Position numbers and translations under genes: made by a program
Notes under the pieces: model-generated
What the model was told of the DNA's origin: nothing
Database searches by the model: none
The model's input: the letters and a program-made list of their open reading frames with translations, nothing else
DNA from: a virus
Length of the DNA stretch: 64,000 nucleotides
IMG/VR virus record: IMGVR_UViG_3300042356_000801
Coordinates: 27,170-91,169 of that record
Reading direction: 5' to 3' (one strand)
In this document: one piece after another, positions 1 to 64,000 of the stretch
Layout: each line of letters begins with the position of its first letter
Position numbering within the stretch: position 1 is the stretch's first letter

Positions 1-547
1 TTGGCTTGCGAGAAACTACCTCATCTATCTCCATATTGTAGGAAATATATGCCCCAGCCATAATTCTGTCGCCTTTAAGCAGTGTTAAATCGGAAAACTC
101 TTCACGAATTGAACCTTCGTCAATCATTGCCCTAAAAGATGTTCTTTCGTCATAGGCCTTGAGGCATGGATAATCAAGAAGGGCCGACCTGAGAACGGTT
201 GTTAACCTATCTCGCATTATCGTGCACTCTTCTGAGCCTTCTGTTTTTACCCAAACATAGGTGCGCATTGAGTATGAAACCCTATAAAGAGGGTCTGGGC
301 CATCAAATCCAATACGGTTAAAAGCCGTAGAAGAGATAACTACAGTGATAACAAGCGGCCATGTATCGATAGCAAACGGTTCGTATGTTGTAAACCCCTC
401 AGGGGTCGGAAGGGTTATGTCGTCAACATTCCAACCGTTACGGTAATCAATAATTCTTACAGGAACATCTTCTGAAAGGTAATTGTTTACATACTGCTTG
501 GCAAACTGAGCGCCATGCATTAATGGATATCCAGGAACTGTAGGCAT
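1..547 (-). CDS. Putative tail terminator/neck protein, partial (runs off window start)
   Basis: Not in the ORF track. ATG at 547-545 overlaps the upstream stop (TAATG). Open frame MPTVPGYPLMHGAQFAKQYVNNYL... to the edge; follows adaptor and morphogenesis genes. Confidence 0.55.
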   Translation of the reverse strand, partial: MPTVPGYPLMHGAQFAKQYVNNYLSEDVPVRIIDYRNGWNVDDITLPTPEGFTTYEPFAIDTWPLVITVVISSTAFNRIGFDGPDPLYRVSYSMRTYVWVKTEGSEECTIMRDRLTTVLRSALLDYPCLKAYDERTSFRAMIDEGSIREEFSDLTLLKGDRIMAGAYISYNMEIDEVVSRKP

Positions 548-1023
548 TATGCTGTCAACCCTTCATTACCTTCAACAATGTAGTTTGCTAGTTTTTCTGC
601 AAATTCACTGACAAAGGATTGCGGGATAAAAAGAATTTGGCGTTTTGGCATGTTTGGTGTTCCGGTCTGATGGAACGGAGCATATTTCACTCCAGTTCCA
701 AACGTAGCACTTAGTTTGTTTATTTGGTTCACAGAGGGGTCAGATAGCTCGGAGAGGCTTTTAAACAACTCTCCGCTACGGACAAGCGTTGGTCTCCCTG
801 GGAGCTCCCTGGCCTTCCATGAGGCGTATTCAGCGTCAAGCGGGGACCATCCACCAACAGGAAGCCCCTGTGATGTGAAGTTTTCTGCAAATGTCTTCTT
901 TAGGACCTGGTGTGCCCACCTAAAAACAGGCTTAGCATCGGTAATCCTGTCTTGGATGTCTGCAACCAAGTTCTGGACTTTTTCAATCCTGACCTCAATG
1001 TCTACTCTTACTGGTGCCGACAT
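547..1023 (-). CDS. Phage virion morphogenesis protein (Mu gpG-like neck/tail completion)
   Basis: Motifs WSPL..Y..WK, LVRSGEL..SL, GTGVKYA.FHQ.GT..MPKRQIL. Confidence 0.75.
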   Translation of the reverse strand: MSAPVRVDIEVRIEKVQNLVADIQDRITDAKPVFRWAHQVLKKTFAENFTSQGLPVGGWSPLDAEYASWKARELPGRPTLVRSGELFKSLSELSDPSVNQINKLSATFGTGVKYAPFHQTGTPNMPKRQILFIPQSFVSEFAEKLANYIVEGNEGLTA

Positions 1024-1025
1024 TG

Positions 1026-1673
1026 TTATGCAATTCTTCTTCGGCTGTACTTCCTCAGAGACATAAGTTCAGTATCCAAAAATCCAGTCACCAGAGGTCC
1101 GACATTTCGCGTTGTTATGTCCTTGAGGCCAACAACATCGTCATGCATGTTCTGCATCTCCCTGGAAGCCGCTCTTAGGATAAGAAGCTTAAACATTGGT
1201 ATATTTGTACCATCCAGGCCTGCAGTGTAAGTAACTGTAATTACGTCACCATCAAGGGCGTAAAAGTAGTCAATACCAAACCTGCGCACAACATAGTCAT
1301 GCTCAACAATGAGGGTTCTTGGTTCTCCGTTTAGCGGTTTTACTACTACTTCGGACACGTTTACAACAGGCGAATTGCGGAAATAGATAGTGCTTGGAGG
1401 GGTTGCCCATGTTGTGCTATCTACCATATTTGACTGGACAAACGAGTCCGTGTAGCTATGCGGTGGGGCCGACAAGAAGGTACCCATAGGAACGCCGTGG
1501 TATGTACCTTCTACAGTGTAATCTTCCTCGAATTCCACCACCTCAATAGGTCGACCAAGATGAGCTTCCATCTCTGATTGGAGACCTGCAAGAATCATCT
1601 CGGCTGCATCCTGCTGACGCAAGGACAGCTTTATGTCCATGTAGTTAATAAGGTCTGCTTGAGTTACTAGCAC
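1026..1673 (-). CDS. Head-tail adaptor/connector
   Basis: N-terminal LVT.ADL..Y, ITVTYTAG motif, size and context. Confidence 0.65.
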   Translation of the reverse strand: MLVTQADLINYMDIKLSLRQQDAAEMILAGLQSEMEAHLGRPIEVVEFEEDYTVEGTYHGVPMGTFLSAPPHSYTDSFVQSNMVDSTTWATPPSTIYFRNSPVVNVSEVVVKPLNGEPRTLIVEHDYVVRRFGIDYFYALDGDVITVTYTAGLDGTNIPMFKLLILRAASREMQNMHDDVVGLKDITTRNVGPLVTGFLDTELMSLRKYSRRRIA

Positions 1674-1714
1674 TTGATACCTCCACTAGGCGTTAATCAG
1701 TCATAAAGACCGAT

Positions 1715-2365
1715 TTAGCGCCTCTTCTTTGGTGTGGCTTTCTTTGCTGGAGCCTTCTTGGCGGGAGCTTTCTTTGCAGCAGCCTTCTTGGCGGGAGCAG
1801 CCTTCTTCGCTGGAGCAGCCTTCTTAGTTGGCGTAGCCTTCTTTGCTGCCGACTTTTGCTTTGCCTGCACTTTTTTAGCTTTAGATTTAGATGCTTTTCT
1901 GTTTGCTTCAGCAGCGGTTTTCTGCCTCTTTACCTGCTTGAGAATGGCTGAGGATTTTGCCCTCTCTGTTGCCGACTTGTACAGAGCTTCGTTAATTGGG
2001 TTAGCGCGAGCCTTGTAGCCCTTTTTGCGACCAATCTGCTGGCTGCCACGCGGAGAATTTGCAAGACCAAGCACTCCTTTGCCTTTAATCTTTTTGTTTG
2101 ACTTTACGCCAAGGGCTCTAATTTCTGAAGGAGATAGATACCCTTGCAGTCTTGTAGATTCTTTTTGCAATTTTCTAGCATTGGCACGAGAACCAAAAAT
2201 GTCTTTGATTGCTTGATTTAGCAAGTCTCTTTCTTTGATGAGAGCTGCTCTGGCCTTTTCACCCTTAGCCTTGTTGAGCTGGTTCTTGATTCGGCTTGCG
2301 TCGAGGAGTAGGGAGTCTGCGTCGTCCGTAATGTCCGGGCCGTATCTTACTCTGGGCATAATCAA
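1715..2365 (-). CDS. Basic protein with histone H1/HupB-like PAKKA tail
   Basis: C-terminal KKAAPAKKAAPAKKAAAKKAPAKKAPAKK repeats. Confidence 0.7.
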   Translation of the reverse strand: MIMPRVRYGPDITDDADSLLLDASRIKNQLNKAKGEKARAALIKERDLLNQAIKDIFGSRANARKLQKESTRLQGYLSPSEIRALGVKSNKKIKGKGVLGLANSPRGSQQIGRKKGYKARANPINEALYKSATERAKSSAILKQVKRQKTAAEANRKASKSKAKKVQAKQKSAAKKATPTKKAAPAKKAAPAKKAAAKKAPAKKAPAKKATPKKRR

Positions 2366-2440
2366 CCAACTTCTTTGAGAAACATTTTAAAGAAGTTTAC
2401 CATATGGCGCTAATTCGGAATTAAATACCCGCGCCAAAAA

Positions 2441-3019
2441 CTACCTGTCGCTATTCGGTGGTGATTCAATCACTGGACCCTTATCAAGCGTCCCTGGAGG
2501 AGCCTCTACTGGCACCCATGCTCTTGAATATGTATATTCCTTGATATTCCTTGACTTCAATATTGTGCCGTCAATCATTAAAGAATATTCATTTCCCTTC
2601 ATGCATAACGTTCTTTCTAGGCTTTTTTCAGTAGCGGCTCGAGACCTGACAAGTTTTTTAATTATCGATGACATAGGTTTGGCCACTACCGAGCCTCTTC
2701 CTCTATTTAGTCGAAGATGCATCTCCATTGCCTCCATGGTCCCAACATCATGCTTTATGACCGGGATTGTTTTACCAATTATTTCCATTATCTGCTTGAC
2801 ATTTGTAGCCAACAAATAGCGCTCAGAGCCATCAATGATTTCTCCGGTTCTAGCAGATACATGGATTGGTTGAATAAAACCAAAATCGAGCAAAGACGCA
2901 GAAAGCACTAAAAGGTCTGGTCTCAGTATGTAGGTTGCTCTCCATGGTGGGACGATAAGTGTTGATGGGTCAACTTCCTCTATCTCATACTTCATATGTT
3001 GTTTCCATTTCTTCGTCAT
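2441..3019 (-). CDS. ParB/Srx-fold protein, IbrB-like
   Basis: SLLDFGFIQPIHV...EIIDGSERY and RLNRGRG; directly downstream of the PAPS-reductase gene. True start may be the internal MKYEIEE. Confidence 0.7.
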   Translation of the reverse strand: MTKKWKQHMKYEIEEVDPSTLIVPPWRATYILRPDLLVLSASLLDFGFIQPIHVSARTGEIIDGSERYLLATNVKQIMEIIGKTIPVIKHDVGTMEAMEMHLRLNRGRGSVVAKPMSSIIKKLVRSRAATEKSLERTLCMKGNEYSLMIDGTILKSRNIKEYTYSRAWVPVEAPPGTLDKGPVIESPPNSDR

Positions 3020-4124
3020 TATTTCTTACTGTGTATGCTCTAGTTCTTGGCCCAACAGGAGAAGGTGAACCACCATCTATTTCGTTGAGAACAAGAGTTC
3101 TAATTAGCAGACTGATTGGGTAAGCACGTTGGTCTTCTAGATGCTTCTTGCGAAACTTAGAGACGTATGCTTTTGCTTCCATTTGTCTGCGTTCACCAAC
3201 TAGGTAGTCTTCAATAAACATTGAAGCACCTTCTAAACCCAATCCCGAGTATTCGTTAATAAGTTTTTCAATGTCAAATTCTGGCCACCACCTGCGTTGA
3301 GCATCGATGTGGGGAAAACACTCCACAAGCCTGTCGTAAAACTCTGGTTCCGTAGCAACCACATCACCAATCCTGCGAATAGCAATGCTGTGGAGTGGGA
3401 TACCGATTCTTGTGTTACTTTCCGTCTGGGCAGCAAGGTCGTAATACTCACAGTACTCAGAACCGTGTTCTTCAATCAAAAACTTAAATACGTCGTTTGT
3501 GTTCCAGTCATAAATAACCTTGGCAAACTTCATTGGTATTCCGGTCTTGAGTTTGTACGGAGTAACGATGTAGTTCTCATGCAACTTCTGAACGCAGGAC
3601 CTATAGCGAACCATTGACTCGCTTGCTCTAACGCCGGTGATGAAGGCAACATTCCCCTTCTTGCCCTGCATGGTGTAGTAGTCGGTCTGTTCTGGAAGAG
3701 ATACATCGTGGGTTAGACCAAAGTCTTCACCCGTAATAGCCCAAGGCGGGATGTCTCTTACGAGCCTTCCCTGGTTCTTACGCATGTTGCTCCACAGAAC
3801 TGTAGTAACCCTCTGTCCGAGAACCCAAATTTCTGCAGGGTAAGGGAGGCAGTACCACTCCATGTCAACCCAGTCGTAGTTTCGCACTTTTTCTACATAC
3901 TCAATAGTTGTAGGGCTTACCATTTCCTCGTCTCGGAAAATAACTTTTACTGGCCCAAGACCGCGTTCTTCGTGTACCTCTTTAGCAAGATACATAACCG
4001 CAGAGGAATCTTTTCCTCCAGAGAACTGAACACATACGGTATCAAAAGTATCGTAGACGTGCCTAATTCTTTGGCGGGCTGCATCTATGCAGCTCATGTC
4101 AAGAAACATTCTTTGTCTAGTCAT
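2985..4124 (-). CDS. PAPS reductase-family (PP-loop) protein, IbrA-like
   Basis: AARQRIRHVYDTFD..CVQFSGGKDS, FRDEE, TGVRASESMVRY, IYDWNTNDVF. Confidence 0.8.
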   Translation of the reverse strand: MTRQRMFLDMSCIDAARQRIRHVYDTFDTVCVQFSGGKDSSAVMYLAKEVHEERGLGPVKVIFRDEEMVSPTTIEYVEKVRNYDWVDMEWYCLPYPAEIWVLGQRVTTVLWSNMRKNQGRLVRDIPPWAITGEDFGLTHDVSLPEQTDYYTMQGKKGNVAFITGVRASESMVRYRSCVQKLHENYIVTPYKLKTGIPMKFAKVIYDWNTNDVFKFLIEEHGSEYCEYYDLAAQTESNTRIGIPLHSIAIRRIGDVVATEPEFYDRLVECFPHIDAQRRWWPEFDIEKLINEYSGLGLEGASMFIEDYLVGERRQMEAKAYVSKFRKKHLEDQRAYPISLLIRTLVLNEIDGGSPSPVGPRTRAYTVRNNDEEMETTYEV

Positions 4125-4255
4125 TAGTATTTCGCAATCTGAGAAAGACGATTTACTTCGGCACGAAGTTCGTCTATTACGCGATTTAGTTCATTACGCT
4201 CAGCTATTAGTTTTTCAAATAGTTTTTCAAGTTCTATTAACTCTTCAGGACTCAT
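4124..4255 (-). CDS. Small coiled-coil hypothetical protein
   Basis: MSPEELIELEKL...; 3' part of track ORF 4124..4306; overlaps both neighbours. Confidence 0.5.
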   Translation of the reverse strand: MSPEELIELEKLFEKLIAERNELNRVIDELRAEVNRLSQIAKY

Positions 4256-4466
4256 TATGTTTCCAACCGTTTCTAGCGTTTCTAGCATAGACAAGCGCAT
4301 ACGCACCAGCCATCAAAATAAATCCATACTGTTTTGTTTTAACTGCGTAAACAACCCAAAGAATCTCATTGGCTAAGTTTATTAACCAGCCCCACCAAAC
4401 TCTATTGCCAGCAATTAAAAGGCCGGTAACACCAAGAGTTCCAAGCACCCACGACCAAATACTCAT
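4245..4466 (-). CDS. Small membrane protein, PnuC-like fragment
   Basis: Three hydrophobic segments; WWGWLINLANEILWVVYA...QYGF. Confidence 0.5.
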   Translation of the reverse strand: MSIWSWVLGTLGVTGLLIAGNRVWWGWLINLANEILWVVYAVKTKQYGFILMAGAYALVYARNARNGWKHNES

Positions 4467-5272
4467 TAAATCTCCGAGTGTTGGCCGATGAAGTCCATTA
4501 ACCGTTCTGCAGTTGTATTCCCAACAATTGAAACATCACTTCTTAGCCAGCGAATAAAATCGTACCAACGAGACTGCTGGGCAGGGTTATCAAAGACAAG
4601 CGTGAACTGAACCACTGCTTGCTGACCAGCACCTGCAGCCATTGTTGAACCACGAATAGCTATATCGTTTTGGTCAGAAGAAGAAGGGGCGACGATTCTT
4701 TTCTCACCTTCACTGTCTCTAGTGACGGTGAACTCTTGTGGACGCAATTCAGGGACATCGTCAAATCCTTGAATCTCCGTGTTTCTATCGATAAGAACCG
4801 GTGGAACGTAACTACCACTAGTGGACATCTCACTGCTGTTTCTGTAAACCTCTTGCTCGTATTCGGCAATCTCAAACTCATCCCAACCAAGGCCCTCTAG
4901 TAGCTCTGGGTAGTAATCGCTCACTGAACTGATTAGTTCATAAAGAATTTCTGGTTCAGAGTAACCAAGCTCAACAGTCCTGTTGTCGGCAAGCGCAAAT
5001 GCAACAGCACGAGAATCATCGCCCTCAAGATAAATAACAGCAATCTGGTCCCATCCAAGAATCTTGGCGGCCTCCAACTGGTGATTACCGGCAATTACAG
5101 TTGCCGTTCCATCATCGTTTCTTTTGGCAACTATGGGTTTTACTTGGCCGAACTCCGCATAGGAAGCAGTAATTGCGTCAACGTCTCCAATTCTTGGGTT
5201 CTTCTCAAGTGGCAGAAGTGTGTTTATGTCTACCGCCATACCGATTAGTGACGGATGGATACCGTTACTCAT
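4466..5272 (-). CDS. ParB-like N-terminal domain protein
   Basis: KNPRIGDV..I..S..EFGQVKPIV...VIAGNHQLEAAK.LGW...ALADNRT. Confidence 0.8.
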   Translation of the reverse strand: MSNGIHPSLIGMAVDINTLLPLEKNPRIGDVDAITASYAEFGQVKPIVAKRNDDGTATVIAGNHQLEAAKILGWDQIAVIYLEGDDSRAVAFALADNRTVELGYSEPEILYELISSVSDYYPELLEGLGWDEFEIAEYEQEVYRNSSEMSTSGSYVPPVLIDRNTEIQGFDDVPELRPQEFTVTRDSEGEKRIVAPSSSDQNDIAIRGSTMAAGAGQQAVVQFTLVFDNPAQQSRWYDFIRWLRSDVSIVGNTTAERLMDFIGQHSEI

Positions 5273-5610
5273 ACTTGGTGCCTTACGTTTGCGTTGAGGG
5301 TTCTCATTGCGTCAATTGATGTGCGTAGCGATAGAAGTTTTTCTCTCTTTGACTTAACAAGCGCTTCAGAGATTTTGTAATCAAATGAAGATTCGTCCAA
5401 CTTGTAGTCTGCCCATGCTTCACGTTCCTTGATTGAGCCTTTTGCTGATAGGTATTCTTTGGCCCAATTGGACTTGTGAAGCGCCTCTTTCTTGGCATTG
5501 TCTATAGCAAGAACTTCAAAAGCTTCTGTTTCTTCTTCTAGCATTCCTATCAAGCGAAGAAGCTCGTTTTCGATATCAACCTGACTAATTGGATTGTTTC
5601 TATTTTGCAC
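5269..5610 (-). CDS. Coiled-coil hypothetical protein (possibly UvsY-like mediator)
   Basis: Helical 113 aa next to RuvC; function inferred only. Confidence 0.4.
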   Translation of the reverse strand: MQNRNNPISQVDIENELLRLIGMLEEETEAFEVLAIDNAKKEALHKSNWAKEYLSAKGSIKEREAWADYKLDESSFDYKISEALVKSKREKLLSLRTSIDAMRTLNANVRHQV

Positions 5611-6142
5611 TTGAGTCCTTTATATTATCCATTGCTGACCAATCTATCTTCTCTAGAGACGATAGTTGTGTTGCCGTCCAATCGTATTGGCTTTTTCCTA
5701 AATATGCAAGCCCCATCTGTTCAAGAATCCATGCATCACATTCGTCGTCTGCGCCGGAGCCAGAAAAGACCATGCCTGTTTTGGAAGATATTGCAGAAAT
5801 CACTTCCGTCTTTCCAGCGTTGCCTTTTCCTGTAGCAAACTTTGCCCTAGAAGTGGGAGGAATTTCCACGTAAGTAATCCCACATTCCCAAAAAGTCATC
5901 CTTATGCACCCGCCGAGCTCTCCAATACTGTGGGCTTGTGAGTTGCGTGACGCAAACGAGTAACCCTCAATAAGGGCGCAGTTGATTTCTTCGTCAAGAC
6001 ATAGCTGAAGAATCGTTTTATTTACGTAGGAAAGCCTTTCAGGGCCCTTGGCTTTTGTGGAAATAATCGAAGTTTTCCCATTTATTGAAACGCCAGTAGA
6101 AGTCAGTGAAAGGTCTAGTCCTATTAGCTTTAATTCGGGCAC
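5600..6142 (-). CDS. ruvC: RuvC-like Holliday junction resolvase
   Basis: IGLDLSLTSTG, IEGYSF, IGELGG, KFATGKGNAGK, DDECDA. Confidence 0.85.
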   Translation of the reverse strand: MPELKLIGLDLSLTSTGVSINGKTSIISTKAKGPERLSYVNKTILQLCLDEEINCALIEGYSFASRNSQAHSIGELGGCIRMTFWECGITYVEIPPTSRAKFATGKGNAGKTEVISAISSKTGMVFSGSGADDECDAWILEQMGLAYLGKSQYDWTATQLSSLEKIDWSAMDNIKDSSAK

Positions 6143-6262
6143 AAAAAGACCCTACTACATGAAAATCGGGCAGGACTCGTCCTACCCGACCTTCACCTAT
6201 AACGGTCACAAATCTCTTGTGCTAAACAATTGTACAACAATCACAAACAGTGCTAATACAGC

Positions 6263-6297
6263 AAACAACCGCCTGTCCTGCAGAGACTGGCGGTTGT
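6263..6297 (-). terminator. Hairpin, probable intrinsic terminator
   Basis: Minus strand CAACCGCC...GGCGGTTG followed by TTT. Confidence 0.45.
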
Positions 6298-6512
6298 AGA
6301 GAAGTTAAAAAATTAATCTCCGGATTGCCGTGGTTAGGCCACTAGACATTGACCACCGTCCTTTCCTTTCTGACAGCGAGTTGTAGGTACCTGGAGTCAA
6401 GAATACATGAGTTAACGATAAGCAAACAATAAATAATTGTCTGAATAATTCAAATAATAAAAACTATCCCGTGTTATTATTTATCTATAACCCCCCTCAA
6501 CTAGGAGAAAAC

Positions 6513-6866
6513 ATGTCAACAGCAGCACTTGCACCAACAACAATCGTTCTTGGAATCCCCGGAACACTTTCAACCTCAAGCATGGTTTCGGTTGCTTTGC
6601 CTTTCAACGGCAGAATCACTGGAGCATATGTTGCAGTCGTCGGCGCAGCCGCTGGTTCAGCACTCACCGCAGACCTCAAGGTTGGCACAGACGTCGCAGC
6701 ATCCTTCTCAATCGCAGCAGGCGCATACGCCGATGCGGGCACACTCACAGCAGCCAACACTGACTTCGTAGCCGGTGACCTCATCAGCCTCGACGTTTCA
6801 GCTGTTGGTTCTGGTACCGCAGGTTCAAACATGACTGTTGCTTTTACTGTTCAAGAAGGCCGTTAA
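6513..6866 (+). CDS. Small Ala/Gly/Thr-rich virion protein (decoration/fibre-like)
   Basis: AGGAG SD before ATG 6513; beta-rich composition; own terminator. Confidence 0.55.
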   Translation: MSTAALAPTTIVLGIPGTLSTSSMVSVALPFNGRITGAYVAVVGAAAGSALTADLKVGTDVAASFSIAAGAYADAGTLTAANTDFVAGDLISLDVSAVGSGTAGSNMTVAFTVQEGR

Positions 6867-6890
6867 TTAAAAATTAACCAAAATCTGATT

Positions 6891-6917
6891 AAAGCGCTTC
6901 TTCGGGGGCGCTTTTTT
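6891..6917 (+). terminator. Rho-independent terminator
   Basis: AAAGCGCTTC-TTCG-GGGGCGCTTTTTT. Confidence 0.85.
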
Positions 6918-6971
6918 CATGCCAAAAACATGTCATAATATTAGCGTTCCCTAACGCCCGCAGGAGAAAAA

Positions 6972-7661
6972 ATGTCTGGAATCATCGCACCATCAATCGT
7001 CAACTACGACTGGACCGTCAAGGTCAGTGACCCTTCTTACCTGAATGTGTCTTTCCCATTCCGTGTCAAGATTGAGTCAATCTGGTTCACCACTCAGCAG
7101 GTTTATGGTGCAACGGCAGGTCTTTGGCAAGGCGTTGAAACAACTCTTGATGTTGATACAACCGAACGACTTCTCCGCCTTGCAGCAATCAAGACCAAGA
7201 ACTCCAAGACACAACACAGCCAGTACGACAACCCATCAGATTGGATGTTTGGCTTTGAGGATGTTGAATATGACGGCTCTGTGACTGATGAACTGAAGCC
7301 AACAATGTGGCTTGGAAACCCAGATGAAGGAATTGGCAAATTTAGTGCATTTGGCACACAGCCATACTTTGGCAATGGCGTACTTGACCTTCGCAGTACA
7401 GCCGCAACGCCTATCGATAAAGCACATGCAATTAACTACAGTTGGAACGAAGAAGAGTACAACGCAAACACCTACCTTACAGATGTTGCCGTTATGAACA
7501 CCGACGAAATCCTCCAACTGTTTGTTTATTCAGATGGCGGCGATTGGGAAGGCTACGAGAATGACGCAAAGGTCACAATCTCGGTTGCCTACACTGGTAT
7601 TCACGACACAGAAAAAGCATCTGCTTCAGCCAAGCCTTGGACAGCATGGTGGAACGACTAG
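6972..7661 (+). CDS. Hypothetical protein, possibly virion-associated
   Basis: CAGGAG SD; N-terminus (APSIV...VSFPFRVKI) echoes that of the 6513 gene (APTTIV...VALPFNGRI). Confidence 0.55.
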   Translation: MSGIIAPSIVNYDWTVKVSDPSYLNVSFPFRVKIESIWFTTQQVYGATAGLWQGVETTLDVDTTERLLRLAAIKTKNSKTQHSQYDNPSDWMFGFEDVEYDGSVTDELKPTMWLGNPDEGIGKFSAFGTQPYFGNGVLDLRSTAATPIDKAHAINYSWNEEEYNANTYLTDVAVMNTDEILQLFVYSDGGDWEGYENDAKVTISVAYTGIHDTEKASASAKPWTAWWND

Positions 7662-7670
7662 TATTGCCGT

Positions 7671-8321
7671 ATGGCAAAACTACCATCAACATTTGCGCTT
7701 GATACTGGAAACAAATTAAGCGATAATTTCTTTGATATTCGTTGGCTTTCTGCTGGCATGCGTCCGCCCCCTAAAAGGTGGTATACAAATAGTGAAGAAC
7801 TTCCCACCGAAGACATGACTGAGTGGGGCTGGGGTGAAGTTGACGCAGAAGGCCGTTTGGTAGTTAAGTATTACCGCGAAGAAGTTTTCGGAACAGAAGA
7901 CGAAGTAACTAAACTTTGGTTTGTTCTTCTTGATGGTCGACATATTCAACCTCCTCATTTAATACTTCTTGGATTTGCGGATGGTAGATATCCTTGGGGG
8001 ACCGTATTGGAGGGCGCAGAAGCCTCTCGTGTTCTTGAAAAGGAATATATGTCCACATGGGCAGCCATGATTAATTGGCGTGCTGGTGACCCAATGATTC
8101 AACAAATAACCACAGCCGAAAAATGGCGTCGCAGGCGACTTTCTGTCATGATGTTTGGCGTCTGCGATGTCGTTAACGCCTGTTACGGATTCAGCCCTGG
8201 ACTAGTTCTTCATGGTGGTGCAGTCACTACAGCAGACGGTGAAAAATTACGAGAAATATATCCTACCAATAACGACCGAATACAACCACGTATTGGCTCT
8301 GTCGGTCCTCAAGAATCGTAA
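7671..8321 (+). CDS. Hypothetical protein with GNAT-like C-terminal motif
   Basis: IQQITTAEKWRRRRLSVMM...TTADG resembles GNAT motif A. Confidence 0.4.
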   Translation: MAKLPSTFALDTGNKLSDNFFDIRWLSAGMRPPPKRWYTNSEELPTEDMTEWGWGEVDAEGRLVVKYYREEVFGTEDEVTKLWFVLLDGRHIQPPHLILLGFADGRYPWGTVLEGAEASRVLEKEYMSTWAAMINWRAGDPMIQQITTAEKWRRRRLSVMMFGVCDVVNACYGFSPGLVLHGGAVTTADGEKLREIYPTNNDRIQPRIGSVGPQES

Positions 8322-8683
8322 GAGTGCTTAGATAGACCAAGGTCAAATGCAAGCTGAGGATAGTTTCCTATGCGAGTGTGGCAAGGACGACAGACACACA
8401 TAAGGTTTGATTCATCAAGAATAGAGCCACCCTGGGAGCGTCTCACTAGTTCGTGAACATCCGATGATGGCCTTTGCTGATAGACAGCAAGTTCGTCATG
8501 TTGAGCAAAGACAGGACAGGCTTCACACCATGGGCGTTCTCCTAAAAGTTTTTCTACCAATGGTCTGCGAAGTTTGTACTTCTCTTCAGTTTTCTTAGAG
8601 CGATGATTTATCTTCTTTGAAGAGTTCTTTAAAGGTGTTCTTTTTAGCGGTTTATCTGACCGCTTTATTGGCTTACGGTTCAC
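8309..8683 (-). CDS. HNH endonuclease
   Basis: CEAC...DVHELVRRSQGGS..DESNLMCVCRPCH. Confidence 0.85.
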   Translation of the reverse strand: MNRKPIKRSDKPLKRTPLKNSSKKINHRSKKTEEKYKLRRPLVEKLLGERPWCEACPVFAQHDELAVYQQRPSSDVHELVRRSQGGSILDESNLMCVCRPCHTRIGNYPQLAFDLGLSKHSYDS

Positions 8684-9198
8684 TCTGCTGGAAAAAGGCT
8701 TGATTCATCGATTAGGTCGAATAGCCACTCGTTGTTAAGAACCGCCCACAAGGCCCTGTCTATAGATGTCTCTTCAAGTTCAAACTCACGCAAAAGAGCA
8801 CGATGTTTGATAATTGCTTTCTTAAGGGTTTCCATCTCCTGCCAGCCATTTGATTCAGGAGCCTCCCCCGTATCAATCATTGCTGATACTTCATCTAGGC
8901 GTTTGTTTACGTGAAATCTAAAACGAAGAATTTTCTTCTTTCTAGCTTCGTAAGCCTTGGATGCTTCTTGAGCAAGAATTTTTCCATCGCGACCCATTGA
9001 CTCAAACCGTTCGATGTCCGACTGGTTGTCATACTCAATGTCACCTATTTGGTCGTCAAGATTGTCAACAAGAGCCTGCAGGTGGTCCTTCCATCTACTC
9101 CAGTTTTCAGGGTCGGTCAGCATGTCTCTTTGAGTAGGGGATAGCTTGTTTTTAACTTCTTCAGCGACCATCTGAGCAAAAGTAACTTCATCAATCAT
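8680..9198 (-). CDS. Hypothetical protein
   Basis: 172-aa ORF overlapping both neighbours by 4 nt. Confidence 0.6.
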   Translation of the reverse strand: MIDEVTFAQMVAEEVKNKLSPTQRDMLTDPENWSRWKDHLQALVDNLDDQIGDIEYDNQSDIERFESMGRDGKILAQEASKAYEARKKKILRFRFHVNKRLDEVSAMIDTGEAPESNGWQEMETLKKAIIKHRALLREFELEETSIDRALWAVLNNEWLFDLIDESSLFPAE

Positions 9199-10013
9199 TT
9201 CTTACCACCAAACATTGGGCAAATTTCCTGATAACTGCACCAGTTGCAGAGTATCGATTTTCTTGCTTCAAACTCTCCAGTGCGACAGCATTCGTCCACT
9301 TGTTTTTTTGTATCAATAACGTGTTCAATCATGTTTTTTGATTCACGACTTGTCACATGTTTTTTAAGTCTTACTCCGTCTTTTAGGTACAGAAGCTCTA
9401 GTTCTTTGGCTGTGCCTTTGCCCATCTTTTCCAGCATGTACGCATATATGTAAAGCTGAAAGAATTTATCCGCTTGGTACTGAGGGCGTGGAGTTTTTCC
9501 AGTTTTGTAGTCGCTCACGATAAGGGACTCGCCGTCACCGAGGGTTGAGTATCTATCAATAAAGCCCTTAATCACAACGCCTTCAATGTCTCCAGCAACT
9601 TCAAACTCAAGACCACCAGGTTCTAATTCCTGTGGGTTTTCAAGAATCCAAAGATTCTCAATACAGAACCACGAACGCCACCTAAATAGACGAATTTCTT
9701 TTTCGCTATTTACAGACGCAGTTGCTCTATCTACCCATACTTCATCCCACACCTGCTTGGCAAGGAACTTAGCGTTGTCAAGAGTTCTTTGTTCTGCGGG
9801 TAGTTTGTAAAGTTCTTCAAGAACATCGTGAACAAAATTGCCCATGACGGCTGCTTCGCCTGAAACATCCGGAATTTGGTCAATTTTGTTATACCTGAAC
9901 TTGAGTGGGCATTGGTGAAACGTTCCAATAGAAGAAGCAGAAAGGTGAGGAGGAGGTACCAACTCACTCTGAGACAAGGGTGCCACCAAACTGAATACGA
10001 ACGATTTCAGCAA
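9195..10013 (-). CDS. RecB/Cas4-like PD-(D/E)XK exonuclease
   Basis: HLSASSI.TF.QCP, GNFVHDVLE, GFIDR...SDYKTGK, QLYIYA, C-terminal CNWCSYQEIC; real start probably near 9977. Confidence 0.85.
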   Translation of the reverse strand: MLKSFVFSLVAPLSQSELVPPPHLSASSIGTFHQCPLKFRYNKIDQIPDVSGEAAVMGNFVHDVLEELYKLPAEQRTLDNAKFLAKQVWDEVWVDRATASVNSEKEIRLFRWRSWFCIENLWILENPQELEPGGLEFEVAGDIEGVVIKGFIDRYSTLGDGESLIVSDYKTGKTPRPQYQADKFFQLYIYAYMLEKMGKGTAKELELLYLKDGVRLKKHVTSRESKNMIEHVIDTKKQVDECCRTGEFEARKSILCNWCSYQEICPMFGGKK

Positions 10014-10620
10014 TCAAGTCATCTAAGTCTTGGTCTGTTGCGTTCGATTTTGTTGGCTTAGGGCGACCACCTGCATGTTGTTCCCAAAACTCATTCAGTT
10101 CTGTTTTTTGGTCGGCGTTAAGGGCCTTTGCAAGTCCTGCAAATTGGTCCCACTTATCAAGTCGGCCTTGCTCTGCTGGGGAGATGCTCATTGCTTCTTC
10201 AATATCCATTGCCTCTTCACTGCGGGCAAGGTAAAGACCTACGCCAAGAGTTTGAGCGGCTTTCTTGAGTGCGTCAGAAACGGCACCCTTCATCTCGTCA
10301 CCAAGGTCAACGATATCGCCAGTCTTGGTGCGCTTGATTTTTTGTCCACCAAATCCGTCACGAACAACAGTGCTTTCAGGACGAGTTGCGTCAGTGTGCC
10401 ATATTAAACGAACATGGGCAACAATGTATTCAGGGTCAAGAGAGTCTCTGTCGCAAGAGAGGATATTGAACGACCATGAGTCAATTCCTAGGACTTTATT
10501 GAGGCGAGTAATCACTTCACTTACGGGGATGTAAGTGAGAGACGCCCCACCTTTCTTGAGAATCTTTTCCATTTCACGTGGAAATGGTTCTGCTAATAGT
10601 TGGGTTATGTTGGTGTTCAT
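9964..10620 (-). CDS. Rad52/Rad22-family ssDNA annealing protein (Sak-like)
   Basis: YIP..EVITRLNKVLG..SWSF...KGAVSDALKKAAQTLGVGLYL. Confidence 0.85.
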   Translation of the reverse strand: MNTNITQLLAEPFPREMEKILKKGGASLTYIPVSEVITRLNKVLGIDSWSFNILSCDRDSLDPEYIVAHVRLIWHTDATRPESTVVRDGFGGQKIKRTKTGDIVDLGDEMKGAVSDALKKAAQTLGVGLYLARSEEAMDIEEAMSISPAEQGRLDKWDQFAGLAKALNADQKTELNEFWEQHAGGRPKPTKSNATDQDLDDLIAEIVRIQFGGTLVSE

Positions 10621-11114
10621 TCTGTGTCGCCCTTTCTGACGATGATGCTTGTTTTTAGTACGCCTGTTTCGCAGTACATGTCCGGGTTGATGCCGATGTT
10701 GTTGAGCTCTTTAATTCTCCAGTAAGAAGGAGCGCAATAGGTCATTAGTTCCATTGCAATTTCCTCTGGCGATTTTACAACTTCACCAGTATCCATGTCA
10801 ACTGACATTTGGCGCAATCTATTAATGACTGCCTTAGCGATGTCCTTGTGTTGCCACGCCTTACGCTCATAAGAAGACTTCTTCTCAATGACGGCATTGC
10901 CAGGGAGTGGAACCGCTGATTCCATATCCATCATTTCTCCAAAACGATGGGCAACTGCGTCGTACACAATACCCATATCGCGTTTAGTTAGATTTAGCTG
11001 AAGGAGCATGTTTCCCGCTTCTTCAAGAGTTGCACCATCATCAATGGTTTTCATGACCTCTGCTTCTAAATCAATAATCAGAAGTCGGAGTTTTGCAATT
11101 TTGTCTAAAGACAC
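10617..11114 (-). CDS. Hypothetical protein in recombination operon
   Basis: 165-aa ORF coupled to the annealase; VDMDTGEV motif. Confidence 0.6.
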   Translation of the reverse strand: MSLDKIAKLRLLIIDLEAEVMKTIDDGATLEEAGNMLLQLNLTKRDMGIVYDAVAHRFGEMMDMESAVPLPGNAVIEKKSSYERKAWQHKDIAKAVINRLRQMSVDMDTGEVVKSPEEIAMELMTYCAPSYWRIKELNNIGINPDMYCETGVLKTSIIVRKGDTE

Positions 11115-11152
11115 TTTTAATACCGTCCTATCTAGTAACTGGTCTCCCAGTA

Positions 11153-12469
11153 CTAAATGACGATAGCAATTCTTCTTCTCTGTTGCAACCCCAAACCTGC
11201 CAAATGTGTAAAAGCTCCTACAGCAGAGTCGACTTGGTCGTCATGGTCGCAAGCTTCGGGGAATGACGAGAACTCATCAAGCCAATGAGTAAGCCACGGC
11301 CCCCTGACCACGCGGACGTTGCCGTTAGCCATAGCGGCAGCAAATGGACGAGCCCTGGTTACCTTGTCTCCAGTAGCCCTAATCCCAGTGAAGTTGTAGC
11401 CAGGAAGTACATATCTGGCATATTGGTCCACAAGGGCCTTTCCGGAAGAGCCAGGCTCCATTTCCATCAAGATTGGGGTATCTAGGCCGTCTTCGTAGGC
11501 TGTTTGTGCAATCAGTTGCTCTACCTTTTCGCCCTTAACCCGCACCCGTTTTACGTCCATGACATAAGCAATTCCCTGGTCAAACATCATTAGCGTGCCT
11601 ACCGTATAGTCAGGGTCGGGGTTGTTTGCGCTTGGCTCGGTGGCTGCAAGGTCCCAAAAACGGACGACTTTTGCCGTATTTGAGATTGTTGGGACCTCTG
11701 ATTGGTCAATAATTATGACGGATTCTCGCTCAAATAAGCTTCCGAGAGTGGTGCTCCACCAGTCGCCTTCTTCAAGCCGCCTACGCTCAATAGGGTCAAG
11801 AGCCTGCAGGGCTTGACGGTATGAGTCTGCGTCAATTCCGGGGTTGTCGGTCAGTTTTGAGGGGACAAAGATTCTTCCTTCAGAAATCCCTTCCACGATA
11901 AACCTTTGCCTAACCCAGTTCGGGGCAGGGTTGGATGCACACCTCATTCGGAGTGGGACCTCGGAAAGGGGTCCAGAGTTGGGTCGGCGTAGACGGGAGA
12001 ACATGTATCGGTAGTCGGATTCACGGATTTCGGTGACTTCGTCCATCCCAATAAACTGGAATTCAGAACCCTTATAGCGAAGGTAGTCGGACTGGTTGTT
12101 TAGGTACCCAAAGGAAATTCTTGCCCCAGATGGGAAAGTTGCCACAAAACTGTTGTTATTCCAATGAACATCGTCATAGTTGGACATCCATGACTTAAAG
12201 CGGTCCATCAAGGCTCCAGGAAGAGACAAGTCAGCAAATGTACGACGGAAAAGAATTGCTGAATAGCTAGGGATATCAACAAACTGCATGGCTGACATAA
12301 GCAGTGCGGAAGACTTTCCACCACCTGCTGCCCCACCGAACAGGGCTTCCAGCCCGTTGGTTCTCAGGAATACCTTCTGAGGCAGAGACGGCTCTTCTGG
12401 GCAGTAGTCAGACATCTTCGGTTGAAGATATTCAAGAACACTTTCCCAGTTAGTTTGTGGTTCTGACAT
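11153..12469 (-). CDS. terL: Terminase large subunit
   Basis: GGAAGGGKS Walker A, FIGMDEVT Walker B, ASNP coupling motif, RFWDLAA and HDDQVDS nuclease motifs. Confidence 0.92.
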   Translation of the reverse strand: MSEPQTNWESVLEYLQPKMSDYCPEEPSLPQKVFLRTNGLEALFGGAAGGGKSSALLMSAMQFVDIPSYSAILFRRTFADLSLPGALMDRFKSWMSNYDDVHWNNNSFVATFPSGARISFGYLNNQSDYLRYKGSEFQFIGMDEVTEIRESDYRYMFSRLRRPNSGPLSEVPLRMRCASNPAPNWVRQRFIVEGISEGRIFVPSKLTDNPGIDADSYRQALQALDPIERRRLEEGDWWSTTLGSLFERESVIIIDQSEVPTISNTAKVVRFWDLAATEPSANNPDPDYTVGTLMMFDQGIAYVMDVKRVRVKGEKVEQLIAQTAYEDGLDTPILMEMEPGSSGKALVDQYARYVLPGYNFTGIRATGDKVTRARPFAAAMANGNVRVVRGPWLTHWLDEFSSFPEACDHDDQVDSAVGAFTHLAGLGLQQRRRIAIVI

Positions 12470-12527
12470 TTATAATCTCCGGCTTTGTTAGACCTGATGG
12501 TACTCTAATGCGCTAGTCTGGCAGCAT

Positions 12528-12707
12528 ATGAAAATTTTGTGGTCACGATTCAAAAGTAGGCTAAACAGGTCATTGTTCGCTTATTTTTTCATGGTTTCAT
12601 TTATAATACTATCTAGTATTGGTGCAGCACTTATATACCCCCCAGCCGGTTTACTGGTCGGAGGGGCTACATGTGGCTTGTTTGGTTTTCTATTAGGTCG
12701 TGAGTAA
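12528..12707 (+). CDS. Small two-TM membrane protein upstream of portal (59 aa)
   Basis: Below the ORF-track cutoff: MKILWSRF...LFAYFFMVSFIILSSIGAALIYPPAGLLVGG...; TAGTCT -10-like hexamer 8 nt upstream. Confidence 0.6.
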   Translation: MKILWSRFKSRLNRSLFAYFFMVSFIILSSIGAALIYPPAGLLVGGATCGLFGFLLGRE

Positions 12708-12715
12708 AAAAAAAT

Positions 12716-14788
12716 ATGGCGTGGAATCCTTCTACAAACAAGTCGCTAAATAACCAAGCGCAAAAAGACATTGGCCCAGGTGCTCCAGTAGCACAAAACC
12801 CTGGATATGCAGGCAAACCGTACAGGGACTCATGGGATATTGAGCGCGCCTACAGAGAGGGTATGCAGAAGGTCACATGGGTATCTAGGTGTATTGATGC
12901 CATTGCCGGAAACCAAGCCAGGCTTCCTATTATTCTCAGAAAAGACAACTCCCCACACGGAGAAATACTTTCCATAAAAGAAGCCAAAAAAGTACCATTG
13001 CTTAACATTTTGAACAGCAAGTCAAACATTGGTGAGAACTCTTACATCTTTAGGTACAGACTTTCTGCTCAGCTTCTTCTTGGCACAAGAGGTGCTTTTA
13101 TCGAAAAAGTGAGAGGTAGAGACGGGGGCATTATTGGCCTCAACCTTCTCCCGCCTCAATCAACTTCGCCAATCCCTGACCCAAAAAAGTTTGTTTCTGG
13201 ATATGAAGTTCAGATGCCAACTGGAAACAAAATCTTTCTAAAACCGGAAGATGTTTGCTGGGTAAGAAGACCGCACCCAATTGACCCGTATCTATCGTTG
13301 ACACCACTTGAAGCATGTGGAGTAGCCATTGAAATAGAAAACTTGGCAAAGCTTTACAACAGAAACTATTTGCTCAATGACGGAAGACCTGGTGGTCTTC
13401 TTGTTCTCAAGGGAGAAATAGATGACGATGACAAGGAAGAACTAAGAAGCAGATTCCGTGGAAACTTGTCTCGTGTTGGATACACCTCGGTAATCTCTTC
13501 CGATGAAGGTGTTGATTACATTGACACTTCGGCCAACCCACGAGATGCCGCCTATATCCAAATGCGTCAGCTCACAAAAGAAGAAATCCTTGCTTCTTTT
13601 GGTGTTCCTGAATCCGTAATCGGAAACGCTGCAGGAAGAACTTTCAGCAATGCTTCTGAAGAGATTCGAGTCTTTTGGATGGAAACAATGCTTCCTCACT
13701 TGGAAATTTTGTCTCGTGCCTTAGACGAACTTGACGTAGATAACTACGTTGACTTTAACGTGGACCAAGTGCCCATTTTGATGCTGTACGAGCAGGAGCG
13801 TCATCGCTACTTGATGGATGAGTTCAATGCAGGACTAATCAGCAACAATGAATACCGAATTGGTTCAGGTCGTAAAGAAACCGAAAGCGATTTGGCTGAC
13901 TCGTTGCTTGCCAATCCAAACCTCATCCCAATCTCTAACACCAAGAAGAAGATGGAAGAACCGTCCCAGGTTCAAGTTCCTGGAGCCCCAGGACAGCCAG
14001 GAATGCCTGGCATGCCACCTGGTGCCCCAGCGATGCCAGGGATGCCTCCAGTGCCCGGACAACCACCTGTGGACCCAAACACAATGGCCGGAGCACTTGC
14101 AGAAGTTGGCTCAACCGTTCCTCCTGGCGGGGAACTGGCTCAGTCCCCAATTCCAGGCATGCCTCCCGGCATGATGACGGGCGCAGAACCTATGCCTATG
14201 GGTGCAACAAGTGCTGAGTCTTCCGAACTTGAAACAAAGTCCCTCGATACGGAATTTGATTCTCAAAAACTAGAGATGGAAAGATGGGAAGAGATTCTTG
14301 TCAGAAGCATGGAAAGAGTTTTGGAAAGACAGCAAAGAGTTGTTCTTGAAAAATCAAGTGGAGCAAAAGCTAAGAAAGCTTTGTTTGCCGGAACCCTAGA
14401 CATCCCATCTGTTCTCCCAACGGATACATGGGATAGACAGTTTGATGAAGACATCAAGCCGGTCGTGACAGCCATCGTCAAAGAGTCGTTTAAAGCTTCT
14501 TCCCCTATGGGAAAGAAGTCTGCAAAAAACTCCACCATGGAATCTGACATTATTGCTCAGGTTGATTCTCAAATGGCAAGAATAAAAAGTCTTAACCAAG
14601 ATTTGACCGATGAAATAACTTCGTTAATGCTTTCTTCCATGAATGTCGCTGACGAAGACCAGAGAGCTGGAGCCTTCAGGTCAAACATTGTTTCTTTGTA
14701 CACAAACGTGCTCGCAAAGAGAATTCCTGAAATTGCCGAAGAAGAAGCTCGCAGGGCGTGGATGTACGGGAAGTACATCACAGGATAG
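12716..14788 (+). CDS. HK97-family portal protein with Pro/Gly/Met-rich linker and C-terminal extension
   Basis: WVSRCIDAIA..QARLP, QLLLGTRGAF, NDGRPGGLL, EILASFGVP. Confidence 0.9.
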   Translation: MAWNPSTNKSLNNQAQKDIGPGAPVAQNPGYAGKPYRDSWDIERAYREGMQKVTWVSRCIDAIAGNQARLPIILRKDNSPHGEILSIKEAKKVPLLNILNSKSNIGENSYIFRYRLSAQLLLGTRGAFIEKVRGRDGGIIGLNLLPPQSTSPIPDPKKFVSGYEVQMPTGNKIFLKPEDVCWVRRPHPIDPYLSLTPLEACGVAIEIENLAKLYNRNYLLNDGRPGGLLVLKGEIDDDDKEELRSRFRGNLSRVGYTSVISSDEGVDYIDTSANPRDAAYIQMRQLTKEEILASFGVPESVIGNAAGRTFSNASEEIRVFWMETMLPHLEILSRALDELDVDNYVDFNVDQVPILMLYEQERHRYLMDEFNAGLISNNEYRIGSGRKETESDLADSLLANPNLIPISNTKKKMEEPSQVQVPGAPGQPGMPGMPPGAPAMPGMPPVPGQPPVDPNTMAGALAEVGSTVPPGGELAQSPIPGMPPGMMTGAEPMPMGATSAESSELETKSLDTEFDSQKLEMERWEEILVRSMERVLERQQRVVLEKSSGAKAKKALFAGTLDIPSVLPTDTWDRQFDEDIKPVVTAIVKESFKASSPMGKKSAKNSTMESDIIAQVDSQMARIKSLNQDLTDEITSLMLSSMNVADEDQRAGAFRSNIVSLYTNVLAKRIPEIAEEEARRAWMYGKYITG

Positions 14789-14887
14789 TTTTAGTATTTG
14801 GTTTTAGTAAACAATGCGAAAAACCTGAATACTTACCGTTTAGTGCAGTCTTTGTCGTTTATTATCGAAGAATACACAAGGAGCCAC

Positions 14888-17800
14888 ATGCCCTCTTCTA
14901 AGAAAAATTCCGACATTCAGTACAAGGCTGCACCGCAAGGAATGGTGAATCTTGACGAAGCCGAAGGCATCGTTGAATGTTTTGTCGCAGGTATTGGTAA
15001 CAAGGACTCAGTCGGCGATGTTTGCGCCCCTGGAGCTTTTGGCAAGAGCCTAATTAGGCGTAAGCCTCGCGTTGTTTGGGGTCATAACTGGAACGACCCA
15101 ATCGGTAAAGTCCTTGATATGTATGAGGTTCAGCCAAGTGACCCTCGTCTTCCTAACAAAATGAAGGCTGCCGGAATTGGTGGCTTGTATGCCCGCGTTC
15201 AGTTCAACTTGAAGTCAGAAAAGGGCCGCGAGGCTTTTGCAAATGTGGCATTTTTTGGCGAAGAACAAGAATGGTCAATCGGCTACAAGACGATTAATGC
15301 CAAGTTTGACCCACAGATGCAAGCAAACATTCTGTATGAAGTTGAGCTTTACGAAGTTTCTCCAGTTCTTCATGGTGCCAACCAGCTGACAGGAACAATT
15401 TCAATAAAGTCCGAAGACCAGTCATCAACAGTTTTAGTAAACGAACAACCATCTATCGACGGCCTCAACATAAATGAGCTTTCTTCAGTTTTAGATGCGT
15501 TGAAGACGATTGCGTCCACCACAGATGAAAAGTGTGGACCCGGAATGCCAATGGGCATGCCTGCGCAAATGCCAATGGTGATGCCATCTGGTGGACCAGG
15601 AATGCCTTCTGTATCAAAACCAACACAACCAACCGCCCCAAGAGAGTCCGTGAAGCCAGAAGTTCCATCAATGCCGGAAAACCCAATGCTTGTAGCAATT
15701 AGAAGAGAATTGGTCGACAGGACTGGTTCAAATATTATTGTTCGTTCCGTAATAGAAAACATAGTTGTATTCGACAGAATTACTACTGATGGAATTTCTA
15801 GTACTTATAAACTTCCTTTCAACTATGCAAACAATGAATTCATGTTTGGTAAGCCAGAGAAGATAAACACACAGCCAACTCCAGAGTCAAGTATCCCAAC
15901 AATGCCAGGAATGCCTCAACAGTTCGGCGGGTTCGATACTGGAAAATCTTTGATTTCGTTTGATGACTTTTCCTGGGTAGGTTTTAACCAGCAGATACCA
16001 GCTCAACAAGTTGATATATCTACGCTCAACAATGTCATCAGTAATCTTGAAAAGATTATCGAAGAGAAGTCGACATACATAATCCCCGTTGACATAAACA
16101 ACGCATTTGAAGTTAAGCAAGCAATTGACCCAATTCTTGATTACTACAGAGTTGATGCAACTGTTACTGAAGACGGCATCGTTGTTAAGTCTCTTGATAA
16201 CGAGTTCCTTGACGCAATGGACATTGCCACAAAGGGTGTGTTGCGCAGTATCGGCAACATGGTTGGCCGTGCGGTAGATAGACCAAACATTGGCAAAAAT
16301 AGGCGTGATAGAAATCCTAACCTCGCATCAAGAGGTCGAGGAATTGGTTCCCGTGGAGCTGTAGTAAGACTCGCCGACGGAACGATGTGGGACCCAAAAA
16401 CCGCACCGGACAGGAACAATAACGGCATTGTAGGTGAAGGCCTTACAGACGGTCGCGGCATGTCTCTGTCCCAGCCGGACCCAACACCAAGTGGACCCAA
16501 CTCAATCGATGCTCCAAAGACACCTAAAGCCCCTAAAGCTCCAAAGAAGGCTACAAGACTTTCTTCTGGCGGAGATGATTCTTCACGTGCTCGCGACCTT
16601 GCTAAGCAACGGGAAATGGATAAGGCAAGAGGTGCTAGTGCTACAAACCCAGTAGGAAAAGAAGCCGTCGAGCAAGCCAAAAAACTTGAAAGAGAAAGAG
16701 CAGCAGCACGTCAATCTGAAACTCGTCTTTCTTCTGGGCGCGTCATAATGTCGGACGGTCAAATGGAAATATCATTTGATGAAGAAGACGGAGATGGCAT
16801 CTATGACGCAACAAGAGACGGTTTCCGAATAATTAGAAATGAACGTGGCAGCGGCGGTGGCAGAAGATTCCCAGAATCCACAGCAACGTACGGCGGGTCA
16901 GGTTTAAGTGAAGCCGAGAAAAAAGAAATTCTTGACGTCGTCAAGGATAGTTCCAACCCATTGGTTCAAAAAATATTGAAGGGTTCATTTCCTAGTAGCT
17001 TGTCCGATAAACAGTGGGCTGTTCTTAAAAGGGAATTTGAGAAGAACAAGAAGAAAACTCCTTCTGGCTATATAAGCAATGTCCGAAGCGGTGGAACAGT
17101 TGCTCCTGGAGCAAAACTTGATGGCGGAATTGCTTATCTTGAACCAGACCACGCCAACGACAAAGACTACGAAAACCTACGTGACGCAATACAGACAGCA
17201 ATGCGCTCCAATCAGATGCTTCGTTTTGACTACAGTGGAAAAAACAGAGAAGTAATTCCAGTAAAAATTGAGAAGAACAATAAAACTGGTAAGTGGAACT
17301 TGACTGCCCAAGACGACACTGGGGCAAGAAAGCTTTTTAGTCTCGACAAGATAACTCCGTCTTCGGCAGAGCGCCTTTCCTCTGGTGAGTGGACAAAAAC
17401 TGATGACGGCATTGAGATGGACGCGCCGGATATTGATGGTGGTTACCTAATACAAGGCAACTCCAAAGATGGATTTGTAGTAACTAGATTTGCGGACGCT
17501 AGACGTAACGGTGGACAAAATGCTAACGAATACGAACATGACAAAGTTTTCACGTCAAGTAGCGCGGCTAAGAAGTGGGCAGAAAGAAACTACAAACTAA
17601 TCAGCGAAGAAATAGGCAAAGAGGACGTAGAAATAAGAAAAGCTGACGCAGAAAGAAGCGCAGACTTTGCAGACATGACTCCAGAAGATGCCGCAGATTA
17701 TGCCGCTTGGATGGACGAAGAAACCTGGAGAGACAGGGACCCAAGATTCTCCTCCGGTGAAGGATATTGGGTAGATGCTGCAGAAAAAGAAGCAGGAAAT

Positions 17801-20800
17801 GACCCTAAAAAACTTGCTGATTTCTTGATTGAACAAGGAATACTTGAAGAAGACCACCCAAGAGTCAAGAAGCTCAGAAACCGTTTAACCGCCGACGACG
17901 AGTTTGAAAAAACATTTTCAATGCTTGCCGAGATGGATGCTGAAGCTGAAGCAGAAAGCAGAGCAGAAAGGCGTTCAACCCAGTTTACGGCTGTAGAAAA
18001 CCCATTCGGACGTCTTTCCTCTGGTCAGAGAACATGGATAGATGCCGCAGAGGATGAAGCAGGAGACGACCCTAGGGAGCTCGCTGATTTCTTACTTGCA
18101 AGAGGTGTTATCGACGAGGAAGACCACCCAATAATCAAGGGGCTCAGAGATGGTCGTACAGCTGACGATGAACTCGAAAAAGCATACGAAATGCTTGCTG
18201 AGATGGATGCCGAAGACCAAGCAGAACACGCTGCACAGTTTAAGAACGCAGCCTCAGAAGTAAGCAGTCTGACCAAGCCAACAATGCCGGACCTTGATGG
18301 AATGGACGAAGACGAAGCAGGAGATGCGTTACAACAGGCAAATGATGAGATATTAAGTTTTGCTGATGGAACAGAAAACATTGCGAGAGAATACCTTGGA
18401 GACGCAGAATACAACAAGAGGTTTGGTGGCGCAGTTCCATTAATCGAAGAGATGTCAAAAAACCATGACGGCGGCAATTACGAGCGTGAGATAGCTCTTG
18501 AAAACGCACTTGAGCGTGCTAATGGATTCAACCTGTCAGTCGCCGGAGAGATGGAATTAGAAAGCAACAGATTCTCTTCTGGTATAGATTTTGACAAGAA
18601 AGGTGCATCAGGCCTCAGGGAGATGCGCCATGTTGAGCGCAATCCACTCAGGATGGATTCATCTGCTGAAAAAGCAGAACGTGATGCATATGAAAAAGAT
18701 GTTGCTGCCTTCATAAAGAACAATGGCTGGTTTGTTGAAGTACCGATGTACAACGGTGACCCAAAGTGGCAAAGTGAAGATTGGTATCGCGCAAGAGAGT
18801 TTGCTACAAACGTTGCAAAATTGCGTTTCGAGGACAACTACCAAAACGAAACTAATCAATTCATGCAGTTCTTTGATAAGCCAGGAAAGCCTTCAAAGAA
18901 AGACTTCTTCGCCAAGAAGGGGACCGTTGATTACAAGTCTTGGTACATGGCTCATACCCCTCTATTGACAAGCGAAATAGACAGCGTTCTTAATTCTGAC
19001 CTGTACTCTGACAATTACAAAGAGTCATACATGAATGCTATTCGTTCATTCTTGTATGTAAACAGGCCTGAATTTGGTCCATACGGTGGAGATGACCCCG
19101 CTTACCAAGCATGGCTACAACAGTCGGGTCTTGGTTACGGTGGAAGATACAGCACGTCAGGTCCAAAATTTGACGAAATGGGCAGATTCTCTTCTGGTGC
19201 TAAGCGTGGAAGTAGAAAAGATAACTACATAAATTCTTACGAAAACCCAGAAGACTTGAAAGAAGCAATCTTTTCTGAGCTTATTTTTGCAGGAGACTAT
19301 GAAGGAATGACTGCGGAAGACTTGGCCTACGCGCTAAATGTCAGGGCAGAAAGTGTTGAACCAATTCTTGAGCAAGTCAAAAAAGATGTAGGCGACGCAC
19401 GGGAAGACTACGACCGCTACTTAGAGTCACAACCAGAAATGACTGACGAAGACCTGCAGGCAATGGCGGATGACTATGCTCGCGCACAGACTGTAACCGA
19501 CAAGTTTAACAACATGACTCCAGAAGAAGCAGCCGATTACGCCGCTTGGATGGACGAAGAAACCTGGAGAGACAGGGACCCAAGATTCTCCTCTGGTAGG
19601 GAACTTACCGACGAAGAAAAGCAAGAACTGGGGGCTCAATTTGCCAGAGCCCAAGACAGGCGAAAAGCTGAACTGGAAGAACGGGGGGCTCAATTTGCCA
19701 GAGCCCAAGATAGGCGGAAAGCAAAAGAAGACCGCATCACTAAGTTCTACAGGGAGATGGCAGAGCAAAATGCAATGCTTTCAGAAATGACCCCAAGCGA
19801 ACTCGCGGATTACGCCGAGCAATGGAACGAAAGCCATGCAGAAGATTCTCGTCTTTCCTCAGGTGGTATAAACTATTACGACTGGATGGTAGAAAATGGT
19901 GTTCCGCGTTCAGCACTAGACGGTGAAAGGTTCCGTGGAAGAGACGCTTACGGACACTCTTTCCATGACTACTATGCGGAAGATGCTTTTGCAAATATCG
20001 ACGAAGCAGTCGTTGAAGCGCTTCTTTCTGACAGAACACAACGAACATCTATTCAGGATTTAGCAAAAGAAGCAAGAGAACATGGGCTTCAACTGGCCAC
20101 CAACCGCAGCATGCAGGAAGAGTTCTCCTGGGCTGAGGCAGTAAATCCAAAACCTGAGAGCTTGCGCGCGGAAGATTTGGTTCGTAGACCTGATGACTTA
20201 GGCTCAAACGCAAGACGCGTAGCTGAAGCAGTTGCTAACAACAGTAATGGCGCAAGAAGTGCTGCGTCTAGAGAAGACATTCTTCATTTTACCTACGATG
20301 GTAAACAGCGCTCTGTGTATCCAGAATCATTTGGGACAAGCAAAAAAGGCATTGCCTTCTTTAGAGCCTGGGACGAAACCGCAGACGATGGCAATGGTGC
20401 CTACAGAAGCTTTAATATCGACAAGATTGAGGGACTGGTTTCACACGCAATACCTCCATATGTTGAAATAGGAACAATGACCCCAGAGCCCAAGTGGAGC
20501 ATTGCTGACTTCAGCATAGAAGACTGGGCAAAAATTAATGACCGGTTCTATTTTAGAAGTAGCGAAGTTGGTCGGGCGGCGTTTGATATTGAGACCGCTA
20601 TTCAATGGGAGCTTGAAGGCACTGGAACAAGGGCTCCAGGTTCGATAATCGACACAGCCGAAAGAGAACTAAAGCGCCTCAAGCAAATTGCTTTCGACAA
20701 ACACATCACCGAGATGGTGGAAAAGGGTGCTACAAGTTCAAAATTCTCTCTTGACATTGAAAATGCAAAAAGATACGGTGTAAAGCCACTCAACAGAGGA

Positions 20801-23800
20801 AATAGACTGTCTTCTGGCGGTTCGGGCAGGTTCAATATTGCGGAAGCTCGTTCATTTGATGACATGTCAGACAGGGAACAGCTTGCAGTCTTCAACGGAA
20901 TCAAGGACAGACTTTCAGAAAATAACCCAAGCATGGTTAGCGTCCTGGAAGACGGCGGACTCAACATCGATGGATATCTTGCAGATTTCCCTCAACTTCA
21001 CCCAGACTTCTCTTCAGAAGAAAGCGGCGGAGAAAGGTTCTCTTCTGGTGGTTTTGCACCACCAAAGCCAAAAAGAGCAGCAAGAAAAGATGAAGAAGGC
21101 TTAATCGATGGCGCAAGAGTCATGCGAGGAAATACTTTCATCGAAAGCGTTGTTGGTCAGTATGAGAGAAATCGTGGAAAACTAAGTGATGCGCAGTGGG
21201 CCAAATTGGCCGAGATTGTTGGAAGAGGTTCTAAACCAACATCAGCCGGTGCTCCAACCCCAAAAAGGCCAAGCAAGGGTCCAAGACTGGAAAAGTACTC
21301 TGGTAAGCCTCGCAAGATAATAGGCATAGACGAAGTTGTACCATACGATTACCCTGAAGCCGAGTTTAAGCCAAACCCAGAACAGGCTGATGCGATTGAC
21401 GCCATGATGACAGGCTCTGACGTAAAAGTTGGAGCTTTAGCAGCAACAGGTAAAACAACAACAGTAATAAGTTTTGCCAATCGTTTGGCCGCTCAAGACC
21501 CAAGCGCAAGAGTGCTTTATTTAGTTTTCAACAGAGACGCCAAGAGCGATGCTGAAGCTCGCGGAATGGGTGACAATGTTTCCGTTATGACGATGGACGG
21601 TATTGCGTTTAAAGCCATGATAGGGGCTGGTGGTTCTCCAGGTCTTAGGCCTGGTCTAAAAACCAAACTGTATGAAGCCGGAAAAGCGTCCATGGATGAC
21701 TCGGTTAGGTCGTACGTAGGCAAGGCAGCATATCTTGGAATCAAGGGAGCTTTTATACCGCGAGATGGTGATGCACCACTTGAATTAACTCCCACAGATA
21801 TTTACAAAATTGTTGCTAAAGGCGTAAACGCTTACTCAATAAGTTCAGACGAAAAAATAGGACCACAGCATTTTACTGGGAAATTTAATGGACCTTTAGC
21901 AATTCCTGAAGACAGCCCAATAATGCCTAACGTATTAAAATATGCCAACAAGATGTGGGAAGACCTGCAACAGGATAGGGACAACTTAAAAAAGCAAGGA
22001 ATGCTTGGTCTTGAGTCTAACCATCTAACAAAGATGTGGGCACTGACTAAACCAGATGTTGCAAGTTTTGGTGGCACTGATGGCGTAAACGTAATCATGG
22101 TTGACGAAGCTCAGGATATTAACCCTGTGTTTGCAAAAATGATGAAAGATTCTAAGTCTGCACAAAAAATATACATTGGTGACACCAATCAGGCAATCAA
22201 TGCTTGGCGTGGAGCTGATGGCTCAACCTTGGATGCAGTAGAAGCTGAATACGATATGCCGATAACCGAATCGTACAGATTCGGAGCGAAGATAGCAGGC
22301 ATAGGCAACAGGTTCTTGACTTTGCTTGGGGTAAAAGAACGCATGACCGGAAAAAAGACAAGAGCAGGCAAAAACGGCTCTCGTGTTGATGTTCCAGGTG
22401 AAGTTGTTACCGAAATGAGCGTTTTAGACGCAACAATGATTCTTTGTCGCAGCAATGGTGGAGCCATAGCCGCAACCATGGAAGTAATTGAAGAGGGTGG
22501 CGGACAAAAGAAAGTTTACGGAAGCGCAAATTTCAAAAAAGATTTACAAAACTTTATTGACAATATTGAGTGGATGCAGAATGCCGAAAAAGGCGAACCC
22601 TATTGGACAAATTCTCGCGGAGAGAGAATGACAAGTAGGCCAGAATTCAGCGCGGACCTTGAAGGAATAACAACGTACGAAGAATTTAAAAAAGAAGTTG
22701 CTTCTGCGGACAATAACAGACTAAACATGCTCGATGGTTTATTGGAAAAGAATTCAATACCAGGACTACGTAATGCTTTAGACAATATTCTCACAAGAAA
22801 AGAAGACATAGAAAAGCTAGACCCTAACGATTATGTAAAGATACAAACAGCACATACATCAAAAGGCCTTGAATCTGGAAAAGTGAAAATTTGGTCAGAC
22901 TTCAGAAAGCCAAAATTTGACGAAGAACTCGAAGAATGGGTTATGCCAAACGAGCAGGAACTTAGGTTGTCTTATGTTGCTGTAACTAGAGCAGAAGAAG
23001 AAATTGACCTCGGTTCACTCGATTGGGTTTTTAACCACACAACAGATGCAGACGAGAAGCCAAACGCTCGTTCCGCCAGGTTGTCTTCTGGAAGAAGCAT
23101 TGCAAGAAGACAGGGCAAGGGCAAGAACAGTCGTGCTCGTGGACAGCGTCCATGGAGCGATGAAGACCGTCAAAACTTTGCTGATGGCAATAGGCTCCGT
23201 GCTCAAACAATTCCAGGCAAGCGCCGTGAGGGACCTGCAGCAGCAGAATTCTCTTCTGGTGAAAGACTTTCTGCTGGTGGTTCTGGATTCTATCTCGACA
23301 ACCCACCAGACGACGACTCCGATAAGTGGATAGACATGGCAAGCGACGATTACAGGTCTATATCTGATTCATGGAGGGATTTCCCAGAAGAAACAGATGA
23401 ATTCCTTTCCGACTTTTGGAGCTCTCATGAAACATGGGGCCAAAACCCTCCATCGCCATGGGAATTTACTGCAGAAAATCTTTCAGAAATAACAGACATT
23501 TTTGAAAACACGCAAAGACCTTCAGCATACGAGCCATACTATAAGCAATTACGCGACTTAGAAGGCCTTCCAAAAGAAGACATAATTAAAGCGTTAAAAC
23601 AAATACGCGAAGACGATGATGACACGCAAATGTTTGTGGAATTCTTTAACAAAGATGTTTTTGAAGTTGCCGAAGAAAAAGAAGCACCACTTGGTAAGTA
23701 TGTCCTTGAGGCATTGCAAGAATGGAACAACCTCCCCAAATGGCTAGAGAATAGCCAAACGGACGACGGTTACACTCGCCCGTACAGGTTCTATTCTGGA

Positions 23801-26800
23801 GCCCGTTTTGCGCCAGATGGCGAGTCGGGTTCACGAATCCAAAGAAGACTTTCTTCTGGAGAATACTTTGGACCACCTCCAACCGGCAGCGGCAAGTACA
23901 ACAGCAGAGAACAGGTCCGCGCATCGTTGGATGCGTTCCACAGTGACCCGGGTACCGCAGTAATCCCGTCCGACATGCTGGGCATACTTGGTTCTGTTCC
24001 AAAGGGTAAGGAATCTCATATTCTTAATGCAGAAGTTGCAAAAAAGATTATTGCTAATCCAGATATGGAATATTCGTCAAACAACGGCTGGCCCGTTGAC
24101 GCAGGCAGGCTTCTTGACTTTATTGAAGTAAACGAAGAAGATGCCATCAGAACTCTTCGCGAAATTGGAGACGCTCAACGTATTTCTTCAATTCTTGGCA
24201 TACCAGAAAAAGATGCGCAAGACATGCTTGACGGCAAGCCCGTATACATCATGGCGGGAACGGCTGCAGACATGCTTGACGACCTCAAGGAAGGAAAACA
24301 TTACCTAGAGGCTGGCCAGCTTGGTAATGAGGACGTAACAAGAATCTGGGGATTTGATGGTGCTCCAAAGTGGGTTCGCCATAGCGATATCGCTACCCCG
24401 GAATATGACCTTGACGAACAAGGCAGGGTTAACTGGTCTAAAGAAAAATGGGACAGTCTTTCAAGAGAACAATTTGATGCTGAACTAGCAAGAGGCAAAA
24501 ACCCACCAGAGCCTGTTTACGAATCTCCAGTAGAGCGTTTTAACTCGGAAGCAATTTTTGACAACCCTAAGTGGAATGCTCGTAGTGGCTCGTTCAGGAA
24601 CCCAGTAGTGGATTCAGAATTTGCAGTAGCACCACGAGCCGCAAGAAGGTCAGAACAGCTAGAGCCAACGAGAGCACCATCTCAGGCAAGAGTTGGCGAA
24701 AAAACCGTAATGGCTGACAAGGAATTTGCAGCAAAGTGGATTAAGCGTGGACATAGCGTTACTGCTTCAAACATGATGGACATTCTTGGGGTTGAAAGAG
24801 ATTCTAAAAATCCAGAACCTTCAACTGAAGAGCTGAACAGGCTTATTGAAGCAATGAATGAAGTTAGTGCAAAAGTAGGACTGACTCCTTTGTCGGTCAC
24901 AAGGGCACCAACAAAAAGTGACCTTAAAAAATTGGGAATTTCCGACGAGTTTATGCATGCTCTTGTTGCTTCTGGAAAGTTTAAGAACATGAAAGAAGCA
25001 ATGGCAAGTCTTGGTGATTCAAGATTTGATTCATTGGCTGCCGAATATGACTCAAGAATGCTTTCCGATGCCGCTTTGTTGAGAATAAAAGACAAAATGA
25101 ACAAAGAAGGCGTTCCCAATTCAGTAGCTGTTCTGATTGAGGCAATTACTGCTTCTTTTGGCCGCAAGCAAGCATGGGAAAAGCGAATCAAAGAAGGTCG
25201 CGTATCCATCAAGGGTGACATGAAGGAAGACGGAATGATTAGCGATGCTAAACTTTCTGAACTGCTTGGGCGAGTGAACGATGCTCTCGCAAGGTCTGGA
25301 TACCCAGAAATAAGTCAAGACGAACTTTTCCCCAAGGACGAAACTGGCGGATATGTTGACAACCTTAGCTCTGCTGTTCCCGGTGCGCCAAGAATGTCTT
25401 CAGGTCAAAGGTTTGTAGCAAGAACATCTTCAAGCAGAAGAGCTGACGCTATGAACGATGCTGCTGCTCGTAGAGAAGGCAATACTTCTCGACTTTCAAG
25501 CGGAGAAAGCCTTCCATTCAAAGACGAAAACGGGAAGCTTGTTCCAAGCAATATTAGTCAAGCCGCAAAAGATGCAACACCCGCTAATCCTGGATTCGAC
25601 AGGGAGCCGCTGATTCAAAGAAAGACTCCACATAGAAATTTAGAAGATGTTGAAAAAGCGCTCAAGACAAGACAAGCAATTTCCGAACTTTTCACAATGA
25701 ATCGCAAAAACACTCAAGGATTTAGCGTGTACGACTACCAAGACGAACTAGTAAAAGCTGGATTCCCACTGGAAGAAATTGAAGAAATGATTGATTCGTT
25801 TGTTCGACTAGATTCCTACATTGATGATGTAGAAAGACATTTCGAAATAGCAAGAGAAAAACTGGATGAAACACTTGAAGAGATAGAAGACAATCTTTCC
25901 AAGATTGAAAGACTCAAGGGAGAAAGAGCAGACGCAATCAAGAAGTGGGGGAACACCGAGGACAACTACTGGGTGCAAGCAATAGATGACAAAATTGCTG
26001 CTGCAATGATTAAAATCGATAAGGCATACCAAGGCGGAATCGGTGGAGAAGACGGCCGACTCGGAACACTTCATCCACAGCTTGAAGAAATGATGAGCGC
26101 GATGCCGGGCTGGACCGAAGGTCCATACGGAATGGGTGACGACATAAATCGACGACTTCTTAAAGTTGAAGCTTCTATCAGCAAGGCTGGCGGAAAAAAG
26201 AAGGCTGTTCCAGTAACTGGAATTGACTTTGGAGTACCAGAAGGCACAAGACTTTCTTCAGGAAAAGCAGAAGAGTACTACCAAAACCTCACAAGCCATC
26301 TCATCAACATGATTGAAAAGTCACAAAAAGATGGTGGCAAGTGGGAAGCACCGTGGCACAAGGCCGGCAATATGCCGAGAAACGCTTCTACAAAGAATAT
26401 GTACTCAGGCGGAAACCTCTTTGCTCTCATGCTTGCAGCAGAAGAAAAGGGCTACGCAACTCCTCATTGGGGCGGATTCCAGCAATGGAAGAAGCTCGGC
26501 GGAAGCGTAAAGAAGGGTGAAAAAGCCACTGCGATTCTTATGCCTAAAACGATGTTTGGAGATGAAATTGACCCAGATACAGGCAAGAAGGTTCGCAAGT
26601 CTAAGGGTATCTATTTCACAACCGCACACGTGTTCAACCTCGACCAGGTTGAGGGTATTGACCGCGAAGAATTCTTGAAGCTTCCAACCGATGCTCTTAC
26701 TCCAGAGCAAAGAGTCGGAAAACTTGAGGACGCAATCAAGGAAATTGGTGCAACAATCAACACGGGAGACGGAAGCAGGGCTTACTACTCTCCTCGTGAA

Positions 26801-27406
26801 GACCATGTTGTTATGCCTCCATTTGAACTCTTCAAGACACCAGAGGGCTATTATGGAACTCTTGCTCACGAGCTTGTCCACTGGACCGGCCATTCGTCAA
26901 GGCTTGACAGAAAAAACATGAACCAGTTTGGCTCACCAGAGTATGCAAGAGAAGAACTCATTGCAGAATTTGGTTCAGCATTCTTGCTTGCAATGTTCGG
27001 GCTTTCTGCGGAACCAAGAGAAGACCACGCCCACTACTTGGCCAACTGGCTTCAGGTTCTTCGTGATGAGCCAAACGCCTTGCAAGAGGCTTCTACAAAG
27101 GCTCAAGAAGCATCAAAGATGCTCATCACAAAGATGAAGATAGTCCTGGAAGAAATGGGCGAAATAGCATCGGATGCAGAGTCGGCAGCTGAAGAAGCAG
27201 TCGATGTAAAGAGTTTGCAAGTTTTCAATGACCCACTATACGAATTCAAAGATGCGTCTATCGAGTGGAGTAAAGACCCACTTCATGCACCGTTCTTGAT
27301 TAAGTCTCTGGATGATGAAAAGCATTCATCGGGTCTTGTTAATAGAAGTTGGGAAAGAATTGCAGAAACAGCAATTTTCCTTGAACGTCTGAGCAGAAAT
27401 AAATAA
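14888..27406 (+). CDS. Giant polyvalent head protein 1 (~4,170 aa): prohead protease plus RLSSG-delimited cargo modules
   Basis: Single open frame; AGGAG SD before ATG 14888 (track start 14798 is a TTG); domains listed below. Confidence 0.85.
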   Translation: MPSSKKNSDIQYKAAPQGMVNLDEAEGIVECFVAGIGNKDSVGDVCAPGAFGKSLIRRKPRVVWGHNWNDPIGKVLDMYEVQPSDPRLPNKMKAAGIGGLYARVQFNLKSEKGREAFANVAFFGEEQEWSIGYKTINAKFDPQMQANILYEVELYEVSPVLHGANQLTGTISIKSEDQSSTVLVNEQPSIDGLNINELSSVLDALKTIASTTDEKCGPGMPMGMPAQMPMVMPSGGPGMPSVSKPTQPTAPRESVKPEVPSMPENPMLVAIRRELVDRTGSNIIVRSVIENIVVFDRITTDGISSTYKLPFNYANNEFMFGKPEKINTQPTPESSIPTMPGMPQQFGGFDTGKSLISFDDFSWVGFNQQIPAQQVDISTLNNVISNLEKIIEEKSTYIIPVDINNAFEVKQAIDPILDYYRVDATVTEDGIVVKSLDNEFLDAMDIATKGVLRSIGNMVGRAVDRPNIGKNRRDRNPNLASRGRGIGSRGAVVRLADGTMWDPKTAPDRNNNGIVGEGLTDGRGMSLSQPDPTPSGPNSIDAPKTPKAPKAPKKATRLSSGGDDSSRARDLAKQREMDKARGASATNPVGKEAVEQAKKLERERAAARQSETRLSSGRVIMSDGQMEISFDEEDGDGIYDATRDGFRIIRNERGSGGGRRFPESTATYGGSGLSEAEKKEILDVVKDSSNPLVQKILKGSFPSSLSDKQWAVLKREFEKNKKKTPSGYISNVRSGGTVAPGAKLDGGIAYLEPDHANDKDYENLRDAIQTAMRSNQMLRFDYSGKNREVIPVKIEKNNKTGKWNLTAQDDTGARKLFSLDKITPSSAERLSSGEWTKTDDGIEMDAPDIDGGYLIQGNSKDGFVVTRFADARRNGGQNANEYEHDKVFTSSSAAKKWAERNYKLISEEIGKEDVEIRKADAERSADFADMTPEDAADYAAWMDEETWRDRDPRFSSGEGYWVDAAEKEAGNDPKKLADFLIEQGILEEDHPRVKKLRNRLTADDEFEKTFSMLAEMDAEAEAESRAERRSTQFTAVENPFGRLSSGQRTWIDAAEDEAGDDPRELADFLLARGVIDEEDHPIIKGLRDGRTADDELEKAYEMLAEMDAEDQAEHAAQFKNAASEVSSLTKPTMPDLDGMDEDEAGDALQQANDEILSFADGTENIAREYLGDAEYNKRFGGAVPLIEEMSKNHDGGNYEREIALENALERANGFNLSVAGEMELESNRFSSGIDFDKKGASGLREMRHVERNPLRMDSSAEKAERDAYEKDVAAFIKNNGWFVEVPMYNGDPKWQSEDWYRAREFATNVAKLRFEDNYQNETNQFMQFFDKPGKPSKKDFFAKKGTVDYKSWYMAHTPLLTSEIDSVLNSDLYSDNYKESYMNAIRSFLYVNRPEFGPYGGDDPAYQAWLQQSGLGYGGRYSTSGPKFDEMGRFSSGAKRGSRKDNYINSYENPEDLKEAIFSELIFAGDYEGMTAEDLAYALNVRAESVEPILEQVKKDVGDAREDYDRYLESQPEMTDEDLQAMADDYARAQTVTDKFNNMTPEEAADYAAWMDEETWRDRDPRFSSGRELTDEEKQELGAQFARAQDRRKAELEERGAQFARAQDRRKAKEDRITKFYREMAEQNAMLSEMTPSELADYAEQWNESHAEDSRLSSGGINYYDWMVENGVPRSALDGERFRGRDAYGHSFHDYYAEDAFANIDEAVVEALLSDRTQRTSIQDLAKEAREHGLQLATNRSMQEEFSWAEAVNPKPESLRAEDLVRRPDDLGSNARRVAEAVANNSNGARSAASREDILHFTYDGKQRSVYPESFGTSKKGIAFFRAWDETADDGNGAYRSFNIDKIEGLVSHAIPPYVEIGTMTPEPKWSIADFSIEDWAKINDRFYFRSSEVGRAAFDIETAIQWELEGTGTRAPGSIIDTAERELKRLKQIAFDKHITEMVEKGATSSKFSLDIENAKRYGVKPLNRGNRLSSGGSGRFNIAEARSFDDMSDREQLAVFNGIKDRLSENNPSMVSVLEDGGLNIDGYLADFPQLHPDFSSEESGGERFSSGGFAPPKPKRAARKDEEGLIDGARVMRGNTFIESVVGQYERNRGKLSDAQWAKLAEIVGRGSKPTSAGAPTPKRPSKGPRLEKYSGKPRKIIGIDEVVPYDYPEAEFKPNPEQADAIDAMMTGSDVKVGALAATGKTTTVISFANRLAAQDPSARVLYLVFNRDAKSDAEARGMGDNVSVMTMDGIAFKAMIGAGGSPGLRPGLKTKLYEAGKASMDDSVRSYVGKAAYLGIKGAFIPRDGDAPLELTPTDIYKIVAKGVNAYSISSDEKIGPQHFTGKFNGPLAIPEDSPIMPNVLKYANKMWEDLQQDRDNLKKQGMLGLESNHLTKMWALTKPDVASFGGTDGVNVIMVDEAQDINPVFAKMMKDSKSAQKIYIGDTNQAINAWRGADGSTLDAVEAEYDMPITESYRFGAKIAGIGNRFLTLLGVKERMTGKKTRAGKNGSRVDVPGEVVTEMSVLDATMILCRSNGGAIAATMEVIEEGGGQKKVYGSANFKKDLQNFIDNIEWMQNAEKGEPYWTNSRGERMTSRPEFSADLEGITTYEEFKKEVASADNNRLNMLDGLLEKNSIPGLRNALDNILTRKEDIEKLDPNDYVKIQTAHTSKGLESGKVKIWSDFRKPKFDEELEEWVMPNEQELRLSYVAVTRAEEEIDLGSLDWVFNHTTDADEKPNARSARLSSGRSIARRQGKGKNSRARGQRPWSDEDRQNFADGNRLRAQTIPGKRREGPAAAEFSSGERLSAGGSGFYLDNPPDDDSDKWIDMASDDYRSISDSWRDFPEETDEFLSDFWSSHETWGQNPPSPWEFTAENLSEITDIFENTQRPSAYEPYYKQLRDLEGLPKEDIIKALKQIREDDDDTQMFVEFFNKDVFEVAEEKEAPLGKYVLEALQEWNNLPKWLENSQTDDGYTRPYRFYSGARFAPDGESGSRIQRRLSSGEYFGPPPTGSGKYNSREQVRASLDAFHSDPGTAVIPSDMLGILGSVPKGKESHILNAEVAKKIIANPDMEYSSNNGWPVDAGRLLDFIEVNEEDAIRTLREIGDAQRISSILGIPEKDAQDMLDGKPVYIMAGTAADMLDDLKEGKHYLEAGQLGNEDVTRIWGFDGAPKWVRHSDIATPEYDLDEQGRVNWSKEKWDSLSREQFDAELARGKNPPEPVYESPVERFNSEAIFDNPKWNARSGSFRNPVVDSEFAVAPRAARRSEQLEPTRAPSQARVGEKTVMADKEFAAKWIKRGHSVTASNMMDILGVERDSKNPEPSTEELNRLIEAMNEVSAKVGLTPLSVTRAPTKSDLKKLGISDEFMHALVASGKFKNMKEAMASLGDSRFDSLAAEYDSRMLSDAALLRIKDKMNKEGVPNSVAVLIEAITASFGRKQAWEKRIKEGRVSIKGDMKEDGMISDAKLSELLGRVNDALARSGYPEISQDELFPKDETGGYVDNLSSAVPGAPRMSSGQRFVARTSSSRRADAMNDAAARREGNTSRLSSGESLPFKDENGKLVPSNISQAAKDATPANPGFDREPLIQRKTPHRNLEDVEKALKTRQAISELFTMNRKNTQGFSVYDYQDELVKAGFPLEEIEEMIDSFVRLDSYIDDVERHFEIAREKLDETLEEIEDNLSKIERLKGERADAIKKWGNTEDNYWVQAIDDKIAAAMIKIDKAYQGGIGGEDGRLGTLHPQLEEMMSAMPGWTEGPYGMGDDINRRLLKVEASISKAGGKKKAVPVTGIDFGVPEGTRLSSGKAEEYYQNLTSHLINMIEKSQKDGGKWEAPWHKAGNMPRNASTKNMYSGGNLFALMLAAEEKGYATPHWGGFQQWKKLGGSVKKGEKATAILMPKTMFGDEIDPDTGKKVRKSKGIYFTTAHVFNLDQVEGIDREEFLKLPTDALTPEQRVGKLEDAIKEIGATINTGDGSRAYYSPREDHVVMPPFELFKTPEGYYGTLAHELVHWTGHSSRLDRKNMNQFGSPEYAREELIAEFGSAFLLAMFGLSAEPREDHAHYLANWLQVLRDEPNALQEASTKAQEASKMLITKMKIVLEEMGEIASDAESAAEEAVDVKSLQVFNDPLYEFKDASIEWSKDPLHAPFLIKSLDDEKHSSGLVNRSWERIAETAIFLERLSRNK
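14945..15415 (+). other. Domain: HK97-type prohead (capsid maturation) protease
   Basis: GNKDSVGDV..PGAF, WGHNWNDPIGK (His), EWSIGY (Ser), LYEVSPVLHGAN. Confidence 0.9.
17160..17360 (+). other. Domain: WYL-like #1
   Basis: AM..NQMLRFDYSGKNREVIPVKI...WNLTAQD..GARKLFSLDKI. Confidence 0.7.
17675..17758 (+). repeat. 84-bp direct repeat, copy 1 (MTPEDAADYAAWMDEETWRDRDPRFSSG)
   Basis: Matches 19514-19597 with 5 differences by eye. Confidence 0.9.
19514..19597 (+). repeat. 84-bp direct repeat, copy 2
   Basis: Matches 17675-17758. Confidence 0.9.
19631..19722 (+). repeat. Tandem duplication, 54-bp period (GAQFARAQDRRKA x2)
   Basis: GGGGCTCAATTTGCCAGAGCCCAAGA at 19631 and 19685. Confidence 0.85.
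20270..20435 (+). other. Domain: WYL-like #2
   Basis: ILHFTYDGKQRSVYPESF...FFRAWDE...AYRSFNIDKIEG. Confidence 0.7.
21365..23040 (+). other. Domain: UvrD/Rep-like SF1 helicase
   Basis: PEQ..AI, ALAATGKTT, LVFNR, MVDEAQD, IGDTNQAINAWRGA, ESYRFG, ILCRSN, TAHTSKGLE, LSYVAVTRA. Confidence 0.92.
26264..27150 (+). other. ardC: Domain: ArdC-like antirestriction module (ssDNA-binding N-domain plus zincin)
   Basis: W..PW, PRN..T...YSG.N, WGGFQQWKKLGGSVKKGEKA, VFNLDQVEG, AYYSP..D.V.MP, TLAHELVHWTGH..RLDR, YAREELIAE, HAHYL.NWL..L. Confidence 0.92.
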
Positions 27407-27493
27407 CATTCAACACACATACACCGCAATACTTACTCAAATGATACGTTTAGAGTATAATTTACGGTACTTACGAATTAGGAGTCATCTAAT

Positions 27494-29170
27494 ATGAACG
27501 ACGAAATGAACAACAGCCTTAGTGTCAGCACTGAGGGCGAAGTTCTGAAGTGCGCAAAAGGCGTAGATGCTTCAGCATGCGGGTTTACCCCTGGCGCAAA
27601 AGTGTGCGGCAAGTGCGGAGCCTTGCCGGTTCAGATGAAGATGGTCCCCGTGGATGAGGCCGAGGACGAAGAAGAGGAAATGGAAGACGAAGACAGAGCA
27701 ATGCCTGCGCCTCGTCCTGCACGCCCTGCTGGCCCAATGGCTATGGAAGATGCCAACATGGAACCGGAACAACTTGAGGTCCCAGAAGAAGACGAAGAAG
27801 AAGAATTGACCGATGAAGAAAAAGGCCTCCTTCGAATGCTTCTAAAAAAGCGCAAAGGTCGCAAGTTCAAGGGAATGAACATGGAAGATGACTACGAAGA
27901 GGAAGAGGATATGACCGACGAAGAAGAGATGACTGACGAAGAGAAGGCTTTTCTCTCGCAGGTAAACAAGAAGCGTAAGGCTCGCGGTCTCGCCGCCACC
28001 ACAAACGGCTTCAAGGGCATGAACGGCACACACATGACGCCTGACGGAACCGAGATGGAAGACATGCCCGATGAAGAAGAGGACTTGACTGATGAAGAAA
28101 AAGAACTCTTGGCAACCCTAAACAAGAAGCGTAAGGCTCGTGGTCTTGCTTCAACTTCAAACGGGTTCAAAGGCAAAGGCATGGACGAGGACGAAGTGTC
28201 TGAAGAAATGCCCGACGACGAAGAAGTAGAAAAGCAGATGATGCTTGAAAGAATGCGCAAAAAGCGTATCAAGTCTATGGGTATGAAGTCTGAAGCCTTT
28301 GGTGCCAACGGCTACCTGTGTGCAATTGAAAGAAAAGCTTATCCAGGCGGTTCGTCTGTTTGTGATGATTGCCCAGGCGGATGTATTGCTGAAAAGGGTC
28401 TTCCTGGCTTGCTTCATGTTGAAGGCATTGCCGAGCAAATGTTTGACGGAAAAGTTCTTGATTCTGGCTACTCAGCAAAAGCTGACATGTACGTCATTGA
28501 TGTGCAGACAAAGAGTGGCTCTGTGAATGAAGTTTTTATTGATGGAACAACTGCTGAAGTGCAAGGCTTCCACAAGCTTGACAACTCAGTGTTTGAACAG
28601 AAGTCAGCACAGGGTGGACTTGAGATGATTCAGTTCCACGAAGCAGCAGACATTGCGGTCAAGTCAATTGATGGCCATGTAATAGGTGTAGAGCCAGACT
28701 CTTTTGAGGGAATTGATTCATACGCAGTTGAAATTGACGGCTTTGACGGAAAGTCATACGACGTTTTTGTTTCTCTTGACGGAGAAGTCCTTGGTTACGA
28801 TAAGTACGAGATGGACGAGGCAGAAGAGATTGAAGCAGAGGCTGCAGAGATTGCACTTAAACGCGCATTTACTGACGACCAACGCAACTCGATGTCTAAA
28901 GAAGGAACTGCAATGTCAGATGGTTCTTTCCCAATTAAGAGCGAATCAGATTTGCGTAACGCAATTCAGGCTCACGGTCGCGCAAAGGATAAAGAAGCCG
29001 CAAAGCGTCACATCATGAAGCGTGCTAAGGACATGGGCAAAGAAAGTCTTATTCCTTCCAACTGGGTCATGGGTGGCGGAACTGAAAAAAAGAGTGACAC
29101 CGTAGACGCAGGTCTTATGGCTTCTTTGATTGAGTTTGAACTTCTTCAAGCCGAAACAGAAACAAACTAG
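27494..29170 (+). CDS. Acidic head-associated protein (scaffold/internal-protein candidate)
   Basis: AGGAG SD; Cys clusters; three (L/M)TDEEK...KKRK.R...FKG repeats; PepSY-like segments; C-terminal AMSDGSFPI....DLRNAIQAHGRA motif. Confidence 0.65.
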   Translation: MNDEMNNSLSVSTEGEVLKCAKGVDASACGFTPGAKVCGKCGALPVQMKMVPVDEAEDEEEEMEDEDRAMPAPRPARPAGPMAMEDANMEPEQLEVPEEDEEEELTDEEKGLLRMLLKKRKGRKFKGMNMEDDYEEEEDMTDEEEMTDEEKAFLSQVNKKRKARGLAATTNGFKGMNGTHMTPDGTEMEDMPDEEEDLTDEEKELLATLNKKRKARGLASTSNGFKGKGMDEDEVSEEMPDDEEVEKQMMLERMRKKRIKSMGMKSEAFGANGYLCAIERKAYPGGSSVCDDCPGGCIAEKGLPGLLHVEGIAEQMFDGKVLDSGYSAKADMYVIDVQTKSGSVNEVFIDGTTAEVQGFHKLDNSVFEQKSAQGGLEMIQFHEAADIAVKSIDGHVIGVEPDSFEGIDSYAVEIDGFDGKSYDVFVSLDGEVLGYDKYEMDEAEEIEAEAAEIALKRAFTDDQRNSMSKEGTAMSDGSFPIKSESDLRNAIQAHGRAKDKEAAKRHIMKRAKDMGKESLIPSNWVMGGGTEKKSDTVDAGLMASLIEFELLQAETETN

Positions 29171-29187
29171 AGCAAGGACGACCCGAC

Positions 29188-32100
29188 ATGACGGGTACGT
29201 TTAAGACTAAAACAAGAGTCTATACATCACCTGAATTTTTTACCCCGATAACGGGCCGAAAGAGTTTTACAGACGCCGCTATCGACTTTAGACGCGGGCT
29301 TATAGAGAACTCTTCCATGGCCGTTCTTAATGCTGACCTTTCTGTAAAGGCCGCAATGGGGGCGGGTCTTTCTGCTTCTGCTTCATCCATAGGGCAATCG
29401 TCTCAAGGAACATCTCCAAATACTGACGGTAAAAAGCGTGTCAACAAAGGCGGCGTTCCGGGGATGGTTGAGGACGAGCGTGGATTTAGGTACATGCCCG
29501 ATGCAACATGGGGTCCAGACAAAGTTCTCAAACTGTTTCCTTCTCCAGAAGAAAGACAGTCTTCTAATAAAGTTCCAAACTTTGGTTTTGTAGACAGAGA
29601 ACCAATTTTTACTCCTCAACAGTTTGTTGAACAGATGGAGAAAAAACCCAAAATCAGGATGTCTAAGTACAAAATAAATACACGTACTGGCGAACCCATA
29701 GAAGACACTGAAGTTGAGTTTGACCGAATGAGGTTTGGTAAAACTTTTAAAGTAAACCCAGACATCTCTAACGAAATAGAAGAAGACATATCTGACGAAA
29801 CATCAGGAGAAATGCAAGAGAAGAGTCTTGGCTCGACCCTGAAGCAAAGAATGCCAGGTGCAACTATTGCTGGTAGAGCAGCCGCTCGCTTTGGTGTGAT
29901 TATGGATGAGCTTGGGAAGATGCGTTGTCCTCCTGGGACTCCAGCGGCAAACCAATTCACTGACATGACAGGTTCTAACTGTTTTGGAATAACTCCAGGA
30001 AATATGATTTCTGAGGCAATCAACCTTGCGCAAAGACTAATTCCATCCGATGATTCAAGACGTACTGATGGTTTTACCAGAGGGGTAGCCAACTTCTTCT
30101 TCGACATGGAGAATGGCATATTTGGCAACAACGTCTGGTATCACCCAGACGGAACCAGAATGAAGCATGGTGAATGGCGTAAGTTCCGTGAAGCTAACGG
30201 TGTTGCAAGAAACGAACGCTGGATGGTCAACGGCGTTGAGCGTGTTTATGCAGAGATTGACGCTCAAGAGGCGCGCTTGACCGACCTTTATCAAAAGCTT
30301 GACATTGATACAAGAGACAGCAGAAAAGCAACAAACGAACATCTATACGAGGCGTTTGAAAAACTAGAACAATCAGGCGTTATAACGGCAAAGATTGAAG
30401 GCAGGCCTACTGAGGCTGATGTTGAAGCAATGATGACTTCACGCCTAAAAAATACCGACGCACACTGGAACACTCGCTCGAATGAAGAAAAAGCACTGTT
30501 TCTCAAAATTGAAATTCAAAGATATAGAGAGCTTGAGCGTGCGCACCTTGAGGCTTTCCTTGATGAGGTAATCAAAAATCCTGAACACATGAAGTCTATC
30601 CGGGCAGTAAGAATGCATCCAACCGGCAAAGACAGAGCTTCGTATGGCATAGACGGCATAGACAGAAGAACCAATATGCCTTACGGTTCAATCAATATAG
30701 ACATACCTAAATCAATGGAATTTGAAGACTCTCTTCTTCCAGCTCTCTCCCCTGATGAAAGACTCAGAATATGGGCAGAAGGAGGGATGTCTGAGGCACT
30801 CAGGTCTTCCACTGTAAAAGATTTCCTTGTTAACTCAAACGCCTATGCCGGTCAGATGATAGCAATGGTCGACGGCGGTCGTGGTCTTGGCCGCCATGAT
30901 ATGAAGCACGAGATAGCTCACTCGATTCAGGCTGCAGCCATTTTTGAACACATGAAGAGAGAACTTGATGCTAGGGGTTCTCTTGTTATGAACACCAAGA
31001 ATGGACCCAAGACCATTACAAGTGTTGCCGAACTCGATAACGACATGCTTGCTGCATTAATGATAAATGAAAACTATATGGGGATTGACCTCGATTCATT
31101 AAAAAGCCTCCGTTCTAGAGGGGACATTGTTGCGTTGTTGGGGGGTAAATATATTGATGACGTTGACAATCAATATGATGGCAAAAGGCGTGCTGCTGAA
31201 ATAGGTGCAGAAATATGGGCACTTCGAAGCGCAGGTTTAATATTCGGAGATGACGTAGACGCGGCTCTTGAGTACATGGACGATGTTGCTTCTGGAAAAA
31301 TAACAGCAGACAGAACAGTTGCAGACAGCGTTCTTACTAGAAGAGTTTACGATGACCATTTAGACGGTACCAGGAGAGTTCGTGAAGCTAGAGAAGCCCG
31401 CGAAGCTGCTGAAGAAGCAGCAAGGCTGGCCGAAAGTGCAGATACTCCAGATGAAGAATTTTTTGATGCTGATACCAGGGCTGCAGAAGACAGGATGTCT
31501 GATGCCAGGGAGGCATATGCTCTAGAAAAACGTGCAGAAGTAAAAACCACAAAAGAACAAGCCAAGACAATGACAGAAGAAGAGATGATTGATTTTCTCT
31601 CTTATTCAACAGAAGGTTCTGACGCTCTTACGGAAATGCTTGATGCAGCCGGAGAGGCCGGTGAAGAGCCGGACTGGATGAGCGTCATGGATAGGGACAC
31701 TCTTGATGCGCAGTCAAAATCCGTAATAGATGAGTGGGTAAAGCGCTTTACAGTTAGAAGAAGTCCTGAAGCCTTAGAAAAACTATTAAATATGGTTGAC
31801 GACAAGCGTGAATCAAGAGGAACACTTTCTCCTGAAAAAATAGAAGAACGTCGTCATCGTGAATACCTAGAGGGTGCTACGGAACGAGCAAAGGACTTGG
31901 ACTTAGAGGACCTCGTTGAGTTCTCTTCAAACTGGGAAGAACTTGCTTCATCCGAAGGGATTGAGGCTCCAGAGCGCACTCGTAGAAAAGAAGCACGCGA
32001 CATGTACAGGGATGAGTACATCAAGAGAAGAACAGAAGGCCCTGATTCTGTTTCTAGAGAAGATGCCCGCAAAGAGTTTAATGCAAAATTAAAAGAACTG

Positions 32101-35100
32101 CGCAAGCCAAAAACTACTGCTGAACGCAAAAAACGAGACAGGGTTAAGCCAAAGAAGTTCAATAGCCACAAAGGCAAGGATGGGGCACACACTTTTGCCA
32201 CACAAGAAAGAGCTCGCCTACTGGAAGGCGCAACAACAGCAGAAAAGATTGCTTTTGTTGAAATGGGCAGTGGTGAAACCGATGTAATAAACATGATGGC
32301 CGGCCATTCTGAAGGAATGGCTTCTGCACGAGCAATACAAAGAAGAAATACTCGCCTTAAAAAAAATGGCATCCTGCCTGATGGCCTCAATCAACACGAG
32401 GCTTCAGTAGAGGAACAAGTAGAAAACTTCTATATTCCACTTCTTGAGCTGATGGATAAATCTTCACTATCTCAGATGGTGGAAATGCACCTAGACGGTA
32501 ATGAGGATTCTGGACTATATATAGAAGACCTGCTTAGCGGTAATGCCCCAGAATTTACTATGGGTATAGGCACCGGAACCTTAGTAACAAACAAAACAGA
32601 TTTTTCTGACGGCAAGAAGATAGTAATCCGCGTGCCAGCAGGAAGCAGAGCTTTATTACCTGACTGGTCATATCGTTCCGACTCCGACGACGGAGAACAG
32701 AAGATAATGATTCCTCCTTCAAAGCTTCACCTTGTTGAGATTCGCGATGATGGAACTGTTGTTCTTGAAGTCGGCGAACAGATGGGAACAGAAGCAACGT
32801 TAAAAACTGCAATAGAAGAAATAGGTCCTGGAAACGGTGGAGCAGGAGATGTTGCCTATAGGACAGGTCTTCAGAAAAAACTAAACAAAGTTGTCGACAA
32901 AAGAATCACAGAGCGCCGCCGACAGGGGATGTTCGACCCCGATAGTAAGTCTCCAATTGAGGAAGAAAGATTCAGCACAACAGCAGACACTGCTGCAACT
33001 GGTGCTGGGTTTATGCCGGATAGGCCTCCTTCTGCTCCAAGTCGTGCCACCACCGATAGGGGCGACATAGGAACTGGCGACTACGATGACGATTTAAGCC
33101 CAGCTGAGCGCAGATTCCAAAGGGAAGAAAGAAACAGAAGAAGAGGAAACCCAAGACTTTCTTCTGGAGCTGATACTGAAAAACTTGTTTCAATATCTGG
33201 TCCGCAAGATGCTCGCAGGGTTATTGATAGCAACCTGCCAGCATCAGTTAGAACTGAAAAAGAAGCATATACCATTTTGACTGAACTTGCAAAAATGGCT
33301 AGGGAAGCCAAGGCAAAAGGGAAAGACGCTCCTAATTACGATTTTTGCAAAGTTTCTATTCCGGGAACAAACCTATTTTGCGGTGACTCTAAGGGAATTC
33401 CTAGAAAAAAAATGCCTCAGTTTAGTGGGAAGCCAACTCCTGGTTCACCAGCAGATTCAAGACCCAAAGATAAAGATGGCGGGGTCGACGGCACGCAAGA
33501 CTTTATTAAACACATGGAAGGACTGGGAGTAAAAGTCGAAGAAAAAGAAGTTCTTGCGTCAACGTTAAGAGCATCCCAGAATGAACTAGTTGGAGAAAAA
33601 GTCGCAGGGATGATGACCAATGAGAACTTTGACCCTGCAGGTGAACCAATTTTTGTTAGCCGAGATGGTTATGTTATTGACGGTCATCATAGATGGGCCG
33701 CCCAAGTTGGTCGAGACCTTGAAGACGGAAACCTTGGTGACCTTCCATTAAACGTAAAAGTTGTGGACATGGACATCTTGGAAGTTCTTGAAGAAGCAAA
33801 CAAATTTGCTCAAGAGTTTGGTATTGCTCCCAAAACAGCAGGAAACGACGCGGCCCAAAACAGGTTATCTTCTGGTGCCAAATGGGGGCAGATGCCTTCA
33901 AACAATCAACAACTTGCTCGCCTTCTTGAGCCATCAAATAATGATGGCTTCAACGAAATATACGGCCCTCCACAGACACGCCAAGAAAGAATCACCCAGA
34001 TGGCTGAGATGCAGTCAGAAGTGATGACTTCTCTGCGTGAAATGTTTGACAACGTTCCAGGAGCAGGAGATTCTCTTGGACTTGACCTGAACCACATAGA
34101 CCCATACCTTGTTGACTTCATTAAGAATTCTTCAGATGAAGAAATTTATGAACTTATTTCTCAATCCGCAAAAAACCTTCATGAGAGTTTTGACGCACGA
34201 CCACGAGTGCGCATGAGGCAAGACGAGCTTGATGGGTTTGCCGCTAGCGGCAGGTACGGAAGAGAAAAATCTTTTAATAACGAGCGTTTCTCTTCTGGTC
34301 TTGTAAAAAAGGGTATAAAAGCAAGGGCCAAAGAACGTGCCATAGAAATAATTGCCGACAGAATTGGCATGGATGAAGACTCACGCGAAGTGGCAGAGAT
34401 GGTGTTCAATACGGCCTCTGCACTCAAGTACGGCCCAGAAGCAGCACTTACTCGCTTGGCTATAGACCTCGGAAGAAGAGGAAGCAGAGAACTTGCAGAA
34501 AAAACCGTAGAAGAACTTGTTAAGCGAGGAAAAATAACCGACGAACAAGCAAAATCTATTCTTTCAAAACTGGACAAGGTTGCACCAGAAGGACTTCCAG
34601 AACCATTAAAGCGCGGTGTTGGAAGAGCAGCAAGAGCAACAGCAGATGCTATTGATACTCCAGAGAACAGAGAGCGCTTAGAAAATGCCCGTGAAGCAGT
34701 CGGAGAAGCCGCTGGAAGAGCGAGAGAAGCGGTTGGTGAAGGTGCCCGCAATATTGCTGAGCGTGGCCGTGAGAGGCTTAGGAAGCTCCGTGAAAGAGAC
34801 GATGCCGGAAGTCTACCTTCTGCACCGGAAGATGTACCGTTTGGTGATTTTGACCCAGCAGATGCTCCCGTAGGAAGACTTGCTAGCGGAAGAAGATTGG
34901 ATAGAAGAGTTTCTGGTTCGGATAATGGTCGCGAACGCATTATGGAAGGCGCAAACGTAACTCGCACCCGCCTAAGTAGTGGTGAGACGCCAAAGATAGA
35001 CAAGCCGAAGAAGCCAAGCAGGCCAAGAGACCCCGACAACGGACCAATGACTGGAAAGTTCATTGACATATTCCGTGGCGTTAAGTCATATCAAGAAATG

Positions 35101-37941
35101 CTTGACAGATATAACGAGCAAGAAGTTATTTTCTTTGACTACGAGACAACAGGTTTTAGCCCTACGGACGATAGGCCTGTTCAGATTGGTGCAGTAAAAA
35201 TGAAGGGCGGGAAAGTCGTTGAAAGATTCAATGTTTTTGTTAACCCCGAAAAAGAACTTAGCGACTGGTCAAAGGAAAATCTACTTAATGCTGACGGTAA
35301 ACCTCTAACCAACGACTGGTTATCAGGTCAATCTTCAGTCAACGAAGGCCACCAGCAGCTTATTGACTTCTTTGGCCCTGATGCCCTCCTTGGTGGACAG
35401 TACACGCCTTTTGACCTTGGCTTCCTTGAAGAGTCACTAAAGAACGCAGGAATTGAGTGGACCCCTGCTGGAGTCATAGACAGCAAGGCCCTTGCTGATG
35501 AACTTCTTCCAAGATGGACAGCAGATGGCGGAGATGGTCCTTTTGCTCTTAACCCAGATGGCACAAAGTACGCAACAAATAGCCTTGGACCGCTTTCTGA
35601 TTATCTTGAAGTCGAACTGACAGCATGGCATACAGCAGACGCAGACTCTGAAGCGTCAGCAATGATTGTCCAAAAGATACTTGAGCGTGCAGCAGAAAGA
35701 GAAGACACTCCAAAACATCTTCTTGATGTTGACAACCTTCCATCTGTTGTTGCTGAACGCAGGGCTAGACACAAGCTCGACATGGACAAGTACTTTGCCG
35801 ACCTAAAGCAGTACAAGGTTGACAATGAAGCATACGAAGCTTCTCAAACCGGAGAAAGACTTTCTTCGGGAGCAACCATGGATGACAAACTAGGGAAGAC
35901 TGTCGGTATTGACGAACTTCTTGCCGACCCAACAATGGCTGAAGAATTACGCAAAAGAAGCGCGGACATAAAAGCACTTTCTGACAGGGAAAGAGCACAA
36001 AGATTTACCGACCCTAACGACCCAGACTCTATCTATGTAATTCACTTTGGAGCGAGCCAATTAGAAGGCGGCCAAATAGACCCTGCTCGTTCGCGAGGGC
36101 AGGTGGGTTCAAACGTCCCTGCGGCAGGAAATACACGTTTGGTAAATGACCAGACAGCCAGATATATGGTTGGATTACGCAATACCGCAAGACGAGACCT
36201 GTCTATTCTGGAAGAAATAAAACGTCAAATGGAGACTGATGGAGTTGTTGACTTTGAGGCGATAGCAAGAACAGACCCGAAAGACTCCATGAGGGCGGGA
36301 AGAGCAAAAATATTGCTTGGTGTTAAACGTACTGACCGTGACTACGAGCGTTCAACGTTCACGCCTCCTTACTGGAACCCTGAAAATTTTGACGCTCAAA
36401 TCGCAAGCGAAAACAGAACCCTATCTAGTCTTGACAAGGTTGCCGACCAGTTAATTGCAGACGACTACCAGTACACGAGTACATACAGGGCTTCTGGATT
36501 ACGAGATTTACGGAGCTCTTACGGAGGGAGGTACGCAGAAGGCGGCTCTACAGAATGGGGCGACAACTCGCCGCGCTCGTCAACTACCGGTATTCACATA
36601 TTAAAAGTAAAAGTAGGCGACAACGCGATTGAGCAAAATAGCGTTGGAGAAACTCACCTTGTTGGTAAACACACCCCAGTTGCTTCACTTGTCGTGAGGG
36701 CAGATGATTATGATGATAATCCTGCTAATGACACATGGACCGGATGGATGGATATGGCGATTGAGGCCGACATCAAGAAAGGGTCAGGTGAGAGGCTTTC
36801 TTCCGGTGCAACAGGACGTTCCCCAGGACTAAAAACAAACCGCGACAGACCCATGAGTGAATACGGAATGGACTGGAAGCCTGAGTATTCAGATAAAGAG
36901 TGGGTCAAGCCAGCAAAAAATTGGGAAGGATGGGATGATGTCCCTGTTACTGAAGTTGACTTGTCTTCAGAAATCCGCCCAACAGAGTCACATCTTAAAG
37001 GTTCCTCTATAGACAAAGTCGTATCTGGAGAAGAAGCTTTCAGAGATGGCTACCATCCAAACGTAATCATAGATACCGATGGCAAGATGTACGTATCTGA
37101 CGGACATAACAGAGTTGCAATGCACCGCGCTCTTGGCAATGAAAAGATGACAGCAAGAGTTATCGACCTCCGTACACAAGATGCTCCATGGGGAGACAAG
37201 ACTCCGAATACAGCCGAAACAAGACTTTCTAGCGGAGAAGGCCCACGGTCAGGAAAGCCAAAACGAGCAAAAATGTACAAGGGCTACACATTAAACGAAC
37301 CAGCCAACCCAACTCCAAAACCAGGCGAATACCCAGACGACGTGGTGGAAGCAGCTACCAAGCAAAGGGCAAAAATAGCAGAGGTAGAAGCGGAAATCAC
37401 CAAGCTTCTTATTGACCTTGCCGACAAGAACAAAGCACAGATGGAAGGTCTTGACTTTAGGATGAAAGCCCTCAACTCGCTAATGCGCAAGATAGCCGCA
37501 GAAAAAGACAGCGAGCACGGTGGAGACGCACAAAAAGCAGCAGAAGCGATGTCTGACGTAGTTAGATACACAATGTCCTACGAGCCAGACGACTACGTTG
37601 CCGGCGTCAAGGACGTTATTGCTCAAATGCAAAAACTCGGGTATGACCTGAGGGTAAAAAATTACTGGGAAGCCGACGACCCGTATCAGGGAATCAACGT
37701 CGCGGCAATTCACCCTAACGGAACAAAATTTGAACTTCAGTTCCACACTCCTCAGTCTGTTGCCGATAAAGAGAAGATTCACGCAATCTACGAAGATTAC
37801 AGAACCGAAAAAGACTACCTAAAGCGTCTGGTTATGTACCGAAAAATGGTAAATTTAGCTAACAAGATTGGCGTCCCAATTCCACCAGATGAGCTTATGA
37901 AAATCGGCATCATCAAAACGCAACCATTTACACCGAGGTAA
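29188..37941 (+). CDS. Giant polyvalent head protein 2 (2,917 aa) with RLSSG-delimited enzyme modules
   Basis: Single ORF with AAGGA SD; domains listed below. Confidence 0.85.
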   Translation: MTGTFKTKTRVYTSPEFFTPITGRKSFTDAAIDFRRGLIENSSMAVLNADLSVKAAMGAGLSASASSIGQSSQGTSPNTDGKKRVNKGGVPGMVEDERGFRYMPDATWGPDKVLKLFPSPEERQSSNKVPNFGFVDREPIFTPQQFVEQMEKKPKIRMSKYKINTRTGEPIEDTEVEFDRMRFGKTFKVNPDISNEIEEDISDETSGEMQEKSLGSTLKQRMPGATIAGRAAARFGVIMDELGKMRCPPGTPAANQFTDMTGSNCFGITPGNMISEAINLAQRLIPSDDSRRTDGFTRGVANFFFDMENGIFGNNVWYHPDGTRMKHGEWRKFREANGVARNERWMVNGVERVYAEIDAQEARLTDLYQKLDIDTRDSRKATNEHLYEAFEKLEQSGVITAKIEGRPTEADVEAMMTSRLKNTDAHWNTRSNEEKALFLKIEIQRYRELERAHLEAFLDEVIKNPEHMKSIRAVRMHPTGKDRASYGIDGIDRRTNMPYGSINIDIPKSMEFEDSLLPALSPDERLRIWAEGGMSEALRSSTVKDFLVNSNAYAGQMIAMVDGGRGLGRHDMKHEIAHSIQAAAIFEHMKRELDARGSLVMNTKNGPKTITSVAELDNDMLAALMINENYMGIDLDSLKSLRSRGDIVALLGGKYIDDVDNQYDGKRRAAEIGAEIWALRSAGLIFGDDVDAALEYMDDVASGKITADRTVADSVLTRRVYDDHLDGTRRVREAREAREAAEEAARLAESADTPDEEFFDADTRAAEDRMSDAREAYALEKRAEVKTTKEQAKTMTEEEMIDFLSYSTEGSDALTEMLDAAGEAGEEPDWMSVMDRDTLDAQSKSVIDEWVKRFTVRRSPEALEKLLNMVDDKRESRGTLSPEKIEERRHREYLEGATERAKDLDLEDLVEFSSNWEELASSEGIEAPERTRRKEARDMYRDEYIKRRTEGPDSVSREDARKEFNAKLKELRKPKTTAERKKRDRVKPKKFNSHKGKDGAHTFATQERARLLEGATTAEKIAFVEMGSGETDVINMMAGHSEGMASARAIQRRNTRLKKNGILPDGLNQHEASVEEQVENFYIPLLELMDKSSLSQMVEMHLDGNEDSGLYIEDLLSGNAPEFTMGIGTGTLVTNKTDFSDGKKIVIRVPAGSRALLPDWSYRSDSDDGEQKIMIPPSKLHLVEIRDDGTVVLEVGEQMGTEATLKTAIEEIGPGNGGAGDVAYRTGLQKKLNKVVDKRITERRRQGMFDPDSKSPIEEERFSTTADTAATGAGFMPDRPPSAPSRATTDRGDIGTGDYDDDLSPAERRFQREERNRRRGNPRLSSGADTEKLVSISGPQDARRVIDSNLPASVRTEKEAYTILTELAKMAREAKAKGKDAPNYDFCKVSIPGTNLFCGDSKGIPRKKMPQFSGKPTPGSPADSRPKDKDGGVDGTQDFIKHMEGLGVKVEEKEVLASTLRASQNELVGEKVAGMMTNENFDPAGEPIFVSRDGYVIDGHHRWAAQVGRDLEDGNLGDLPLNVKVVDMDILEVLEEANKFAQEFGIAPKTAGNDAAQNRLSSGAKWGQMPSNNQQLARLLEPSNNDGFNEIYGPPQTRQERITQMAEMQSEVMTSLREMFDNVPGAGDSLGLDLNHIDPYLVDFIKNSSDEEIYELISQSAKNLHESFDARPRVRMRQDELDGFAASGRYGREKSFNNERFSSGLVKKGIKARAKERAIEIIADRIGMDEDSREVAEMVFNTASALKYGPEAALTRLAIDLGRRGSRELAEKTVEELVKRGKITDEQAKSILSKLDKVAPEGLPEPLKRGVGRAARATADAIDTPENRERLENAREAVGEAAGRAREAVGEGARNIAERGRERLRKLRERDDAGSLPSAPEDVPFGDFDPADAPVGRLASGRRLDRRVSGSDNGRERIMEGANVTRTRLSSGETPKIDKPKKPSRPRDPDNGPMTGKFIDIFRGVKSYQEMLDRYNEQEVIFFDYETTGFSPTDDRPVQIGAVKMKGGKVVERFNVFVNPEKELSDWSKENLLNADGKPLTNDWLSGQSSVNEGHQQLIDFFGPDALLGGQYTPFDLGFLEESLKNAGIEWTPAGVIDSKALADELLPRWTADGGDGPFALNPDGTKYATNSLGPLSDYLEVELTAWHTADADSEASAMIVQKILERAAEREDTPKHLLDVDNLPSVVAERRARHKLDMDKYFADLKQYKVDNEAYEASQTGERLSSGATMDDKLGKTVGIDELLADPTMAEELRKRSADIKALSDRERAQRFTDPNDPDSIYVIHFGASQLEGGQIDPARSRGQVGSNVPAAGNTRLVNDQTARYMVGLRNTARRDLSILEEIKRQMETDGVVDFEAIARTDPKDSMRAGRAKILLGVKRTDRDYERSTFTPPYWNPENFDAQIASENRTLSSLDKVADQLIADDYQYTSTYRASGLRDLRSSYGGRYAEGGSTEWGDNSPRSSTTGIHILKVKVGDNAIEQNSVGETHLVGKHTPVASLVVRADDYDDNPANDTWTGWMDMAIEADIKKGSGERLSSGATGRSPGLKTNRDRPMSEYGMDWKPEYSDKEWVKPAKNWEGWDDVPVTEVDLSSEIRPTESHLKGSSIDKVVSGEEAFRDGYHPNVIIDTDGKMYVSDGHNRVAMHRALGNEKMTARVIDLRTQDAPWGDKTPNTAETRLSSGEGPRSGKPKRAKMYKGYTLNEPANPTPKPGEYPDDVVEAATKQRAKIAEVEAEITKLLIDLADKNKAQMEGLDFRMKALNSLMRKIAAEKDSEHGGDAQKAAEAMSDVVRYTMSYEPDDYVAGVKDVIAQMQKLGYDLRVKNYWEADDPYQGINVAAIHPNGTKFELQFHTPQSVADKEKIHAIYEDYRTEKDYLKRLVMYRKMVNLANKIGVPIPPDELMKIGIIKTQPFTPR
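30880..31260 (+). other. Domain: zincin-like metallopeptidase
   Basis: HEIAH at 30907 and downstream AEIGAE. Confidence 0.55.
33390..33830 (+). other. Domain: ParB/Srx-like #1
   Basis: IPRKKMPQ, LRASQNEL..EKV, PIFVSRDGYVIDGHHRWAA. Confidence 0.8.
35120..35690 (+). other. Domain: DEDDh 3'-5' exonuclease (DnaQ-like)
   Basis: FFDYETTGF, QIGAVK, PFDLGFL, IDS, WHTADADS. Confidence 0.88.
36930..37180 (+). other. Domain: ParB/Srx-like #2
   Basis: IRPTE..L, VII..DGKMYVSDGHNRVAM.RALG...M.ARVID. Confidence 0.75.
37440..37941 (+). other. Domain: RelA/SpoT-like nucleotidyltransferase (small alarmone synthetase-like)
   Basis: RMK..NSL.RK, SDVVRYT, VKNYW, YQGIN, FELQFHT. Confidence 0.8.
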
Positions 37942-37943
37942 TC

Positions 37944-38192
37944 ATGAAAAACAGATTTTTTACAAAAGGCGAAAACGTTAAATTATTTCTACTGTCCATA
38001 GACGAGGGAAAAGAAGAGCTTCGTGAGTGTTTTCTTTCAAATGGCAAATGGGAAGACACATCAGACTTGATGAAAATAATGATTGACGGCTTCAATGGGA
38101 TAGAGGAAATAGACGAAAAAACAGCGTCCGAACTCTACAAGGACAAAGGCTTTGATGAAGCCATGTCTAAATTTGGTGGTTCCGATGGCTGA
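37944..38192 (+). CDS. Small acidic protein; candidate inhibitor of the upstream RelA/SpoT-like domain
   Basis: 82 aa, starts 2 nt after the stop with GAGG SD; role inferred from position. Confidence 0.5.
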   Translation: MKNRFFTKGENVKLFLLSIDEGKEELRECFLSNGKWEDTSDLMKIMIDGFNGIEEIDEKTASELYKDKGFDEAMSKFGGSDG

Positions 38193-39204
38193 CGAAAAAC
38201 CAAAAGAAGAAGAAGCACCAAAGAGGGTTGCTGACGCTGCAAGGCGTGCTTATGAAACACGCATAGGCATAGAGCCTGGAGTCGATGATTCTTTTAGACC
38301 CGTAAGCGGATACCTAGTGAACAGGTCGCAAGACGCCAAAAGAAGGGCGATGCTCAAAAGCAACGTTCCAGAAGGTATGGCTGCGCCGTTTGAGACTTCT
38401 GAAGCAGACCCAGCGGGAACAGACTTGTTGGTTCAGGGCGAAATAGAAGTGATTCTTAAGCCTGGAGTAGCCAAAAGAACTTCATACACAAGAGGCGATG
38501 CCGTGTCTACCGGCGGCAGGGCTGTGTCGATGAACTCGGACCAACAAGAAGACATACTTAACGCCATCATTCATGACGATGGTCCTAATGCTAAAAAGAC
38601 CATGGCAAGAACAATGCTTGGTCTTCTTAAAGCATCCCTGGATGATGATTACTCGGGGGTTAATGCCCTTCCGGATTCTAAAGGGAGACTAACCCCTGTT
38701 GATAAAGATGACCCATCTGCAAACGAAAGACGCAACGAGTCCTACGAGGCGATGATTCTTGGTGGGTTTGACGCAGAAGACGTAGAAGGAATTCACTTTC
38801 CTTATTCAAAAATACAGAAATTAGCCGAAGACGAAAATGTTACTGATTTTATAAATAACAACTTCATTTCTTCACGCCTTAAAAAACTGAACAACAGCGC
38901 GGAGTCGGCCAGGATATTCTCAAGCCTACCCTCGGCATCAGAGATGAAAACTGAATCTATAACAGCCTTGAAGGAATTTAGGGCGGCCAAGAAGATGAAA
39001 AAGATGTACGAAGGAATTGGTGTCGATTACATAAAAATATCGCACCCCAAAGGCATCAACATTGAAGACCCACGGACATACGACAGAAACGCTTCTCCAC
39101 TTGCTGACGTAGAGTCAATACTTAAGGCAAAAATAACAAAAGAGATAGACGAAGAAATACAAAAGTTGTTTAATAAAAAATCCGGCATGAAGGAAGAAAA
39201 GTAA
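38185..39204 (+). CDS. DUF3626-like protein (possible ADP-ribosyltransferase fold)
   Basis: RPVSGYL, GEIEVILK..V.KRTSYT.GD, YEA.ILGG....DVEGI; ATG 38185 preferred over track start. Confidence 0.5.
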   Translation: MADEKPKEEEAPKRVADAARRAYETRIGIEPGVDDSFRPVSGYLVNRSQDAKRRAMLKSNVPEGMAAPFETSEADPAGTDLLVQGEIEVILKPGVAKRTSYTRGDAVSTGGRAVSMNSDQQEDILNAIIHDDGPNAKKTMARTMLGLLKASLDDDYSGVNALPDSKGRLTPVDKDDPSANERRNESYEAMILGGFDAEDVEGIHFPYSKIQKLAEDENVTDFINNNFISSRLKKLNNSAESARIFSSLPSASEMKTESITALKEFRAAKKMKKMYEGIGVDYIKISHPKGINIEDPRTYDRNASPLADVESILKAKITKEIDEEIQKLFNKKSGMKEEK

Positions 39205-39644
39205 TGGGGGCAGTACTCGTAGGGACGGCTGGCGACAAGAAGCTATATTACGTTGTCGACTCAAAGGATTCACTCAAAGACGGGATAATTGAAGACCCTG
39301 ATGGCTCAACCCACGAGGTTTCCTTTTTTTCTTACATAGGAAAGACAACGAACATAAGACCTTTGAGAGCCTCGGAGTTTCACAAATTTTTATGGGATGA
39401 GCCTGAAGAAAAAGATAAAAGAAAATGGATGGAAATTTTTATCCAAAAACTTGACGACCCCGACAAGAACCTAATGGAAGGTGTCGCTGTTCAGGATTCA
39501 ACAGGTAAAGCCAGAAAAAAGAAAACAAAGGTTGACACTAAGGTTAATGCTTTTATTAACAATAATCGCGTTAGCAATTCTTCTGGTCTTCAGTTTTCGA
39601 CTAAAATGGTAGTATCTGATAGCAAACGCGCGCAAAAGAATTAA
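39204..39644 (+). CDS. Hypothetical protein
   Basis: TAATG-coupled ORF in head operon. Confidence 0.6.
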   Translation: MGAVLVGTAGDKKLYYVVDSKDSLKDGIIEDPDGSTHEVSFFSYIGKTTNIRPLRASEFHKFLWDEPEEKDKRKWMEIFIQKLDDPDKNLMEGVAVQDSTGKARKKKTKVDTKVNAFINNNRVSNSSGLQFSTKMVVSDSKRAQKN

Positions 39645-39657
39645 GCAGGACTAGAAA

Positions 39658-40317
39658 ATGTCAAGAGAATACTCTGAAAAAGCTGCCGGGGAAGGACTAC
39701 TCCCTGACTTTTTGCCACAAGAGAACGTAACCGGAGACATACTCAAGGGCCGTGGTCCACGCCGTGGCAACCTTGAGCGCCTGCTGCGCTACTGGAGACC
39801 TATCATGAAAAAACCGGGCGGTTTTACCCGTTGCCGAGTCATTTTGGCAAACCATCCAGAGATGTACCCACTTGAGCGTATTTGCGCATGGTTGCATCAC
39901 GAGACTACCGGTCTGTGGCCAAACGAAGGCTGTCATCATCCAGGCATGAAAAACTGCAAGGGCAAGCTGAAGAAGTTAATGACAACCGATAAGGCTTTTC
40001 GTAAAAAACTTAACAATCTTGACAACGTCCGTATCCCTGGAGGAAAGGGAAAGAAGTCTGCGATGGTTGATGACGACATGGACGAGTTCTACAGCATGCA
40101 CGACCACACAAAGATAGGCGAAGACAATCCGGTTGTTACTGAAGAAGACATGCTTCATGCAATGAAGGTTCTTTCTGACTTTGTTGAAATGGAAAAAGGC
40201 TTCGCTGAATATCTGCGCGACGAGAAAAACTGGGAAATCGAAGGAGAAGACTTGAACGGCTACACAAAGACGCTTCCATTTTCTTCTGTCGAAAGAAAGA
40301 GCGATTGCTGCGGATAA
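39658..40317 (+). CDS. Head-module protein with Cys/His motif
   Basis: LLRYW...GGFTRC..IL.NH...ICAWLHHETTGLWP. Confidence 0.6.
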   Translation: MSREYSEKAAGEGLLPDFLPQENVTGDILKGRGPRRGNLERLLRYWRPIMKKPGGFTRCRVILANHPEMYPLERICAWLHHETTGLWPNEGCHHPGMKNCKGKLKKLMTTDKAFRKKLNNLDNVRIPGGKGKKSAMVDDDMDEFYSMHDHTKIGEDNPVVTEEDMLHAMKVLSDFVEMEKGFAEYLRDEKNWEIEGEDLNGYTKTLPFSSVERKSDCCG

Positions 40318-40320
40318 GTA

Positions 40321-42321
40321 ATGACGATTGATTCATGCTGTGACGATAGACCCACATACGTAACTAGGGTCATACTGGGGGCTTCTGTAGAGAGAAGCAG
40401 GCCCACCATTGTCAAAACTGCAATGGCACGGACAAGTTTGGTGATTGATTACAAAGCCGCCTCCAACAGAAGTGGCACTACGAGGAATTTTTCCAGCAGC
40501 AGAAACGCGATAACCGGTTCGTACAGGGTAAAAGCTGCCGCTCTAAGCACTCTGGCCTCCTTGGCTATTCCGGGCGACATGGACCCAATACGTTCTCCAA
40601 TACGTTCAGCTGTCTACAGAACACTCACCCCAGGAAAACCCGGGATACCCGGAAGCGTTCCAATGAAGCCAAACAGGGGTTACAGGTGCCCAGAGGGTTA
40701 TCAATACGGAGGAAGATTTACTGACTCTAGACTCTCTACTTGTGGGTTGAAGCTTTTTGACATTCCTAGTCCTCTAGGTTTAGCTCTTTCTGCAATAAAG
40801 AAAGGCTTTCGCTCCCTCAAGCCCGAGAGAGTGACTGGCGGAGTGCTTGGTGGTCTTCAAAGCGAAGACCCAACAATACGAAGAGACCCTAATATCGTAA
40901 TCCCAAAGGTGTCCACGTTTAACAGGGCTGCCTTCCTTGAACAAATCAAACAAATGATTAACGGCCTAAGTACCGCTCAATCTTCAACAGCAAGAATGGT
41001 AAGAAGAGACGGTTTCGTTCTTCAACCAGTCGTACCTGCTCGTGTCTTGCGTTCAATCCCGGACAACAGGGACATGGAAGGTGCTGCTTATCTTCTTTCG
41101 GTTTTGAATGCTAGAGGTTTTGGAAAAGACGAAATAGGGATGCTTTCAAACACTGGAGTAAATTCAGTAACATTTGTTCTTCCGGGCGGTTCAACCATAT
41201 CCCTTACAAAAGCAAGGGCTCTCACTGTTGGTGAGAGAAGAAAACTTGGCAAAACCATACGTGTAGCGGAGTCAATGGCAACGCCAAACAATCCTACGGG
41301 CAACATGAAGTACATAGCCGACGAAATGGGTGACGGAATTGTTTATTCAGAATCTTTTGTAAACATAAAAAATCCTAACGAGATAGTAAACGGCAAGCCT
41401 AAATGGGTCAACTACGCTTTCTCAAAAGCCAACATGCCTAAAAAACCAGAACCAGAAACAGCGAGAGAAACAGTCAGCAACGCTGCCCTTGGTAAAAAGA
41501 TAAAGTCGATAGACGAAGCATTGGAACATCTTGCTAACGGTGGAAGTCTTTCTGAAATTTCTCCAGAAATACTGGCCAAAGTCCTGACCAAAAAACAACT
41601 TGTTCAGATTCAGAAAATAAATAACAATCAGTCAATAGTGGTTATTAATGGCCAAAAATATATTATGTACTCTCCAAAATCTGAATACGCCCATCTTGCA
41701 GAAAGATTTGCTTCAGATGTCCAACAACATTTAAGGCTTGAGTCTCCAGATGTCTACCTAGTGGGTGGACAGGGGGATAAAAGAAAATATCTAATGCAGA
41801 ATGTTGAGTCAGCTTTGCCTGGTTCAGTTTTTAACCCAAATGCAAAAATGAATGATTTTAGACCAGAAGATGTTGCAAAGATGCTGGTTGCAGATTTTCT
41901 TACAGACCAAAGAACAAGAGGTCTTGACTCCGTAAACGCTTTAACTACACCTGACGGCGAAGTTCCAATGTTTGGCCAGAACCCAACATCAGGACTAATC
42001 GATTTAAGCAAAATAGAAATAACAAAACGCATGAAAATGTCTATAGCTGATTTCTATAATTCAGGAACACAAATAAACTACTCAGAGTATTATCAGACCC
42101 TCAAAATAGAGCAACAGCTTGCTTTTAGGAGAGCTATAGAACAGGCGATTTCTAGGGCAAAGTCATTCAGGGTTGCAGAACTAAAGAGAAGACTTGGGGC
42201 AGATGGGCTTTCAGTAGGTGAAATTAACCACTTTAAAATTCTTGAGAAAATATATAACTCCCGTCTTGCTGTTCTGTCTTCTAGCAAAAAGATGCTTCTT
42301 AACTACTTAAAGGGTATCTAA
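40321..42321 (+). CDS. Large head-module protein with degenerate HipA/PI-kinase-like C-terminus
   Basis: RCPEG...GGRFTD motif; AERFAS.V..HL.L.SPDV and LVADFLTDQRTR. Confidence 0.5.
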   Translation: MTIDSCCDDRPTYVTRVILGASVERSRPTIVKTAMARTSLVIDYKAASNRSGTTRNFSSSRNAITGSYRVKAAALSTLASLAIPGDMDPIRSPIRSAVYRTLTPGKPGIPGSVPMKPNRGYRCPEGYQYGGRFTDSRLSTCGLKLFDIPSPLGLALSAIKKGFRSLKPERVTGGVLGGLQSEDPTIRRDPNIVIPKVSTFNRAAFLEQIKQMINGLSTAQSSTARMVRRDGFVLQPVVPARVLRSIPDNRDMEGAAYLLSVLNARGFGKDEIGMLSNTGVNSVTFVLPGGSTISLTKARALTVGERRKLGKTIRVAESMATPNNPTGNMKYIADEMGDGIVYSESFVNIKNPNEIVNGKPKWVNYAFSKANMPKKPEPETARETVSNAALGKKIKSIDEALEHLANGGSLSEISPEILAKVLTKKQLVQIQKINNNQSIVVINGQKYIMYSPKSEYAHLAERFASDVQQHLRLESPDVYLVGGQGDKRKYLMQNVESALPGSVFNPNAKMNDFRPEDVAKMLVADFLTDQRTRGLDSVNALTTPDGEVPMFGQNPTSGLIDLSKIEITKRMKMSIADFYNSGTQINYSEYYQTLKIEQQLAFRRAIEQAISRAKSFRVAELKRRLGADGLSVGEINHFKILEKIYNSRLAVLSSSKKMLLNYLKGI

Positions 42322-43031
42322 TGGACCTTTTTTCAGTTCTTTATGACCCATCAACATCGTCTCCGTTTGGTGTAGAGATTGAACACTCGAATGGAACAAA
42401 ATCCCTTTATGGACTCAGCACGGCCGGCAGGGGTTGGGCAAATACTGGCTCTACCCCAGAAACAATAATAAGAACAGGATTTGCACCTTACACAAAGTCT
42501 GTGCAGGAAGCTATAGAGCCAGCCATCGATGGAAGCATTGTGCTTTCACTTGCAGAAATAAGGGAACACACAAGCCCAGAACTTGTTTATGTTGGCAGGA
42601 CTGTAAAAAACAGAAATCCAGAATCCCCACGCAATGGTTTTGTCATGTCCATGTCTACAGGAAAAACAAAATCAAGAATAATTGATTACCTCGCTTCTAA
42701 ATTCTCGATGTCCCTAACGCGGTCTTCCGCCGTTAATGAAGTCAAGTCGGCAAACGTGGGATTTAGCAGTAAGTTGAACATCTTAAAAACAACAAGCGAT
42801 GACCCGTCAAAGATGTGGCTTGTTGACCGTGTTGGCTCAATACTCGGTAGGGGTCAAATGCGCAGGATTGGCACAAAGGTAAACCCGGATAAGTCCAGTA
42901 TTTATTCAGAAAACAGCAGAATAAATAGAAGAGTTAAATCGCTTATAGGTAATGAAGAAATTGATTTAAGTGATTATCCAGTTGATGAAAGAATAAGTAT
43001 CTCAAGTCTTGAAAGATTCAAGAGGACATAA
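42321..43031 (+). CDS. Hypothetical protein
   Basis: TAATG-coupled ORF. Confidence 0.6.
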   Translation: MDLFSVLYDPSTSSPFGVEIEHSNGTKSLYGLSTAGRGWANTGSTPETIIRTGFAPYTKSVQEAIEPAIDGSIVLSLAEIREHTSPELVYVGRTVKNRNPESPRNGFVMSMSTGKTKSRIIDYLASKFSMSLTRSSAVNEVKSANVGFSSKLNILKTTSDDPSKMWLVDRVGSILGRGQMRRIGTKVNPDKSSIYSENSRINRRVKSLIGNEEIDLSDYPVDERISISSLERFKRT

Positions 43032-43033
43032 AC

Positions 43034-43753
43034 ATGGCTGACAAGACAAGATACAAAGCTCCTAAGTTTCAAAAAGCTGACGCAGAAAAACTGGCAGCCG
43101 CAATAGGTTGTTCTGGGGTCCACCAAGACGCAAACGGTAAATGGCTTCCATGTGCGACAGAAGAAGAGATGCAAAAGCTCTCGATGGACGCCGAACCAGA
43201 CAAGAAGCCTGTTGGTTTTTATGACAAAAAAGAAGGCAAACCCAAAAGAAAAAAGCGTGGCAAGAGAAAACGTTACGTAAATGACGAATGGGAAAACTTA
43301 AGACAGCGCTCCACTCTCGGCTTTGATACTCTTCCAGGTGGAAGTCTTGTTTCCGGAAACAACCCACCAATACCTGCAGTAGGTGAAACGGTTACGGCTT
43401 TTGATGGGGGCGTTATCCCGGCGATAACAAACTCTGGAAGCAAGTCAGAATATGGCGACGACATAAGCACCAAGGCAAGGCAGATGACTGGCCCGGAGTA
43501 CGTTAGAGACAACGACCCGGATGTTTTCATAGACCCAGAGTCAGCAAGATTCAGGTCTAGACAACTTGGCTGCATTGGAATTAGTAGAAGAATCTCAAAA
43601 ACCGGACGAGCCGTGTGGATGCCATGCACCAACATGAGTGATTACTCAAGAGTCTCTGGCTCGACTTCTTTAGGCCGAAGAGGGCAAAGAAGAGACATGG
43701 AAAACACTGTTAGAACAATAGTGTCAAGAGAACTGAAGAAAAACAAAAAATAG
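43034..43753 (+). CDS. Hypothetical protein with two GC.G...W.PC motifs
   Basis: IGCSGVHQDANGKWLPC and LGCIGISRR...VWMPC; GAGGA SD. Confidence 0.65.
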   Translation: MADKTRYKAPKFQKADAEKLAAAIGCSGVHQDANGKWLPCATEEEMQKLSMDAEPDKKPVGFYDKKEGKPKRKKRGKRKRYVNDEWENLRQRSTLGFDTLPGGSLVSGNNPPIPAVGETVTAFDGGVIPAITNSGSKSEYGDDISTKARQMTGPEYVRDNDPDVFIDPESARFRSRQLGCIGISRRISKTGRAVWMPCTNMSDYSRVSGSTSLGRRGQRRDMENTVRTIVSRELKKNKK

Positions 43754-43917
43754 AAATTACATTGTTCGTAAAAGTATTTACGCACAATAGTTACTAAATA
43801 TTGTTAGTTCCACTATTGATGGGGAAATTCTGTTATTTTTGATAGTTAAGGACTGGGTGCTCACCTAAGTCGTAGTTCAATATCCACAAACAATCTCACA
43901 AGAGGTAGGAAAAAAAT

Positions 43918-45288
43918 ATGTCGGAAGACACTTCAAGAATCAAGGAACTGCAGACCGCACTCCGTGTAAAAATGGCAGACAACAAGGCTATCGCCGATTC
44001 ATTCAGAATCGAAGATGGAGCTGTAGTCGTCTCTGCAGACCAAAAGACAGCGTTCGACAAGAACATGCAAGATATCAAGGAAATCAAGGGACTCATCGAG
44101 GGTCTTGAGACCATGGGCGGAGTATCCAGCTGGGCATCAGAGCCTCAGGATACAGTTGCTGGCGCATTTGCTGCAGCAGCAAACGATGTAAAGCATCTTT
44201 CCAGCCGTGAAATCAAGAGCATCGGCGAGATGTTCCTCGATTCCGCAGAATTCAAGTCACTCAACGGTGGCCGTAACGGTGCAAACATGGCTGCTGCATG
44301 GCAGGCTGGCGTTTCGCTCACAGGCTTCAACGTTAAAGATGTTTACTCAGCACTTCCAAGCGGCACAATGGGCCGTGGCGCAGACGCAGTATTCGGTTCA
44401 ATTCAGCGCGATGCGCTGGTAACACCACCACAACGCACAAAGCGCGTTCGTGACCTGTTCCCAGTTCGCACCACAACTGCTGCAGTTATCGAATACTTCC
44501 GTCAGATTGGCTTTACCAGCCTTTCAGCTCCTGGCGTAACCAACTCGTCTTACTCAACCAATAACGCAGCTGCTCCAGTAGCAGAGCGTGACGGTGCAGC
44601 ATTTGGAATCAAGCCACAGTCAGCTTTCCAATTCGTTGGTGAGCAGGCTCCAGTACGCACACTTGCACACTGGGAAGCAGCACACCGCAACGTTCTTGCT
44701 GACGAACCACAACTTCGTTCAATCATCGACAATGAGCTCATGTACGGTCTTCGTCTTCTCGAAGATTCACAAATCCTCAACGGTGACGGCACTGGCGAAA
44801 ACTTGCTCGGTGTTTTGAACACCCCTGGTATCCAGGAGTACGCATGGTCAGACGGTGCAGTATTGCCAGTAGCAGACACAAAGGCTGACGCACTTCGCCG
44901 TGCGGCAACCTTGTCGTTCCTTGCTTACTACGAGCCAACCGGCATCGTTCTTCACCCGAACGACTGGGAAGACATCGAGTTGACCAAGGACGCAAACGGT
45001 CAGTACCTCATCGCAGTTTCGGTTGCAATGGGTGGCGAGCCAAAGGTATGGCGCATGCCAATCGTTGATACCCCTGCAATTGCAGAAGGTACAGCCTTGG
45101 TTGGTGCGTTCGGTACCGGAGCTCAACTCTATGACCGCGAGCAGGCAAGCATTCGCATTAGCGAGCAGCACTCTGACTTCTTCGTAAGAAACGCAATTGT
45201 CATCTTGGCTGAGCAGCGTCTCGCCCTTGCTGTCAAGCGTCCAGAAGCATTCGTAGTTGTTGACTTCGACGGAGCTCCAGAAGCCTAA
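43918..45288 (+). CDS. Major capsid protein, HK97 fold
   Basis: Coiled-coil delta domain, VRDLFP..TT, TLAHW, LAD.PQLRS.I.NEL.YGL...ED.QILNGDG.GENL.G, F.RNAIVILAEQRLALAV.RPEAFV. Confidence 0.95.
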   Translation: MSEDTSRIKELQTALRVKMADNKAIADSFRIEDGAVVVSADQKTAFDKNMQDIKEIKGLIEGLETMGGVSSWASEPQDTVAGAFAAAANDVKHLSSREIKSIGEMFLDSAEFKSLNGGRNGANMAAAWQAGVSLTGFNVKDVYSALPSGTMGRGADAVFGSIQRDALVTPPQRTKRVRDLFPVRTTTAAVIEYFRQIGFTSLSAPGVTNSSYSTNNAAAPVAERDGAAFGIKPQSAFQFVGEQAPVRTLAHWEAAHRNVLADEPQLRSIIDNELMYGLRLLEDSQILNGDGTGENLLGVLNTPGIQEYAWSDGAVLPVADTKADALRRAATLSFLAYYEPTGIVLHPNDWEDIELTKDANGQYLIAVSVAMGGEPKVWRMPIVDTPAIAEGTALVGAFGTGAQLYDREQASIRISEQHSDFFVRNAIVILAEQRLALAVKRPEAFVVVDFDGAPEA

Positions 45289-45302
45289 TAAGCATTAAGC
45301 GG

Positions 45303-45342
45303 AACCCCGTCTGTACCTTCGAACGGTACGGGCGGGGTTTTT
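45303..45342 (+). terminator. Rho-independent terminator after capsid gene
   Basis: AACCCCGTCTGTACC-loop-GGTACGGGCGGGGTTTTT. Confidence 0.85.
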
Positions 45343-45364
45343 GCTATATATGAGAAGATTAGAC

Positions 45365-45898
45365 ATGAAAGAAAACGATTCATTTCTGTTTGTAGGAAAT
45401 ATGCCATTATTTGGTGAACTCCTAGATGAAGTGTTGTCTCTAACACAAAAAGACTGGCTTAGCTACAAAGAACGAAAAGCGGCAGGTGGAGCAGCAGCGG
45501 AAAACACCGACACAATACCTTTAATTTATGACTTAAAGCATAGGATTGATTCGGGAATACTACACAAGGACCATGAACGTTTTAGTAGATACATAGACGA
45601 TGCAGTTGAGGTCGTAATAAAAAAACTAGGTGAAGTCAAAGTTCAGCAAGCAATGCTTACAAACTTGAAAGCCGGCACCGTTATACCTAGACACAGAGAC
45701 AGGGGTCCAGTGACAGCCAAGACCCACAGGATACACGTGCCAGTTATAACCAATACAGAATGTATTTTTAGTGTTGGTGATGAATCAAGAAATCTAGATG
45801 CAGGACAAATTTGGATTATAGATAACGTCAATAGATATCACAGTGTTGAAAATAAAGGCAATAACGACCGAGTCCACTTAATCATAGATGCAATTTGA
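45365..45898 (+). CDS. 2OG-Fe(II) oxygenase, Asp/Asn beta-hydroxylase family
   Basis: IPRHRD, RIHVPVITN, HSVEN.G..DRVHLIID; start uncertain. Confidence 0.85.
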   Translation: MKENDSFLFVGNMPLFGELLDEVLSLTQKDWLSYKERKAAGGAAAENTDTIPLIYDLKHRIDSGILHKDHERFSRYIDDAVEVVIKKLGEVKVQQAMLTNLKAGTVIPRHRDRGPVTAKTHRIHVPVITNTECIFSVGDESRNLDAGQIWIIDNVNRYHSVENKGNNDRVHLIIDAI

Positions 45899-45933
45899 TG
45901 TGGGATAATTAAAACATGCCTACCTTAGGGCGG

Positions 45934-45972
45934 GAGAAGGTCCCTGCATTTATGCATGGGGCCTTCTCTTTT
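45934..45972 (+). terminator. Probable intrinsic terminator
   Basis: GAGAAGGTCCCTGCAT-TT-ATGCATGGGGCCTTCTC-TTTT. Confidence 0.6.
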
Positions 45973-46017
45973 GTGCAATGATGTAATATATAAGAACTTA
46001 TAAGTAAAGAGGATTCC

Positions 46018-47082
46018 ATGGCAGAAGAAGGCAAATGCCCACCAGCAACGCAAGACATAGCCGTAAACATAAAAAATAGGCAAAGCGCAATCGAGTCTGC
46101 TGCCTATGGTCCACTTAACCCAAAAGAGCCGAATGACGCCTATTGGCAAAAGAAGGCCGACAGATGGGATGTTTCTGTACCTGAAGCAAAGAAGCAAACA
46201 TGCGGCAACTGCGTAATGTTCGTCAAGACCCCCACGATGCTTGATTGCATTGAAGGCGGTCTCGGTAACGAAGAAGGCAATGTCGCCTGGGACATCATCA
46301 AGGCTGGGGAGCTTGGATACTGCGAAGCTTTTGACTTTAAGTGCGCATCAGCAAGAACTTGTGATGCCTGGGTTGTGGGTGGACCCATAACGGATGAAAA
46401 GAAACTAAAAGAGAAGTCACTTGAAATGGATTTCATCAAGCTTCAGAATACAAGACTTGTAAGCATCGACGTAAAAGATGACATCGAAAATGCTGAATTA
46501 CCTGAGTGGGGTGAAGACTACTCTGATGAAACTCTTCTTGGCGAAAGCTCTATATCAACAAAATCCGCAAAGCTTAAAGACCCGAAGGGTGGACTTACAC
46601 CTGCTGGGAGAAAGTTCTTCAATAGAACTCAGGGTTCAAATTTAAAGCCAGGGGTAAAAGGCGCAGCTGACACCCCAGAAAAGATGAAGCGCAAGGGTTC
46701 GTTCCTTACTCGCTTCTTTACCAATCCATCAGGCCCTATGGTTGACGAAAAAGGTAGAGCTACTCGTCTGGCATTATCTGCTGCCGCGTGGGGTGAAAGA
46801 GTCCCAAAGAACGCAGAAGACGCAGCAGCGCTTGCGGCTAAAGGCCGCAGACTTCTTGAAAGGTATGAAAATACAAAAAAGAACAAGAAGAGTGAATCTT
46901 TTGAAGACGTTGAGACAAAGGCAAAGAAGAAGCCATTCTGGGAACAGGATTCACCTTCCAAGGGAGATTCGCCCAAGCTCACAGATTCTCAAAAGAGAAA
47001 AGCTAAAGCTCGCGCTAAGGCTGCAGGAAGAAAATACCCAAACCTCGTAGACAACGCATGGGCTGCTAAGCAGAAGCCATGA
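46018..47082 (+). CDS. Multi-motif hypothetical protein (Cys-rich N-domain, DUF6321-like domain, basic tail)
   Basis: CGNC...GYC..FDFKCASARTC; KDPKGGLTPAGRK...RKGSFLTRF; KAKARAKAAGRKYPNLVDN. Confidence 0.6.
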   Translation: MAEEGKCPPATQDIAVNIKNRQSAIESAAYGPLNPKEPNDAYWQKKADRWDVSVPEAKKQTCGNCVMFVKTPTMLDCIEGGLGNEEGNVAWDIIKAGELGYCEAFDFKCASARTCDAWVVGGPITDEKKLKEKSLEMDFIKLQNTRLVSIDVKDDIENAELPEWGEDYSDETLLGESSISTKSAKLKDPKGGLTPAGRKFFNRTQGSNLKPGVKGAADTPEKMKRKGSFLTRFFTNPSGPMVDEKGRATRLALSAAAWGERVPKNAEDAAALAAKGRRLLERYENTKKNKKSESFEDVETKAKKKPFWEQDSPSKGDSPKLTDSQKRKAKARAKAAGRKYPNLVDNAWAAKQKP

Positions 47083-47489
47083 GCGAAAGATTTTGGTACG
47101 GAGCAACGGTTCTTGGTGTTGTAGACGGAGACACGATAGACCTGATGATTGACCTCGGTTTTAACATTCATCACAAAATTAGAGTAAGACTCTATGGTGT
47201 AAACACGCCCGAGTCAAGAACTAAAGATTTGAAAGAAAAAGAGCTAGGCCTGAAAGCCAAAGAATTTACAAAAGACTGGCTGTCTAAACATAAGTGGGTT
47301 TATGTAAATACCATCCCTGACAAGAACGATAAGTACGGCCGTGTTCTTGCAAAGATTTATACCGATGAAGCGATTGCCAGACCAGAGGTCGCTTGCCTAA
47401 ACGAGGACATAATACAGTCTGGTTACGCACGTGAGTATTTTGGGGTTGGCGACAAAACGTGGACAGAGTTCAAGAAAGAGACTAAGTAA
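47079..47489 (+). CDS. Thermonuclease (SNase-like)
   Basis: VVDGDTID..IDLGF, VRLYGVNTPE, DKYGRVLA. Confidence 0.9.
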   Translation: MSERFWYGATVLGVVDGDTIDLMIDLGFNIHHKIRVRLYGVNTPESRTKDLKEKELGLKAKEFTKDWLSKHKWVYVNTIPDKNDKYGRVLAKIYTDEAIARPEVACLNEDIIQSGYAREYFGVGDKTWTEFKKETK

Positions 47490-47854
47490 TGTCTGAAGAA
47501 AAATCAATTATCGAGATGCTCATGTCTGGAGCTCCAGTGCGAATTGTTAACCGCGTTGAGCCACGGCACCATTCACTTTCTCCAGAAGAGCAGGAACTTG
47601 CAGATGCCCTCGTGAGCATTGCTCAAAGGTATGGCAAGTTTAATGAAGACAAAAAAGGCATTTGGGCTGGCTACGACGAAGCGTCAAGCAATACTGTTGC
47701 AAGAATTGGCGTTAAGTGCGAAAACTGTGTTCTATACATGGGGGGCGGGCAATGCCGCATAATCCTTCAGACTGTTGAGCCTGAAGGAAAATGCAGATTT
47801 GCCGTCATACCAGACGGTGTAGTACAGATGGCAATGGGCGGCCCGATTATTTAA
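47489..47854 (+). CDS. Small protein with HiPIP-like four-Cys motif
   Basis: KCENCVLY.GGGQCRII...VEPEGKCRF. Confidence 0.55.
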   Translation: MSEEKSIIEMLMSGAPVRIVNRVEPRHHSLSPEEQELADALVSIAQRYGKFNEDKKGIWAGYDEASSNTVARIGVKCENCVLYMGGGQCRIILQTVEPEGKCRFAVIPDGVVQMAMGGPII

Positions 47855-49787
47855 TCGGACACGCACCAGTTGCACAGTCGTCCATATCCAACTCTCCGAA
47901 ACCCTTAGGGGTATAGAGAGGGACAGTGAAGTCAACCTTGCCTAGAAGTTTTTCGTATGCTTCTTTTGTTATTTCTTCGTATGGAGCAAGAGCAAAGTTG
48001 TGGTCTGCATGAAGCAGGAAAGAAACAGACTTTACTGAATTGTCGTAGTTGTTCTCTAGCCACTCTTTAATAAGAGAGAGCTCTTCCTTGCGGTAGTAGA
48101 CAGTTACCGATACAGCATTGTCTGCCCATTCGGTCTGCATCTTCTTAACCCATTCAAGTTGCTCAACTGCCGTCATGTCTTTTGCAAGAACTGCATCCTC
48201 TGGAGATTCGCATGGGAACTCAACAACATAACGAGTATGGTCTTCGCGTCCATCAAGGCCCATGTCCCACTGAACCTTGTATCCACGCTTACGGCATGCC
48301 TCAACAAGAGGGTCTGCCGCACCAAAGCGCACACGACGAATGTAATGACGGGCGTAAGCGGGGTGAATACCTGGAGTGATTCCAGGAAGAAGAGAGAGTG
48401 TTCCTGAAGGCTGAACCGTAGTAAGTCTTACTGATTTAGGAAAAGACTTTTCTTTTGAATAGGCCTCGTCAAAATCACGCAGGTTCTTGTACGCCTCATC
48501 AAGCCATGAAACCTGCTCTGCTGAAGCCTGAAGAACGCCGGTAATAGATTGCCCAAGGCGAGCATTCTTGCTAACGATTTCTGTCGTCTTCTTGTATGGG
48601 TAGTTCATGCGAGTGATTTGCTTTTGCACCTTATAAAGAAGCGTGCTGATTTCCTTGAACTGCTCAAGCGACTCAATGTTTGGCAAGAAGATTGTTGCCA
48701 AGTTGCACGACTCTCCATCACCAAGCGCAATTTCTGCACATGGGTTAAAACCCTCAATTGAGTTATCTGGATTCTTCTCTCCAAGACGACCTATCGTGCG
48801 GGCAAGACGACGGTTAAGCAAACCATATGGCTCACCAGAGCCGTCATAGCCCTTCCATAGCTCAGACATGATTTCGTCAAAGTGGTCTGCGTAGATGCTG
48901 TTGTTTGAGTTTGCCCTCCAAGCAGGAACGTTTCCAGATGCCCAGTTCTTTGCACGAAGGAAAAGAACGTCATCAGGGTCACCCATTGCTATTTGCGCCG
49001 ACCTACGTGACGAGCCGGAAACAACAATGCGACCAATAATGTTGCAAATATCCAATACATCAATAGACCTCAGTTTCTTTCCTTCACGATTCTTCATCAC
49101 CTTGCAGATGTCTTCTATGCCGTCAACGAGCGCGCCAGGTCCGCTTGCTGTTCCACCAAAGGTCTTCAATGGTGCCCCAAATTCACGAATCAAAATTGTG
49201 GAGTAAGAGAAAGATTTGCCAGTATCAAAATAAGAACGCAAAACACTATGAAGAAGACGACGCCATCCTTGACGTGAGTCAGGAACAATAATGTCAGCAT
49301 CGTTGGTGCGCTCGTGAGTAACAGAAACATTCATCTTTACTTTTGGTAAGTCATGAATCTTTGAACGCTCAACAGAGAAACCAACGCCTCCACCAAGCAT
49401 GAGATAGTCAAACAGAAGTTCGAAGTCTTCTACCTTCTCAATGTTTGTGAAGTAACAGTTGTTAAGAGAAGTAGCGTTGTATTTTTCTACTAACGGTGTT
49501 CCGAGTTGCCATAAAGACCTACCCGAAAAAGAACAACGCAAGTTAAAGCAGTGGTCGAATAAAGTCTCTGCTTCATCTTTTGTAAGCGGTACCCCAATGT
49601 CAAGTGCGCCATTAATAACGCGCTGTAAAGTTTCTGCCCAAGTTTCGTTGTCACCGTTTTCCTTCTGTCTGCTATATGTGCGAAGAAATACAATTTCTCC
49701 TAGTCCGTTAAATCCCCAAGGGGCTTTCTTTGTTGCGTAAGAGTCGACGAATAGTTGTTCTAAATGGCTCATTTTTTTCCTGTTCAA
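47847..49787 (-). CDS. nrdJ: Class II (B12-dependent) ribonucleotide reductase
   Basis: RTYSR, GRSLWQLG, SLNNC, LMLGGGVG, GFNPCAEI, TTVQPSGTLSLL, terminal CATGACPIK. Confidence 0.92.
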   Translation of the reverse strand: MNRKKMSHLEQLFVDSYATKKAPWGFNGLGEIVFLRTYSRQKENGDNETWAETLQRVINGALDIGVPLTKDEAETLFDHCFNLRCSFSGRSLWQLGTPLVEKYNATSLNNCYFTNIEKVEDFELLFDYLMLGGGVGFSVERSKIHDLPKVKMNVSVTHERTNDADIIVPDSRQGWRRLLHSVLRSYFDTGKSFSYSTILIREFGAPLKTFGGTASGPGALVDGIEDICKVMKNREGKKLRSIDVLDICNIIGRIVVSGSSRRSAQIAMGDPDDVLFLRAKNWASGNVPAWRANSNNSIYADHFDEIMSELWKGYDGSGEPYGLLNRRLARTIGRLGEKNPDNSIEGFNPCAEIALGDGESCNLATIFLPNIESLEQFKEISTLLYKVQKQITRMNYPYKKTTEIVSKNARLGQSITGVLQASAEQVSWLDEAYKNLRDFDEAYSKEKSFPKSVRLTTVQPSGTLSLLPGITPGIHPAYARHYIRRVRFGAADPLVEACRKRGYKVQWDMGLDGREDHTRYVVEFPCESPEDAVLAKDMTAVEQLEWVKKMQTEWADNAVSVTVYYRKEELSLIKEWLENNYDNSVKSVSFLLHADHNFALAPYEEITKEAYEKLLGKVDFTVPLYTPKGFGELDMDDCATGACPIK

Positions 49788-49851
49788 TATGCCTTGGGTA
49801 GGTGGGAGTTACTATTGTAACCTACAGGCAAATACTAAAAGAGTCCAGTGT

Positions 49852-50190
49852 CTAAGGAAGTTTTGGTCTTTCGACTAAACCGAGGCGTTCTGCTTCTCTG
49901 TAAGGAATGTATTTGCCTTTTTTGTATAAAAGAACTTTTGCACGAGTGAACGGAGTTATTTGTCGTTCTTCAAAAATGTCTTGCTCAACAAGAATTGTTT
50001 GGGTATCAATGATTGTTTCACTAGAGCCCTGACCATAGATAACTATCGGAGGACCAGAGTCGCCAGTGCAGTCTCCAGTAATGTGTCCACACACAATGCA
50101 TGGCTGTCTATCTGCTCCAACCAAAGTTGTGTCACTAAACAGCCTTCGGGGGCCATCTCCGGGTGAAGAGTTTTCATAGAAATATCCCAT
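49852..50190 (-). CDS. Hypothetical protein (CxxC)
   Basis: PCIVCGH.TGDC; TGATAAAAT 5 nt upstream of ATG. Confidence 0.6.
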   Translation of the reverse strand: MGYFYENSSPGDGPRRLFSDTTLVGADRQPCIVCGHITGDCTGDSGPPIVIYGQGSSETIIDTQTILVEQDIFEERQITPFTRAKVLLYKKGKYIPYREAERLGLVERPKLP

Positions 50191-50201
50191 GATTTATTTT
50201 A

Positions 50202-50840
50202 TCACTCAGGAAGTTCTTGTATATAAAATCCGTTATTATGAATAGCTTCTTTTAATTCAAAATAAGCATCGTCCGGAAGGTCCTCTATGGATACCGGTTC
50301 TGATAGTGATTTTCTAAGCATTTTAGGAAAACTAGAGTTTCTCAATACCTTGTCAGCATTTCCTGGGTAGGTGAGAATTTCTCCCCACTCAATTTCATTG
50401 TCGGCTAAGTACTTGTACGGCAGGGCTACCAGGTCGCTCAACATCTTGTCGTTGGTTATAGAGGCGTGAGACACCGTTATGCACTCCATAACGTCACTAT
50501 CCCGCTCTGCATAGACTTTTGCCAAATCAAGACCTTTTGTCCTGCTGGAGTCCCTTGAGCAGAAGCCCTCAGCAATCATGGTTAGGTCCGTAACGCCCCA
50601 ATATCGACGGAGGGCGGTACACAGCTGTCCTGACCTCGTAAGCCTCTCAGCGTGCTCTAGGTCCATTATGGGCTTTTTCATCTGGCATATTATTTCCAGC
50701 TTGTCATCTATCCAGCCCATGAAATTAAAGGTCAAATCTTCGCCAACACCAAACTCTTTGACGGACATCTTTTTAGCCAATTGGGCAGACGTTATTGCCA
50801 GCGCAATTTTACTAAAATTATTGTCGTAACTTGATTCCAC
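50202..50840 (-). CDS. Hypothetical protein
   Basis: Track ORF 50202..50885; GTG 50840 preferred because a -10-like hexamer lies just upstream. Confidence 0.55.
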   Translation of the reverse strand: MESSYDNNFSKIALAITSAQLAKKMSVKEFGVGEDLTFNFMGWIDDKLEIICQMKKPIMDLEHAERLTRSGQLCTALRRYWGVTDLTMIAEGFCSRDSSRTKGLDLAKVYAERDSDVMECITVSHASITNDKMLSDLVALPYKYLADNEIEWGEILTYPGNADKVLRNSSFPKMLRKSLSEPVSIEDLPDDAYFELKEAIHNNGFYIQELPE

Positions 50841-50918
50841 AAAGCAATAATAATCACACTTTAGGTATTTCCAGGGGACTTCCACTACGGAGTGATTCTT
50901 GTGGCTATTATGTCGGTT

Positions 50919-51317
50919 ATGGCAACACAGAAGAAAAAGTCAACCCCCAAGAAGTCAGCCCCCGTAAAGAAGGCTACTGCTAAGAAAACCACCACCAAGA
51001 AGGCTGCTCCAAAGAAGTCTCCTTCCGGTAAGGCCCCTGCGAAGAAGGCAGCCACAAAGAAGGCTGCTCCAAAAAGCACTGCCGAAAAAGTGGTAAAAGC
51101 AGTTTCTCCGGTTGTCAATGTTACAAGTACGTCAACAACATCATCAACTCCTGATATTAGGGTCAACTTCAACACTGCACCTATCCATACAGCTGTGGAC
51201 AAGACTGTGGATAACATCTCAGTTGCAATCAACGACATCGTAGATGAGCTTGAGACAGCATTTGAAAGCATCCAAAAAGTTTCCTTCTTCAAGAGGATTT
51301 TTCGACGCAAGAAGTAG
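50919..51317 (+). CDS. Lys/Ala-rich histone-like protein
   Basis: KKATAKKTTTKKAAPKK...PAKKAATKKAAPK; TATTAT 6 nt before ATG. Confidence 0.65.
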   Translation: MATQKKKSTPKKSAPVKKATAKKTTTKKAAPKKSPSGKAPAKKAATKKAAPKSTAEKVVKAVSPVVNVTSTSTTSSTPDIRVNFNTAPIHTAVDKTVDNISVAINDIVDELETAFESIQKVSFFKRIFRRKK

Positions 51318-51323
51318 GCGTTA

Positions 51324-51725
51324 GTGACTACGGAACACCGTAAATCACCACGCAAAAAGGTCATCTCGGTAAAAAAGGTTGGCGCATGGGGAAATGTCTC
51401 TTATGAGCATTTATTGTCATGCGGTCACGTCGAGGCTAGGCCAAGAAAAGCATCAACAAAAGCACTGGCCTGCGCTTGGTGTTTTAAGTCCGTCAATATG
51501 GGCAAGCAAATGATGCAACTTGGTTCTTCTGTTTCTTATATGGAAGAAGATTCGTCGTCTGAAGAATCCAACATAAATAGCATCAGGGCTTCAATAGCTG
51601 CAAAGTTTAATGTCTCTCTTGAATCGGTAGATGTTATTTCTACTTTTGAAAACCAAGAACTAAAAATTCAGTACGCAACGGTATTTCTTTCTTCCCTTGA
51701 CGTCGGTAGGATAACCAAATCGTAA
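51324..51725 (+). CDS. Hypothetical Zn-finger-like protein
   Basis: LSCGH...CAWC. Confidence 0.55.
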   Translation: MTTEHRKSPRKKVISVKKVGAWGNVSYEHLLSCGHVEARPRKASTKALACAWCFKSVNMGKQMMQLGSSVSYMEEDSSSEESNINSIRASIAAKFNVSLESVDVISTFENQELKIQYATVFLSSLDVGRITKS

Positions 51726-51743
51726 CCTACAACGGAGGACCCA

Positions 51744-52103
51744 ATGGCCGACAAATTTGACGAAGCTCCACGAGACGGCAAATGCAAAGGCCATGATACC
51801 AATATGTGGTTTCCGGTTTTTGGAGCGTCCCCAACGAGGGAAGAACGCAAAACAAATGAGCGAAACACTGCTCAGGCTTTAATAATTTGCAAAGACTGCG
51901 AAAAAACTGAACACTGTCTTGAGTATTCGCTTCGTCACGAACCCTACGGAATATGGGGAGGCAGAACTGAACTACAGAGAGCCAAGATGAGAGCAGCAAG
52001 AAGTATCAGGCTCTCACGAGATGCTCGTATATTCTTTCCAGGAATCGGTACTAGAAATGCAAACGGCGACTTTAACGGTTGGCGTGAAACGGATGCGCAA
52101 TGA
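51744..52103 (+). CDS. whiB: WhiB-family transcription factor
   Basis: C...WFP...ICKDC....HCLEYSL...YGIWGG.TE.QR; GGAGG SD. Confidence 0.92.
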   Translation: MADKFDEAPRDGKCKGHDTNMWFPVFGASPTREERKTNERNTAQALIICKDCEKTEHCLEYSLRHEPYGIWGGRTELQRAKMRAARSIRLSRDARIFFPGIGTRNANGDFNGWRETDAQ

Positions 52104-53866
52104 CACAACCCAACTTTAAACATACGGAAGAGTTTCTTTCTCGCCTTGTGGGCGTTAAGTCTTCTTCCTCTGGTTGGGAAGCCAGGTGTCCATGTAGAGA
52201 CGACGATAAAAACCCATCCCTATCAGTTGCTGAAGATGCAAACGGAACAGTGCTGGTTCACTGCCATAGAGGCAATGGGTGCGGAGTAGAGAAGATTTGT
52301 TCGTCTGTGGGGCTAAAGCCGTCAGACCTATACCCTGTGAAGATAGAGAAAAAAGAACGCCCACAGGAAAAAGAAAAACTTACTCTTGTCAAAGAGTACG
52401 ACTACCTTGATGAGCATGGAACGCTTTTGTTCCAAAAGCTTAGATACGTTAACCAGTGGGGCGCAAAAACATTTAGACAGCGCAAGCCATCGGAAAACGG
52501 AGACTGGGTTTATTCCCTCGGTGACACGCCCAAGATTCTCTACAACCTTCCATACATCATTCAGGCCAAAGAAGCAGATGTCCCAATTTGGCTTGTAGAG
52601 GGCGAAAAAGACGCAGACACATTAATGGACATGGGCATTGTTGCCACAACGGCACCAGGAGGTGCAGGCAAGTGGCTTGACATAAATACACAGTCTCTTG
52701 CTGGGGCAACGGTCGAGATTGTTGCTGACAACGATTCTGTCGGAAAAGCGCATGCCATACATGTTTGTGAACAGCTTCGCAAGGCAGGGTGTAATGCAAC
52801 AATATTTATTAGTCCGTATGCAAAAGACGTTACCGACCACATACAGGCTGGACACTCGCTAGATGAACTTGAGTACTTTGAACCTTCTGAATTTGTTGAA
52901 GAGATTCAAGAAGTAGAGCAAGAGATAGAACAAGAAAAAGACAAGGGACAAGAAATCCTTGACAGGCTTTCTAAAATCTTGGACAACGGAGAACTCAACA
53001 CTCTTCAGAAAATAGTAAAAGCATCCACAATAATTAGTTCTTTTTCTACGGATAAAGCCCCAGACCCGGGGAGGCTCGTTGAGTGGCAGGAGTTTCTTGC
53101 CGAAACGGATGACGACACTTACGAATGGATTATTCCAGGCCTCCTAGAGAAGAGCGAACGAGTAATTGTTGTTGCTGCTGAAGGTGTTGGAAAGACAATG
53201 CTTGCACGACAGGTCGCCATTTGTTCAATGTGGGGTATCCACCCATTCACGTATCAACCAATGGACCAAGTGCGAACGCTTACTATCGACCTTGAAAACC
53301 CTGAGAGAATTATTCGCAGAACATCAAGAGCCATCGGAGCAGCAGCAGCCAATAGGGCAAAGATGCACCGAAGGGTTACTGCCCCAACAGGAAGTCTCGT
53401 CGTCAAACCTGACGGTCTTGATTTGTTAAAAGCTTCGGACAGGCTGATAATTGAAGAACACATTGAAAAGACAAAACCTCAACTTGTTGTTATCGGACCT
53501 CTGTATAAAGCGTTTGTTGACCCAGGCGGTAGAACCTCTGAATCGGTAGCGGTTGAGGTTGCAAAATACCTTGACTACTTGAGAACCACTTACGGATGTG
53601 CGCTCTGGATGGAGCACCACGCCCCACTCGGTAGCAGTATGTCAACTAGGGACTTGCGACCATTTGGCTCCGCAGTGTGGTCTCGTTGGCCAGAATTTGG
53701 TATTTCTCTCACTCCGGACTTTACTGCTTCTATGCCGTATGTGTATGACGTGAAGCACTTTAGAGGTGCTCGTGACGAGCGACATTGGCCAACCAAAATC
53801 ACTCGTGGCAAGGAATTCCCGTTTCAGGTCATTGAATTTGCTAAGGTTTCAGGAGAGCAAAAGTGA
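52100..53866 (+). CDS. Primase-helicase (Zn finger, TOPRIM, RecA-like AAA helicase)
   Basis: CPC.DD.NPSLS..HCH..C; LVEGEKDAD; ADND..G; AAEGVGKT. Confidence 0.88.
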   Translation: MTQPNFKHTEEFLSRLVGVKSSSSGWEARCPCRDDDKNPSLSVAEDANGTVLVHCHRGNGCGVEKICSSVGLKPSDLYPVKIEKKERPQEKEKLTLVKEYDYLDEHGTLLFQKLRYVNQWGAKTFRQRKPSENGDWVYSLGDTPKILYNLPYIIQAKEADVPIWLVEGEKDADTLMDMGIVATTAPGGAGKWLDINTQSLAGATVEIVADNDSVGKAHAIHVCEQLRKAGCNATIFISPYAKDVTDHIQAGHSLDELEYFEPSEFVEEIQEVEQEIEQEKDKGQEILDRLSKILDNGELNTLQKIVKASTIISSFSTDKAPDPGRLVEWQEFLAETDDDTYEWIIPGLLEKSERVIVVAAEGVGKTMLARQVAICSMWGIHPFTYQPMDQVRTLTIDLENPERIIRRTSRAIGAAAANRAKMHRRVTAPTGSLVVKPDGLDLLKASDRLIIEEHIEKTKPQLVVIGPLYKAFVDPGGRTSESVAVEVAKYLDYLRTTYGCALWMEHHAPLGSSMSTRDLRPFGSAVWSRWPEFGISLTPDFTASMPYVYDVKHFRGARDERHWPTKITRGKEFPFQVIEFAKVSGEQK

Positions 53867-53879
53867 ATAGGCGCACGAA

Positions 53880-54536
53880 ATGGCAGAAGATAGAGGCAAC
53901 AAGCCTGTAACAAGAGAGTTTCTCTCGGAGAGGGATGCCCGCATATTTAAAATGCGACAGGCTGGAACCTCTATACAGGAAATAGCACGACGCTTTGGCG
54001 TTAGCTCTGGTGTTGTATCTAACGCCGTTAAAAGACAGCTAGAAAAACTCAATAAAGAGGCAATGCTTGCCTACCCTGAGGTTTTAAGGATGGAGCTTGA
54101 AAGGCTCGACAACCTCCAGCAGGCAATATGGCCACTAACGCAACATCGTAAAGTACGAATGGATGACGGCTCGGAAGTGTCGGTAGAACCAGACATGAAG
54201 GCAATCCAGCAGGTTTTGTCCATTATGGATAGAAGAACAAAGCTTCTCGGAATGGACCATGTAAACCTCAATGTGCAAATGGACGCAAACATGTCAAGTT
54301 CTGACCCAGTTAAGGTAACGCTCGCAGGGGCTACGGCCAAGGGGGAGACCGAGAAATTTGACCCAGAGTCCGAAGCAAGAAAGCTGCTTGAACTTATGGG
54401 GGCTTCAGGAATACTTCCACCAGAGATGATTAGACAACTTCTCAGTGGTGGGGATATTATCGACGCAGATGTAGTAGAAATAGAAGATGAAGAAGATGAA
54501 GAAGAAATCCTCTCTATCGAGAATCGCGAGCAGTAA
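53880..54536 (+). CDS. HTH protein, terminase small subunit-like
   Basis: MRQAG.SI.EIARRFG; ELERLD.LQ.AIW...AI..VL.IMDRR.KLLG.D pattern resembles actinophage TerS. Confidence 0.6.
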   Translation: MAEDRGNKPVTREFLSERDARIFKMRQAGTSIQEIARRFGVSSGVVSNAVKRQLEKLNKEAMLAYPEVLRMELERLDNLQQAIWPLTQHRKVRMDDGSEVSVEPDMKAIQQVLSIMDRRTKLLGMDHVNLNVQMDANMSSSDPVKVTLAGATAKGETEKFDPESEARKLLELMGASGILPPEMIRQLLSGGDIIDADVVEIEDEEDEEEILSIENREQ

Positions 54537-54883
54537 TGGCAAAAGAAAAAGATATTAGGGAAGCCATTGACAAGGTCATGGAAGAAAACAAGGACATGTC
54601 TGTTGCTAACCCAGCCACAACCAATGGTGAGACAGTTGACAAACAAGTACTCATTAGGGCTTCCGAGCATGACCGTGATAGGTGGAAAGACGCTGCCGAA
54701 AAGTCCGGGACAACGCTGTCCGCATGGATTCGTGACTCACTAAACAAAACCGCATCAGAGTCCCTGGACTGCCCTCACCCGTTAAACTCCAGAAGATTTT
54801 ACCCTTGGGCAGAAATATGTCTTGCTTGCAGCACTCGCTTAAAAGAACATAAGCCGAAAACCAAAAAACAACGCAACAACTAG
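54536..54883 (+). CDS. Ribbon-helix-helix-like protein with C-terminal Cys motif
   Basis: QVLIRAS..DRDRWK.AA...G.TLSAWIRDSL. Confidence 0.55.
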   Translation: MAKEKDIREAIDKVMEENKDMSVANPATTNGETVDKQVLIRASEHDRDRWKDAAEKSGTTLSAWIRDSLNKTASESLDCPHPLNSRRFYPWAEICLACSTRLKEHKPKTKKQRNN

Positions 54884-54923
54884 TTGCACTGGCCTTGCTC
54901 GGGCTAAAAGTAGAATATCTCTC

Positions 54924-56045
54924 ATGGAAAATACATCCGAAGACGGTGCGGCAAGACGCAAGCCATGGCCTAGCCAAAAGGGTATTAGAGAAGTTGCTGG
55001 TTCTAAACCATCAAAAAGAAGATATCTATCCGACAGGGTTTCCGGGTTAAATAAGCTCGAAAAGCCACAAAGGACAGAAATTAAAGCTCTATCTGAAAAG
55101 ATGGAAGACGCATACGTCAGGAACATAGAAGAAGAAATTCCTGATGAGCCTTTTAAACCATCACGAGCAAACATTCAAAGCATTGTTGATATGGCCACCC
55201 CAGAGTCAGAAGAGCAATATTTTGAAATCTGGAAAAAAACAAACAGGCTTGACTCAATCAGTGAAAAGTCTGAAAAAAAGTTTAAGACCGAGTTTGACAA
55301 ATGGATTGCTCTTCCCGAAAACAGTATTGACTTTTCTGAAAAAACTGTCTCCAGAATAAAAGACATAGTTAAATCAGCAATTGAAGAGTCTCCTAAATTT
55401 GAATGGGCCGTCAAGACGTTTGGTTTACCAATCATCGTTGCAAAGACTGATAGTGCCGAAAGAGCAATCATGTCAAAGATGAACGTTGAAGAGGGTGACC
55501 AGCCAGAGAGTATTGGAGTTGTTTCTGATGCGTTCTTGACCAGTATGTCGTTTATGCCGTCTGTAATTAATTCAATATATGCAAACGGTGATACTCCTGA
55601 CGCTACAGCAATGAAGAGCCGTAGCGCCCTTCCGAAGATGGGTGACCCAGTAATGGATGCTTCCATCAATGGTCAAATACGACATGAATGGTCTCACCAT
55701 TTTATTGTTGATGCTCTTAATGATTCCGAAAGAGTTAAGAGAAAGAATAACTTAAAGGACAAGAAAAACGCTGCGCTGTTTAAAGTTGCAGAAAAATACA
55801 TGTCCGATTCAACAATGATGGCAAATCTCGATAAAGAATTTTCCGAAACCCCAAACACCCCAAGAACAATTACAAGATATGCACATTCAAGCATGTTTGA
55901 GATGTTTGCAGAGGGTATGTCTGCTTATCTTCACCCAGATACGGCATTTGAAAGATTTGTAATGAATGCCGAACTTCGCAAAGACATAGAAACCGCACTA
56001 GGCGGTTCCCCGGGTAATAAGCCATGGGAAGAAAAGGCTGAGTGA
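54924..56045 (+). CDS. Stand-alone zincin metallopeptidase-like protein
   Basis: IRHEWSHH...ITRYA.SS.FEMFAEG. Confidence 0.7.
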   Translation: MENTSEDGAARRKPWPSQKGIREVAGSKPSKRRYLSDRVSGLNKLEKPQRTEIKALSEKMEDAYVRNIEEEIPDEPFKPSRANIQSIVDMATPESEEQYFEIWKKTNRLDSISEKSEKKFKTEFDKWIALPENSIDFSEKTVSRIKDIVKSAIEESPKFEWAVKTFGLPIIVAKTDSAERAIMSKMNVEEGDQPESIGVVSDAFLTSMSFMPSVINSIYANGDTPDATAMKSRSALPKMGDPVMDASINGQIRHEWSHHFIVDALNDSERVKRKNNLKDKKNAALFKVAEKYMSDSTMMANLDKEFSETPNTPRTITRYAHSSMFEMFAEGMSAYLHPDTAFERFVMNAELRKDIETALGGSPGNKPWEEKAE

Positions 56046-56054
56046 GTGTCAATC

Positions 56055-56225
56055 ATGGCTGGTTATGAAGACGAAGAAGACGAGCTCTTTGAAAAATACC
56101 AAAGATACGTAATATCTAATCCTGGCATACCGGAAGACTATGACACATGGGCTCAGAACCAGTCAGCAGGACAAAGAAGAAAAAAGAAACAGCGCCCTAA
56201 GAAGTTTACGGACTATGGTGATTAA
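56055..56225 (+). CDS. Small hypothetical protein (56 aa)
   Basis: Below cutoff: MAGYEDEEDELFEKYQRYV...KKFTDYGD. Confidence 0.5.
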   Translation: MAGYEDEEDELFEKYQRYVISNPGIPEDYDTWAQNQSAGQRRKKKQRPKKFTDYGD

Positions 56226-56460
56226 TGTGACTCTTCCATTCGACAACAAAAACCCAGACAAGGCCCTAGCTTCAATGAAGATTGGGACACACGGCTTTTT
56301 TTCTCAAAACAACGACCTAATGGATATGGTGGTTGTTGCAGAAAACAACGACAAGACCACCAAAGACCATCAGTCTATTGCAGAAGAGTCGTTAAAAATA
56401 AACCCCGATGATTACGCAGAAGATGAGTCGCCTGACTCTACTTCTTCAGAACAGCCTTAA
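56225..56460 (+). CDS. Small hypothetical protein (3' part of track ORF 56140..56460)
   Basis: Open frame; start uncertain. Confidence 0.35.
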
Positions 56461-56641
56461 GCTCTTCTTCAAAAATCTTTGCGTATTCGTCAGCATGGCG
56501 ATGCTGTAGAACAAAGGAAGCTCTGCGTCTTGCCTCTTGGCGTTTGCCGGTTAGTTCTTTTCTGCTTTGCTTTTCTTCTTCAGAAAGTCGTGGTCTTCCA
56601 CGAACAAGTCCTCGTTTTTTTAGAGTGTCGTACTCTGACAT
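56438..56641 (-). CDS. Small basic protein with AT-hook-like RGRP
   Basis: VRGRPRLSEEEK; GAGG SD. Confidence 0.6.
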   Translation of the reverse strand: MSEYDTLKKRGLVRGRPRLSEEEKQSRKELTGKRQEARRRASFVLQHRHADEYAKIFEEELKAVLKK

Positions 56642-56769
56642 TTAAAACCTCTCTTTTTTAGGTTGACGTAAAGATATACGCCATCTATTGACAACACAAC
56701 CCCAAACTCAAATATCTGCATCTTTATCTGGGGCTTGCAATAACTGGTTTTATTGATAAGATACCAGCC

Positions 56770-56985
56770 ATGGAAGAACTAGACCGTTTCTTATCGGAAC
56801 TATCAGAACTCTACTCTTATGACAATTTCTTTAGGGTTTCAGCAGAGAGCGTCATAGACCGCCTCCTTGAAGTCAGAAACTCGCTAGAGCAAACAAAGCC
56901 TAGGGAGATAGTCATTGACGGGGATGAATTGTCTAAATATTTTCGCGGAAGCAAGCGTTCTGAGGAACTTGGCCTAGATGACTAG
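56770..56985 (+). CDS. Hypothetical protein
   Basis: TGnTAAGAT extended -10, 7 nt before ATG. Confidence 0.55.
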   Translation: MEELDRFLSELSELYSYDNFFRVSAESVIDRLLEVRNSLEQTKPREIVIDGDELSKYFRGSKRSEELGLDD

Positions 56986-57442
56986 GAAAGAATACGACCT
57001 CCCTCAAAGAACATTTGATTTCAAAAAAGATTTGTCATTTGGACACCAAGGCGAAGACCTTATAACTGGGTTTCTTGACTCGCTATCGGCGGGCAGCTTT
57101 GAGGTAAAGACCGATAGGTACAGAAACGGCCGAATGGTTGTGGAAACCAACCAAAACCCTAAAGCGATAAAAGACGACAATGGTGAACCAATTTGGGTTC
57201 CAAGCGGGATAAACGTAACCACAGCAAAGTGGTGGGTTTACGTGTTTGCTCTAGACGGTTCTTTTGTAATGGTTGATACAGGCCGACTCAAAAGGTATCT
57301 TCGTATCAACAAGCACAAGTTCAATGAGTCAACTAAAAAAGCACTTGGCGGGGCAGATAACCCGGCTAGGGGGTTTTTACTGATGGCCAACGATGTGCAA
57401 GACTTATTAATCAATACCGAATATGATGTGGAAACAGAATAA
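56978..57442 (+). CDS. PD-(D/E)XK-like nuclease-fold protein
   Basis: F..DL.FG..GE, FEVKTDR, VVE, SGINVT.AKWW. Confidence 0.5.
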   Translation: MTRKEYDLPQRTFDFKKDLSFGHQGEDLITGFLDSLSAGSFEVKTDRYRNGRMVVETNQNPKAIKDDNGEPIWVPSGINVTTAKWWVYVFALDGSFVMVDTGRLKRYLRINKHKFNESTKKALGGADNPARGFLLMANDVQDLLINTEYDVETE

Positions 57443-57780
57443 TGGAAATGCCAGACCTTCCTCCTGAACAAAAAAGACAAGAAGAACGCAGGGCTCTAAA
57501 GTTTTGGATTGAGCAATGTCACACCCTCGAAGACAAGCTTTCATCTTCCAAATCAGAAGTCATGCAGTTGAAAAGTATTCTCAAGATTTGGATGCCAGAA
57601 GTTATGTCGGCTAGGTCGGAAGACTATTTTGCGGCCGGGTGGCTTGCGGAACTAGATGTAAAGCTTCCAGAGATGGATGCAGACATACGCAAAGCCGCAG
57701 AACTCCTGGGAGAGATACCTACCTACTGGGATGGCAATAGCGACCCGGAAACAAACGCAACATGGCGAATATACCCATAA
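57442..57780 (+). CDS. Hypothetical protein
   Basis: TAATG-coupled ORF. Confidence 0.55.
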   Translation: MEMPDLPPEQKRQEERRALKFWIEQCHTLEDKLSSSKSEVMQLKSILKIWMPEVMSARSEDYFAAGWLAELDVKLPEMDADIRKAAELLGEIPTYWDGNSDPETNATWRIYP

Positions 57781-57788
57781 TCATTCGA

Positions 57789-57861
57789 GCCCTCGTAGCT
57801 CAGTGGTTAGAGCAGCACTCTTATAAAGTGTTGGTGGTGGGTTCAATTCCCATCGGGGGCA
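57789..57861 (+). tRNA. tRNA-Ile, anticodon TAT (UAU)
   Basis: Acceptor GCCCTCG/CGGGGGC, D arm TAGCTCAGTGGTTAGAGC, anticodon arm GCACT-CTTATAA-AGTGT, GGTTCAATTCC T arm, discriminator A, no encoded CCA. Confidence 0.88.
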
Positions 57862-57879
57862 CTGTGAAAGGAAATAGCA

Positions 57880-58104
57880 ATGGGTAAAACACCAGCACAA
57901 AAACGAGTACAAGCATCACGCGGAGTGAAGCCCAAAAAAAGACGTAAGAAACCAGCAGACCCTCGCACTTCAGAAATTGTTCCTAGAGCCGGTCAGGTAA
58001 AAATTACAAGAGCTGACGGAACGGTCGAGTTTCAGGCTTCAAAAAAACCCACAAAACTAAACAAAACACCATATGCTCCAGTGCGTCCTAAAAAAGCGTT
58101 CTGA
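57880..58104 (+). CDS. Small basic hypothetical protein
   Basis: GAAAGGA SD; Lys/Arg-rich. Confidence 0.6.
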   Translation: MGKTPAQKRVQASRGVKPKKRRKKPADPRTSEIVPRAGQVKITRADGTVEFQASKKPTKLNKTPYAPVRPKKAF

Positions 58105-58133
58105 GACTCGCACCAAATAGACAAGAGAAAACA

Positions 58134-58976
58134 ATGGCAATAAGAACAGTAAACCACATCCCTTTTCATAAGCGTCCAAAGCCTGCATATCTTGTATGGA
58201 TAAGAGACGACAGCCGTACTGGTGAAGAAGTAAAGACGCTAGAGAACTACGACGGATACAGGCATCTACATACATGGCAGAACGGCATGTGTGCAATGTG
58301 TGGAAGAGACGGTGACAGACTGGTTCTAGACCATTGCCATGAGACGGGTCTTGCTCGTGGCTTTCTTTGCTCCCCATGCAACATTAAAGAGTCAAAAAGC
58401 TTTGATGTGATTGAGTGGGATATTTATAGGAAGTTTCCCCCGGCAGTAGTACTAGGGCTAAAGTTCTATTACAACGACTTTGGTCAAGCGCCCTACCCCG
58501 TTCAGCATACGTTCTCCAAAGAACAGGTTGATGCCGGCATTGAAGAGTGGGAGAACTCCACTTGCTACGAACTTGTGAAACTATTCTGCAACTACAGGGC
58601 GAATTTGGATTGGGTAAATCTATCCGACATGCGTTTGCTAGTTCGTAAATCTTTGGCCCATGTACGGGATGTCTCTGGAGTAGAAGTTCTGTCAGAGAAT
58701 GAAAAAGCACATGGAGACGCAGTGTTGACAATGGAAAAAATCCTCAACCCAAAGAAAGTTGAAGAGATAGAAGAAGTTGTGGATAAATCTATTTCAACCG
58801 AAGAGAGTTCAGCAAGAAATGATAGGTACTTCTCAATCGACGAAGAAGATAGAGACATGGTCGATACTCTTGCGCTAGCCATATCCAATGCTGTTGGTAA
58901 ACCAATCAACTCACAAGATGTACTAGAAGCTTTGGCCCAGTCAGGAATATCTATCTATCCAGTATCGGATAAATAG
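58134..58976 (+). CDS. Endonuclease VII-like domain protein
   Basis: QNG.CAMCG...LVLDHCHETG.ARGFLCSPCN. Confidence 0.8.
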   Translation: MAIRTVNHIPFHKRPKPAYLVWIRDDSRTGEEVKTLENYDGYRHLHTWQNGMCAMCGRDGDRLVLDHCHETGLARGFLCSPCNIKESKSFDVIEWDIYRKFPPAVVLGLKFYYNDFGQAPYPVQHTFSKEQVDAGIEEWENSTCYELVKLFCNYRANLDWVNLSDMRLLVRKSLAHVRDVSGVEVLSENEKAHGDAVLTMEKILNPKKVEEIEEVVDKSISTEESSARNDRYFSIDEEDRDMVDTLALAISNAVGKPINSQDVLEALAQSGISIYPVSDK

Positions 58977-58981
58977 CAATC

Positions 58982-59055
58982 GGGCCCTTAGCTCAGTTGG
59001 TTAGAGCGCCGGACTCATAATCCGTTGGTCGTGGGTTCAAGTCCCACAGGGCCCA
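58982..59055 (+). tRNA. tRNA with CAT anticodon, probably Ile2 (lysidine type); elongator Met not excluded
   Basis: Acceptor GGGCCCT/AGGGCCC, loop CTCATAA, GGTTCAAGTCC T arm; body resembles bacterial ileX; lacks initiator hallmarks. Confidence 0.8.
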
Positions 59056-59083
59056 CAGATAAATTTAAATAAGAAAGAAGACA

Positions 59084-59362
59084 ATGTCTAATCAGTCGTC
59101 AATGACTCAAGGTGCAAATAGGTTATCTATTGACACCGTTCTCAAGATGTTTGCCGAGAAAGAACTAGCCGCAGGCGATATCGGAGAGGTTTGTGGGTTT
59201 TCCCGCAAGACCTACTATCGATTCAAGCAAAACGGGGTCTCTTTGGAGTGGGCTGAGAAAATCGCCCACTGCCTCGGACTGCACCCCACGGAGATTTGGG
59301 GAACAGCGTACCTAATGTCCTGTGCTGCCGAAGAAGCCGAAAATGGGCACTCATTCGTTTAA
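59084..59362 (+). CDS. XRE-like HTH protein
   Basis: IGEVCGFSRKTYYRFKQNG...AEKIAHCLGLHPTEIW. Confidence 0.75.
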   Translation: MSNQSSMTQGANRLSIDTVLKMFAEKELAAGDIGEVCGFSRKTYYRFKQNGVSLEWAEKIAHCLGLHPTEIWGTAYLMSCAAEEAENGHSFV

Positions 59363-59556
59363 ACATTTAGAGGCCGTCTACGGCCCGCACAACGCCGCTG
59401 AGGGCACCCCGCACCCGCCCGGCCGCAACTATCCGGCATCGTTAAGTTGTATTAAACAATCCAGCGCGCAGCGCTCCGCGAAATTTTTTAAAAACAGCAC
59501 AATATGCCCACAAGTCCGATAAATTTATCCGAAAGAGACGACAGGAGCTAATTTTT

Positions 59557-59853
59557 ATGGCTAACCCCAATCCATACCAAGCATCAAACGACGGAGTCAC
59601 CATGCGCCACCGCGAAATGGGAGTACGACTACTCAGATTCGTCTATGAATACCGTGAAGAGAACGGATTCCCCCCATCAGTACGAGAAATATGTGCCAAA
59701 TTGGGCTACAACTCGTCAAGCTCCGGCAAAACGCTTCTAGAAATAACAGAAAAGCGTGGCTGGCTGCAGGTCAACACGAAAATCCCACGAGGAATCAAGA
59801 TTCTGGAAGAAGGAATGACCGTGTTGCAGGAAGAAATTCCAGAAAGTAAATAA
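59557..59853 (+). CDS. LexA-type winged-helix DNA-binding domain, no peptidase domain
   Basis: LLRFV.EY..ENGFPPSVREIC..LG..S.S...L....KRGWL....KIPRGI; CAGGAG SD. Confidence 0.85.
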   Translation: MANPNPYQASNDGVTMRHREMGVRLLRFVYEYREENGFPPSVREICAKLGYNSSSSGKTLLEITEKRGWLQVNTKIPRGIKILEEGMTVLQEEIPESK

Positions 59854-59940
59854 AAAACGCCCCCTTTGGATAAATCTATCCGGAAGAGCTGAGTACTTCA
59901 GTTGTATTTCTAGGGGGGTACTGACACTAAGGTAAATATC

Positions 59941-60147
59941 ATGACCCTACGAGACCAAAAAGAGTACATGCTTCAAACCGTAGAACGCTTTAGAGGCTAT
60001 GACCACCCTAAAGCACGTGCCTATGTCGAGTACTACGACCAAAACGGCCACTTCCCGTCCGGCATCTGGGATGATGTGCAAACACTGGACGTGCAGTTCG
60101 CCTTGCAGATTGCAACAGGTAAACGACCTGAGGATTTAGAAGCATAA
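59941..60147 (+). CDS. Hypothetical protein
   Basis: TAAGGT 7 nt before ATG. Confidence 0.55.
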   Translation: MTLRDQKEYMLQTVERFRGYDHPKARAYVEYYDQNGHFPSGIWDDVQTLDVQFALQIATGKRPEDLEA

Positions 60148-60304
60148 CCCCCTCGCATTTAGAAGAACAATCTCTTCTCTCTGGGGAGTTTGGATAAATC
60201 TAGTGGAGATTTGGTGAGCTTCAAAAATTTCAAATTGAATCCCCCCCCGAATTGGGGTCGGCGTCGTGAAGGAATCGGGGCTACATACCCCCCATTCTGA
60301 GGGG

Positions 60305-61245
60305 CACGACACACCATTGTGTACGACAAGCACAACACATTGTGTATGAACAACACAACACAGCACACACTATCACACGCACACATCACGCACGCAATCG
60401 CAATGACATCACACATACATCACACGCAATGTCACACGCAATCACATACACGCAACAACATCACACATCACGCACACGCATCACATCACACACGCAATCG
60501 TTATCGCATTGACACACACATCACATACGCAATGTCGTATCGCACATCACATCACACATACGCAATCGCAATGTCAATCGTTATCGCACACGCAATCGTT
60601 ATCGCACACGCAATCGTTATCGCACACGCAATCGTTATCGCAATCGCAATCGTCATCACGCACAATGTCAATCGTTAGCGCATACACATCATCACATTCA
60701 TTAGTACACATCACATCATTCATTGACATCACATCATCACATACGCAATCGCATACACATCACATCATCATCACACATACATAGATGACATCACATCATT
60801 GACATCATCACATAGATGACACATCACATCACATCATCATTGACTCATCACGCACGCACACGCACACACGCACACCACGCACGCACCACACACGCATAGG
60901 TACATCACACGCACACCACATCACGCATTGACATAAGCACATAGGTAATCGCTTAGTGCTACGGGTGCTATGGGTAACTCGCACATACACGCCTACATAC
61001 ACACATAGGTACATAGGTACACGCACCTACCTACACACGCACACCTAGTACGCCCACCCCTTACCCCCCCTGCCCCCTGCCTACCCATTACCCCTACCCC
61101 CATAGGCACACACCACCTACACCATCACACATCACCTACCCCTATGAGGTGAGGCGCACATCATCACGGGTAGCCCTATGGGTAGTACATACATACCCCC
61201 TATACACATACCCCCCCTACCTACCTACCTACCTACCCCATACGC
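60305..61245. repeat. Non-coding low-complexity C/A-rich tract
   Basis: Dense CACAT/CACAC/CGCAAT/CCTAC micro-repeats; strongly G-poor on + strand. Confidence 0.85.
60575..60642 (+). repeat. 18-bp tandem repeat CAATCGTTATCGCACACG, about 3.8 copies
   Basis: Copies start at 60575, 60593, 60611 and 60629 (partial). Confidence 0.9.
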
Positions 61246-61251
61246 AAATGC

Positions 61252-61280
61252 TTGACATTGACCCCCATAGCGATTACCGT
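61252..61280 (+). promoter_or_regulatory. SigA-type promoter giving a leaderless transcript
   Basis: TTGACA-N17-TACCGT; ATG 7 nt downstream. Confidence 0.7.
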
Positions 61281-61287
61281 AATAGGT

Positions 61288-61578
61288 ATGAGGAACAGCA
61301 CACCACACAGCACATACATCAGAAGGCGTATCGTCACAGCCACCCTTGTGACTATCGCCCTTATCGCAGTATCACAGATACTAAGCAAGACCATTTACGA
61401 CAAGTACCACTACACCTGCCCTACTATGAGCGTGAGAGTAGTGAGAGGCGACACTCTCTCAGGTATCACAGCGAAGCATTGTGAGGGGCACACACTCCAA
61501 GCAAGTTGGGACATAGCCAATGAGCGTGGTACTAGCGCACTTGATACAGGTGACATCATTCAGTTAGGGGGCAAGTGA
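61288..61578 (+). CDS. Membrane-anchored LysM-domain protein
   Basis: RRRIV plus TM helix; VRVVRGDTLSGI...L..GDIIQL. Confidence 0.8.
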   Translation: MRNSTPHSTYIRRRIVTATLVTIALIAVSQILSKTIYDKYHYTCPTMSVRVVRGDTLSGITAKHCEGHTLQASWDIANERGTSALDTGDIIQLGGK

Positions 61579-61579
61579 G

Positions 61580-61897
61580 ATGAAGCACATCAGCGAACTA
61601 CTAGCAGAGGTACTAGCACAACTTGTTAGTCGCCCGTACAACGCACTAGCATTAGGTGATAGCGACAAGGAGAACGCAATGACCATAGAGGACAACTCGT
61701 ACACCAAGACACACCCCAAGTTTGTACTGTGCCCTCGTTGTGAAGGTTTCATTCCGAACAACGACACCCCAGGCGCATACCCAGGTGCTATCTCTCGCCT
61801 TGACAACAAGACCGAGATTTGTTCAGAGTGTGGAACGATAGAAGCAATGCTTGACTGGCAAGGCGAACTCACCGACTGGCGTAAGCCACAGGAGTAA
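61580..61897 (+). CDS. Zn-finger hypothetical protein
   Basis: CPRC...AISRLDNKTEICSECG; start may be the internal MTIED after AAGGAG. Confidence 0.6.
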   Translation: MKHISELLAEVLAQLVSRPYNALALGDSDKENAMTIEDNSYTKTHPKFVLCPRCEGFIPNNDTPGAYPGAISRLDNKTEICSECGTIEAMLDWQGELTDWRKPQE

Positions 61898-61926
61898 AAC
61901 ACTCGCAAGGCCGATACTGTGAAGGT

Positions 61927-62211
61927 ATGGAAAACACACCCGAAGAATACGCAATGGTCACTCTCTCAATGGAAGAACTAAACGAACTTCGCAGGATACT
62001 GAGAGGTCACTGTCGCAATCTCTCACGCAAAGAAGCGAGAGGCGACGAAGTCCCGGAGGACAAGGTAGAACTAGCGAACGCAATGCTCCATAGAGTAAGC
62101 GACCTTCTCTTAGAGATAGAGACATACGACATCATTGGTGACGCAATGAGAGATGGCTCGTTTGAGAAAGTTGTCAAAAGCTGGCAAAGCGACACGGGTG
62201 ACCACGGGTAG
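61927..62211 (+). CDS. Hypothetical protein
   Basis: TACTGT 6 nt before ATG. Confidence 0.55.
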   Translation: MENTPEEYAMVTLSMEELNELRRILRGHCRNLSRKEARGDEVPEDKVELANAMLHRVSDLLLEIETYDIIGDAMRDGSFEKVVKSWQSDTGDHG

Positions 62212-62234
62212 TCACTACACATAACGCATACATA

Positions 62235-62274
62235 GTAAAAGCCCCCTCACTCATTAGAGCAAGGGGGCTTTTAC
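62235..62274. terminator. Bidirectional intrinsic terminator
   Basis: GTAAAAGCCCCCT...AGGGGGCTTTTAC between convergent genes. Confidence 0.8.
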
Positions 62275-62315
62275 CTTAGGGGGATTAGAGGGAAACAGTT
62301 CCCCCTAAGTTCTTG

Positions 62316-62777
62316 TTAGAACGGTTCGTCGTCTGCTCCGACATTAGCGAGTGTGCGCTTTGTGTTGGGGCGAGGCTTGTCTCCACCAACGGTGCGACCA
62401 CCATTGTTTTGACCACCTTCTGAACGCTGACGGCGTGTGACTGACTCAATAGCCGAAGTGTTGATAGCAATTTGCTCTGCTACTACTTCTACTGCTGAAC
62501 GGTTGTTGCCGTCTTTGTCCTCGTAGGTGCGTTGTTCCAAGCGACCAATAACTACTACGCCAATTCCTTTTTCCAAAGTCTTTGCGCCATTTTCTGCTGT
62601 GTATCGCCAAGCGACAACATTCACGAAAGAAACTTTTTCTTGCTTTTCGTTGTTGGTGTCGTACCATACATAGTTCACGGCAACCGAGAAACCAAGTCGT
62701 GCTTGACCACTCGTTGTAAAGGTCAATTCGGGGTCTGCCGTGACATTCCCGATAACCGTAATTGGACTATTGTTCAT
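62316..62777 (-). CDS. ssb: Single-stranded DNA-binding protein
   Basis: ITVIGNVTADPEL.FT.SG, F.NVVAWR, GRLEQR.YE; acidic DDEPF tail; AAGGAG SD. Confidence 0.95.
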   Translation of the reverse strand: MNNSPITVIGNVTADPELTFTTSGQARLGFSVAVNYVWYDTNNEKQEKVSFVNVVAWRYTAENGAKTLEKGIGVVVIGRLEQRTYEDKDGNNRSAVEVVAEQIAINTSAIESVTRRQRSEGGQNNGGRTVGGDKPRPNTKRTLANVGADDEPF

Positions 62778-62922
62778 TTTCTTCTCCTTGTGGGGTTGAG
62801 ATACTCACGATAGCAGTTGTCTAAGACATTCGCAACAGCGATAACTGCTTTTATTTTCTCTCTATGTTTTGACAAACAGAGGGGGGTTGCGATAGGCTCT
62901 ACGGGTGGGCTAGGGTGGCTAG

Positions 62923-63270
62923 ATGAGTGAAACACCTACACCTAAAACACCCGAACAAAAAGAAGCATTCTCTGCCGTGTGTGAAGCACTAGGAGATGCC
63001 CTTTTCCTATTTCTCACAGACGAAACATTTACAGAAGACGAGCTGGAAGTTTTCGCAATAGACATTGCTGAACTTGCGTATCTTTGTCTCGGCGTATTTG
63101 ACCCACAGATAATCACAACGGAAACAGCAGAAGACGGGAAAAAGAAGTTCACTTTCAGTATGACTATCCCAACTACCGACCCGTTTGACACTTTTAGGAA
63201 TTACTACAAAGAAGTCATTGGCGTTTTCCCCGAAGATTTGGGCGACGACGACGACGAAAACGACGAATAG
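62923..63270 (+). CDS. Acidic hypothetical protein
   Basis: TTGCGA-N18-TAGGGT, ATG 6 nt downstream. Confidence 0.55.
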   Translation: MSETPTPKTPEQKEAFSAVCEALGDALFLFLTDETFTEDELEVFAIDIAELAYLCLGVFDPQIITTETAEDGKKKFTFSMTIPTTDPFDTFRNYYKEVIGVFPEDLGDDDDENDE

Positions 63271-63381
63271 CCCAATAAACACAAGTGTCCTAGGACACTA
63301 AAACACGGGTGTAAAATAGATACACCACCAAACGCCCCCCTACTAACAGGGCAGTTCTATCCACTGAACAAAGGAAAACAA

Positions 63382-64000
63382 TTGTCAAAGCGTCAGCGTT
63401 ACCTATTCCCCTTACTCCTTGCCTCGCTACTAACAGCAGGCACTGCCCACGCCACAAGCGTAGAAGGGGGGGTTGGCTCAACGGCTGGCACAGAAGCGAC
63501 AATCACAACGGTTGTCGCTACCGTTTCTGCTCCTTCTCACACAACTCTCGTATTTGACGCAACCCCCAATGCTCCTATCGGATTCTGGGAACAACTCGCT
63601 CAATGCGAAACAGCAAGCGACTGGAACAACACGGGTCAATGGGCAGGTGGCTTGGGTATCTACACCAAAGGCAACTTCCCTGATTCCAGTATGGGTACTT
63701 GGGAGCGTTTTGGTGGAGAGGAGTTCGCTCTATCTCCCGACAAAGCAACCAAAGAACAACAGGTAATCGTTGCTAACCGTATTTCAGTAGAAGGTTGGAA
63801 AACAACAGTCACTCGTGACGCAGACAAAGCAAAGCGTATGGGTGTCCCACAGGTGTACGAGTGGAATCAGAAGCCAGTTGGTTTTGGTGGTTGGGGTTGC
63901 TACAAGTCTAAATCCACGGGTAAGTACAGAATGTCAAAGCCTTTACTTCTTCACTACGACCCACAGTTACTTCCAATCGTTCAGTACGAATGGAATCAGA
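63382..64000 (+). CDS. Secreted Rpf-like (resuscitation-promoting factor) transglycosylase, partial
   Basis: Not in track (open to the edge). AAAGGA SD and TTG start; signal peptide ending AHA; WEQLAQCETASDW.NTG..AGGLGI...TWERFGG..FA..PD.ATKEQQV.VA. Confidence 0.8.
   Translation, partial: MSKRQRYLFPLLLASLLTAGTAHATSVEGGVGSTAGTEATITTVVATVSAPSHTTLVFDATPNAPIGFWEQLAQCETASDWNNTGQWAGGLGIYTKGNFPDSSMGTWERFGGEEFALSPDKATKEQQVIVANRISVEGWKTTVTRDADKAKRMGVPQVYEWNQKPVGFGGWGCYKSKSTGKYRMSKPLLLHYDPQLLPIVQYEWNQ

Follow-up and report, generated by a model that had tools for sequence, protein, structure and literature searches.

In bacteriophage T4, the target of gp21 within internal proteins is (L/I)-x-E, and herpesvirus assemblin, an enzyme of the same fold, cuts (V/L/I)-x-A↓S. 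Duda, Oh and Hendrix reportedly showed in 2013 that foreign proteins fused to the targeting region of the HK97 protease are carried into proheads. In the polyproteins of eukaryotic RNA viruses, a single ORF also encodes the protease (picornavirus 3C, flavivirus NS3, potyvirus NIa), and a short consensus, which co-varies with the virus lineage, is found at each junction. Short motifs are likewise where the prohead proteases of phiKZ and SPN3US cleave ejection proteins (PMC5694885, PMC10052503). The polyvalent proteins described by Iyer, Burroughs, Anand, de Souza and Aravind in 2017 (PMC5512222) are giant proteins that combine unrelated enzymatic domains and adjoin head or packaging genes; their injection was predicted, and processing by embedded peptidases was proposed. 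MuF polymorphic toxins of temperate phages (PMC12226406, PMC3482391) are head-module proteins with a variable C-terminal toxin-like domain, RelA/SpoT-type pyrophosphokinases included, and a small ORF directly downstream. Our literature searches found no published description of linkers such as those reported below, the work of Iyer et al. being the closest.

The stretch of DNA analysed here (the window) is 64 kb long; all coordinates refer to it, and all features given are on the plus strand. The source phage is an uncultured, contractile-tailed virus represented by a 91-kb contig. Its head module starts with the portal gene (12716..14788; PF04860, 2.3e-48; phrog_2662), and two giant ORFs are located between this gene and that of the major capsid protein (MCP; 43918..45288; PF05065, 3e-42; PDB matches), which has the HK97 fold and an N-terminal delta-like domain. 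Giant 1 (14888..27406; 4172 aa; 46 giant homologues) is composed of an S78 protease block followed by ~18 modules; its ATG start at 14888 is supported because the homologues begin there. Giant 2 (29188..37941; 2917 aa; 69 homologues) has a conserved 1322-aa core followed by eight modules. The two are separated by a conserved 558-aa ORF of no family (27494..29170), which lacks the motif described below and is found in all relatives. Neither this ORF nor a 666-aa ORF matched Pfam at E<=1, and a PHROGs search did not identify the ORFs adjoining the capsid gene.

Both giants are punctuated by the motif R-[L/F]-S-S-G. A six-frame scan of the window retrieved 22 exact R[LF]SSG sites in them (15 in giant 1 and 7 in giant 2), each at the coordinate given in an earlier note on this DNA. 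In giant 1, RLSSG is present at 16556..16570, 16724..16738, 17372..17386, 18011..18025, 19850..19864, 20804..20818, 23078..23092, 23846..23860, 25490..25504 and 26249..26263 (sites 1, 2, 3, 5, 9, 10, 12, 13, 14 and 15) and RFSSG at 17744..17758, 18569..18583, 19184..19198, 19583..19597 and 21035..21049 (sites 4, 6, 7, 8 and 11). In giant 2, RLSSG occupies 33154..33168, 33862..33876, 34969..34983, 35857..35871, 36793..36807 and 37222..37236 (sites 1, 2, 4, 5, 6 and 7), and RFSSG lies at 34285..34299 (site 3). The near-variants EFSSG and RLSAG (starting at 23246 and 23264, six residues apart, 23246..23278) and RMSSG (25391..25405) of giant 1 and RLASG (34876..34890) of giant 2 were likewise where the note had placed them, and one more, RFYSG, was found at residue 2997 of giant 1 (numbering of the TTG-start ORF). 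The claim that no other ORF of the window carries the exact motif holds save for one match at 27255, in a short off-frame ORF and compatible with chance. Genome-wide, the restriction to two giants fails: the putative tape measure protein (1712 aa, outside the window) has two exact RLSSG and one RMSTG.

Chance expectation, calculated analytically and with 5000 shuffles, was 0.012 exact sites in giant 1 and 0.008 in giant 2 (about 0.02 in total, shuffle maximum 1), against the 15 and 7 observed. The codons of the motif vary from site to site (AGA/AGG/CGN for Arg, CTN/TTR/TTC for Leu/Phe, TCN/AGY for Ser); thus, selection acts on the peptide, and the proposal that conservation is not that of a DNA repeat is borne out.

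Every test that we applied (low pLDDT, hydrophilic flanks, domain edges, homologue breakpoints) supported the motif as a linker between independent modules. Within the part of giant 2 that was folded, five out of five sites (RLASG and sites 4 to 7) fall in segments with pLDDT<50, which make up 13% of the model and lie between confident modules; domain ends are a few residues away. As had been claimed, no motif lies within any detected domain. The flanks are hydrophilic (Kyte-Doolittle -1.23 vs -0.70; as low in 0/5000 random sets) and show no conservation around the 22/22 strictly kept sites. Some motifs are separated by very short spacers of 31-56 aa. Since whole-protein self-BLAST of the giants revealed no internal repeats, and since splitting them at the motifs yielded only four paralogous module pairs, the motif is not part of a repeated domain.

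Internal duplications start or stop at the motif. In BLAST comparisons with 115 metagenomic homologues (46 of giant 1 and 69 of giant 2), alignment breakpoints located <=8 aa from sites numbered 75, compared with 21±11 expected, and 81, compared with 11.5±10. There were 19 breakpoints at site 2 of giant 2 and 15, 13 and 11 at sites 12, 3 and 6 of giant 1, with 10 each at its sites 4 and 15. Module order varies among homologues, the linker being kept while the modules differ; the modules thus behave as shuffled cassettes. Such breakpoints and duplications would also be seen if the motif were a by-product of DNA-level recombination junctions, or a repeat artefact, with no peptide role. We find this scarcely credible: the many synonymous codons of the 15-nt sites (TCN vs AGY, AGA vs CGN) contradict it, fifteen bases are too short for homologous recombination, and strict peptide conservation at 22/22 sites stops at the flanks.

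The only parts of the giants conserved in 6/6 genomes compared are two N-terminal blocks, which we call carrier blocks. That of giant 1 (14888..16555) extends to the first motif and contains two conserved domains besides Peptidase_S78, an HK97-type prohead serine protease (14969..15400; PF04586, 42 bits, range 37-42, against a cut-off of 21; phrog_3244, "head maturation protease"). Twelve divergent homologues all keep His66 (VWGHNW) and Ser130 (EWSIGY), and we take these two residues, from knowledge of the family rather than from a structure, to be the catalytic pair. Among the modules that follow, a UvrD-type helicase (21353..23071; phrog_1967, 6e-64; PF00580) ends immediately before site 12, and an ArdC-N plus MPTase-PolyVal zincin module (26264..27139; PF08401, 6e-26; PF18818, 7e-43; HExxH at 26867) begins immediately after site 15. 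Both agree with the earlier assignments, and the proposed WYL domain (17183..17356) is reduced to a weak, sub-threshold PF13280 match (18 bits vs 21.8). Most modules of the giants have no Pfam match at E<=1.

The core of giant 2 ends at its site 1. An invariant CPPGT signature (29926..29940) marks its N-terminal domain, and HExxH (30907..30921) predicts a gluzincin-type metalloprotease; neither HExxH nor a Glu downstream of it varies among 24 aligned cores. Residues 982-1203 (32131..32796) adopt, in an AF2 model, a C3/VIP2-like ADP-ribosyltransferase fold (VIA-align Z 12.3, 177 aligned). Its ExE position reads EQK here and EQK, QK or GR in aligned cores, so the domain is probably inactive in this phage. 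The core evolves fast (28-34% identity among relatives). An HExxH plus Glu beside a VIP2-like fold without catalytic ExE is a trait of anthrax lethal factor, and clusters labelled "lethal factor domain" came up as an ESM Atlas lead (0.87). Residues 1-1324 had no Pfam match at E<=1, including ATLF (PF07737) and any peptidase family; with no PF07737 match and only the ESM Atlas lead, we do not class the core as an ATLF member.

Three of the modules behind the core had been named before. For the ParB-like one (module 33169-33861), we found a ParB/Srx-like DGHHR signature (33679..33693; DGHHRW at protein-2 residue 1498) and no Pfam match. The DEDDh 3'-5' exonuclease (35023..35754) is confirmed by PF00929 (1e-13) and by fold (Z 19.7). 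The RelA/SpoT-like last module (37312..37908) stays below threshold for PF04607 (16 bits vs 27) and has a small-alarmone-synthetase fold, matching 8vx3_A (Z 18.2, rmsd 3.9, 195/203 residues aligned) as well as Tas1, RelP and CapRel.

Polyvalent proteins share with this locus ArdC-N, MPTase zincin, helicase, nuclease, ADP-ribosyltransferase-like and alarmone-related domain types (PMC5512222). They combine 2-15 disparate domains; giant 1 has S78, helicase, ArdC-N and MPTase, and giant 2 has the zincin, the ADP-ribosyltransferase-like fold, DEDDh and the alarmone-synthetase fold. Their phage genes adjoin virion or packaging genes, and the giants are flanked by terminase, portal and capsid protein genes. 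However, no recurring linker motif was described for them (the word "linker" occurs 0 times in PMC5512222), and their assemblin-like peptidases are C-terminal, whereas S78 is N-terminal here. The strict, lineage-specific five-residue word, common to several genes and the tape measure protein, also sets this locus apart. Compared with MuF toxins, which share its head-module position, variable C-terminal toxin-like domains and small downstream ORF, there are many modules, not one, with linker motifs between them. No Pfam MuF domain was detected in the giants, and the MuF-family PHROG matches cover only positions 314-493/504 and 376-707/740, i.e., the variable C-terminal parts.

The motif is probably a cut site for a phage-encoded protease. 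As the cutting enzyme, we tentatively name S78, which is favoured because its PF04586 match is above cut-off with invariant His and Ser, because a junction in the MCP is similar to the motif, and because the MPTase zincin is missing in motif-rich relatives. We infer packaging, cleavage, scissile bond, enzyme and timing as follows. Each giant would be made of a conserved carrier block (S78 and two conserved domains in giant 1; the 1322-aa core with its zincin and ADP-ribosyltransferase-like fold in giant 2) and interchangeable effector modules, such as helicase, ArdC, DEDDh exonuclease, alarmone synthetase and many of no known family. The carrier blocks would bring whole chains into the procapsid, S78, whose enzyme class also removes the capsid delta domain, would cut every linker, and ~28 separate pieces would exit with the DNA at infection. 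The scissile bond would preferably follow the second Ser (hydrophobic-x-Ser↓x), which would give the site the same shape as that of assemblin. A complex prediction for the S78 domain with a 35-aa linker peptide scored 0.00 and counts neither way. Taken whole, this reading of the giants as cargo polyproteins cut at R-[L/F]-S-S-G by a phage-borne S78 protease is plausible to us, if somewhat short of probable.

HK97 gp4 belongs to the same Pfam family and has the same gene position (here, portal 12716-14788, protease from 14888, capsid protein from 43918); the fusion to cargo appears natural in our phage and is 3600 aa in scale. T4 IPI-III and Alt (gp21) and the phiKZ/SPN3US substrates (gp175/gp245) are packaged in the head and later ejected (PMC5694885, PMC10052503), as the cargo would be here. 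Their sites have a hydrophobic or small residue two positions ahead of the cut, as does our putative one, and lie in accessible unstructured segments, which corresponds to the five of five low-pLDDT sites and hydrophilic flanks seen here. In those phages the short consensus is also found in capsid or scaffold proteins, whereas here there is a resemblance (HLSSR) only. They differ further in having separate genes with one or few sites and mostly propeptide removal, against ~19 modules from one gene and a protease covalently fused to cargo; in using S77 rather than S78 proteases; in a consensus ending in Glu and not Ser; and in lacking a motif that drifts between close relatives. Unlike RNA virus polyproteins, the giants belong to a DNA phage, their products would be virion cargo and not replication proteins, the modules are accessory cassettes open to free shuffling, and the proteases are not homologous.

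HLSSR (44194..44208) is situated where the delta-like domain meets the conserved body of the capsid protein, a variable junction, and in sequence it resembles the linker motif. A first covariation test between junction and motif (BLOSUM score, top 4-mer vs junction) gave P=0.10 and suffered dilution from Pro/Lys low-complexity words. When the middle residue of hydrophobic-x-Ser was compared, junction and giants had the same residue class in 10/17 lineage rows vs 5.0±1.7 under permuted pairings (P=0.003), for a pattern picked post hoc and rows that lack phylogenetic independence. Homology to HK97 would also allow a mature capsid N-terminus near residue 147 and not at HLSSR.

The S78 block is present in at least 575 IMG/VR contigs, and 51/64 giants bearing S78 have a recurrent 4-mer; protease-less giants of other families (P0037-46) have no recurrent motif. 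Each lineage has its own linker word (R[LF]SSG, KLSSG, GLSSG, G[FL]ASR, GLAS, G[LM]RS, STRS or ISGRM), common to all giant ORFs within a genome and to the putative tape measure protein; in genome G004, for example, STRS occurs 12+5+9+9 times in four ORFs. Ser is the most constant residue across lineages, and the hydrophobic position accepts L/F/M/V/I within one genome. By eye, lineages with widely different motifs are roughly 80-90% identical in the S78 catalytic domain, so a change in specificity would have to rest on very few substitutions. The cultured relatives, Gordonia and Brevibacterium phages, are distant (capsid protein 48% identical) and have separate cargo genes and no polyproteins. 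The ArdC-linked MPTase zincin was rejected as the general enzyme, being absent from motif-rich G002, G004 and G005. Of the earlier interpretation of packaged and cut polyproteins, the linker between independent modules stands, along with the head-module setting and a protease domain leading giant 1, and this enzyme does not.

S78 is found in every relative and the giant-2 zincin core in every motif-bearing genome (7/7 examined); since both co-occur with the motif, presence or absence cannot separate the two proteases. In motif-less relatives, the S78 domain is 69-79% identical to that of our phage, which speaks against S78. Two of three such relatives (G009 and G012) have the CPPGT protein without HExxH, which would fit cutting by the giant-2 core in a lethal-factor-like architecture of zincin and inactive VIP2/C3-like domain, a candidate that the earlier note had not picked out. 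We consider this a serious rival to S78, though rather unlikely. The third such relative, G010, has HExxH without the motif, and the association comes from 12 related genomes. The invariant HExxH and Glu of 24 aligned cores speak for it, as does a rate of change (28-34% identity) that matches the motif drift, and the Z of 12.3 and the lead of 0.87 point the same way. In lethal factor, a zincin paired with an ADP-ribosyltransferase-like domain forms a groove for linear peptides. An S1' pocket would tolerate the L/F/M/V/I observed; the zincin may cut R↓LSSG, and a cut ahead of a hydrophobic residue is usual for thermolysin-type enzymes. However, the STRS motif has no hydrophobic residue, the core matches no Pfam peptidase family, the likeness of the MCP junction to the motif is left unexplained, and we know of no experiment in which a phage zincin cut up cargo. 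Zincins were proposed to process polyvalent proteins (Iyer et al. 2017, PMC5512222), which favours this enzyme.

In four lineages, the tape measure protein has the motif of its lineage at two conserved positions. It is not a head protein and not in the procapsid, so a prohead-confined protease does not explain these sites. The zincin would account for them if, as it may, it acted after ejection into the host and reached the ejected tape measure protein there. The giants might also be threaded uncut into the host and diced there, together with the tape measure protein, by the co-injected zincin or S78 block, the linker being a private, fast-evolving protease/site code; we judge this unlikely. 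If true, such a code would allow free effector swapping within a lineage and no cross-processing with the cargo of co-infecting relatives.

Cutting of both head cargo and tape measure protein would be covered, too, by a host protease of the producing or newly infected cell, the phage mimicking a host processing site. Staphylococcal phage 80-alpha uses the host Prp protease, and motif differences between lineages could follow hosts. Yet capsids that are 73-85% identical go with words as unlike as RLSSG, GFASR and STRS, and a cut in the producing cell before packaging would separate cargo from carrier block; this explanation seems to us very improbable.

Finally, the motif could stay uncut and be a repeated docking or modification signal (for the capsid interior, portal, a chaperone or Ser modification) in giants that remain intact. 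The constancy of its Ser and its exposed linker positions are consistent with this, and the N4 virion RNA polymerase, like ArdC/TraC1, is delivered at full length (PMC5512222). A docking signal, however, need not mark every module border or flank 31-56-aa spacers, and neither the MCP delta junction nor the tape measure protein would be expected to have one. A folded chain of 4172 aa and ~19 domains would presumably be hard to pass through a tail tube, and a basophilic-kinase reading fails for the GFASR, GLAS and STRS lineages. We regard an uncut signal as decidedly unlikely; capsid anchoring and phosphorylation, the alternatives named in the earlier note, fit the data less well than a cut site.

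Should the linkers prove to be cleaved, tailed phages would have a genuine polyprotein strategy for the proteins that they inject: dozens of separate effectors would be delivered with a single promoter and a single packaging signal, and the linker would delimit exchangeable cassettes. The sites in the tape measure protein raise the question of the place and time of virion protein processing. Motif drift among phages with nearly identical capsids provides a natural series for the evolution of protease specificity, and a defined linker with a carrier block could serve to load foreign proteins into capsids. As an annotation key, the linker bounds some twenty modules of no known family here and thousands of modules across the at least 575 related contigs, each delimited module, its boundaries known and itself ready to be expressed, being a candidate protein for anti-defence or host takeover.

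The window makes up the right-hand end (64 kb) of the virus record, a single contig of 91,169 bp. The large terminase gene is on the minus strand. The head module contains the genes for the portal (12716-14788), giant 1 (4172 aa; 14888-27406), a conserved 558-aa ORF on the plus strand (27494-29170), giant 2 (2917 aa; 29188-37941) and, beyond several ORFs without known family, the major capsid protein (MCP) with the HK97 fold (43918-45288). The start codon of giant 1 is ATG 14888, the point at which all homologues begin. Since tail sheath, putative tape measure (1712 aa) and fibre genes are present on the minus strand upstream of the window, the phage is contractile-tailed. Its closest cultured relatives are Gordonia and Brevibacterium phages (MCP identity 48%), in which head-module accessory proteins are encoded by separate genes. 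Every relative, motif-bearing or not, keeps the 558-aa ORF, whose product has an acidic N-terminus and contains Cys clusters; no family could be assigned to it, the sole match being a faint one to PepSY (E = 0.14). It may serve as a scaffold or as a partner of the protease. A 666-aa ORF (40321-42321, plus strand) is kept in 6/6 genomes (661-684 aa) and matches neither Pfam nor PHROG. Small head-module ORFs on the plus strand (43034-43753 and 46018-47082) carry DUF3721 (1.9e-13) and DUF6321 (1.9e-28), domains of unknown function. GC skew is -0.25 in the 2-kb bin 60001-62000 and near zero or positive in the adjoining bins.

The earlier note had proposed that both giants are polyproteins cut at R-[L/F]-S-S-G. 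All of its coordinates, for 22 exact R[LF]SSG sites and four near-variants, proved correct. Shuffled sequences of the same composition are expected to contain 0.012 (giant 1) and 0.008 (giant 2) sites, with a maximum of 1 in 5000 shuffles. The codon variety it had reported is also there: each position differs between sites, including AGA vs. CGN and TCN vs. AGY, and no conserved residues were found around the sites beyond the five of the motif. That the motif marks a junction at the DNA level is a less likely reading. Elsewhere in the window, where the note had not seen the exact motif in other ORFs, a six-frame search returned a single further match, at 27255-27269 (plus strand), in a short ORF read in another frame within the last part of giant 1; we take it as chance, since ca. 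0.3 such matches are expected over six frames.

The sites had been said to bracket whole domains, and the detected domain edges indeed lie only a few residues from a site. The helicase stops 3 aa short of site 12, ArdC begins 1-4 aa past site 15, and the DEDDh module and the last module of giant 2 are likewise bracketed. Giant-2 residues 1890-2917 were modelled with AlphaFold2 (mean pLDDT 74). The five sites in this stretch all lie at pLDDT <50, in segments that account for 13% of the model and stand between confidently predicted modules. Hydrophilicity is higher in the 12-residue flanks on both sides of the motif than in the remainder of the proteins (random sets were as low in 0/5000 and 5/5000 cases). 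That the motif serves as a non-proteolytic signal in such segments is less likely than that it is cut. When the giants were split at the motifs and all pieces compared, only four related pairs were found, and the motif is therefore not part of a repeated domain. Local alignments were made with 115 metagenomic homologues, among which the order of modules varies; their starts or ends lay no more than 8 residues from a site in 75 cases (null 21±11) and in 81 cases (null 11.5±10). Thus, R[LF]SSG is a linker between independent modules.

The modules identified in giant 1 are the S78 protease, a UvrD helicase and ArdC-N plus an MPTase-PolyVal zincin; the WYL domain named in the earlier note came down to a weak match, and about a dozen pieces have no known family. 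Giant 2 consists of a 1322-aa core and eight modules, two of them without known family. The predicted DEDDh exonuclease was recovered by fold (Z 19.7), as was RelA/SpoT: the last module has a small alarmone synthetase fold (Z 18.2 to 8vx3_A) that also matches Tas1, RelP and CapRel. What had been called ParB-like is one module with a DGHHRW signature of that type. An acidic 82-aa ORF (37941-38189, plus strand) begins at the giant-2 stop codon, right after the alarmone-synthetase-like module, and could encode an immunity or antidote protein for it.

The protease block that opens giant 1 is present on at least 575 IMG/VR contigs. The most frequent 4-mers of giant-1 homologues are always the linker word, and the word varies by lineage: R[LF]SSG, KLSSG, GFSSGR, GLSSG, DGFASR (19-22 copies) or GFSS. 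Giant-2 homologues contain the same words as well as GVSGKM, ISGRMG, GLSSR, GLAS and GMRS. The linker word is absent from ten protease-less giants of other families. Recognition of the motif by a host protease is a less likely explanation. Five contigs were extended from the protease gene to the capsid gene for comparison. Their gene order is kept (MCP identity 73-85%), and one word is common to all giant ORFs of a genome: GLSSG (10+4 copies), GLAS (9+5+2+2, four ORFs) or STRS (12+5+9+9, four ORFs). In the STRS genome, G004 (loci L071, L087 and L086), the four giants (3336, 3387, 3124 and 2770 aa; >12,000 aa in total) all lie between the portal and capsid genes, and a 474-aa ORF of its own encodes the protease block. 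In two genomes that are further removed, G006 and G007 (identity of the protease block 42%; G007 100% complete by CheckV), [RK]LSSG is used both in the protease-headed giant and in a different giant lying 40 kb off. Across the six genomes compared, the two carrier blocks, i.e., the protease block and the giant-2 core, are all that is conserved; everything beyond the first motif is variable cargo. Simpler relatives without giants have no linker word and encode a stand-alone protease block (568-843 aa) and smaller CPPGT-domain proteins. Three protease-headed giants (L038, L039 and L056; 2757-3860 aa) show no clear 4-mer linker, only S-R-S-x-R repeated 4-6 times, which may be a more degenerate, STRS-like code of Ser/Arg type. 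We conclude that the linker-word system is real and widespread.

The S78 protease block of giant 1 is a candidate for the enzyme that would cut the linkers. The domain scores over the Pfam cut-off, and His66 and Ser130 are invariant. Enzymes of this class cut packaged proteins in T4 and phiKZ-like phages; S78 relatives cut after hydrophobic-x-Glu or hydrophobic-x-Ala, and hydrophobic-x-Ser has the same shape. In the MCP, the variable junction at which the delta-like domain meets the conserved body is HLSSR in this phage; in other lineages it is Q-L-[ST]-S-R (LSSG words), GLRE or VRE (G[LM]RS words) or SLGS (GLAS). Junction and word agree in the class of the middle residue in 10/17 cases vs. 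5.0±1.7 expected (P = 0.003), with a pattern picked post hoc and related rows; a cruder test of junction against word gave P = 0.10. However, the S78 catalytic domain is near-unchanged between lineages with very different words, and HK97 homology would allow a mature MCP N-terminus near residue 147. Overall, S78 is a plausible cutting enzyme that falls a little short of being probable.

Alternatively, the linkers might be cut by the zincin of the giant-2 core, the other surviving candidate, which we consider less likely than S78. The core combines an invariant CPPGT domain with an invariant HExxH followed by a downstream Glu; it evolves fast and is found in all motif-bearing genomes examined. 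For its residues 982-1203, the predicted fold is that of a C3/VIP2-type ADP-ribosyltransferase (Z 12.3) in which the catalytic ExE is replaced, and the layout resembles anthrax lethal factor (ESM Atlas lead 0.87). Against this, the core matches no Pfam family. The invariant RCPPGTPxANxFT domain (29926-29940) also heads several smaller proteins in motif-less relatives (L198-L200; three ORFs in G009) and possibly acts in capsid targeting or as a carrier. As the general enzyme, the ArdC-linked MPTase was discarded: it is missing in three motif-rich relatives.

The putative tape measure protein, encoded outside the window, downstream of the tail sheath (genome positions 19002-24137, minus strand; L090:3-5138:-), contains RLSSG twice, at residues 42 and 565, and RMSTG once, at 584. 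In its homologues, the two aligned positions hold the word of the respective lineage: the GLAS genome has GLATT and GLASA/GLASS, the STRS genome has STRS twice, and G006 has RFASG and RLASG. Homologues from three motif-less relatives have nothing there. The code would thus also apply to a protein that stays out of the procapsid throughout. These sites, which S78 leaves unexplained, fit none of the explanations considered cleanly.

Polyvalent proteins were described, and their processing by peptidases proposed, by Iyer et al. 2017 (PMC5512222), who describe no linker word; literature searches found nothing closer. The linker word is probably a cut-site code, by which these phages would divide their cargo polyproteins.

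Follow-up and report, generated by a model that had tools for sequence, protein, structure and literature searches.

A phage giant gene headed by a prohead protease may encode a virion polyprotein divided by a repeated peptide tag

A giant open reading frame (ORF1) in the window, the 64,000-nucleotide stretch of phage DNA that was analysed, begins with an HK97-type (S78) prohead protease and continues into a long chain of modules divided by a recurring five-residue tag, R-[L/F/M]-S-S-G. The reading to which we give slightly better than even chances is that ORF1 is a virion polyprotein cut at these tags, with its own S78 protease as the most likely enzyme. The first ~480 residues, consisting of the capsid-maturation protease and a scaffold-like targeting part, would become part of the assembling prohead and thereby bring inside the ~3,700 residues attached to them. 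The chain would then be cut at the tags, probably after the invariant second Ser and most likely by the S78 protease itself, releasing about 18 pieces, among them a helicase, ArdC, two WYL-like proteins, and a dozen modules without known family. These products would remain associated with the DNA and reach the host cell upon infection. A second giant protein (ORF2) and the tape measure protein bear the same tag and would be processed along with ORF1, and relatives may use a -1 frameshift site at the junction to fix how much short protease-scaffold is made per long fusion. Packaging, cutting, the identity of the cutting enzyme, the time of cutting, and ejection are steps that we infer. Because the tag splits the chain and recurs in ORF2 and the tape measure protein, the cargo is probably released as separate proteins and not as one 464-kDa enzyme.

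The giant gene and its protease-scaffold unit

ORF1 is one continuous gene at positions 14888 to 27406, with 4,172 aa and 464 kDa when counted from the ATG at 14888; this and all other features given here are on the plus strand. The frame is uninterrupted from a TTG at 14798 to 27406, and the ATG is likely to be the true start, as it is preceded by AAGGAG 6 nt upstream and agrees with the N-termini of homologues. Residue numbers in ORF1 refer to the translation from the TTG (P0001), from which 30 is subtracted to count from the ATG. An assembly chimera or a false ORF is an extremely improbable explanation. Short-read unitigs do break at 17725 to 17731 and at 19541 to 19593, but they do so at a 53-nt direct repeat within the ORF, which is the only place where lake-run contigs over ORF1 break, with equal depth on either side. 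The region from 14700 to 27500 was covered at even depth by four lake metagenome runs from 2020 to 2025, whose main contigs showed no differences from the window; X4 has one variant contig of minor depth. Full-length versions of ORF1 that are 99%, 96%, and 87% identical were found in independent assemblies, together with more than 200 homologous giant ORFs, and homologues numbered at least 227 proteins in public metagenome assemblies (from lake water for the window's phage). The original prediction of a single ORF at 14888 to 27406 was therefore borne out by the coverage in four runs and by independent full-length homologues. The phage itself is uncultured, comes from a lake, and has a genome of 91 kb.

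The gene for the portal protein (12716 to 14788; Pfam Phage_portal, E 2e-48) ends 100 nt upstream of the ATG. The S78 domain lies at 14969 to 15400 (PF04586, residues 58 to 201, 37.0 bits against a cut-off of 21; also phrog_3244, head maturation protease), and its catalytic His96 (15083 to 15085) and Ser160 (15275 to 15277) were invariant in an alignment of 37 homologues (A1), in agreement with the N-terminal HK97-type protease with His and Ser motifs that had been predicted. When the AF2 model of the domain was compared by Foldseek, the best matches were T4 gp21 and herpesvirus proteases, at a weak level (E 0.07 to 0.1, probability 0.96, TM 0.47 to 0.50 on the target). The protease is followed at 15683 to 16264 by a middle beta domain (aa 296 to 350) and a C-terminal helical/beta domain (aa 407 to 489), both modelled with a pLDDT of 77 to 95. 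The C-termini of stand-alone homologues of 450 to 460 aa align at the end of this region, and the protease-scaffold unit (~460 to 480 aa) is free-standing in many relatives. A PDB sequence search with the unit gave no match.

Two ways of joining cargo to the protease occur in the relatives that have cargo, namely an in-frame fusion and a -1 frameshift at a conserved A_AAA_AAA site. Thirteen unique relatives have to shift by -1 at the conserved heptamer [T/C]CA_AAA_AAA for protease and cargo to be linked, and beyond the slip site the peptide of the -1 frame is conserved. Approximately 45 relatives have xxG_GGA_AAA, with a preceding codon that always ends in G across seven different amino acids. 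The heptamers A_AAA_AAA and G_GGA_AAA of the relatives thus have the in-frame X_XXY_YYZ pattern, conservation at synonymous sites, and placement between two products that mark programmed -1 frameshift sites. Since the link is kept either in frame or by a conserved frameshift, selection keeps the cargo attached to the protease-scaffold. This conserved attachment gives comparative support to the proposal that the protease serves as a packaging handle, a role that had been likened to that of MuF fusions; a MuF/SPP1 gp7 domain found no Pfam match in ORF1 or ORF2. The window itself has an in-frame fusion, and the sole candidate -1 slippery heptamer is C_CCA_AAA at 16393 to 16399. The codons GAC_CCA_AAN are invariant at this position in ~25 unique relatives, and a -1 shift there would stop at the TAA at 16420 to 16422 and give a short protease-scaffold of ~511 aa. 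The RNA fold downstream (16400 to 16480), examined for a stimulatory structure, was not unusual (z -0.96). A point against the preferred reading is that, if each protease copy bore 464 kDa, scaffold-like numbers would exceed the room in the prohead, so that the copy number would have to be limited.

The tag and the modules that it bounds

Sixteen copies of R-[L/F/M]-S-S-G were found in ORF1, or 18 when the variants EFSSG and RLSAG are included. These 18 sites, located between 16556 and 26263, delimit 19 segments and have their first bases at 16556, 16724, 17372, 17744, 18011, 18569, 19184, 19583, 19850, 20804, 21035, 23078, 23246, 23264, 23846, 25391, 25490, and 26249. A further seven copies are in ORF2 and two, at conserved positions (residues 38 to 42 and 561 to 565), in the tape measure protein. 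By chance, 0.018 copies were expected in ORF1 and 0.0095 in ORF2 (2,000 shuffles), versus 16 and 7 observed, and six-frame translation of the 91-kb genome yielded 26 copies, 25 of which are in ORF1, ORF2, and the tape measure protein. The 27 tag sites correspond to 25 distinct 15-mers in which both TCN and AGY serine codons are used, and their flanks are unconserved; selection therefore acts on the tag peptide and not on the DNA. A DNA-level repeat was ruled out as the origin of the motif by the same 25 distinct codings.

The tag lies between modules, and no copy falls within a Pfam domain. Tags flank the helicase on both sides, and likewise the exonuclease, and ArdC begins 4 residues past a tag, aligning from its own residue 8. 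Modules were gained and lost at tags independently among relatives, and internal duplications end at a tag. Module matches started within 12 aa of a relative's tag in 155 of 183 cases, compared with 29 of 183 for random positions.

The tag takes lineage-specific forms (RLSSG, KLSSG, SLSSG, GLSSG, GLAS, GFAS, LRSSG, GMRS, and STRS). They cluster on the protease tree, and the same form is carried by ORF1, ORF2, and the tape measure protein of one genome. The tape measure protein had its lineage tag in eight of the nine genomes examined, and in the STRS lineage STRS occurs at both homologous tape-measure positions. Only the final Ser of the tag core is constant across all lineages, the Leu/Phe/Met position being Thr in STRS. 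As would be expected of polyprotein punctuation, one short motif thus recurs between modules much more often than by chance, and its form follows the lineage. On the protease tree, each tag class is nearly one clade, and the tree therefore has no power to test co-variation between protease residues and the tag.

Among the cargo modules of ORF1, the most widespread is the terminal one, a complete ArdC (26261 to 27403) that starts immediately past the last tag and was present in 89 of the 120 listed giant homologues. It consists of an ArdC-N domain (26273 to 26587; PF08401, residues 3826 to 3930, 92 bits) and a zincin MPTase domain (26723 to 27097; MPTase-PolyVal PF18818, residues 3976 to 4100, 146 bits), with HELVH intact at residue 4024 (26867 to 26881). 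Residues 5 to 288 of the module aligned with residues 8 to 284 of the 297 in the solved ArdC structures 6I89 and 6SNA (E 2.4e-48), and the module also matched phrog_7245, an anti-restriction protein. The module between 21047 and 23089 contains an SF1 UvrD-like helicase (21374 to 23002), for which PF00580 scored 41.3 bits against a cut-off of 23 at residues 2193 to 2485; AAA_19 was also matched, UvrD_C remained slightly under its cut-off (24.6 versus 25.6 bits), and phrog_1967, DNA helicase, gave E 6e-64. The translation contains the Walker A and DEAQ motifs (as ATGKTT and DEAQD), and a homologous module is present in 67 of the 120 listed homologues. The complete ArdC with intact HELVH and the SF1 helicase with its motifs, both named in the original prediction, were accordingly confirmed at the family level. 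Second to ArdC in frequency (75 of 120), in a module comparison across the listed homologues, is a tag-bounded basic mini-module of 56 aa (23090 to 23257).

The two WYL domains that had also been predicted fared less well. Segment 1 (17183 to 17356) scored 19.6 bits for PF13280, below the cut-off of 21.8, and segment 2 (20255 to 20428) had no Pfam match and resembled segment 1 at E 1e-6, so that the similarity of the two copies stood while the Pfam cut-off was not reached. In relaxed Pfam scans of 18 tag-bounded modules no credible family emerged, with the exceptions of the sub-threshold WYL, RelA_SpoT at E 0.0024, and a VapB-like match at E 0.0011; a PDB sequence search with the 515-aa module found no match.

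An ORF of 558 aa (27494 to 29170) separates the two giants and, by synteny, is present in all relatives examined, where its length is 440 to 605 aa. It had no Pfam or PHROG match, the nearest being PepSY at E 0.14. ORF2 (29188 to 37941; 2,917 aa, 325 kDa) has a tag-free N-terminal part of 1,326 aa followed by seven R-[L/F]-S-S-G tags that bound 7 modules and have their first bases at 33154, 33862, 34285, 34969, 35857, 36793, and 37222. These modules include a DnaQ-like exonuclease (35128 to 35667) and a RelA/SpoT-like end module (37234 to 37938). The C-terminal toxin-like part of ORF2 was alone in matching PHROGs annotated as head morphogenesis. A leader shared by the ORF1 junction and the ORF2 N-terminus was sought, and none was found (E 2.8).

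Reading of the tag and fate of the chain

The S78 domain was present in all 120 listed giant homologues, a set obtained by searching with the N-terminal 600 aa that include the protease. The zincin of ArdC was ruled out as a universal reader of the tag, as several listed ORF1 homologues without it (e.g., P0045, P0048, and P0043) still carry 13 to 15 tags. A somewhat unlikely alternative is that the polyprotein is the same but S78 acts only as handle and capsid maturase, with the tag being read by a zincin of ORF2; cutting may then take place outside the prohead or after ejection in the host, which would explain the tagged tape measure protein. The signature of this putative enzyme, HEIAHSIQ (HExxHxxQ; 30907 to 30930), lies in the tag-free part of ORF2 and was found in each of the 19 ORF2 homologues, and its H, E, H, and Q do not vary in alignment A2. 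The residues around it vary among lineages while S78 is nearly invariant, and Atlas features for the region provide a lead to zincin-like peptidases (~0.91). Autoprocessing by a zincin is also proposed for polyvalent proteins by Iyer et al. 2017 (PMC5512222). The peptidase fold, however, had no Pfam support, PDB searches with the ORF2 N-terminus and with the zincin profile gave no match, and the AF2 model of the region is unreliable (pLDDT 52). The tape measure protein bears on both enzymes. As a tail component assembled outside the head, it would hardly be reached by a prohead-only protease, and its lineage tag in eight of nine genomes speaks for the zincin, but if ORF2 is head cargo the zincin would have equal difficulty in reaching it.

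Two further observations favor S78 over the zincin. The major capsid protein (43918 to 45288; phrog_10, E 2e-60) has an N-terminal delta-like domain of ~145 aa relative to mature HK97 gp5, residue 29 of which aligns with capsid residue 175. Projected from HK97, the capsid maturation cut would fall near VYSA↓LPSG (~44341 to 44364), which resembles the hydrophobic-Ser-Ser/Ala core of the tag; the corresponding site in the capsid alignment of Gordonia phage Chidiebere is VFSS↓GLG. The capsid site does not track the lineage-specific tag positions. Complex prediction for S78 with a tag-bearing linker, run on S78 alone, passed weakly, at 0.41 versus 0.00 for the best control. Of 80 solved complexes, 58 reached this mark, as did 2 of 110 mismatched pairs, but in the range up to 0.60 just 7 of the 80 did so, together with both of the passing mismatches. 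The runs agreed in at least 75% of contacts, with a partner pLDDT of at least 43. The conservation of S78 while the tag drifts fits either S78 reading part of the tag or another enzyme reading it. As the zincin co-occurs wherever ORF2 is visible, the phyletic pattern does not separate the two.

It is also conceivable, at a distinctly low probability, that the 464-kDa chain is an uncleaved polyvalent protein that acts, or is delivered, whole, the tag being a linker or hinge inherited with the modules through duplication and recombination, or else a site for binding or modification. Full-length transfer is described in PMC5512222 for ArdC/TraC1 and for some polyvalent proteins, and since duplications end at a tag, copying of linkers along with modules could spread such a motif. 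Inheritance of a linker is nevertheless difficult to reconcile with 25 codings of the same five residues between unconserved flanks, which point to selection on the peptide. The tag also changes in step in three unrelated proteins, including a tape measure protein that is not built of such modules, it stands at nearly every module boundary, and the chain is headed by a protease.

A bolder reading is that these lake phages run a Gag-Pol-like system, which we put forward tentatively and with less confidence than the polyprotein itself. The protease-scaffold would be the handle, a conserved -1 frameshift or in-frame fusion would set the number of copies that bear a string of 12 or more effectors, and a lineage-specific five-residue "ejected-protein code", present on all proteins that exit the virion via the tail (both giants and the tape measure protein), would be cut by a phage protease in the particle or just after delivery, with modules that are swappable within a lineage.

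Comparison with known systems

ORF1 and ORF2 share with the polyvalent proteins of Iyer, Burroughs, Anand, de Souza, and Aravind (2017; PMC5512222) a chain of 2 to 15+ unrelated effector or DNA-binding domains encoded in phage late/virion genes. ArdC-N, MPTase zincin, helicase, RelA/SpoT, and exonuclease domains likewise occur there in giant chains near head genes. That paper proposes that polyvalent proteins travel with the DNA and are processed by an embedded peptidase, likens them to RNA-virus polyproteins, and gives assemblin-like peptidases as rare and always C-terminal. Here, in contrast, all 120 listed homologues, which were retrieved with the N-terminal region, have the peptidase at the N-terminus. 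No repeated cleavage tag, lineage code, tagged tape measure, or frameshift-controlled fusion was found in term searches of PMC5512222 or in the other literature searched, and no description of a prohead-protease polyprotein or cargo, or of tape-measure processing by a head protease, was found in the literature searched.

Phages inject a few proteins with their DNA, and to our knowledge the rules by which such proteins are loaded are known only for T4-like and phiKZ-like heads. In T4, the internal proteins and Alt have capsid-targeting sequences that are cut by gp21, and head proteins of phiKZ and SPN3US are cut by gp175 and gp245 (PMC9026906, PMC5694885, PMC10052503). The protease fold class is probably common to these systems and ORF1, as would be the loading of cargo into the prohead, trimming at a short motif, and ejection with the DNA. 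Cargo in T4 and phiKZ is encoded by separate genes with their own leaders and a motif that ends in Glu (L/I-x-E, S/A/G-x-E), whereas here the cargo is strung on the protease, with 18 internal sites as putative cuts and a core that ends in Ser, mostly Leu/Phe/Met-x-Ser, and a tail protein has the motif too.

In retroviral Gag/Gag-Pol and in the herpesvirus assemblin-scaffold, a structural handle is also fused to enzymes, and a protease in the particle cuts the precursor. The Gag-Pol likeness extends to relatives in which a -1 frameshift heptamer would set the ratio; the window's own fusion is in frame, and its site is a candidate. Herpesvirus assemblin cuts (V/L)-x-A↓S, a site of the same shape as [L/F/M]-x-S↓. 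Apart from the probable assemblin-like protease fold, these resemblances are analogies.

The tag appears to define ~25 virion-carried proteins in one 91-kb phage, namely ArdC, a helicase, an exonuclease, a RelA/SpoT-like enzyme, and more than 12 modules without known family. If the tags are cut sites, they would directly list candidate anti-defence effectors in uncultured phages, offer a natural plug-in format for capsid cargo, and provide a counterpart, in bacterial viruses, of Gag-Pol expression and polyprotein processing. The anti-defence action on entering DNA that had been proposed is suggested by the family names of ArdC and the helicase. With its tags, the tape measure protein points to a common processing system for the ejection proteins of head and tail, of which no report was found in the literature searched.

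The closest cultured relatives are the Gordonia phages Chidiebere and GMA6 and the Brevibacterium phage Cantare, which are myoviruses of 83 to 93 kb with the same overall sets of head and tail genes; the capsid protein is 47 to 49% identical and the protease domain ~39%. Going by these relatives, the hosts of the window's phage and its kin are probably freshwater Actinobacteria. Their protease has 452 to 485 aa with an acidic tail and is encoded directly before the capsid gene. Giant ORFs and the repeated tag are absent from these phages (a search of Chidiebere for the tag returned no recurring motif), and likely cargo genes, for an RNA ligase and an ADP-ribosyltransferase, are separate. Plasmid ArdC (pSa/R388; PDB 6I89, 6SNA) is a homologue over the full length, with both domains and an intact HExxH. 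The plasmid protein is free and transferred by conjugation, whereas the predicted ArdC of ORF1 is the last bead of a phage polyprotein.

Domains, continuity, and setting of ORF1

The window is taken from a single phage contig of 91,169 bp, of which it forms the right-hand 64 kb. Upstream, on the minus strand, are the tail genes, encoding sheath, tube, chaperone, and a tape measure protein of 1,709 aa, and the head module runs in the order large terminase (minus strand), portal (12716 to 14788), ORF1, a 558-aa ORF, ORF2 (29188 to 37941; 2,917 aa), five unknown ORFs, and the major capsid protein (43918 to 45288). The ORF1 frame is open from 14798 to 27406, and its true start is almost certainly the originally predicted ATG at 14888, because AAGGAG lies upstream and the position agrees with homologue N termini. 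Residue numbers refer to the protein P0001, counted from TTG; ATG-based numbers are lower by 30. The 558-aa ORF (27494 to 29170) is without a family and separates both giants in all relatives examined, where it measures 440 to 605 aa. Elsewhere on the minus strand, a PAPS-reductase-like gene adjoins a ParB-N gene (2985 to 5272), a possible DNA-modification pair, and a PD-(D/E)XK/Cas4-like nuclease adjoins a Rad52-type annealase (9195 to 10620).

Pfam profiles matched ORF1 above cut-off for Peptidase_S78 (S78; residues 58 to 201), UvrD helicase (2193 to 2735, with a borderline UvrD_C part), ArdC-N (3826 to 3930), and an MPTase zincin (3976 to 4100). The HK97-type protease with His and Ser motifs, the SF1 helicase, and the complete ArdC of the original prediction were thus recovered. 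H96 and S160 of the protease were invariant among 37 homologues, and an AF2 model of residues 1 to 491 gave a confident protease core with two more small domains; the best PDB matches to the model, all weak, were T4 gp21 and herpesvirus proteases. Over its full length, the last module is homologous to the solved ArdC (E = 2.4e-48), and HELVH is intact. The two proposed WYL domains fared less well: copy 1 scored 19.6 bits, short of the 21.8-bit cut-off, and copy 2 was recognizable solely by its likeness to copy 1 (E = 1e-6).

ORF1 is real and not an assembly artifact, in keeping with its prediction as one continuous frame. Four lake-water runs (2020 to 2025) reproduced positions 14700 to 27500 at even depth, with no differences in the main contigs, and independent assemblies contained versions 99%, 96%, and 87% identical, one such relative having a complete ORF of 3,054 aa. 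The sole point at which contigs broke, in the unitigs of all four runs, was a direct repeat of ∼53 nt (17725 to 17758 and 19541 to 19597). It encodes the ends of two modules (...RDRDPRFSSG), with similarity stopping at the tag, and looks like the footprint of a module duplication.

A repeated tag between modules

The tag, R-[L/F/M]-S-S-G, occurs 16 times in ORF1, which also has EFSSG and RLSAG, and 7 times in ORF2, against 0.018 and 0.0095 in residue shuffles. A six-frame translation of the whole genome yielded 26 copies, 25 of them within ORF1, ORF2, and the tape measure protein (L004:1000-6129, genome positions 18999 to 24128, minus strand, upstream of the window), whose gene immediately follows those for sheath, tube, and chaperone and which carries RLSSG at residues 38 and 561. 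The 27 tag sites comprise 25 different 15-mers, draw on every Arg codon family and on both Ser codon families, and have unconserved flanks; therefore, selection acts on the peptide. No tag falls inside a Pfam domain. ArdC starts 4 residues past a tag, and tags flank the helicase and the ORF2 exonuclease on both sides. The tags mark off 19 segments in ORF1 (6 to 681 aa) and 7 modules in the C-terminal half of ORF2; for most of these, no known family was found. Of 120 giant homologues, 75 have a 56-aa basic, tag-bounded mini-module (23090 to 23257), a count exceeded only by that of ArdC (89/120). The last ORF2 module (37234 to 37938) is RelA/SpoT-like (Pfam E = 0.0024), and its PHROG matches are to the C-terminal parts of proteins annotated as head morphogenesis or minor head protein. 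Two nucleotides past this module lies an 82-aa ORF (37944 to 38192), which may encode a neutralizer.

A search with the N-terminal 600 aa of ORF1 returned at least 227 giant proteins of 2,300 to 4,700 aa. All start with the same protease, behind which ArdC, helicase, sigma-70 region 4, pentapeptide, and unknown parts occur in varying combinations. A tag is repeated in nearly all of them, and its form depends on the clade: close kin have RLSSG or RFSSG, and others have KLSSG, SLSSG, GLSSG, GLAS, GFAS, GFSS, LRSSG, GMRS, SMRS, or STRS, with just 3 to 6 copies in one clade. Tag classes clustered on the protease tree. Across 80 IMG/VR loci the gene order was fixed (terminase, portal, a protease-polyprotein of 1,019 to >3,800 aa, an ORF of ∼470 aa, and the second giant), and ORF1 and ORF2 of one genome shared the same tag form. 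In 8 of 9 genomes examined, tape measure homologues had the tag of their lineage at both corresponding positions; in the most divergent lineage, the cargo ORF contained 12 copies of STRS and each of the two tape measure sites was also STRS. Modules were mosaic even between close relatives, and 155 of 183 module matches started within 12 aa of a relative's tag, compared with 29/183 for random positions. Lineage-specific forms shared across proteins, together with module exchange at the tags, are the signature expected of protease sites coevolving with a phage-encoded enzyme and serving as joints at which modules are exchanged.

Among described classes, the polyvalent proteins come closest (Iyer et al. 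2017; PMC5512222). That paper predicts delivery with DNA and zincin autoprocessing and describes assemblin-like peptidases as rare and C-terminal; term searches of it found no repeated tag. In T4 and phiKZ-type phages, the cargo that is loaded is separately encoded and the motifs are Glu-ended. The cultured relatives Chidiebere, GMA6, and Cantare have a plain protease of 452 to 485 aa without the tag. No description of a protease-headed tagged arrangement was found in the literature searched. The tag code is simple, widespread, and directly testable, and its interest is therefore high.

Candidate tag-reading enzymes

The ArdC zincin was excluded as a general tag reader, as homologues without it retain 13 to 15 tags. 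The remaining predicted candidates are S78, which is the likelier of the two, and a zincin-like signature in ORF2. The latter, HEIAHSIQ (30907 to 30930; ORF2 residues 574 to 581), lies in the tag-free N-terminal 1,326 aa and conforms to HExxHxxQ, which was conserved in 19/19 ORF2 homologues. No Pfam or PDB match to this region was found and the predicted structure model was unusable; atlas features point, as a lead, to a zincin-like peptidase. Reading by the ORF2 enzyme, or another timing of cutting, is favored by two observations: the tape measure protein is tagged yet is not a head protein, and S78 hardly varies while the tag drifts. S78 is favored because it heads the chain, because the projected capsid protein cut is shaped like the tag core, and because its predicted complex with a linker carrying the tag passed weakly (0.41 versus 0.00 for the best control, such low passes often being wrong). 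The capsid cut, projected by alignment to mature HK97 gp5, falls at VYSA↓LPSG (44341 to 44364; capsid protein residues ∼142 to 149), and the corresponding point in Gordonia phage Chidiebere reads VFSS↓GLG, resembling the cargo tag. Assemblin sites have the form (V/L)-x-A↓S. From this analogy, and because the middle residue is variable (Ser, Ala, or Arg), we infer that cutting would follow the invariant Ser of the tag.

The protease as a proposed handle and probable frameshifting in relatives

In many relatives, the protease-scaffold unit occurs alone (450 to 460 aa), ending just past the conserved C-terminal domain equivalent to ORF1 residues ∼425 to 480. In 13 unique sequences, the short protease ORF stops 0 to 4 codons past a conserved [T/C]CA_AAA_AAA and a giant ORF extends onward in the -1 frame, which is already open 31 to 61 nt before the stop. 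Conservation of the -1-frame peptide begins at the slip site, although no possible start codon comes until 26 to 100 nt further downstream. Five more sequences keep the heptamer, the fusion being in frame and the -1 frame stopping one codon later. Another ∼45 have xxG_GGA_AAA at the homologous place, with a -1 stop after 1 to 11 codons; the codon before GGA_AAA always ends in G, for Leu, Ala, Pro, Ser, Gly, Lys, or Trp. At IMG/VR loci L097 to L112 and L120 (e.g., L100:11368-11420), a conserved A_AAA_AAA ends a protease ORF of 460 to 510 aa and is followed by a -1-frame cargo ORF of 2,000 to 3,300 aa or more where the locus end does not cut it. These loci look like Gag-Pol-type programmed frameshifting, whereas other lineages instead combine xxG_GGA_AAA with in-frame fusion.

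The family therefore appears, from these reading frames, to make both a short protease-scaffold product and a long fusion, by a frameshift that leads one way or the other. The original idea of the protease as a packaging handle finds its strongest support here, and the copy number problem of a 464-kDa scaffold-like protein would be eased. The original interpretation is partly supported and should be extended to a putative polyprotein system, punctuated by the tag, that covers ORF1, ORF2, and the tape measure protein.

The window lineage has lost the main slip site. GAC_CCA_AAA is left at 16393 to 16399, with a -1 stop at 16420 to 16422; no unusual RNA fold was found downstream of it. The heptamer is a candidate slippery site and is codon-invariant in ∼25 relatives.

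Follow-up and report, generated by a model that had tools for sequence, protein, structure and literature searches.

The window analysed here, a 64,000-nt stretch of IMG/VR virus record IMGVR_UViG_3300042356_000801 (positions 27,170 to 91,169), carries the gene order terminase, portal, giant 1, giant 2 and major capsid protein. Giant 1 is a single reading frame in which a five-residue tag recurs between modules, the same tag occurs in giant 2, and a tag-like sequence ends the N-terminal delta-like region of the capsid protein. The features are as follows, in window coordinates:

14798-27406, + strand: giant 1 ORF, 4,202 aa, with an S78 prohead protease at the N-terminus followed by 17 tag-delimited modules
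14798-16555, + strand: M0, S78 prohead protease (aa 58-201) and a conserved ~380-aa region, the anchor of the predicted polyprotein
16556-16738, + strand: tag RLSSG (16556-16570), M1 (51-aa basic peptide, pI 9.4) and tag RLSSG (16724-16738)
16739-17371, + strand: M2, 211 aa, C-terminal WYL-like beta domain; tag follows at 17372-17386
17387-17743, + strand: M3, 119 aa, pI 4.35; tag follows at 17744-17758
17759-18010, + strand: M4, 84 aa, pI 4.5; tag follows at 18011-18025
18026-18568, + strand: M5, 181 aa, pI 4.05, net charge -33; tag follows at 18569-18583
18584-19183, + strand: M6, 200 aa, many invariant polar residues; tag follows at 19184-19198
19199-19582, + strand: M7, 128 aa, pI 4.1, helical; tag follows at 19583-19597
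19598-19849, + strand: M8, 84 aa, two long helices, pLDDT about 77; tag follows at 19850-19864
19865-20803, + strand: M9, 313 aa, central SH3/WYL-like beta core and helices; tag follows at 20804-20818
20819-21034, + strand: M10, 72 aa, pI 4.15, marginal pLDDT; tag follows at 21035-21049
21050-23077, + strand: M11, UvrD-like helicase (Pfam UvrD-helicase and UvrD_C); tag follows at 23078-23092
23093-23278, + strand: M12a, 51-aa basic peptide, pI 11.9, ending in EFSSG-E-RLSAG
23246-23260, + strand: tag variant EFSSG
23279-23845, + strand: M12b, about 190 aa, pI 4.2, Trp-rich; tag follows at 23846-23860
23861-25390, + strand: M13, 510 aa, conserved core at its own aa 54-197; tag RMSSG follows at 25391-25405
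25406-25504, + strand: M14, 28-aa basic peptide, with its tag at 25490-25504
25505-26248, + strand: M15, 248 aa, long-helix (coiled-coil-like); tag follows at 26249-26263
26264-27403, + strand: M16, ArdC-N and MPTase-PolyVal zincin (Pfam), terminal module
27320, + strand: tag variant KHSSG
33154-37236, + strand: seven R[LF]SSG tags in the C-terminal half of giant 2 (ORF 29188-37941)
44197-44211, + strand: HLSSR in the major capsid protein (43918-45288), aa 94-98, closing the N-terminal delta-like region

R[LFM]SSG occurs 16 times in giant 1, against 0.016 expected from composition and a maximum of two in 2,000 shuffles of the protein. All 18 SSG tripeptides lie inside a tag or a tag variant, EFSSG and KHSSG included, and a further variant, RLSAG, is found in the tandem EFSSG-E-RLSAG that forms the left boundary of M12b. 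The codons of the tag differ synonymously (TCN or AGY for Ser, AGR or CGN for Arg), so the tag is conserved as protein and a DNA repeat is ruled out. At the head of the chain, M0 matches Pfam Peptidase_S78 (PF04586; 42.3 bits, cut-off 21) and the head maturation proteases of PHROG_80 (E 4e-27), and proteins of its type are found in 412 viral contigs, immediately downstream of the portal gene. The terminal module scores 91.6 bits for ArdC-N and 146 bits for MPTase-PolyVal. Two traits of polyvalent proteins are present: many domains including the hallmarks in one 4,202-aa ORF (MPTase-PolyVal, ArdC-N, UvrD helicase and S78), and a location among late/virion genes. M11 is the sole characterised module within 16739-26263.

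The initial annotation had singled out segments of this region as uncharacterised units bounded by RLSSG, and the coordinates of M3, M6, M7, M10, M12b, M13 and M15 proved exact, with tags on both sides. It had recognised no motif in them, and nothing in Pfam, PHROGs or NCBIfam rose above threshold for M3-M10, M12, M13 or M15; 13 segments are without a family match in Pfam, PHROGs, NCBIfam or PDB sequences. The sole family hint among the orphan segments is a sub-threshold match of M2 to Pfam WYL (PF13280; E 8.8e-4, 19.7 bits, cut-off 21.8). PDB sequence profiles searched with the M6-M7 and M13-M15 alignments returned nothing, M6 and M13 gave no usable match in the ESM Atlas, and Megablast against cultured phages found no match. 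A deep HMMER search with M12b-M15 against 1.84 billion representatives recovered six proteins, namely three giants of 3,047-3,988 aa, two short fragments and the query itself, and M12b matched only itself in that set.

Stand-alone homologues, for which a search of each piece had been proposed, did not appear for M9 or M3-M5 in word-based searches, which rely on shared 5-residue words so that distant stand-alone relatives may escape them. For M9, no matching protein measured 172-548 aa, while the word-based search with M6-M7 found just two fragments on contigs of 1-2 kb, and a second viral-contig scan with the M6-M7 alignment gave identical contigs. Among the relatives that carry orphan homologues, all 79 fetched have them within protease-fused giant proteins. 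Fold comparison of a 1,003-residue model by Foldseek (PDB, BFVD) and VIA-align yielded generic helical-bundle or long-helix matches only. With neither a stand-alone homologue nor a function-indicating fold found in these searches, the label "effector" derives from context: the orphan pieces may be injected effectors, as suggested by their fusion to a prohead protease, their position in the head module and the presence of ArdC and UvrD domains in the same chain.

Structure prediction and selection analysis speak for discrete units. AlphaFold predicted confident helical folds in M5-M8; the M5 model is all-helical with a C-terminal four-helix bundle (mean pLDDT about 86; generic bundle matches only in the fold search, Z about 10), and pLDDT is about 82 for M7, about 68 for M6 and about 65-80 on the long helices of M15. 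M10, M12b (mostly pLDDT<40), much of M9 and M13 (patchy) were poorly predicted, and the second model averaged a pLDDT of only 48.5, although with alignments of 6-14 sequences poor pLDDT cannot tell disorder from shallow data. The beta core of M9 has weak local matches to PafBC and SH3 folds.

Homologues were found in relatives for all modules but M4, which had zero matches among 79 loci, and M12b. M6 and M7 each occur in 16 loci (dN/dS 0.09 and 0.13), M15 in 6 (0.23), the C-terminal half of M5 in 11 including the GFASRG lineage, M2 in L007, L008 and L056, and M10 in L010, L051 and L056. M12a, with a conserved PGKRxxGPSxxEF, has the widest spread of the small modules, occurring in 25 loci from different tag lineages. 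For M13, dN/dS is 0.22 against L010 and 0.07 within the close pair L005/L006, where the M9 homologue also gives 0.07. Several modules are internally related: M4 is a paralogue of the M5 N-terminus (52% identity over 82 aa), M2 is paralogous to part of M9 (mutual match E 2e-5), and the last 26 aa of M3 repeat the C-terminal tail of M7. Module dN/dS spans 0.03-0.38 overall. The initial annotation would have been undermined by segments that were disordered, without homologues and free of purifying selection; instead, several are predicted to be folded, nearly all recur in relatives, and the modules are under purifying selection, while close relatives differ in module set. About a dozen of the modules are thus real, conserved protein units without known relatives.

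The differences in module set bear on whether the modules could be internal head structure (scaffold, inner-body-like filler, or modulators of charge or pressure) rather than proteins acting on the host. They are mostly helical and acidic, contain no catalytic motif, and are never separate genes, being fused to the protease/scaffold region, all of which a structural role would accommodate. However, L010 lacks seven modules despite an M0 that is 86% identical, and L005/L006 differ at single modules, one being of unequal length, and such sharp variation between close relatives is unusual for essential structural parts. The ArdC, UvrD helicase and WYL-like domains of the same chain also act on nucleic acids, and we regard a purely structural role as improbable.

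The tag was proposed to mark natural module boundaries, and this is borne out in three ways. In the two AlphaFold models, each of the eight tags sits in a pLDDT<50 dip between better-predicted domains; in L005/L006, divergence steps at module boundaries; and homologous modules of foreign lineages are flanked by their own tag, which may be KLSSG, GLSSG, GFASRG, GLRS, GMRS, GLAS or ISGRMG. For example, the M10 homologue in L051 lies between GFGSRG and GLASRG (GFGSRG/GLASRG likewise flank M10 in L056), and the ArdC domain in L065 is flanked by GFASRG. Tag classes are mutually exclusive among lineages and cluster on the protease tree, with 6 changes versus 23 in shuffles. As read from these sequences, the tag belongs to the phage lineage and not to the module.

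Tags also lie outside giant 1. Besides the seven copies in giant 2, the tape measure protein contains the tag of giant 1, and in a GFASRG phage the equivalent positions of the orthologous tape measure read EGLASRG and GFASSG. The HLSSR junction of the capsid protein resembles the tag, and when junctions were compared with lineage tags across six lineages, 29 of 720 permutations scored as high, the match being a loose one. Lineage-wide tag changes, together with tags in giant 2 and the tape measure protein, fit a protease cutting code, going by sequence comparison. Alternatively, the tag could serve as a flexible linker, a recombination joint or a site of modification, leaving the giant to work as one multidomain protein. 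Such a reading would explain why the tags fall in predicted flexible stretches, and it has a precedent in N4 vRNAP-type polyvalent proteins, which are packaged uncut (PMC5512222). Yet a linker as such would not require a constant five-residue sequence, nor should it shift in step across three or four proteins, the tape measure among them, and the synonymous codon variation speaks against a DNA-level recombination signal. An uncut chain appears improbable.

If the tag is a cutting site, the enzyme that reads it would most likely be the fused S78 protease; every relative has S78 fused to its tagged chain, and the junction of the capsid protein looks like the tag. A second candidate is a phage zinc protease, represented by a conserved HExxH domain within the first 1,322 aa of giant 2, which could act in the cytoplasm or after ejection and would leave the modules as cargo. 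The tape measure is a tagged tail protein that a procapsid-confined protease could hardly reach, every tagged lineage conserves the N-terminal region of giant 2, and the HEIAH of that region (aa 574) is kept as HEFSH in L022, the sole relative with fetched DNA there. The HExxH domain has no match to peptidase families in Pfam or PHROG, which makes it a putative protease only, and set beside the points that favor S78 the zinc protease seems rather unlikely as the tag cutter. The ArdC-type MPTase was rejected as a universal tag reader because it is missing in the tagged G003-G005 and in the tagged giant of L064.

Several segments had been described as small and strongly acidic, with the DNA mimic Ocr as a model. 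The acidity was confirmed for M3, M4, M5, M7, M10 and M12b (pI 4.05-4.54, 21-27% Asp+Glu), as bulk charge and pI computed from sequence. These modules share small size and strong acidity with Ocr and ArdA, and M5 and M7 are confidently helical. However, none belongs to the Ocr/ArdA families by Pfam, PHROG or NCBIfam, no sequence or fold match to Ocr/ArdA was obtained, and the M5 model is a generic helical bundle in the fold search. Moreover, giant 1 is acidic overall (net about -175), so the small modules are not special in this respect. On the basis of net charge the acidic modules may mimic DNA, and this part of the earlier proposal stands only as far as charge.

Several known systems share features with this locus. 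In T4 (IPI-III and Alt, cut by gp21 at L/I-x-E) and in phiKZ and SPN3US, ejection proteins are loaded into the procapsid as cargo, trimmed at a short motif and ejected, and the capsid protein of these phages bears the same short motif as its cargo. Those cargos are separate genes with their own targeting propeptides, cut by S77-type enzymes after Glu. Ejection proteins of phiKZ and SPN3US are covered in PMC10052503 and PMC5694885. We propose here a similar loading in the procapsid, cutting at a motif with a loose counterpart on the capsid protein, and ejection, but from one chain with up to 17 sites, an S78 protease in cis and a hydrophobic-Ser-Ser-Gly core. The T4-type targeting peptide (~10 aa ending in L/I-x-E and cut by an S77 enzyme) is absent; in its place stand R[LFM]SSG tags, an S78 protease and a single-chain cargo. 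In HK97, the C-terminal part of gp4, a small stand-alone protein, targets fused proteins into capsids. M0 is of the same Pfam protease family (MEROPS S78), protease-attached cargo would by analogy enter the procapsid, and the capsid protein likewise has an N-terminal delta-like region, here ending in the tag-like HLSSR. MuF-anchored polymorphic toxins of temperate phages also combine a conserved head-protein anchor with variable C-terminal cargo thought to be delivered with the DNA, but unlike the present chain they carry just one variable toxin domain and lack both a repeated tag and a protease anchor, and Pfam and PHROGs gave no Phage_Mu_F match here.

In composition the chain also resembles polyvalent proteins, for which proteolytic release and co-delivery with DNA were predicted (Iyer, Burroughs, Anand, de Souza, Aravind 2017, PMC5512222). 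As in that group, a giant multidomain phage protein with ArdC-N, MPTase-PolyVal and a helicase lies beside virion genes and has mosaic modules. Assemblin-like (prohead) peptidases are rare in polyvalent proteins and always C-terminal (PMC5512222), whereas here S78 stands at the N-terminus, at aa 58-201 of giant 1, and is N-terminal in all 412 relatives; a fixed lineage-specific tag joins the modules, while linkers are unmentioned in that paper; and most modules fall outside its domain families (PMC5512222). No published description of a tagged, protease-headed architecture was found in the literature searches.

Taken as a whole, the uncharacterised segments are best read, with a probability of roughly 60%, as separate cargo modules, each folding on its own, in a polyvalent protein with a capsid protease at its head. 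We predict from sequence that the modules are probably released by cutting and carried into the host. The N-terminal S78 domain and its conserved extension would bring the whole chain into the procapsid, as HK97 gp4 suggests; a phage protease, most likely the fused S78 enzyme or else the conserved HExxH domain of giant 2, would then cut at or beside R[LFM]SSG and release about 17 pieces; and the pieces would exit the virion together with the DNA for an early role in the host, as suggested by their ArdC, UvrD, exonuclease and WYL-like neighbors. A more tentative extension, possible but doubtful as a whole, is that the tag is a lineage-specific, genome-wide "cut here" peptide and that the orphans M3-M10, M12b, M13 and M15 form a reservoir of unknown proteins that act early in host takeover or against defence, of which some would have new folds or mimic nucleic acids through their acidity.

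It is important to consider what cutting at the tags would mean. If they are cutting sites, this phage family would show bacterial viruses using polyprotein processing, like many RNA viruses, to deliver swappable proteins along with the genome. The tags would then give the exact borders of hundreds of uncharacterised, selected units across >400 contigs, a ready library for anti-defence and host-takeover screens, and would offer a natural way of packing foreign proteins into capsids. In this window, 9.5 kb of unannotated sequence would become 13 defined, testable proteins.

The R[LFM]SSG tag occurs 16 times in the 4,202-aa ORF, against 0.016 occurrences expected from composition and a maximum of 2 in 2,000 shuffles. 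Six-frame translation of the whole record (91,169 bp, CheckV completeness 57%; genomes of complete relatives are ~150 kb) confines the strict motif to three real ORFs, which are listed here with the neighboring head-module genes.

11153-12469, minus strand: large terminase
12716-14788: portal, head module
14798-27406, plus strand: 4,202-aa ORF (first giant), directly after the portal in the head module, 16 strict tags; it starts N-terminally with a Peptidase_S78 prohead protease (aa 58-201), carries a UvrD-like helicase (aa 2193-2735) and has a terminal ArdC-N + MPTase-PolyVal unit (aa 3826-4100)
27494-29170: 558-aa protein between both giants
29188-37941: 2,917-aa ORF (second giant), 7 strict tags, all in the C-terminal half
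43918-45288: major capsid protein, downstream of both giants
19002-24137 of the full record (G000), minus strand, ~3 kb before the window start: tape measure protein, 1,712 aa, with RLSSG at aa 41 and 564 and RMSTG at aa 583

All 18 SSG tripeptides of the first giant lie within a tag or a variant of it (EFSSG, KHSSG); EFSSG is followed by a degenerate RLSAG. The tags cut this ORF into M0 (the protease and a conserved ~380-aa region) and modules M1-M16, and the segment coordinates of the initial annotation match these boundaries exactly. Since the tag codons vary synonymously, including between the Ser TCN/AGY and Arg AGR/CGN families, the motif is maintained as a peptide and a DNA repeat is ruled out. 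A ~26-aa acidic tail recurs before three tags (17666-17758 and 19505-19597, MTPEEAADYAAWMDEETWRDRDP-RFSSG; variant at 19772-19864, with its tag at 19850) and is kept by relatives ahead of the same tags, where it may serve some sites as an extended element for recognition or docking.

In relatives, KLSSG, GLSSG, G[FL]ASRG, GLRSxG, GMRS, GLAS and ISGRMG take the same role. No phage has more than one of the three tag classes that we counted (xLSSG, G[FL]ASRG-type and G[LM]RS), and the classes are clustered on the protease tree (6 changes versus 23 in shuffles). Homologous modules bear the tag of the local lineage: in locus L051 the M10 homologue sits between GFGSRG and GLASRG, while GFGSRG flanks an M2 homologue of L056 and GFASRG flanks the ArdC of L065. 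In a complete GFASRG-lineage genome (G008), the tape measure orthologue has EGLASRG (aa 61) and GFASSG (aa 643) at positions equivalent to those of RLSSG here (aa 41 and 564). Because a fixed peptide changes jointly across several of a phage's virion proteins, the tag behaves as would be expected of a protease recognition site, from which we infer cleavage.

We favor the fused S78 enzyme as the candidate protease that would cut the tags. All relatives have it at the head of the tagged chain, and in the capsid protein HLSSR (aa 94-98; 44197-44211) closes an N-terminal delta-like region of ~96 aa. The capsid junction in xLSSG lineages reads [QH]L[ST]S, with RE usually coming next; elsewhere the junction resembles the phage's own tag (junction/tag: SLGSS/GLAS, ARDMG/ISGRMG, GLERG/GLRS, GYAIPTR/GFASRG and QYRT/GMRS). 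When the pairings were permuted, 29 of 720 arrangements gave a likeness as high; because the lineages are related and we chose the windows ourselves, this likeness is weak to moderate evidence for S78. The tape measure counts against S78, as a tail protein should not meet a protease confined to the procapsid. An alternative candidate reader is the HExxH domain of the second giant, whose tag-free N-terminal 1,322 aa (29188-33153) are conserved across all tagged lineages and contain HEIAH at aa 574; the motif is HEFSH in L022, the sole relative with fetched DNA covering that site. However, this region matches no Pfam or PHROG family, and thus no known peptidase family; it is a candidate for either a new metallopeptidase or a head anchor. 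The ArdC-type MPTase was rejected as universal reader, since neither the tagged records G003-G005 nor the L064 giant has it.

No significant Pfam, PHROGs or NCBIfam family was obtained for M3-M10, M12, M13 or M15, in agreement with the initial reading that these segments lack a recognized motif; M2 has a sub-threshold WYL match. The description of several segments as small and strongly acidic also holds, with pI 4.05-4.54 for M3, M4, M5, M7, M10 and M12b, but acidity is not specific to the small modules since the whole protein is acidic (summed net charge ~-175). Three modules, M1, M12a and M14, are short and basic. Within the chain, M4 is paralogous to the M5 N-terminus, M3 ends in 26 residues that repeat the M7 tail, and a WYL-like stretch is common to M2 and M9. 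Among the small modules M12a (23093-23260) has the widest distribution, occurring in 25 of 79 loci from RLSSG, KLSSG, GLSSG and GFASRG lineages. It is 51 aa long and conserves PGKRxxGPSxxEF; here EF stands in place of the tag's usual RL.

AlphaFold2 gave mean pLDDT values of ~86 for M5 (all-helical), ~68 for M6, ~82 for M7, ~77 for M8 (long helices), ~48 for M9 (~67-70 in its beta core and later helices) and ~45 for M10 (marginal). The M12b-M15 model was poor (mean 48.5; M15 long helices at 65-80, M13 patchy, M12b mostly <40). The alignments are shallow (14 rows for M5-M10, 6 for M12b-M15), so low pLDDT is not readable as disorder. Each of the eight tags that the two models cover falls in a stretch of pLDDT <50, which, together with the local tags around homologous modules, supports the proposal that the linker defines natural boundaries. 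Fold searches with the M5-M10 model returned generic matches only. The C-terminal half of M5, a four-helix bundle, matched at Z ~10, an uninformative score for helical bundles; the beta core of M9 weakly resembles SH3- or WYL-like folds.

A viral-contig scan with M0 yielded 412 relatives. A protease-fused ORF follows the portal gene in 79 of 79 kept loci, and in most it is a giant of at least 900 aa. All modules but M4 and M12b have homologues in these loci, every match lying inside a protease-fused giant. Against the closest relative, L010 (M0 86% identical), dN/dS was 0.09 for M6, 0.10 for M10, 0.12 for M12a, 0.13 for M7, 0.22 for M13 and 0.23 for M15, compared with 0.08 for M0 and M16, all rough values as dS is near 1. 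In the unsaturated pair L005 and L006, modules range from 0.03 to 0.38. Thus the segments, which might have proved disordered, without homologues and free of purifying selection, include modules predicted to fold (M5-M8), have homologues and show constraint. L010 lacks M2, M4, M5, M8, M9, M11 and M12b, yet its M0 and M16 are 86% identical. In L005 and L006 (giant ORFs from 9971), the M0 protein is identical, the second cargo module has 197 versus 96 aa, and a neighboring module at only 60% identity is flanked by modules at 96-97%; this pair is a clean example of module-by-module recombination.

The 558-aa protein has acidic/basic repeats. Relatives with no cargo fused to their protease (L172, L173) encode it at 45-51% identity, so it is a core head-module gene, perhaps for the scaffold. 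The nearest cultured phages are the actinophages Brevibacterium phage Cantare and Gordonia phage GMA6 (capsid protein ~48% identical), in which no more than ~1 kb separates the protease and capsid genes, with no space for a fused giant. Host signals differ, as P0009, a 312-aa partial protein with 85% identity to the junction tail, is binned in a Burkholderiaceae metagenome-assembled genome.

The 4,202-aa protein qualifies as a polyvalent protein sensu Iyer et al. (2017). In such proteins a prohead peptidase is rare and "always C-terminal" (Iyer et al., 2017; PMC5512222), whereas here it is N-terminal and a fixed lineage-specific tag, unmentioned in that paper, links the modules. Functionally the protein resembles the internal proteins that the head protease trims in T4 and phiKZ, but here there is one chain with the S78 enzyme in cis. 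No description of this architecture was found in the literature.

Homologue searches found no stand-alone homologues of the modules, which the initial annotation had suggested seeking piece by piece, nor PDB or Atlas relatives. Of its proposed effector library, the boundaries are supported, as tags delimit the modules; the effector and injection parts are plausible from context. It is plausible that the orphan modules are effectors because they are fused to a protease that enters the procapsid, lie in the head module and have nucleic-acid-acting neighbors (ArdC, UvrD and WYL-like in the chain; a DEDD exonuclease in the second giant). Injection into the host is likewise plausible, as is, from their charge, DNA mimicry by the acidic modules. 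The turnover of modules among relatives fits an arms-race locus.

Follow-up and report, generated by a model that had tools for sequence, protein, structure and literature searches.

The 64,000-nucleotide window analysed here (positions 27,170 to 91,169 of the IMG/VR virus record IMGVR_UViG_3300042356_000801) encodes, at the end of a giant head-module protein, what sequence and structural modelling identify as an intact RSH SYNTH domain of the Apk/EAS toxin clade, followed directly by a small gene, P0002, whose family is homologous to IapK/Tis1-type immunity proteins. We consider it probable that the two are a toxin module and its antidote, and that the toxin is packaged into the phage head, cut from its carrier and injected into the next host. 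This is not a new kind of system but an altered form of the prophage Apk2-IapK system. Its principal features are:

29188..37941, + strand: the carrier, a 2917-aa polyvalent head-module protein (giant protein 2), from the ORF and its translation
37222..37236, + strand: RLSSG linker just before the RSH module, a candidate proteolytic processing site
37237..37941, + strand: RSH SYNTH module (putative Apk/EAS-type nucleotide 3'-pyrophosphokinase), 234 aa plus stop
37944..38192, + strand: P0002, an 82-aa acidic protein and candidate IapK/Tis1-like immunity (inhibitor) protein

The RSH module comprises the last 234 residues of the 2917-aa carrier ORF (29188-37941), starts directly after RLSSG and ends at the TAA stop at 37939-37941. 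The original prediction had described an alarmone-synthetase-like module containing four motifs, and all four are present, along with a conserved lysine between the second and the third:

37459..37491, + strand: Syn1-like motif R75-x-K77-xxx-S81-xx-R84-K85 (RMKALNSLMRK), predicted to bind ATP phosphates
37555..37572, + strand: Syn2-like motif D107-VV-R110-Y-T112 (DVVRYT), invariant in 40 homologues
37657..37659, + strand: K141, equivalent to the ATP-binding K154 of SaEAS, nearly invariant in the 40 homologues
37684..37698, + strand: Y150-Q-G152-I-N154 motif (YQGIN), with N154 equivalent to SaEAS N169
37732..37749, + strand: catalytic motif E166-L-Q168-F-H170-T171 (ELQFHT), with E166 equivalent to SaEAS E182 and Q168 to Q184

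A phmmer alignment (SaEAS residues from PMC12691689) places D107 opposite D121, the position of the inactivating D121A substitution, and R110 opposite R124; the crystallised D121A alanine of PDB entry 8VX3 faces the Asp of our query. D107, R110, K141, N154, E166 and Q168, corresponding to all six catalytic and ATP-binding residues of SaEAS/Apk1, are kept, and they vary little or not at all among the 40 homologues (32-71% identity). Within the Syn1-like motif, K77 and K85 are invariant in the same set, and R75, S81 and R84 nearly invariant.

At the sequence level the resemblance to RSH synthetases is far beyond chance, with a phmmer E value of 8e-15 to 8VX3 (SaEAS), family-profile matches in the PDB to 8VX3 (2.7e-36) and Tas1 (2.6e-5), and 3417 representative clusters matching the module at E<=1e-3. 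The AF2 model (pLDDT 95.3) satisfies the SYNTH fold: all of its top Foldseek matches are RSH synthetases, led by 8VX3 (TM 0.73/0.83), with Tas1, RelP, RelQ, CapRel and RelSeq among the further ones. The Pfam RelA_SpoT model (PF04607) scores the module below threshold (18.6 bits versus a cut-off of 27, E 0.0024), as might be expected of a degenerate, catalytically dead fold with a structural role. However, the near-invariance of the complete active site among homologues as distant as 32% identity, and a high-confidence model with SaEAS-like geometry, make such a role extremely improbable; the module's clade is divergent from the PF04607 seed.

With regard to the reaction, the RSH module would use ATP as pyrophosphate donor and the 3'-OH of adenine, and possibly guanine, nucleotides as acceptor, yielding (p)ppApp or (p)ppGpp. 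The product is uncertain because SaEAS, the nearest relative with a solved structure, favours guanylate as acceptor; motif swaps did not convert Apk2 (PMC12226406). The original prediction had allowed for either alarmone synthesis or tRNA pyrophosphorylation, and the matches to SaEAS, Tas1 and Apk2 favour the former. A tRNA 3'-CCA pyrophosphokinase of the CapRel/PhRel/FaRel2 type, stopping host translation, would share the fold, as the presence of CapRel in the Foldseek list (rank 14, E 6e-5) attests, and a phage-encoded example exists in PhRel of mycobacteriophage Phrann (cited in PMC12691689). Yet when the PDB is searched with the sequence or the family profile, SaEAS and Tas1 are the only proteins found, and each of them is a nucleotide pyrophosphokinase; the phage relatives nearest to the module are of the Apk2 type, which makes only (p)ppApp (PMC12226406); and in the systems described in PMC10083569 and PMC12226406 a Tis1/IapK partner accompanies Apk1 and Apk2. 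We therefore regard a tRNA target as very unlikely.

Those phage relatives also bear out the comparison with MuF polymorphic toxins that had been drawn from the DNA. By tblastn, the RSH module is 35% identical (E 3e-21) to MuF-RSH proteins in 35 Streptococcus phage records and also reaches Pasteurellaceae phages; its nearest relatives in isolate phages are the Apk2-type MuF-RSH proteins of S. pneumoniae prophages. Homologous modules sit on MuF and on other head proteins, and the C-termini of PHROG 7625 and 2841 match the module too.

P0002 had been noted as an acidic 82-aa ORF beginning 2 nt downstream of the carrier and proposed as a candidate immunity gene. Its ATG indeed lies at 37944, 2 nt past the carrier stop, and the protein has a pI of 4.5 (19 D+E versus 12 K+R). 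Its immediate surroundings include:

37935..37938, + strand: Shine-Dalgarno sequence GAGG, 5 nt ahead of the P0002 ATG, read from the sequence
38185..39204, + strand: next gene, 339 aa, whose ATG overlaps the P0002 stop (ATGGCTGA)

Because of this overlap, the carrier, P0002 and the 339-aa gene (itself without a Pfam or PHROG match) are translationally packed. P0002 is a real, conserved gene: its homologues form 33 clusters, down to 61% identity, and all eight of its variants in related strains are synonymous.

Several comparisons link P0002 to known immunity proteins. Aligned by hhalign, the P0002-like family matches the IapK family (Prob 93.1%, E 3.2e-7) over 61 columns spanning residues 2-64 of the 69-aa IapK; the IapK profile was built from the 69-aa ORF of IPP60, which was recognised as iapK from its gene neighbourhood, between an apk2-like gene and an HD hydrolase gene. 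The AF2 model of P0002 (pLDDT 87) retrieved Tis1 (6OX6_B) second among 48,161 PDB chains with VIA-align, in a match that is weak (Z 4.2, rmsd 3.5 Å, 61 of 76 residues aligned, 7% identity) and tied with unrelated folds; Foldseek gave no match for the same model. For Pfam PF24154 (Tis1_ImmP), the Atlas gave one fairly confident lead. The Pfam model itself did not match P0002, its family or the genome, but neither does it recognise the IapK family of S. pneumoniae, and so it discriminates poorly. Taken together with the coupling to the toxin clade described below, the profile homology and the weak Tis1 resemblance support the immunity assignment, and P0002 is very probably an inhibitor of the RSH module, presumably acting by binding.

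The P0002 domain is tightly coupled in genomes to the Apk/EAS toxin clade. Among the 62 distinct ORFs found directly behind an RSH-bearing gene, 51 encode it, and most of the others come after polyproteins that carry the RSH module internally. In related viral contigs, nearly every terminal RSH module is followed by the P0002 domain, and the three long contigs with an internal module each have a P0002 homologue at a distance of about 32-35 kb, at one such locus (L010) among non-head genes and adjoining an SSB-like gene. In other phages, XkdF-type prohead proteases (PF14550) encoded directly after RSH modules begin with a P0002-like domain, and so do, in the same position, an ADP-ribosyltransferase and a protein whose length is 987 aa or more.

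These fusions, all to head-associated proteins, together with the position of P0002 inside the head operon, could mean that the domain is a head-assembly adaptor or targeting domain, which docks on the RSH head protein and brings protease, ADP-ribosyltransferase or other cargo into the procapsid, with P0002 as a free adaptor in the present phage. We consider this unlikely as an alternative to inhibition: by profile comparison the family is homologous to IapK, whose inhibitory action has been demonstrated by experiment, and it resembles Tis1; XkdF protease homologues in isolate phages match over the protease part only and lack the domain, which argues that it tracks the toxin rather than the protease; and where the RSH module is internal, the homologue is distant and, at L010, outside the head genes. 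The adaptor and inhibitor roles are not mutually exclusive.

Fusion of an antidote domain to a prohead protease or to head cargo is nevertheless left unexplained by purely cytoplasmic immunity. Such fusions occur in many phages, and we also entertain, as a rather unlikely variant, an antidote built for destruction inside the capsid: the inhibitor would travel into the procapsid in complex with the toxin and then be degraded, arming the toxin once it is sealed in the head. Here, the free 82-aa P0002 and the protease domain of giant protein 1 would act in trans. If true, this would explain how a lethal enzyme can be made safely and delivered active.

The evidence for virion delivery lies in the carrier and its surroundings. 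The carrier contains a zincin HEIAH region, ParB-like modules, a DEDDh exonuclease (residues 1981-2160, Pfam RNase_T) and the terminal RSH module, and it matches PHROG 2859, 7625 and 192; head-morphogenesis PHROGs match it only at the RSH end. Its N-terminal 2590 residues have no match to a MuF Pfam family at E<=0.1 or to a MuF PHROG. The gene sits between the portal gene (12716-14788) and the major capsid gene (43918-45288), as does that of the 4202-aa giant protein 1, which holds a UvrD helicase, ArdC-N and MPTase-PolyVal domains and, at its N-terminus, a protease domain:

14969..15400, + strand: prohead serine protease domain (Peptidase_S78; Pfam PF04586, E 4.7e-9; PHROG 3244, head maturation protease)

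The two giants thus show what defines phage-type polyvalent proteins, namely several effector domains of unrelated kinds joined in a single polypeptide associated with the head, together with one or more processing peptidases. Across the six frames of the 64 kb, giant protein 1 contains 15 copies of the peptide R[LF][SA]SG and giant protein 2 another 8, so that 23 of the 24 occurrences fall in the giants, between domains; the remaining one is in a 29-aa chance frame. The S78 domain is a candidate for the enzyme that would cut the R[LF]SSG linkers, and its presence on giant protein 1 suggests that the giants enter the procapsid. From the portal-capsid position, the fused prohead protease and the cleavage-site-like linkers, we infer that the RSH module is delivered in the virion.

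The pair might instead act only in the producing cell, with the RSH module never injected, as a late host shut-off, a means of excluding competing phages or an addiction module. RSH toxin-antitoxin pairs are known in cells, the two genes are co-expressed, small RNA-library contigs span the region, and packaging is deduced from context. Arguing the other way, close relatives keep the RSH module as the last polyprotein unit behind a cleavage-like linker, homologous modules are carried by MuF and other head proteins, and a co-expressed stoichiometric inhibitor would leave the producer without activity. Confinement to the producing cell thus seems to us quite unlikely.

In the delivery reading that we prefer, the RSH module would be made late, as the final unit of the giant polyvalent head protein, and co-translated P0002 would keep it inactive through synthesis and assembly, by analogy plugging its acceptor-nucleotide site. 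The carrier would enter the procapsid, where cleavage at the RLSSG linker, with the prohead protease on giant protein 1 as the probable enzyme, would set free an enzyme of some 230 aa. Injected along with the DNA, this enzyme would disturb the nucleotide pools of the next host ahead of phage gene expression. One consideration weighs against this sequence of events: if a virulent phage injected an unrestrained toxin that consumes ATP, the phage too would be harmed.

Among described systems, the closest is Apk2-IapK(Tis1-like)-Aph1, MuF polymorphic toxins of temperate phages of S. pneumoniae, M. haemolytica, P. multocida and B. caccae (PMC10083569, PMC12226406). In both, a head-module protein ends in an RSH toxin of the Apk type (35% identity here to the version from S. 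pneumoniae prophages), and a small acidic IapK-family protein is encoded directly downstream, here after a 2-nt gap (hhalign 93%). Whereas Apk2 is a MuF toxin, no MuF domain could be detected in the carrier here, a polyvalent protein of 2917 aa with several enzyme domains, whose RSH module follows an RLSSG linker. HD_4 searches of the 91-kb record and two complete relatives revealed no Aph1 hydrolase; the presence of this (p)ppApp hydrolase gene, aph1, is variable within the Apk2 family. The carriers of Apk2 are temperate, and MuF toxins have been reported only in temperate phages (PMC5576092), whereas the present phage, an uncultured one from lake water and about 150 kb in size, yielded no tyrosine integrase in the 91-kb record, and its complete relatives (G001, 148 kb with terminal repeats; G015, 170 kb) yielded neither a tyrosine integrase nor a serine recombinase. 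Because no MuF domain, Aph1-like hydrolase or integrase was found, the biology may differ from that of Apk2.

SaEAS, an exported alarmone synthetase of Streptomyces albidoflavus (PDB 8VX3, PMC12691689), is the closest solved structure and has the identical set of catalytic and ATP-binding residues; unlike SaEAS, the domain here forms part of a polyprotein and is accompanied by an immunity gene. The Tas1/Apk1-Tis1 pair of P. aeruginosa (PDB 6OX6) is matched on the toxin side by the family profile and Foldseek and on the immunity side by Tis1, the second-best structural match of P0002, though a weak one (Z 4.2, 7% identity); Tas1/Apk1, a T6SS (p)ppApp synthetase effector, differs in being delivered by a PAAR domain and the T6SS. 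As to phage-type polyvalent proteins, the parts of their description consulted (Iyer, Burroughs, Anand, de Souza and Aravind 2017; PMC5512222) describe processing by MPTase and mention neither a repeated R[LF]SSG linker nor an IapK-like immunity gene coupled to RSH. The same parts list RelA/SpoT among the domains of these proteins, and the likeness extends to the many effector domains per head-associated polypeptide, the processing peptidases, and the ArdC-N and MPTase domains of sister giant protein 1.

The terminal RelA/SpoT-type synthetase (RSH) module of the giant protein P0001 and the small protein P0002 encoded behind it are part of a head-morphogenesis block, in which the gene order is portal, giant protein 1, a 558-aa ORF, P0001, P0002 and capsid.

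Genes of the head-morphogenesis block
12716-14788: portal gene (PHROG 2662 at E 3e-61)
14798-27406: giant protein 1, a 4202-aa ORF with an N-terminal Peptidase_S78 prohead protease, a UvrD-type helicase, ArdC-N and MPTase-PolyVal
between giant protein 1 and P0001: 558-aa ORF
29188-37941: P0001, a 2917-aa ORF
37944-38192: P0002, an 82-aa ORF
between P0002 and the major capsid gene: six further ORFs
43918-45288: major capsid gene (PF05065)

The RSH module begins directly after an RLSSG peptide (37222-37236) and runs to the P0001 stop codon (37939-37941). The original prediction had recognized this module by its alarmone-synthetase-like elements, every one of which we found where it had been placed; reading the translation confirmed all four RSH motifs (RMKALNSLMRK, DVVRYT, YQGIN and ELQFHT). 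The Pfam RelA_SpoT model scored the module below threshold (18.6 bits versus 27). A phmmer search of PDB sequences hit SaEAS (8VX3, E 8e-15), a small alarmone synthetase that is exported; with a profile made from 40 homologues, this match improved to 2.7e-36 and Tas1/Apk1 (6OX6_A) was added at 2.6e-5. An AlphaFold2 model of the module (pLDDT 95.3, pTM 0.89) had only RSH synthetases as Foldseek matches: SaEAS came first (TM 0.73/0.83), followed by Tas1, RelP, RelQ/SAS1, CapRel and long Rel enzymes.

SaEAS is inactive when mutated to D121A, and its ATP-binding residues R124, K154, N169, E182 and Q184 are common to Apk1 (PMC12691689). HMMER alignment maps D121 and these five positions to D107, R110, K141, N154, E166 and Q168 of the module, the alanine present at position 121 of the crystallized SaEAS being aligned opposite the module's Asp. 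Because the six mapped residues are invariant or nearly so in 40 homologues of 32-71% identity, the active site is intact.

The sole isolate-phage relatives of the module are C-termini of MuF 'head morphogenesis' proteins: 35 Streptococcus phage records match at 35% identity (E 3e-21), as do Pasteurellaceae phages. These C-termini are the Apk2 family, which makes (p)ppApp exclusively (PMC12226406). Since the nearest characterized phage relatives are Apk2 and the partner is of the Tis1/IapK type, the module's product is, by analogy, most likely (p)ppApp. A dual or ppGpp-making enzyme is a lesser but real possibility, given that SaEAS produces both alarmones, with a preference for guanylates (PMC12691689); the tRNA-modifying activity is the least supported reading. 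The family around this probable (p)ppApp synthetase is very large, with 3417 representative clusters (E≤1e-3). In many of these the module is terminal or internal within proteins as long as 3815 aa, and some proteins carry 2-6 copies of it. Three large proteins (P0142, P0122 and P0057) each contain 3-6 separate RSH-matching stretches, forming alarmone-synthetase-like arrays.

P0002 is a real gene. Its ATG lies 2 nt after the RSH stop, with GAGG 5 nt upstream, and its product is acidic (pI 4.5), both position and acidity having been correctly anticipated. Because the ATG of the next gene (38185) overlaps the P0002 stop, P0001, P0002 and that gene are packed as one translational unit. We found 33 clusters with the length and pattern of P0002 at 61-99% identity, and its model (pLDDT 87) consists, in order, of four strands, a helix, a strand and two helices. 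All nucleotide differences in P0002 among related-strain contigs (8/8) are synonymous, and there is clear evidence of purifying selection on the gene. Lake metatranscriptome contigs of related strains cover 38009-38315 (P0002) and 37759-37919 (RSH tail); at only ~150-210 nt each, these RNA-library contigs may be DNA carry-over, and we treat them as a weak hint of transcription rather than as proof. Searching isolate phages with P0002 (tblastn) gave chance matches only, and no host-encoded copies were found in the genome contigs searched.

The strongest evidence on P0002 is its genomic coupling to the toxin. From 80 viral loci that carry RSH homologues, we extracted the ORF after each RSH-bearing gene. 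Iterated on these downstream ORFs, a P0002-family HMM matched, at convergence, 51 of the 62 distinct ones, in which the domain takes several forms.

Forms of the P0002-like domain
Form 1: free proteins of 71-103 aa
Form 2: N-terminal ~80 aa of 209-300-aa proteins, most with an XkdF-type prohead protease domain (PF14550); XkdF-fused, after a terminal RSH module, in many viral contigs, at L039:3711-4577, L033:3728-4360, L059:742-1395, L082:1079-1858, L061:3777-4508, L054:3738-4475 and L042:3709-4374
Form 3: N-terminal in a 341-aa protein that also carries an ADP-ribosyltransferase domain (PF03496), L032:3698-4723
Form 4: N-terminal in a protein of at least 987 aa that matches DUF3626 weakly, L045:3693-6653

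The protease-fused N-termini align with the P0002 family (hhalign, Prob 97.3%, E 2e-11), and the longer P0002 forms in a 5.8-billion-protein collection are mostly PF14550 proteins. Against 50,697 isolate phages, a fused protein matched 41 records through its protease part only (query residues ~65-213), and the IapK-like domain is thus no general part of XkdF proteases. This fusion of antidote and prohead protease is the most interesting loose end, and it suggests a testable way in which packaged toxins might become armed.

Where the RSH module is internal (L019-L025 and L028-L030, with 392-726 further polyprotein residues after it), the gene that follows is instead homologous to a 146-aa ORF of the window. 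A P0002 homologue nevertheless lies ~32-35 kb away in all three internal-RSH contigs of sufficient length (53, 64 and 170 kb; G008:47903-48136, G013:7377-7616 and G015:168043-168282), so RSH and P0002-like genes are kept within one genome even when unlinked. At L010, the one such locus read, the P0002 homologue adjoins an SSB-like gene. The 146-aa ORF (39204-39644) is located two genes past P0002 in the window; its homologues are 36-49% identical, directly follow the giant polyprotein in the phages with an internal module, and mark it as a conserved head-block gene.

In Streptococcus pneumoniae phage IPP60, a 69-aa ORF and then an HD hydrolase come after an Apk2-type gene, the same order as the published apk2-iapK-aph1 (PMC12226406). 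Pairwise BLASTP found nothing between P0002 and the 69-aa IapK of IPP60, nor between P0002 and Aaphi23 ORF43, which hhalign never matched either. An early hhalign comparison with a narrow P0002 family was weak (E 0.0018, 15%) and improved only when the family was broadened: the broadened alignment matched a 17-member family of the 69-aa protein with Prob 93.1% and E 3.2e-7 over 61 columns, spanning nearly the whole IapK. A structural search independent of Foldseek ranked 6OX6_B second among 48,161 chains for the P0002 model. This chain is Tis1, the immunity protein crystallized on Tas1. The alignment covers 61 of 76 Tis1 residues with an rmsd of 3.5 Å and a Z of 4.2, which is weak in absolute terms; even so, it is unlikely that Tis1 emerged as the match by coincidence. 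Foldseek gave no match for the P0002 model in the PDB, and P0002 profiles gave no meaningful match to PDB sequences. The Pfam Tis1_ImmP model did not detect P0002, which says little because it misses the S. pneumoniae IapK family too.

We regard the assignment of the pair as a variant of the known Apk2-IapK kind as solid and well supported: the same toxin-antidote pair is present here as one cassette of a giant head protein. Apk2-type toxins have been described on MuF proteins in prophages of host-associated bacteria (PMC10083569, PMC12226406), whereas the carrier P0001 has no detectable MuF domain and is a giant, linker-segmented, multi-effector head protein. The published locus includes aph1, a gene whose presence varies within the family; consistent with this, an HD_4 hydrolase is absent from this record and from two complete relatives. 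Finally, in contrast to the prophage setting of Apk2, no tyrosine integrase was found in the 91-kb record itself, and neither a tyrosine integrase nor a serine recombinase in the complete relatives of 148 kb (with terminal repeats) and 170 kb. Because the lake phage is apparently virulent, the pair cannot be used for competition between lysogens and non-lysogens; an early-infection role is therefore more plausible, which points to early host takeover or counter-defence. The phage itself, an IMG/VR entry with an estimated completeness of 57%, is recurrent and abundant in lake water, its window DNA occurring at full word share in 22 lake-water metagenome runs (2020-2024); among isolate phages, megablast found nothing matching the region.

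Both giant proteins are what Iyer et al. call polyvalent proteins; that study counts RelA/SpoT as one of the phage-type domains and proposes that such proteins are packaged and proteolytically processed (PMC5512222). Giant protein 1 contains 15 copies of the motif R[LF][SA]SG and P0001 contains 8, always between recognizable domains. Outside the giant ORFs, the motif appears only once in six frames of 64 kb; this lone RLSSG (27255) sits in a 29-aa open stretch and was set aside as chance. Relatives show that modules are shuffled at these linkers: in one, the ParB-like unit that precedes the RSH module is missing, and in another this place is taken by ~1100 aa of different cargo. In distant lineages (L026-L091), KH[GE]xHDQSxHG or (P)RDERGRFGSG occurs just before the module; these sequences may serve as alternative signals for linking, processing or loading. 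The S78 prohead protease at the start of giant protein 1 is a candidate for the linker-cutting enzyme. In the simplest model, inferred at each of its four steps, the polyprotein would be made late together with P0002, which would block the enzyme; the polyprotein would go into the procapsid; the RSH module would be cut loose; and the freed module would pass into the next cell with the DNA.

In a related phage, a 2082-aa giant protein with K/RLSSG linkers (L010:191-6439) is followed by a 74-aa ORF (6470-6694). By eye, the terminal module of the giant protein has an R-S-E pattern as in ADP-ribosyltransferases, and this locus would repeat the layout of toxin plus small gene, but with another toxin.
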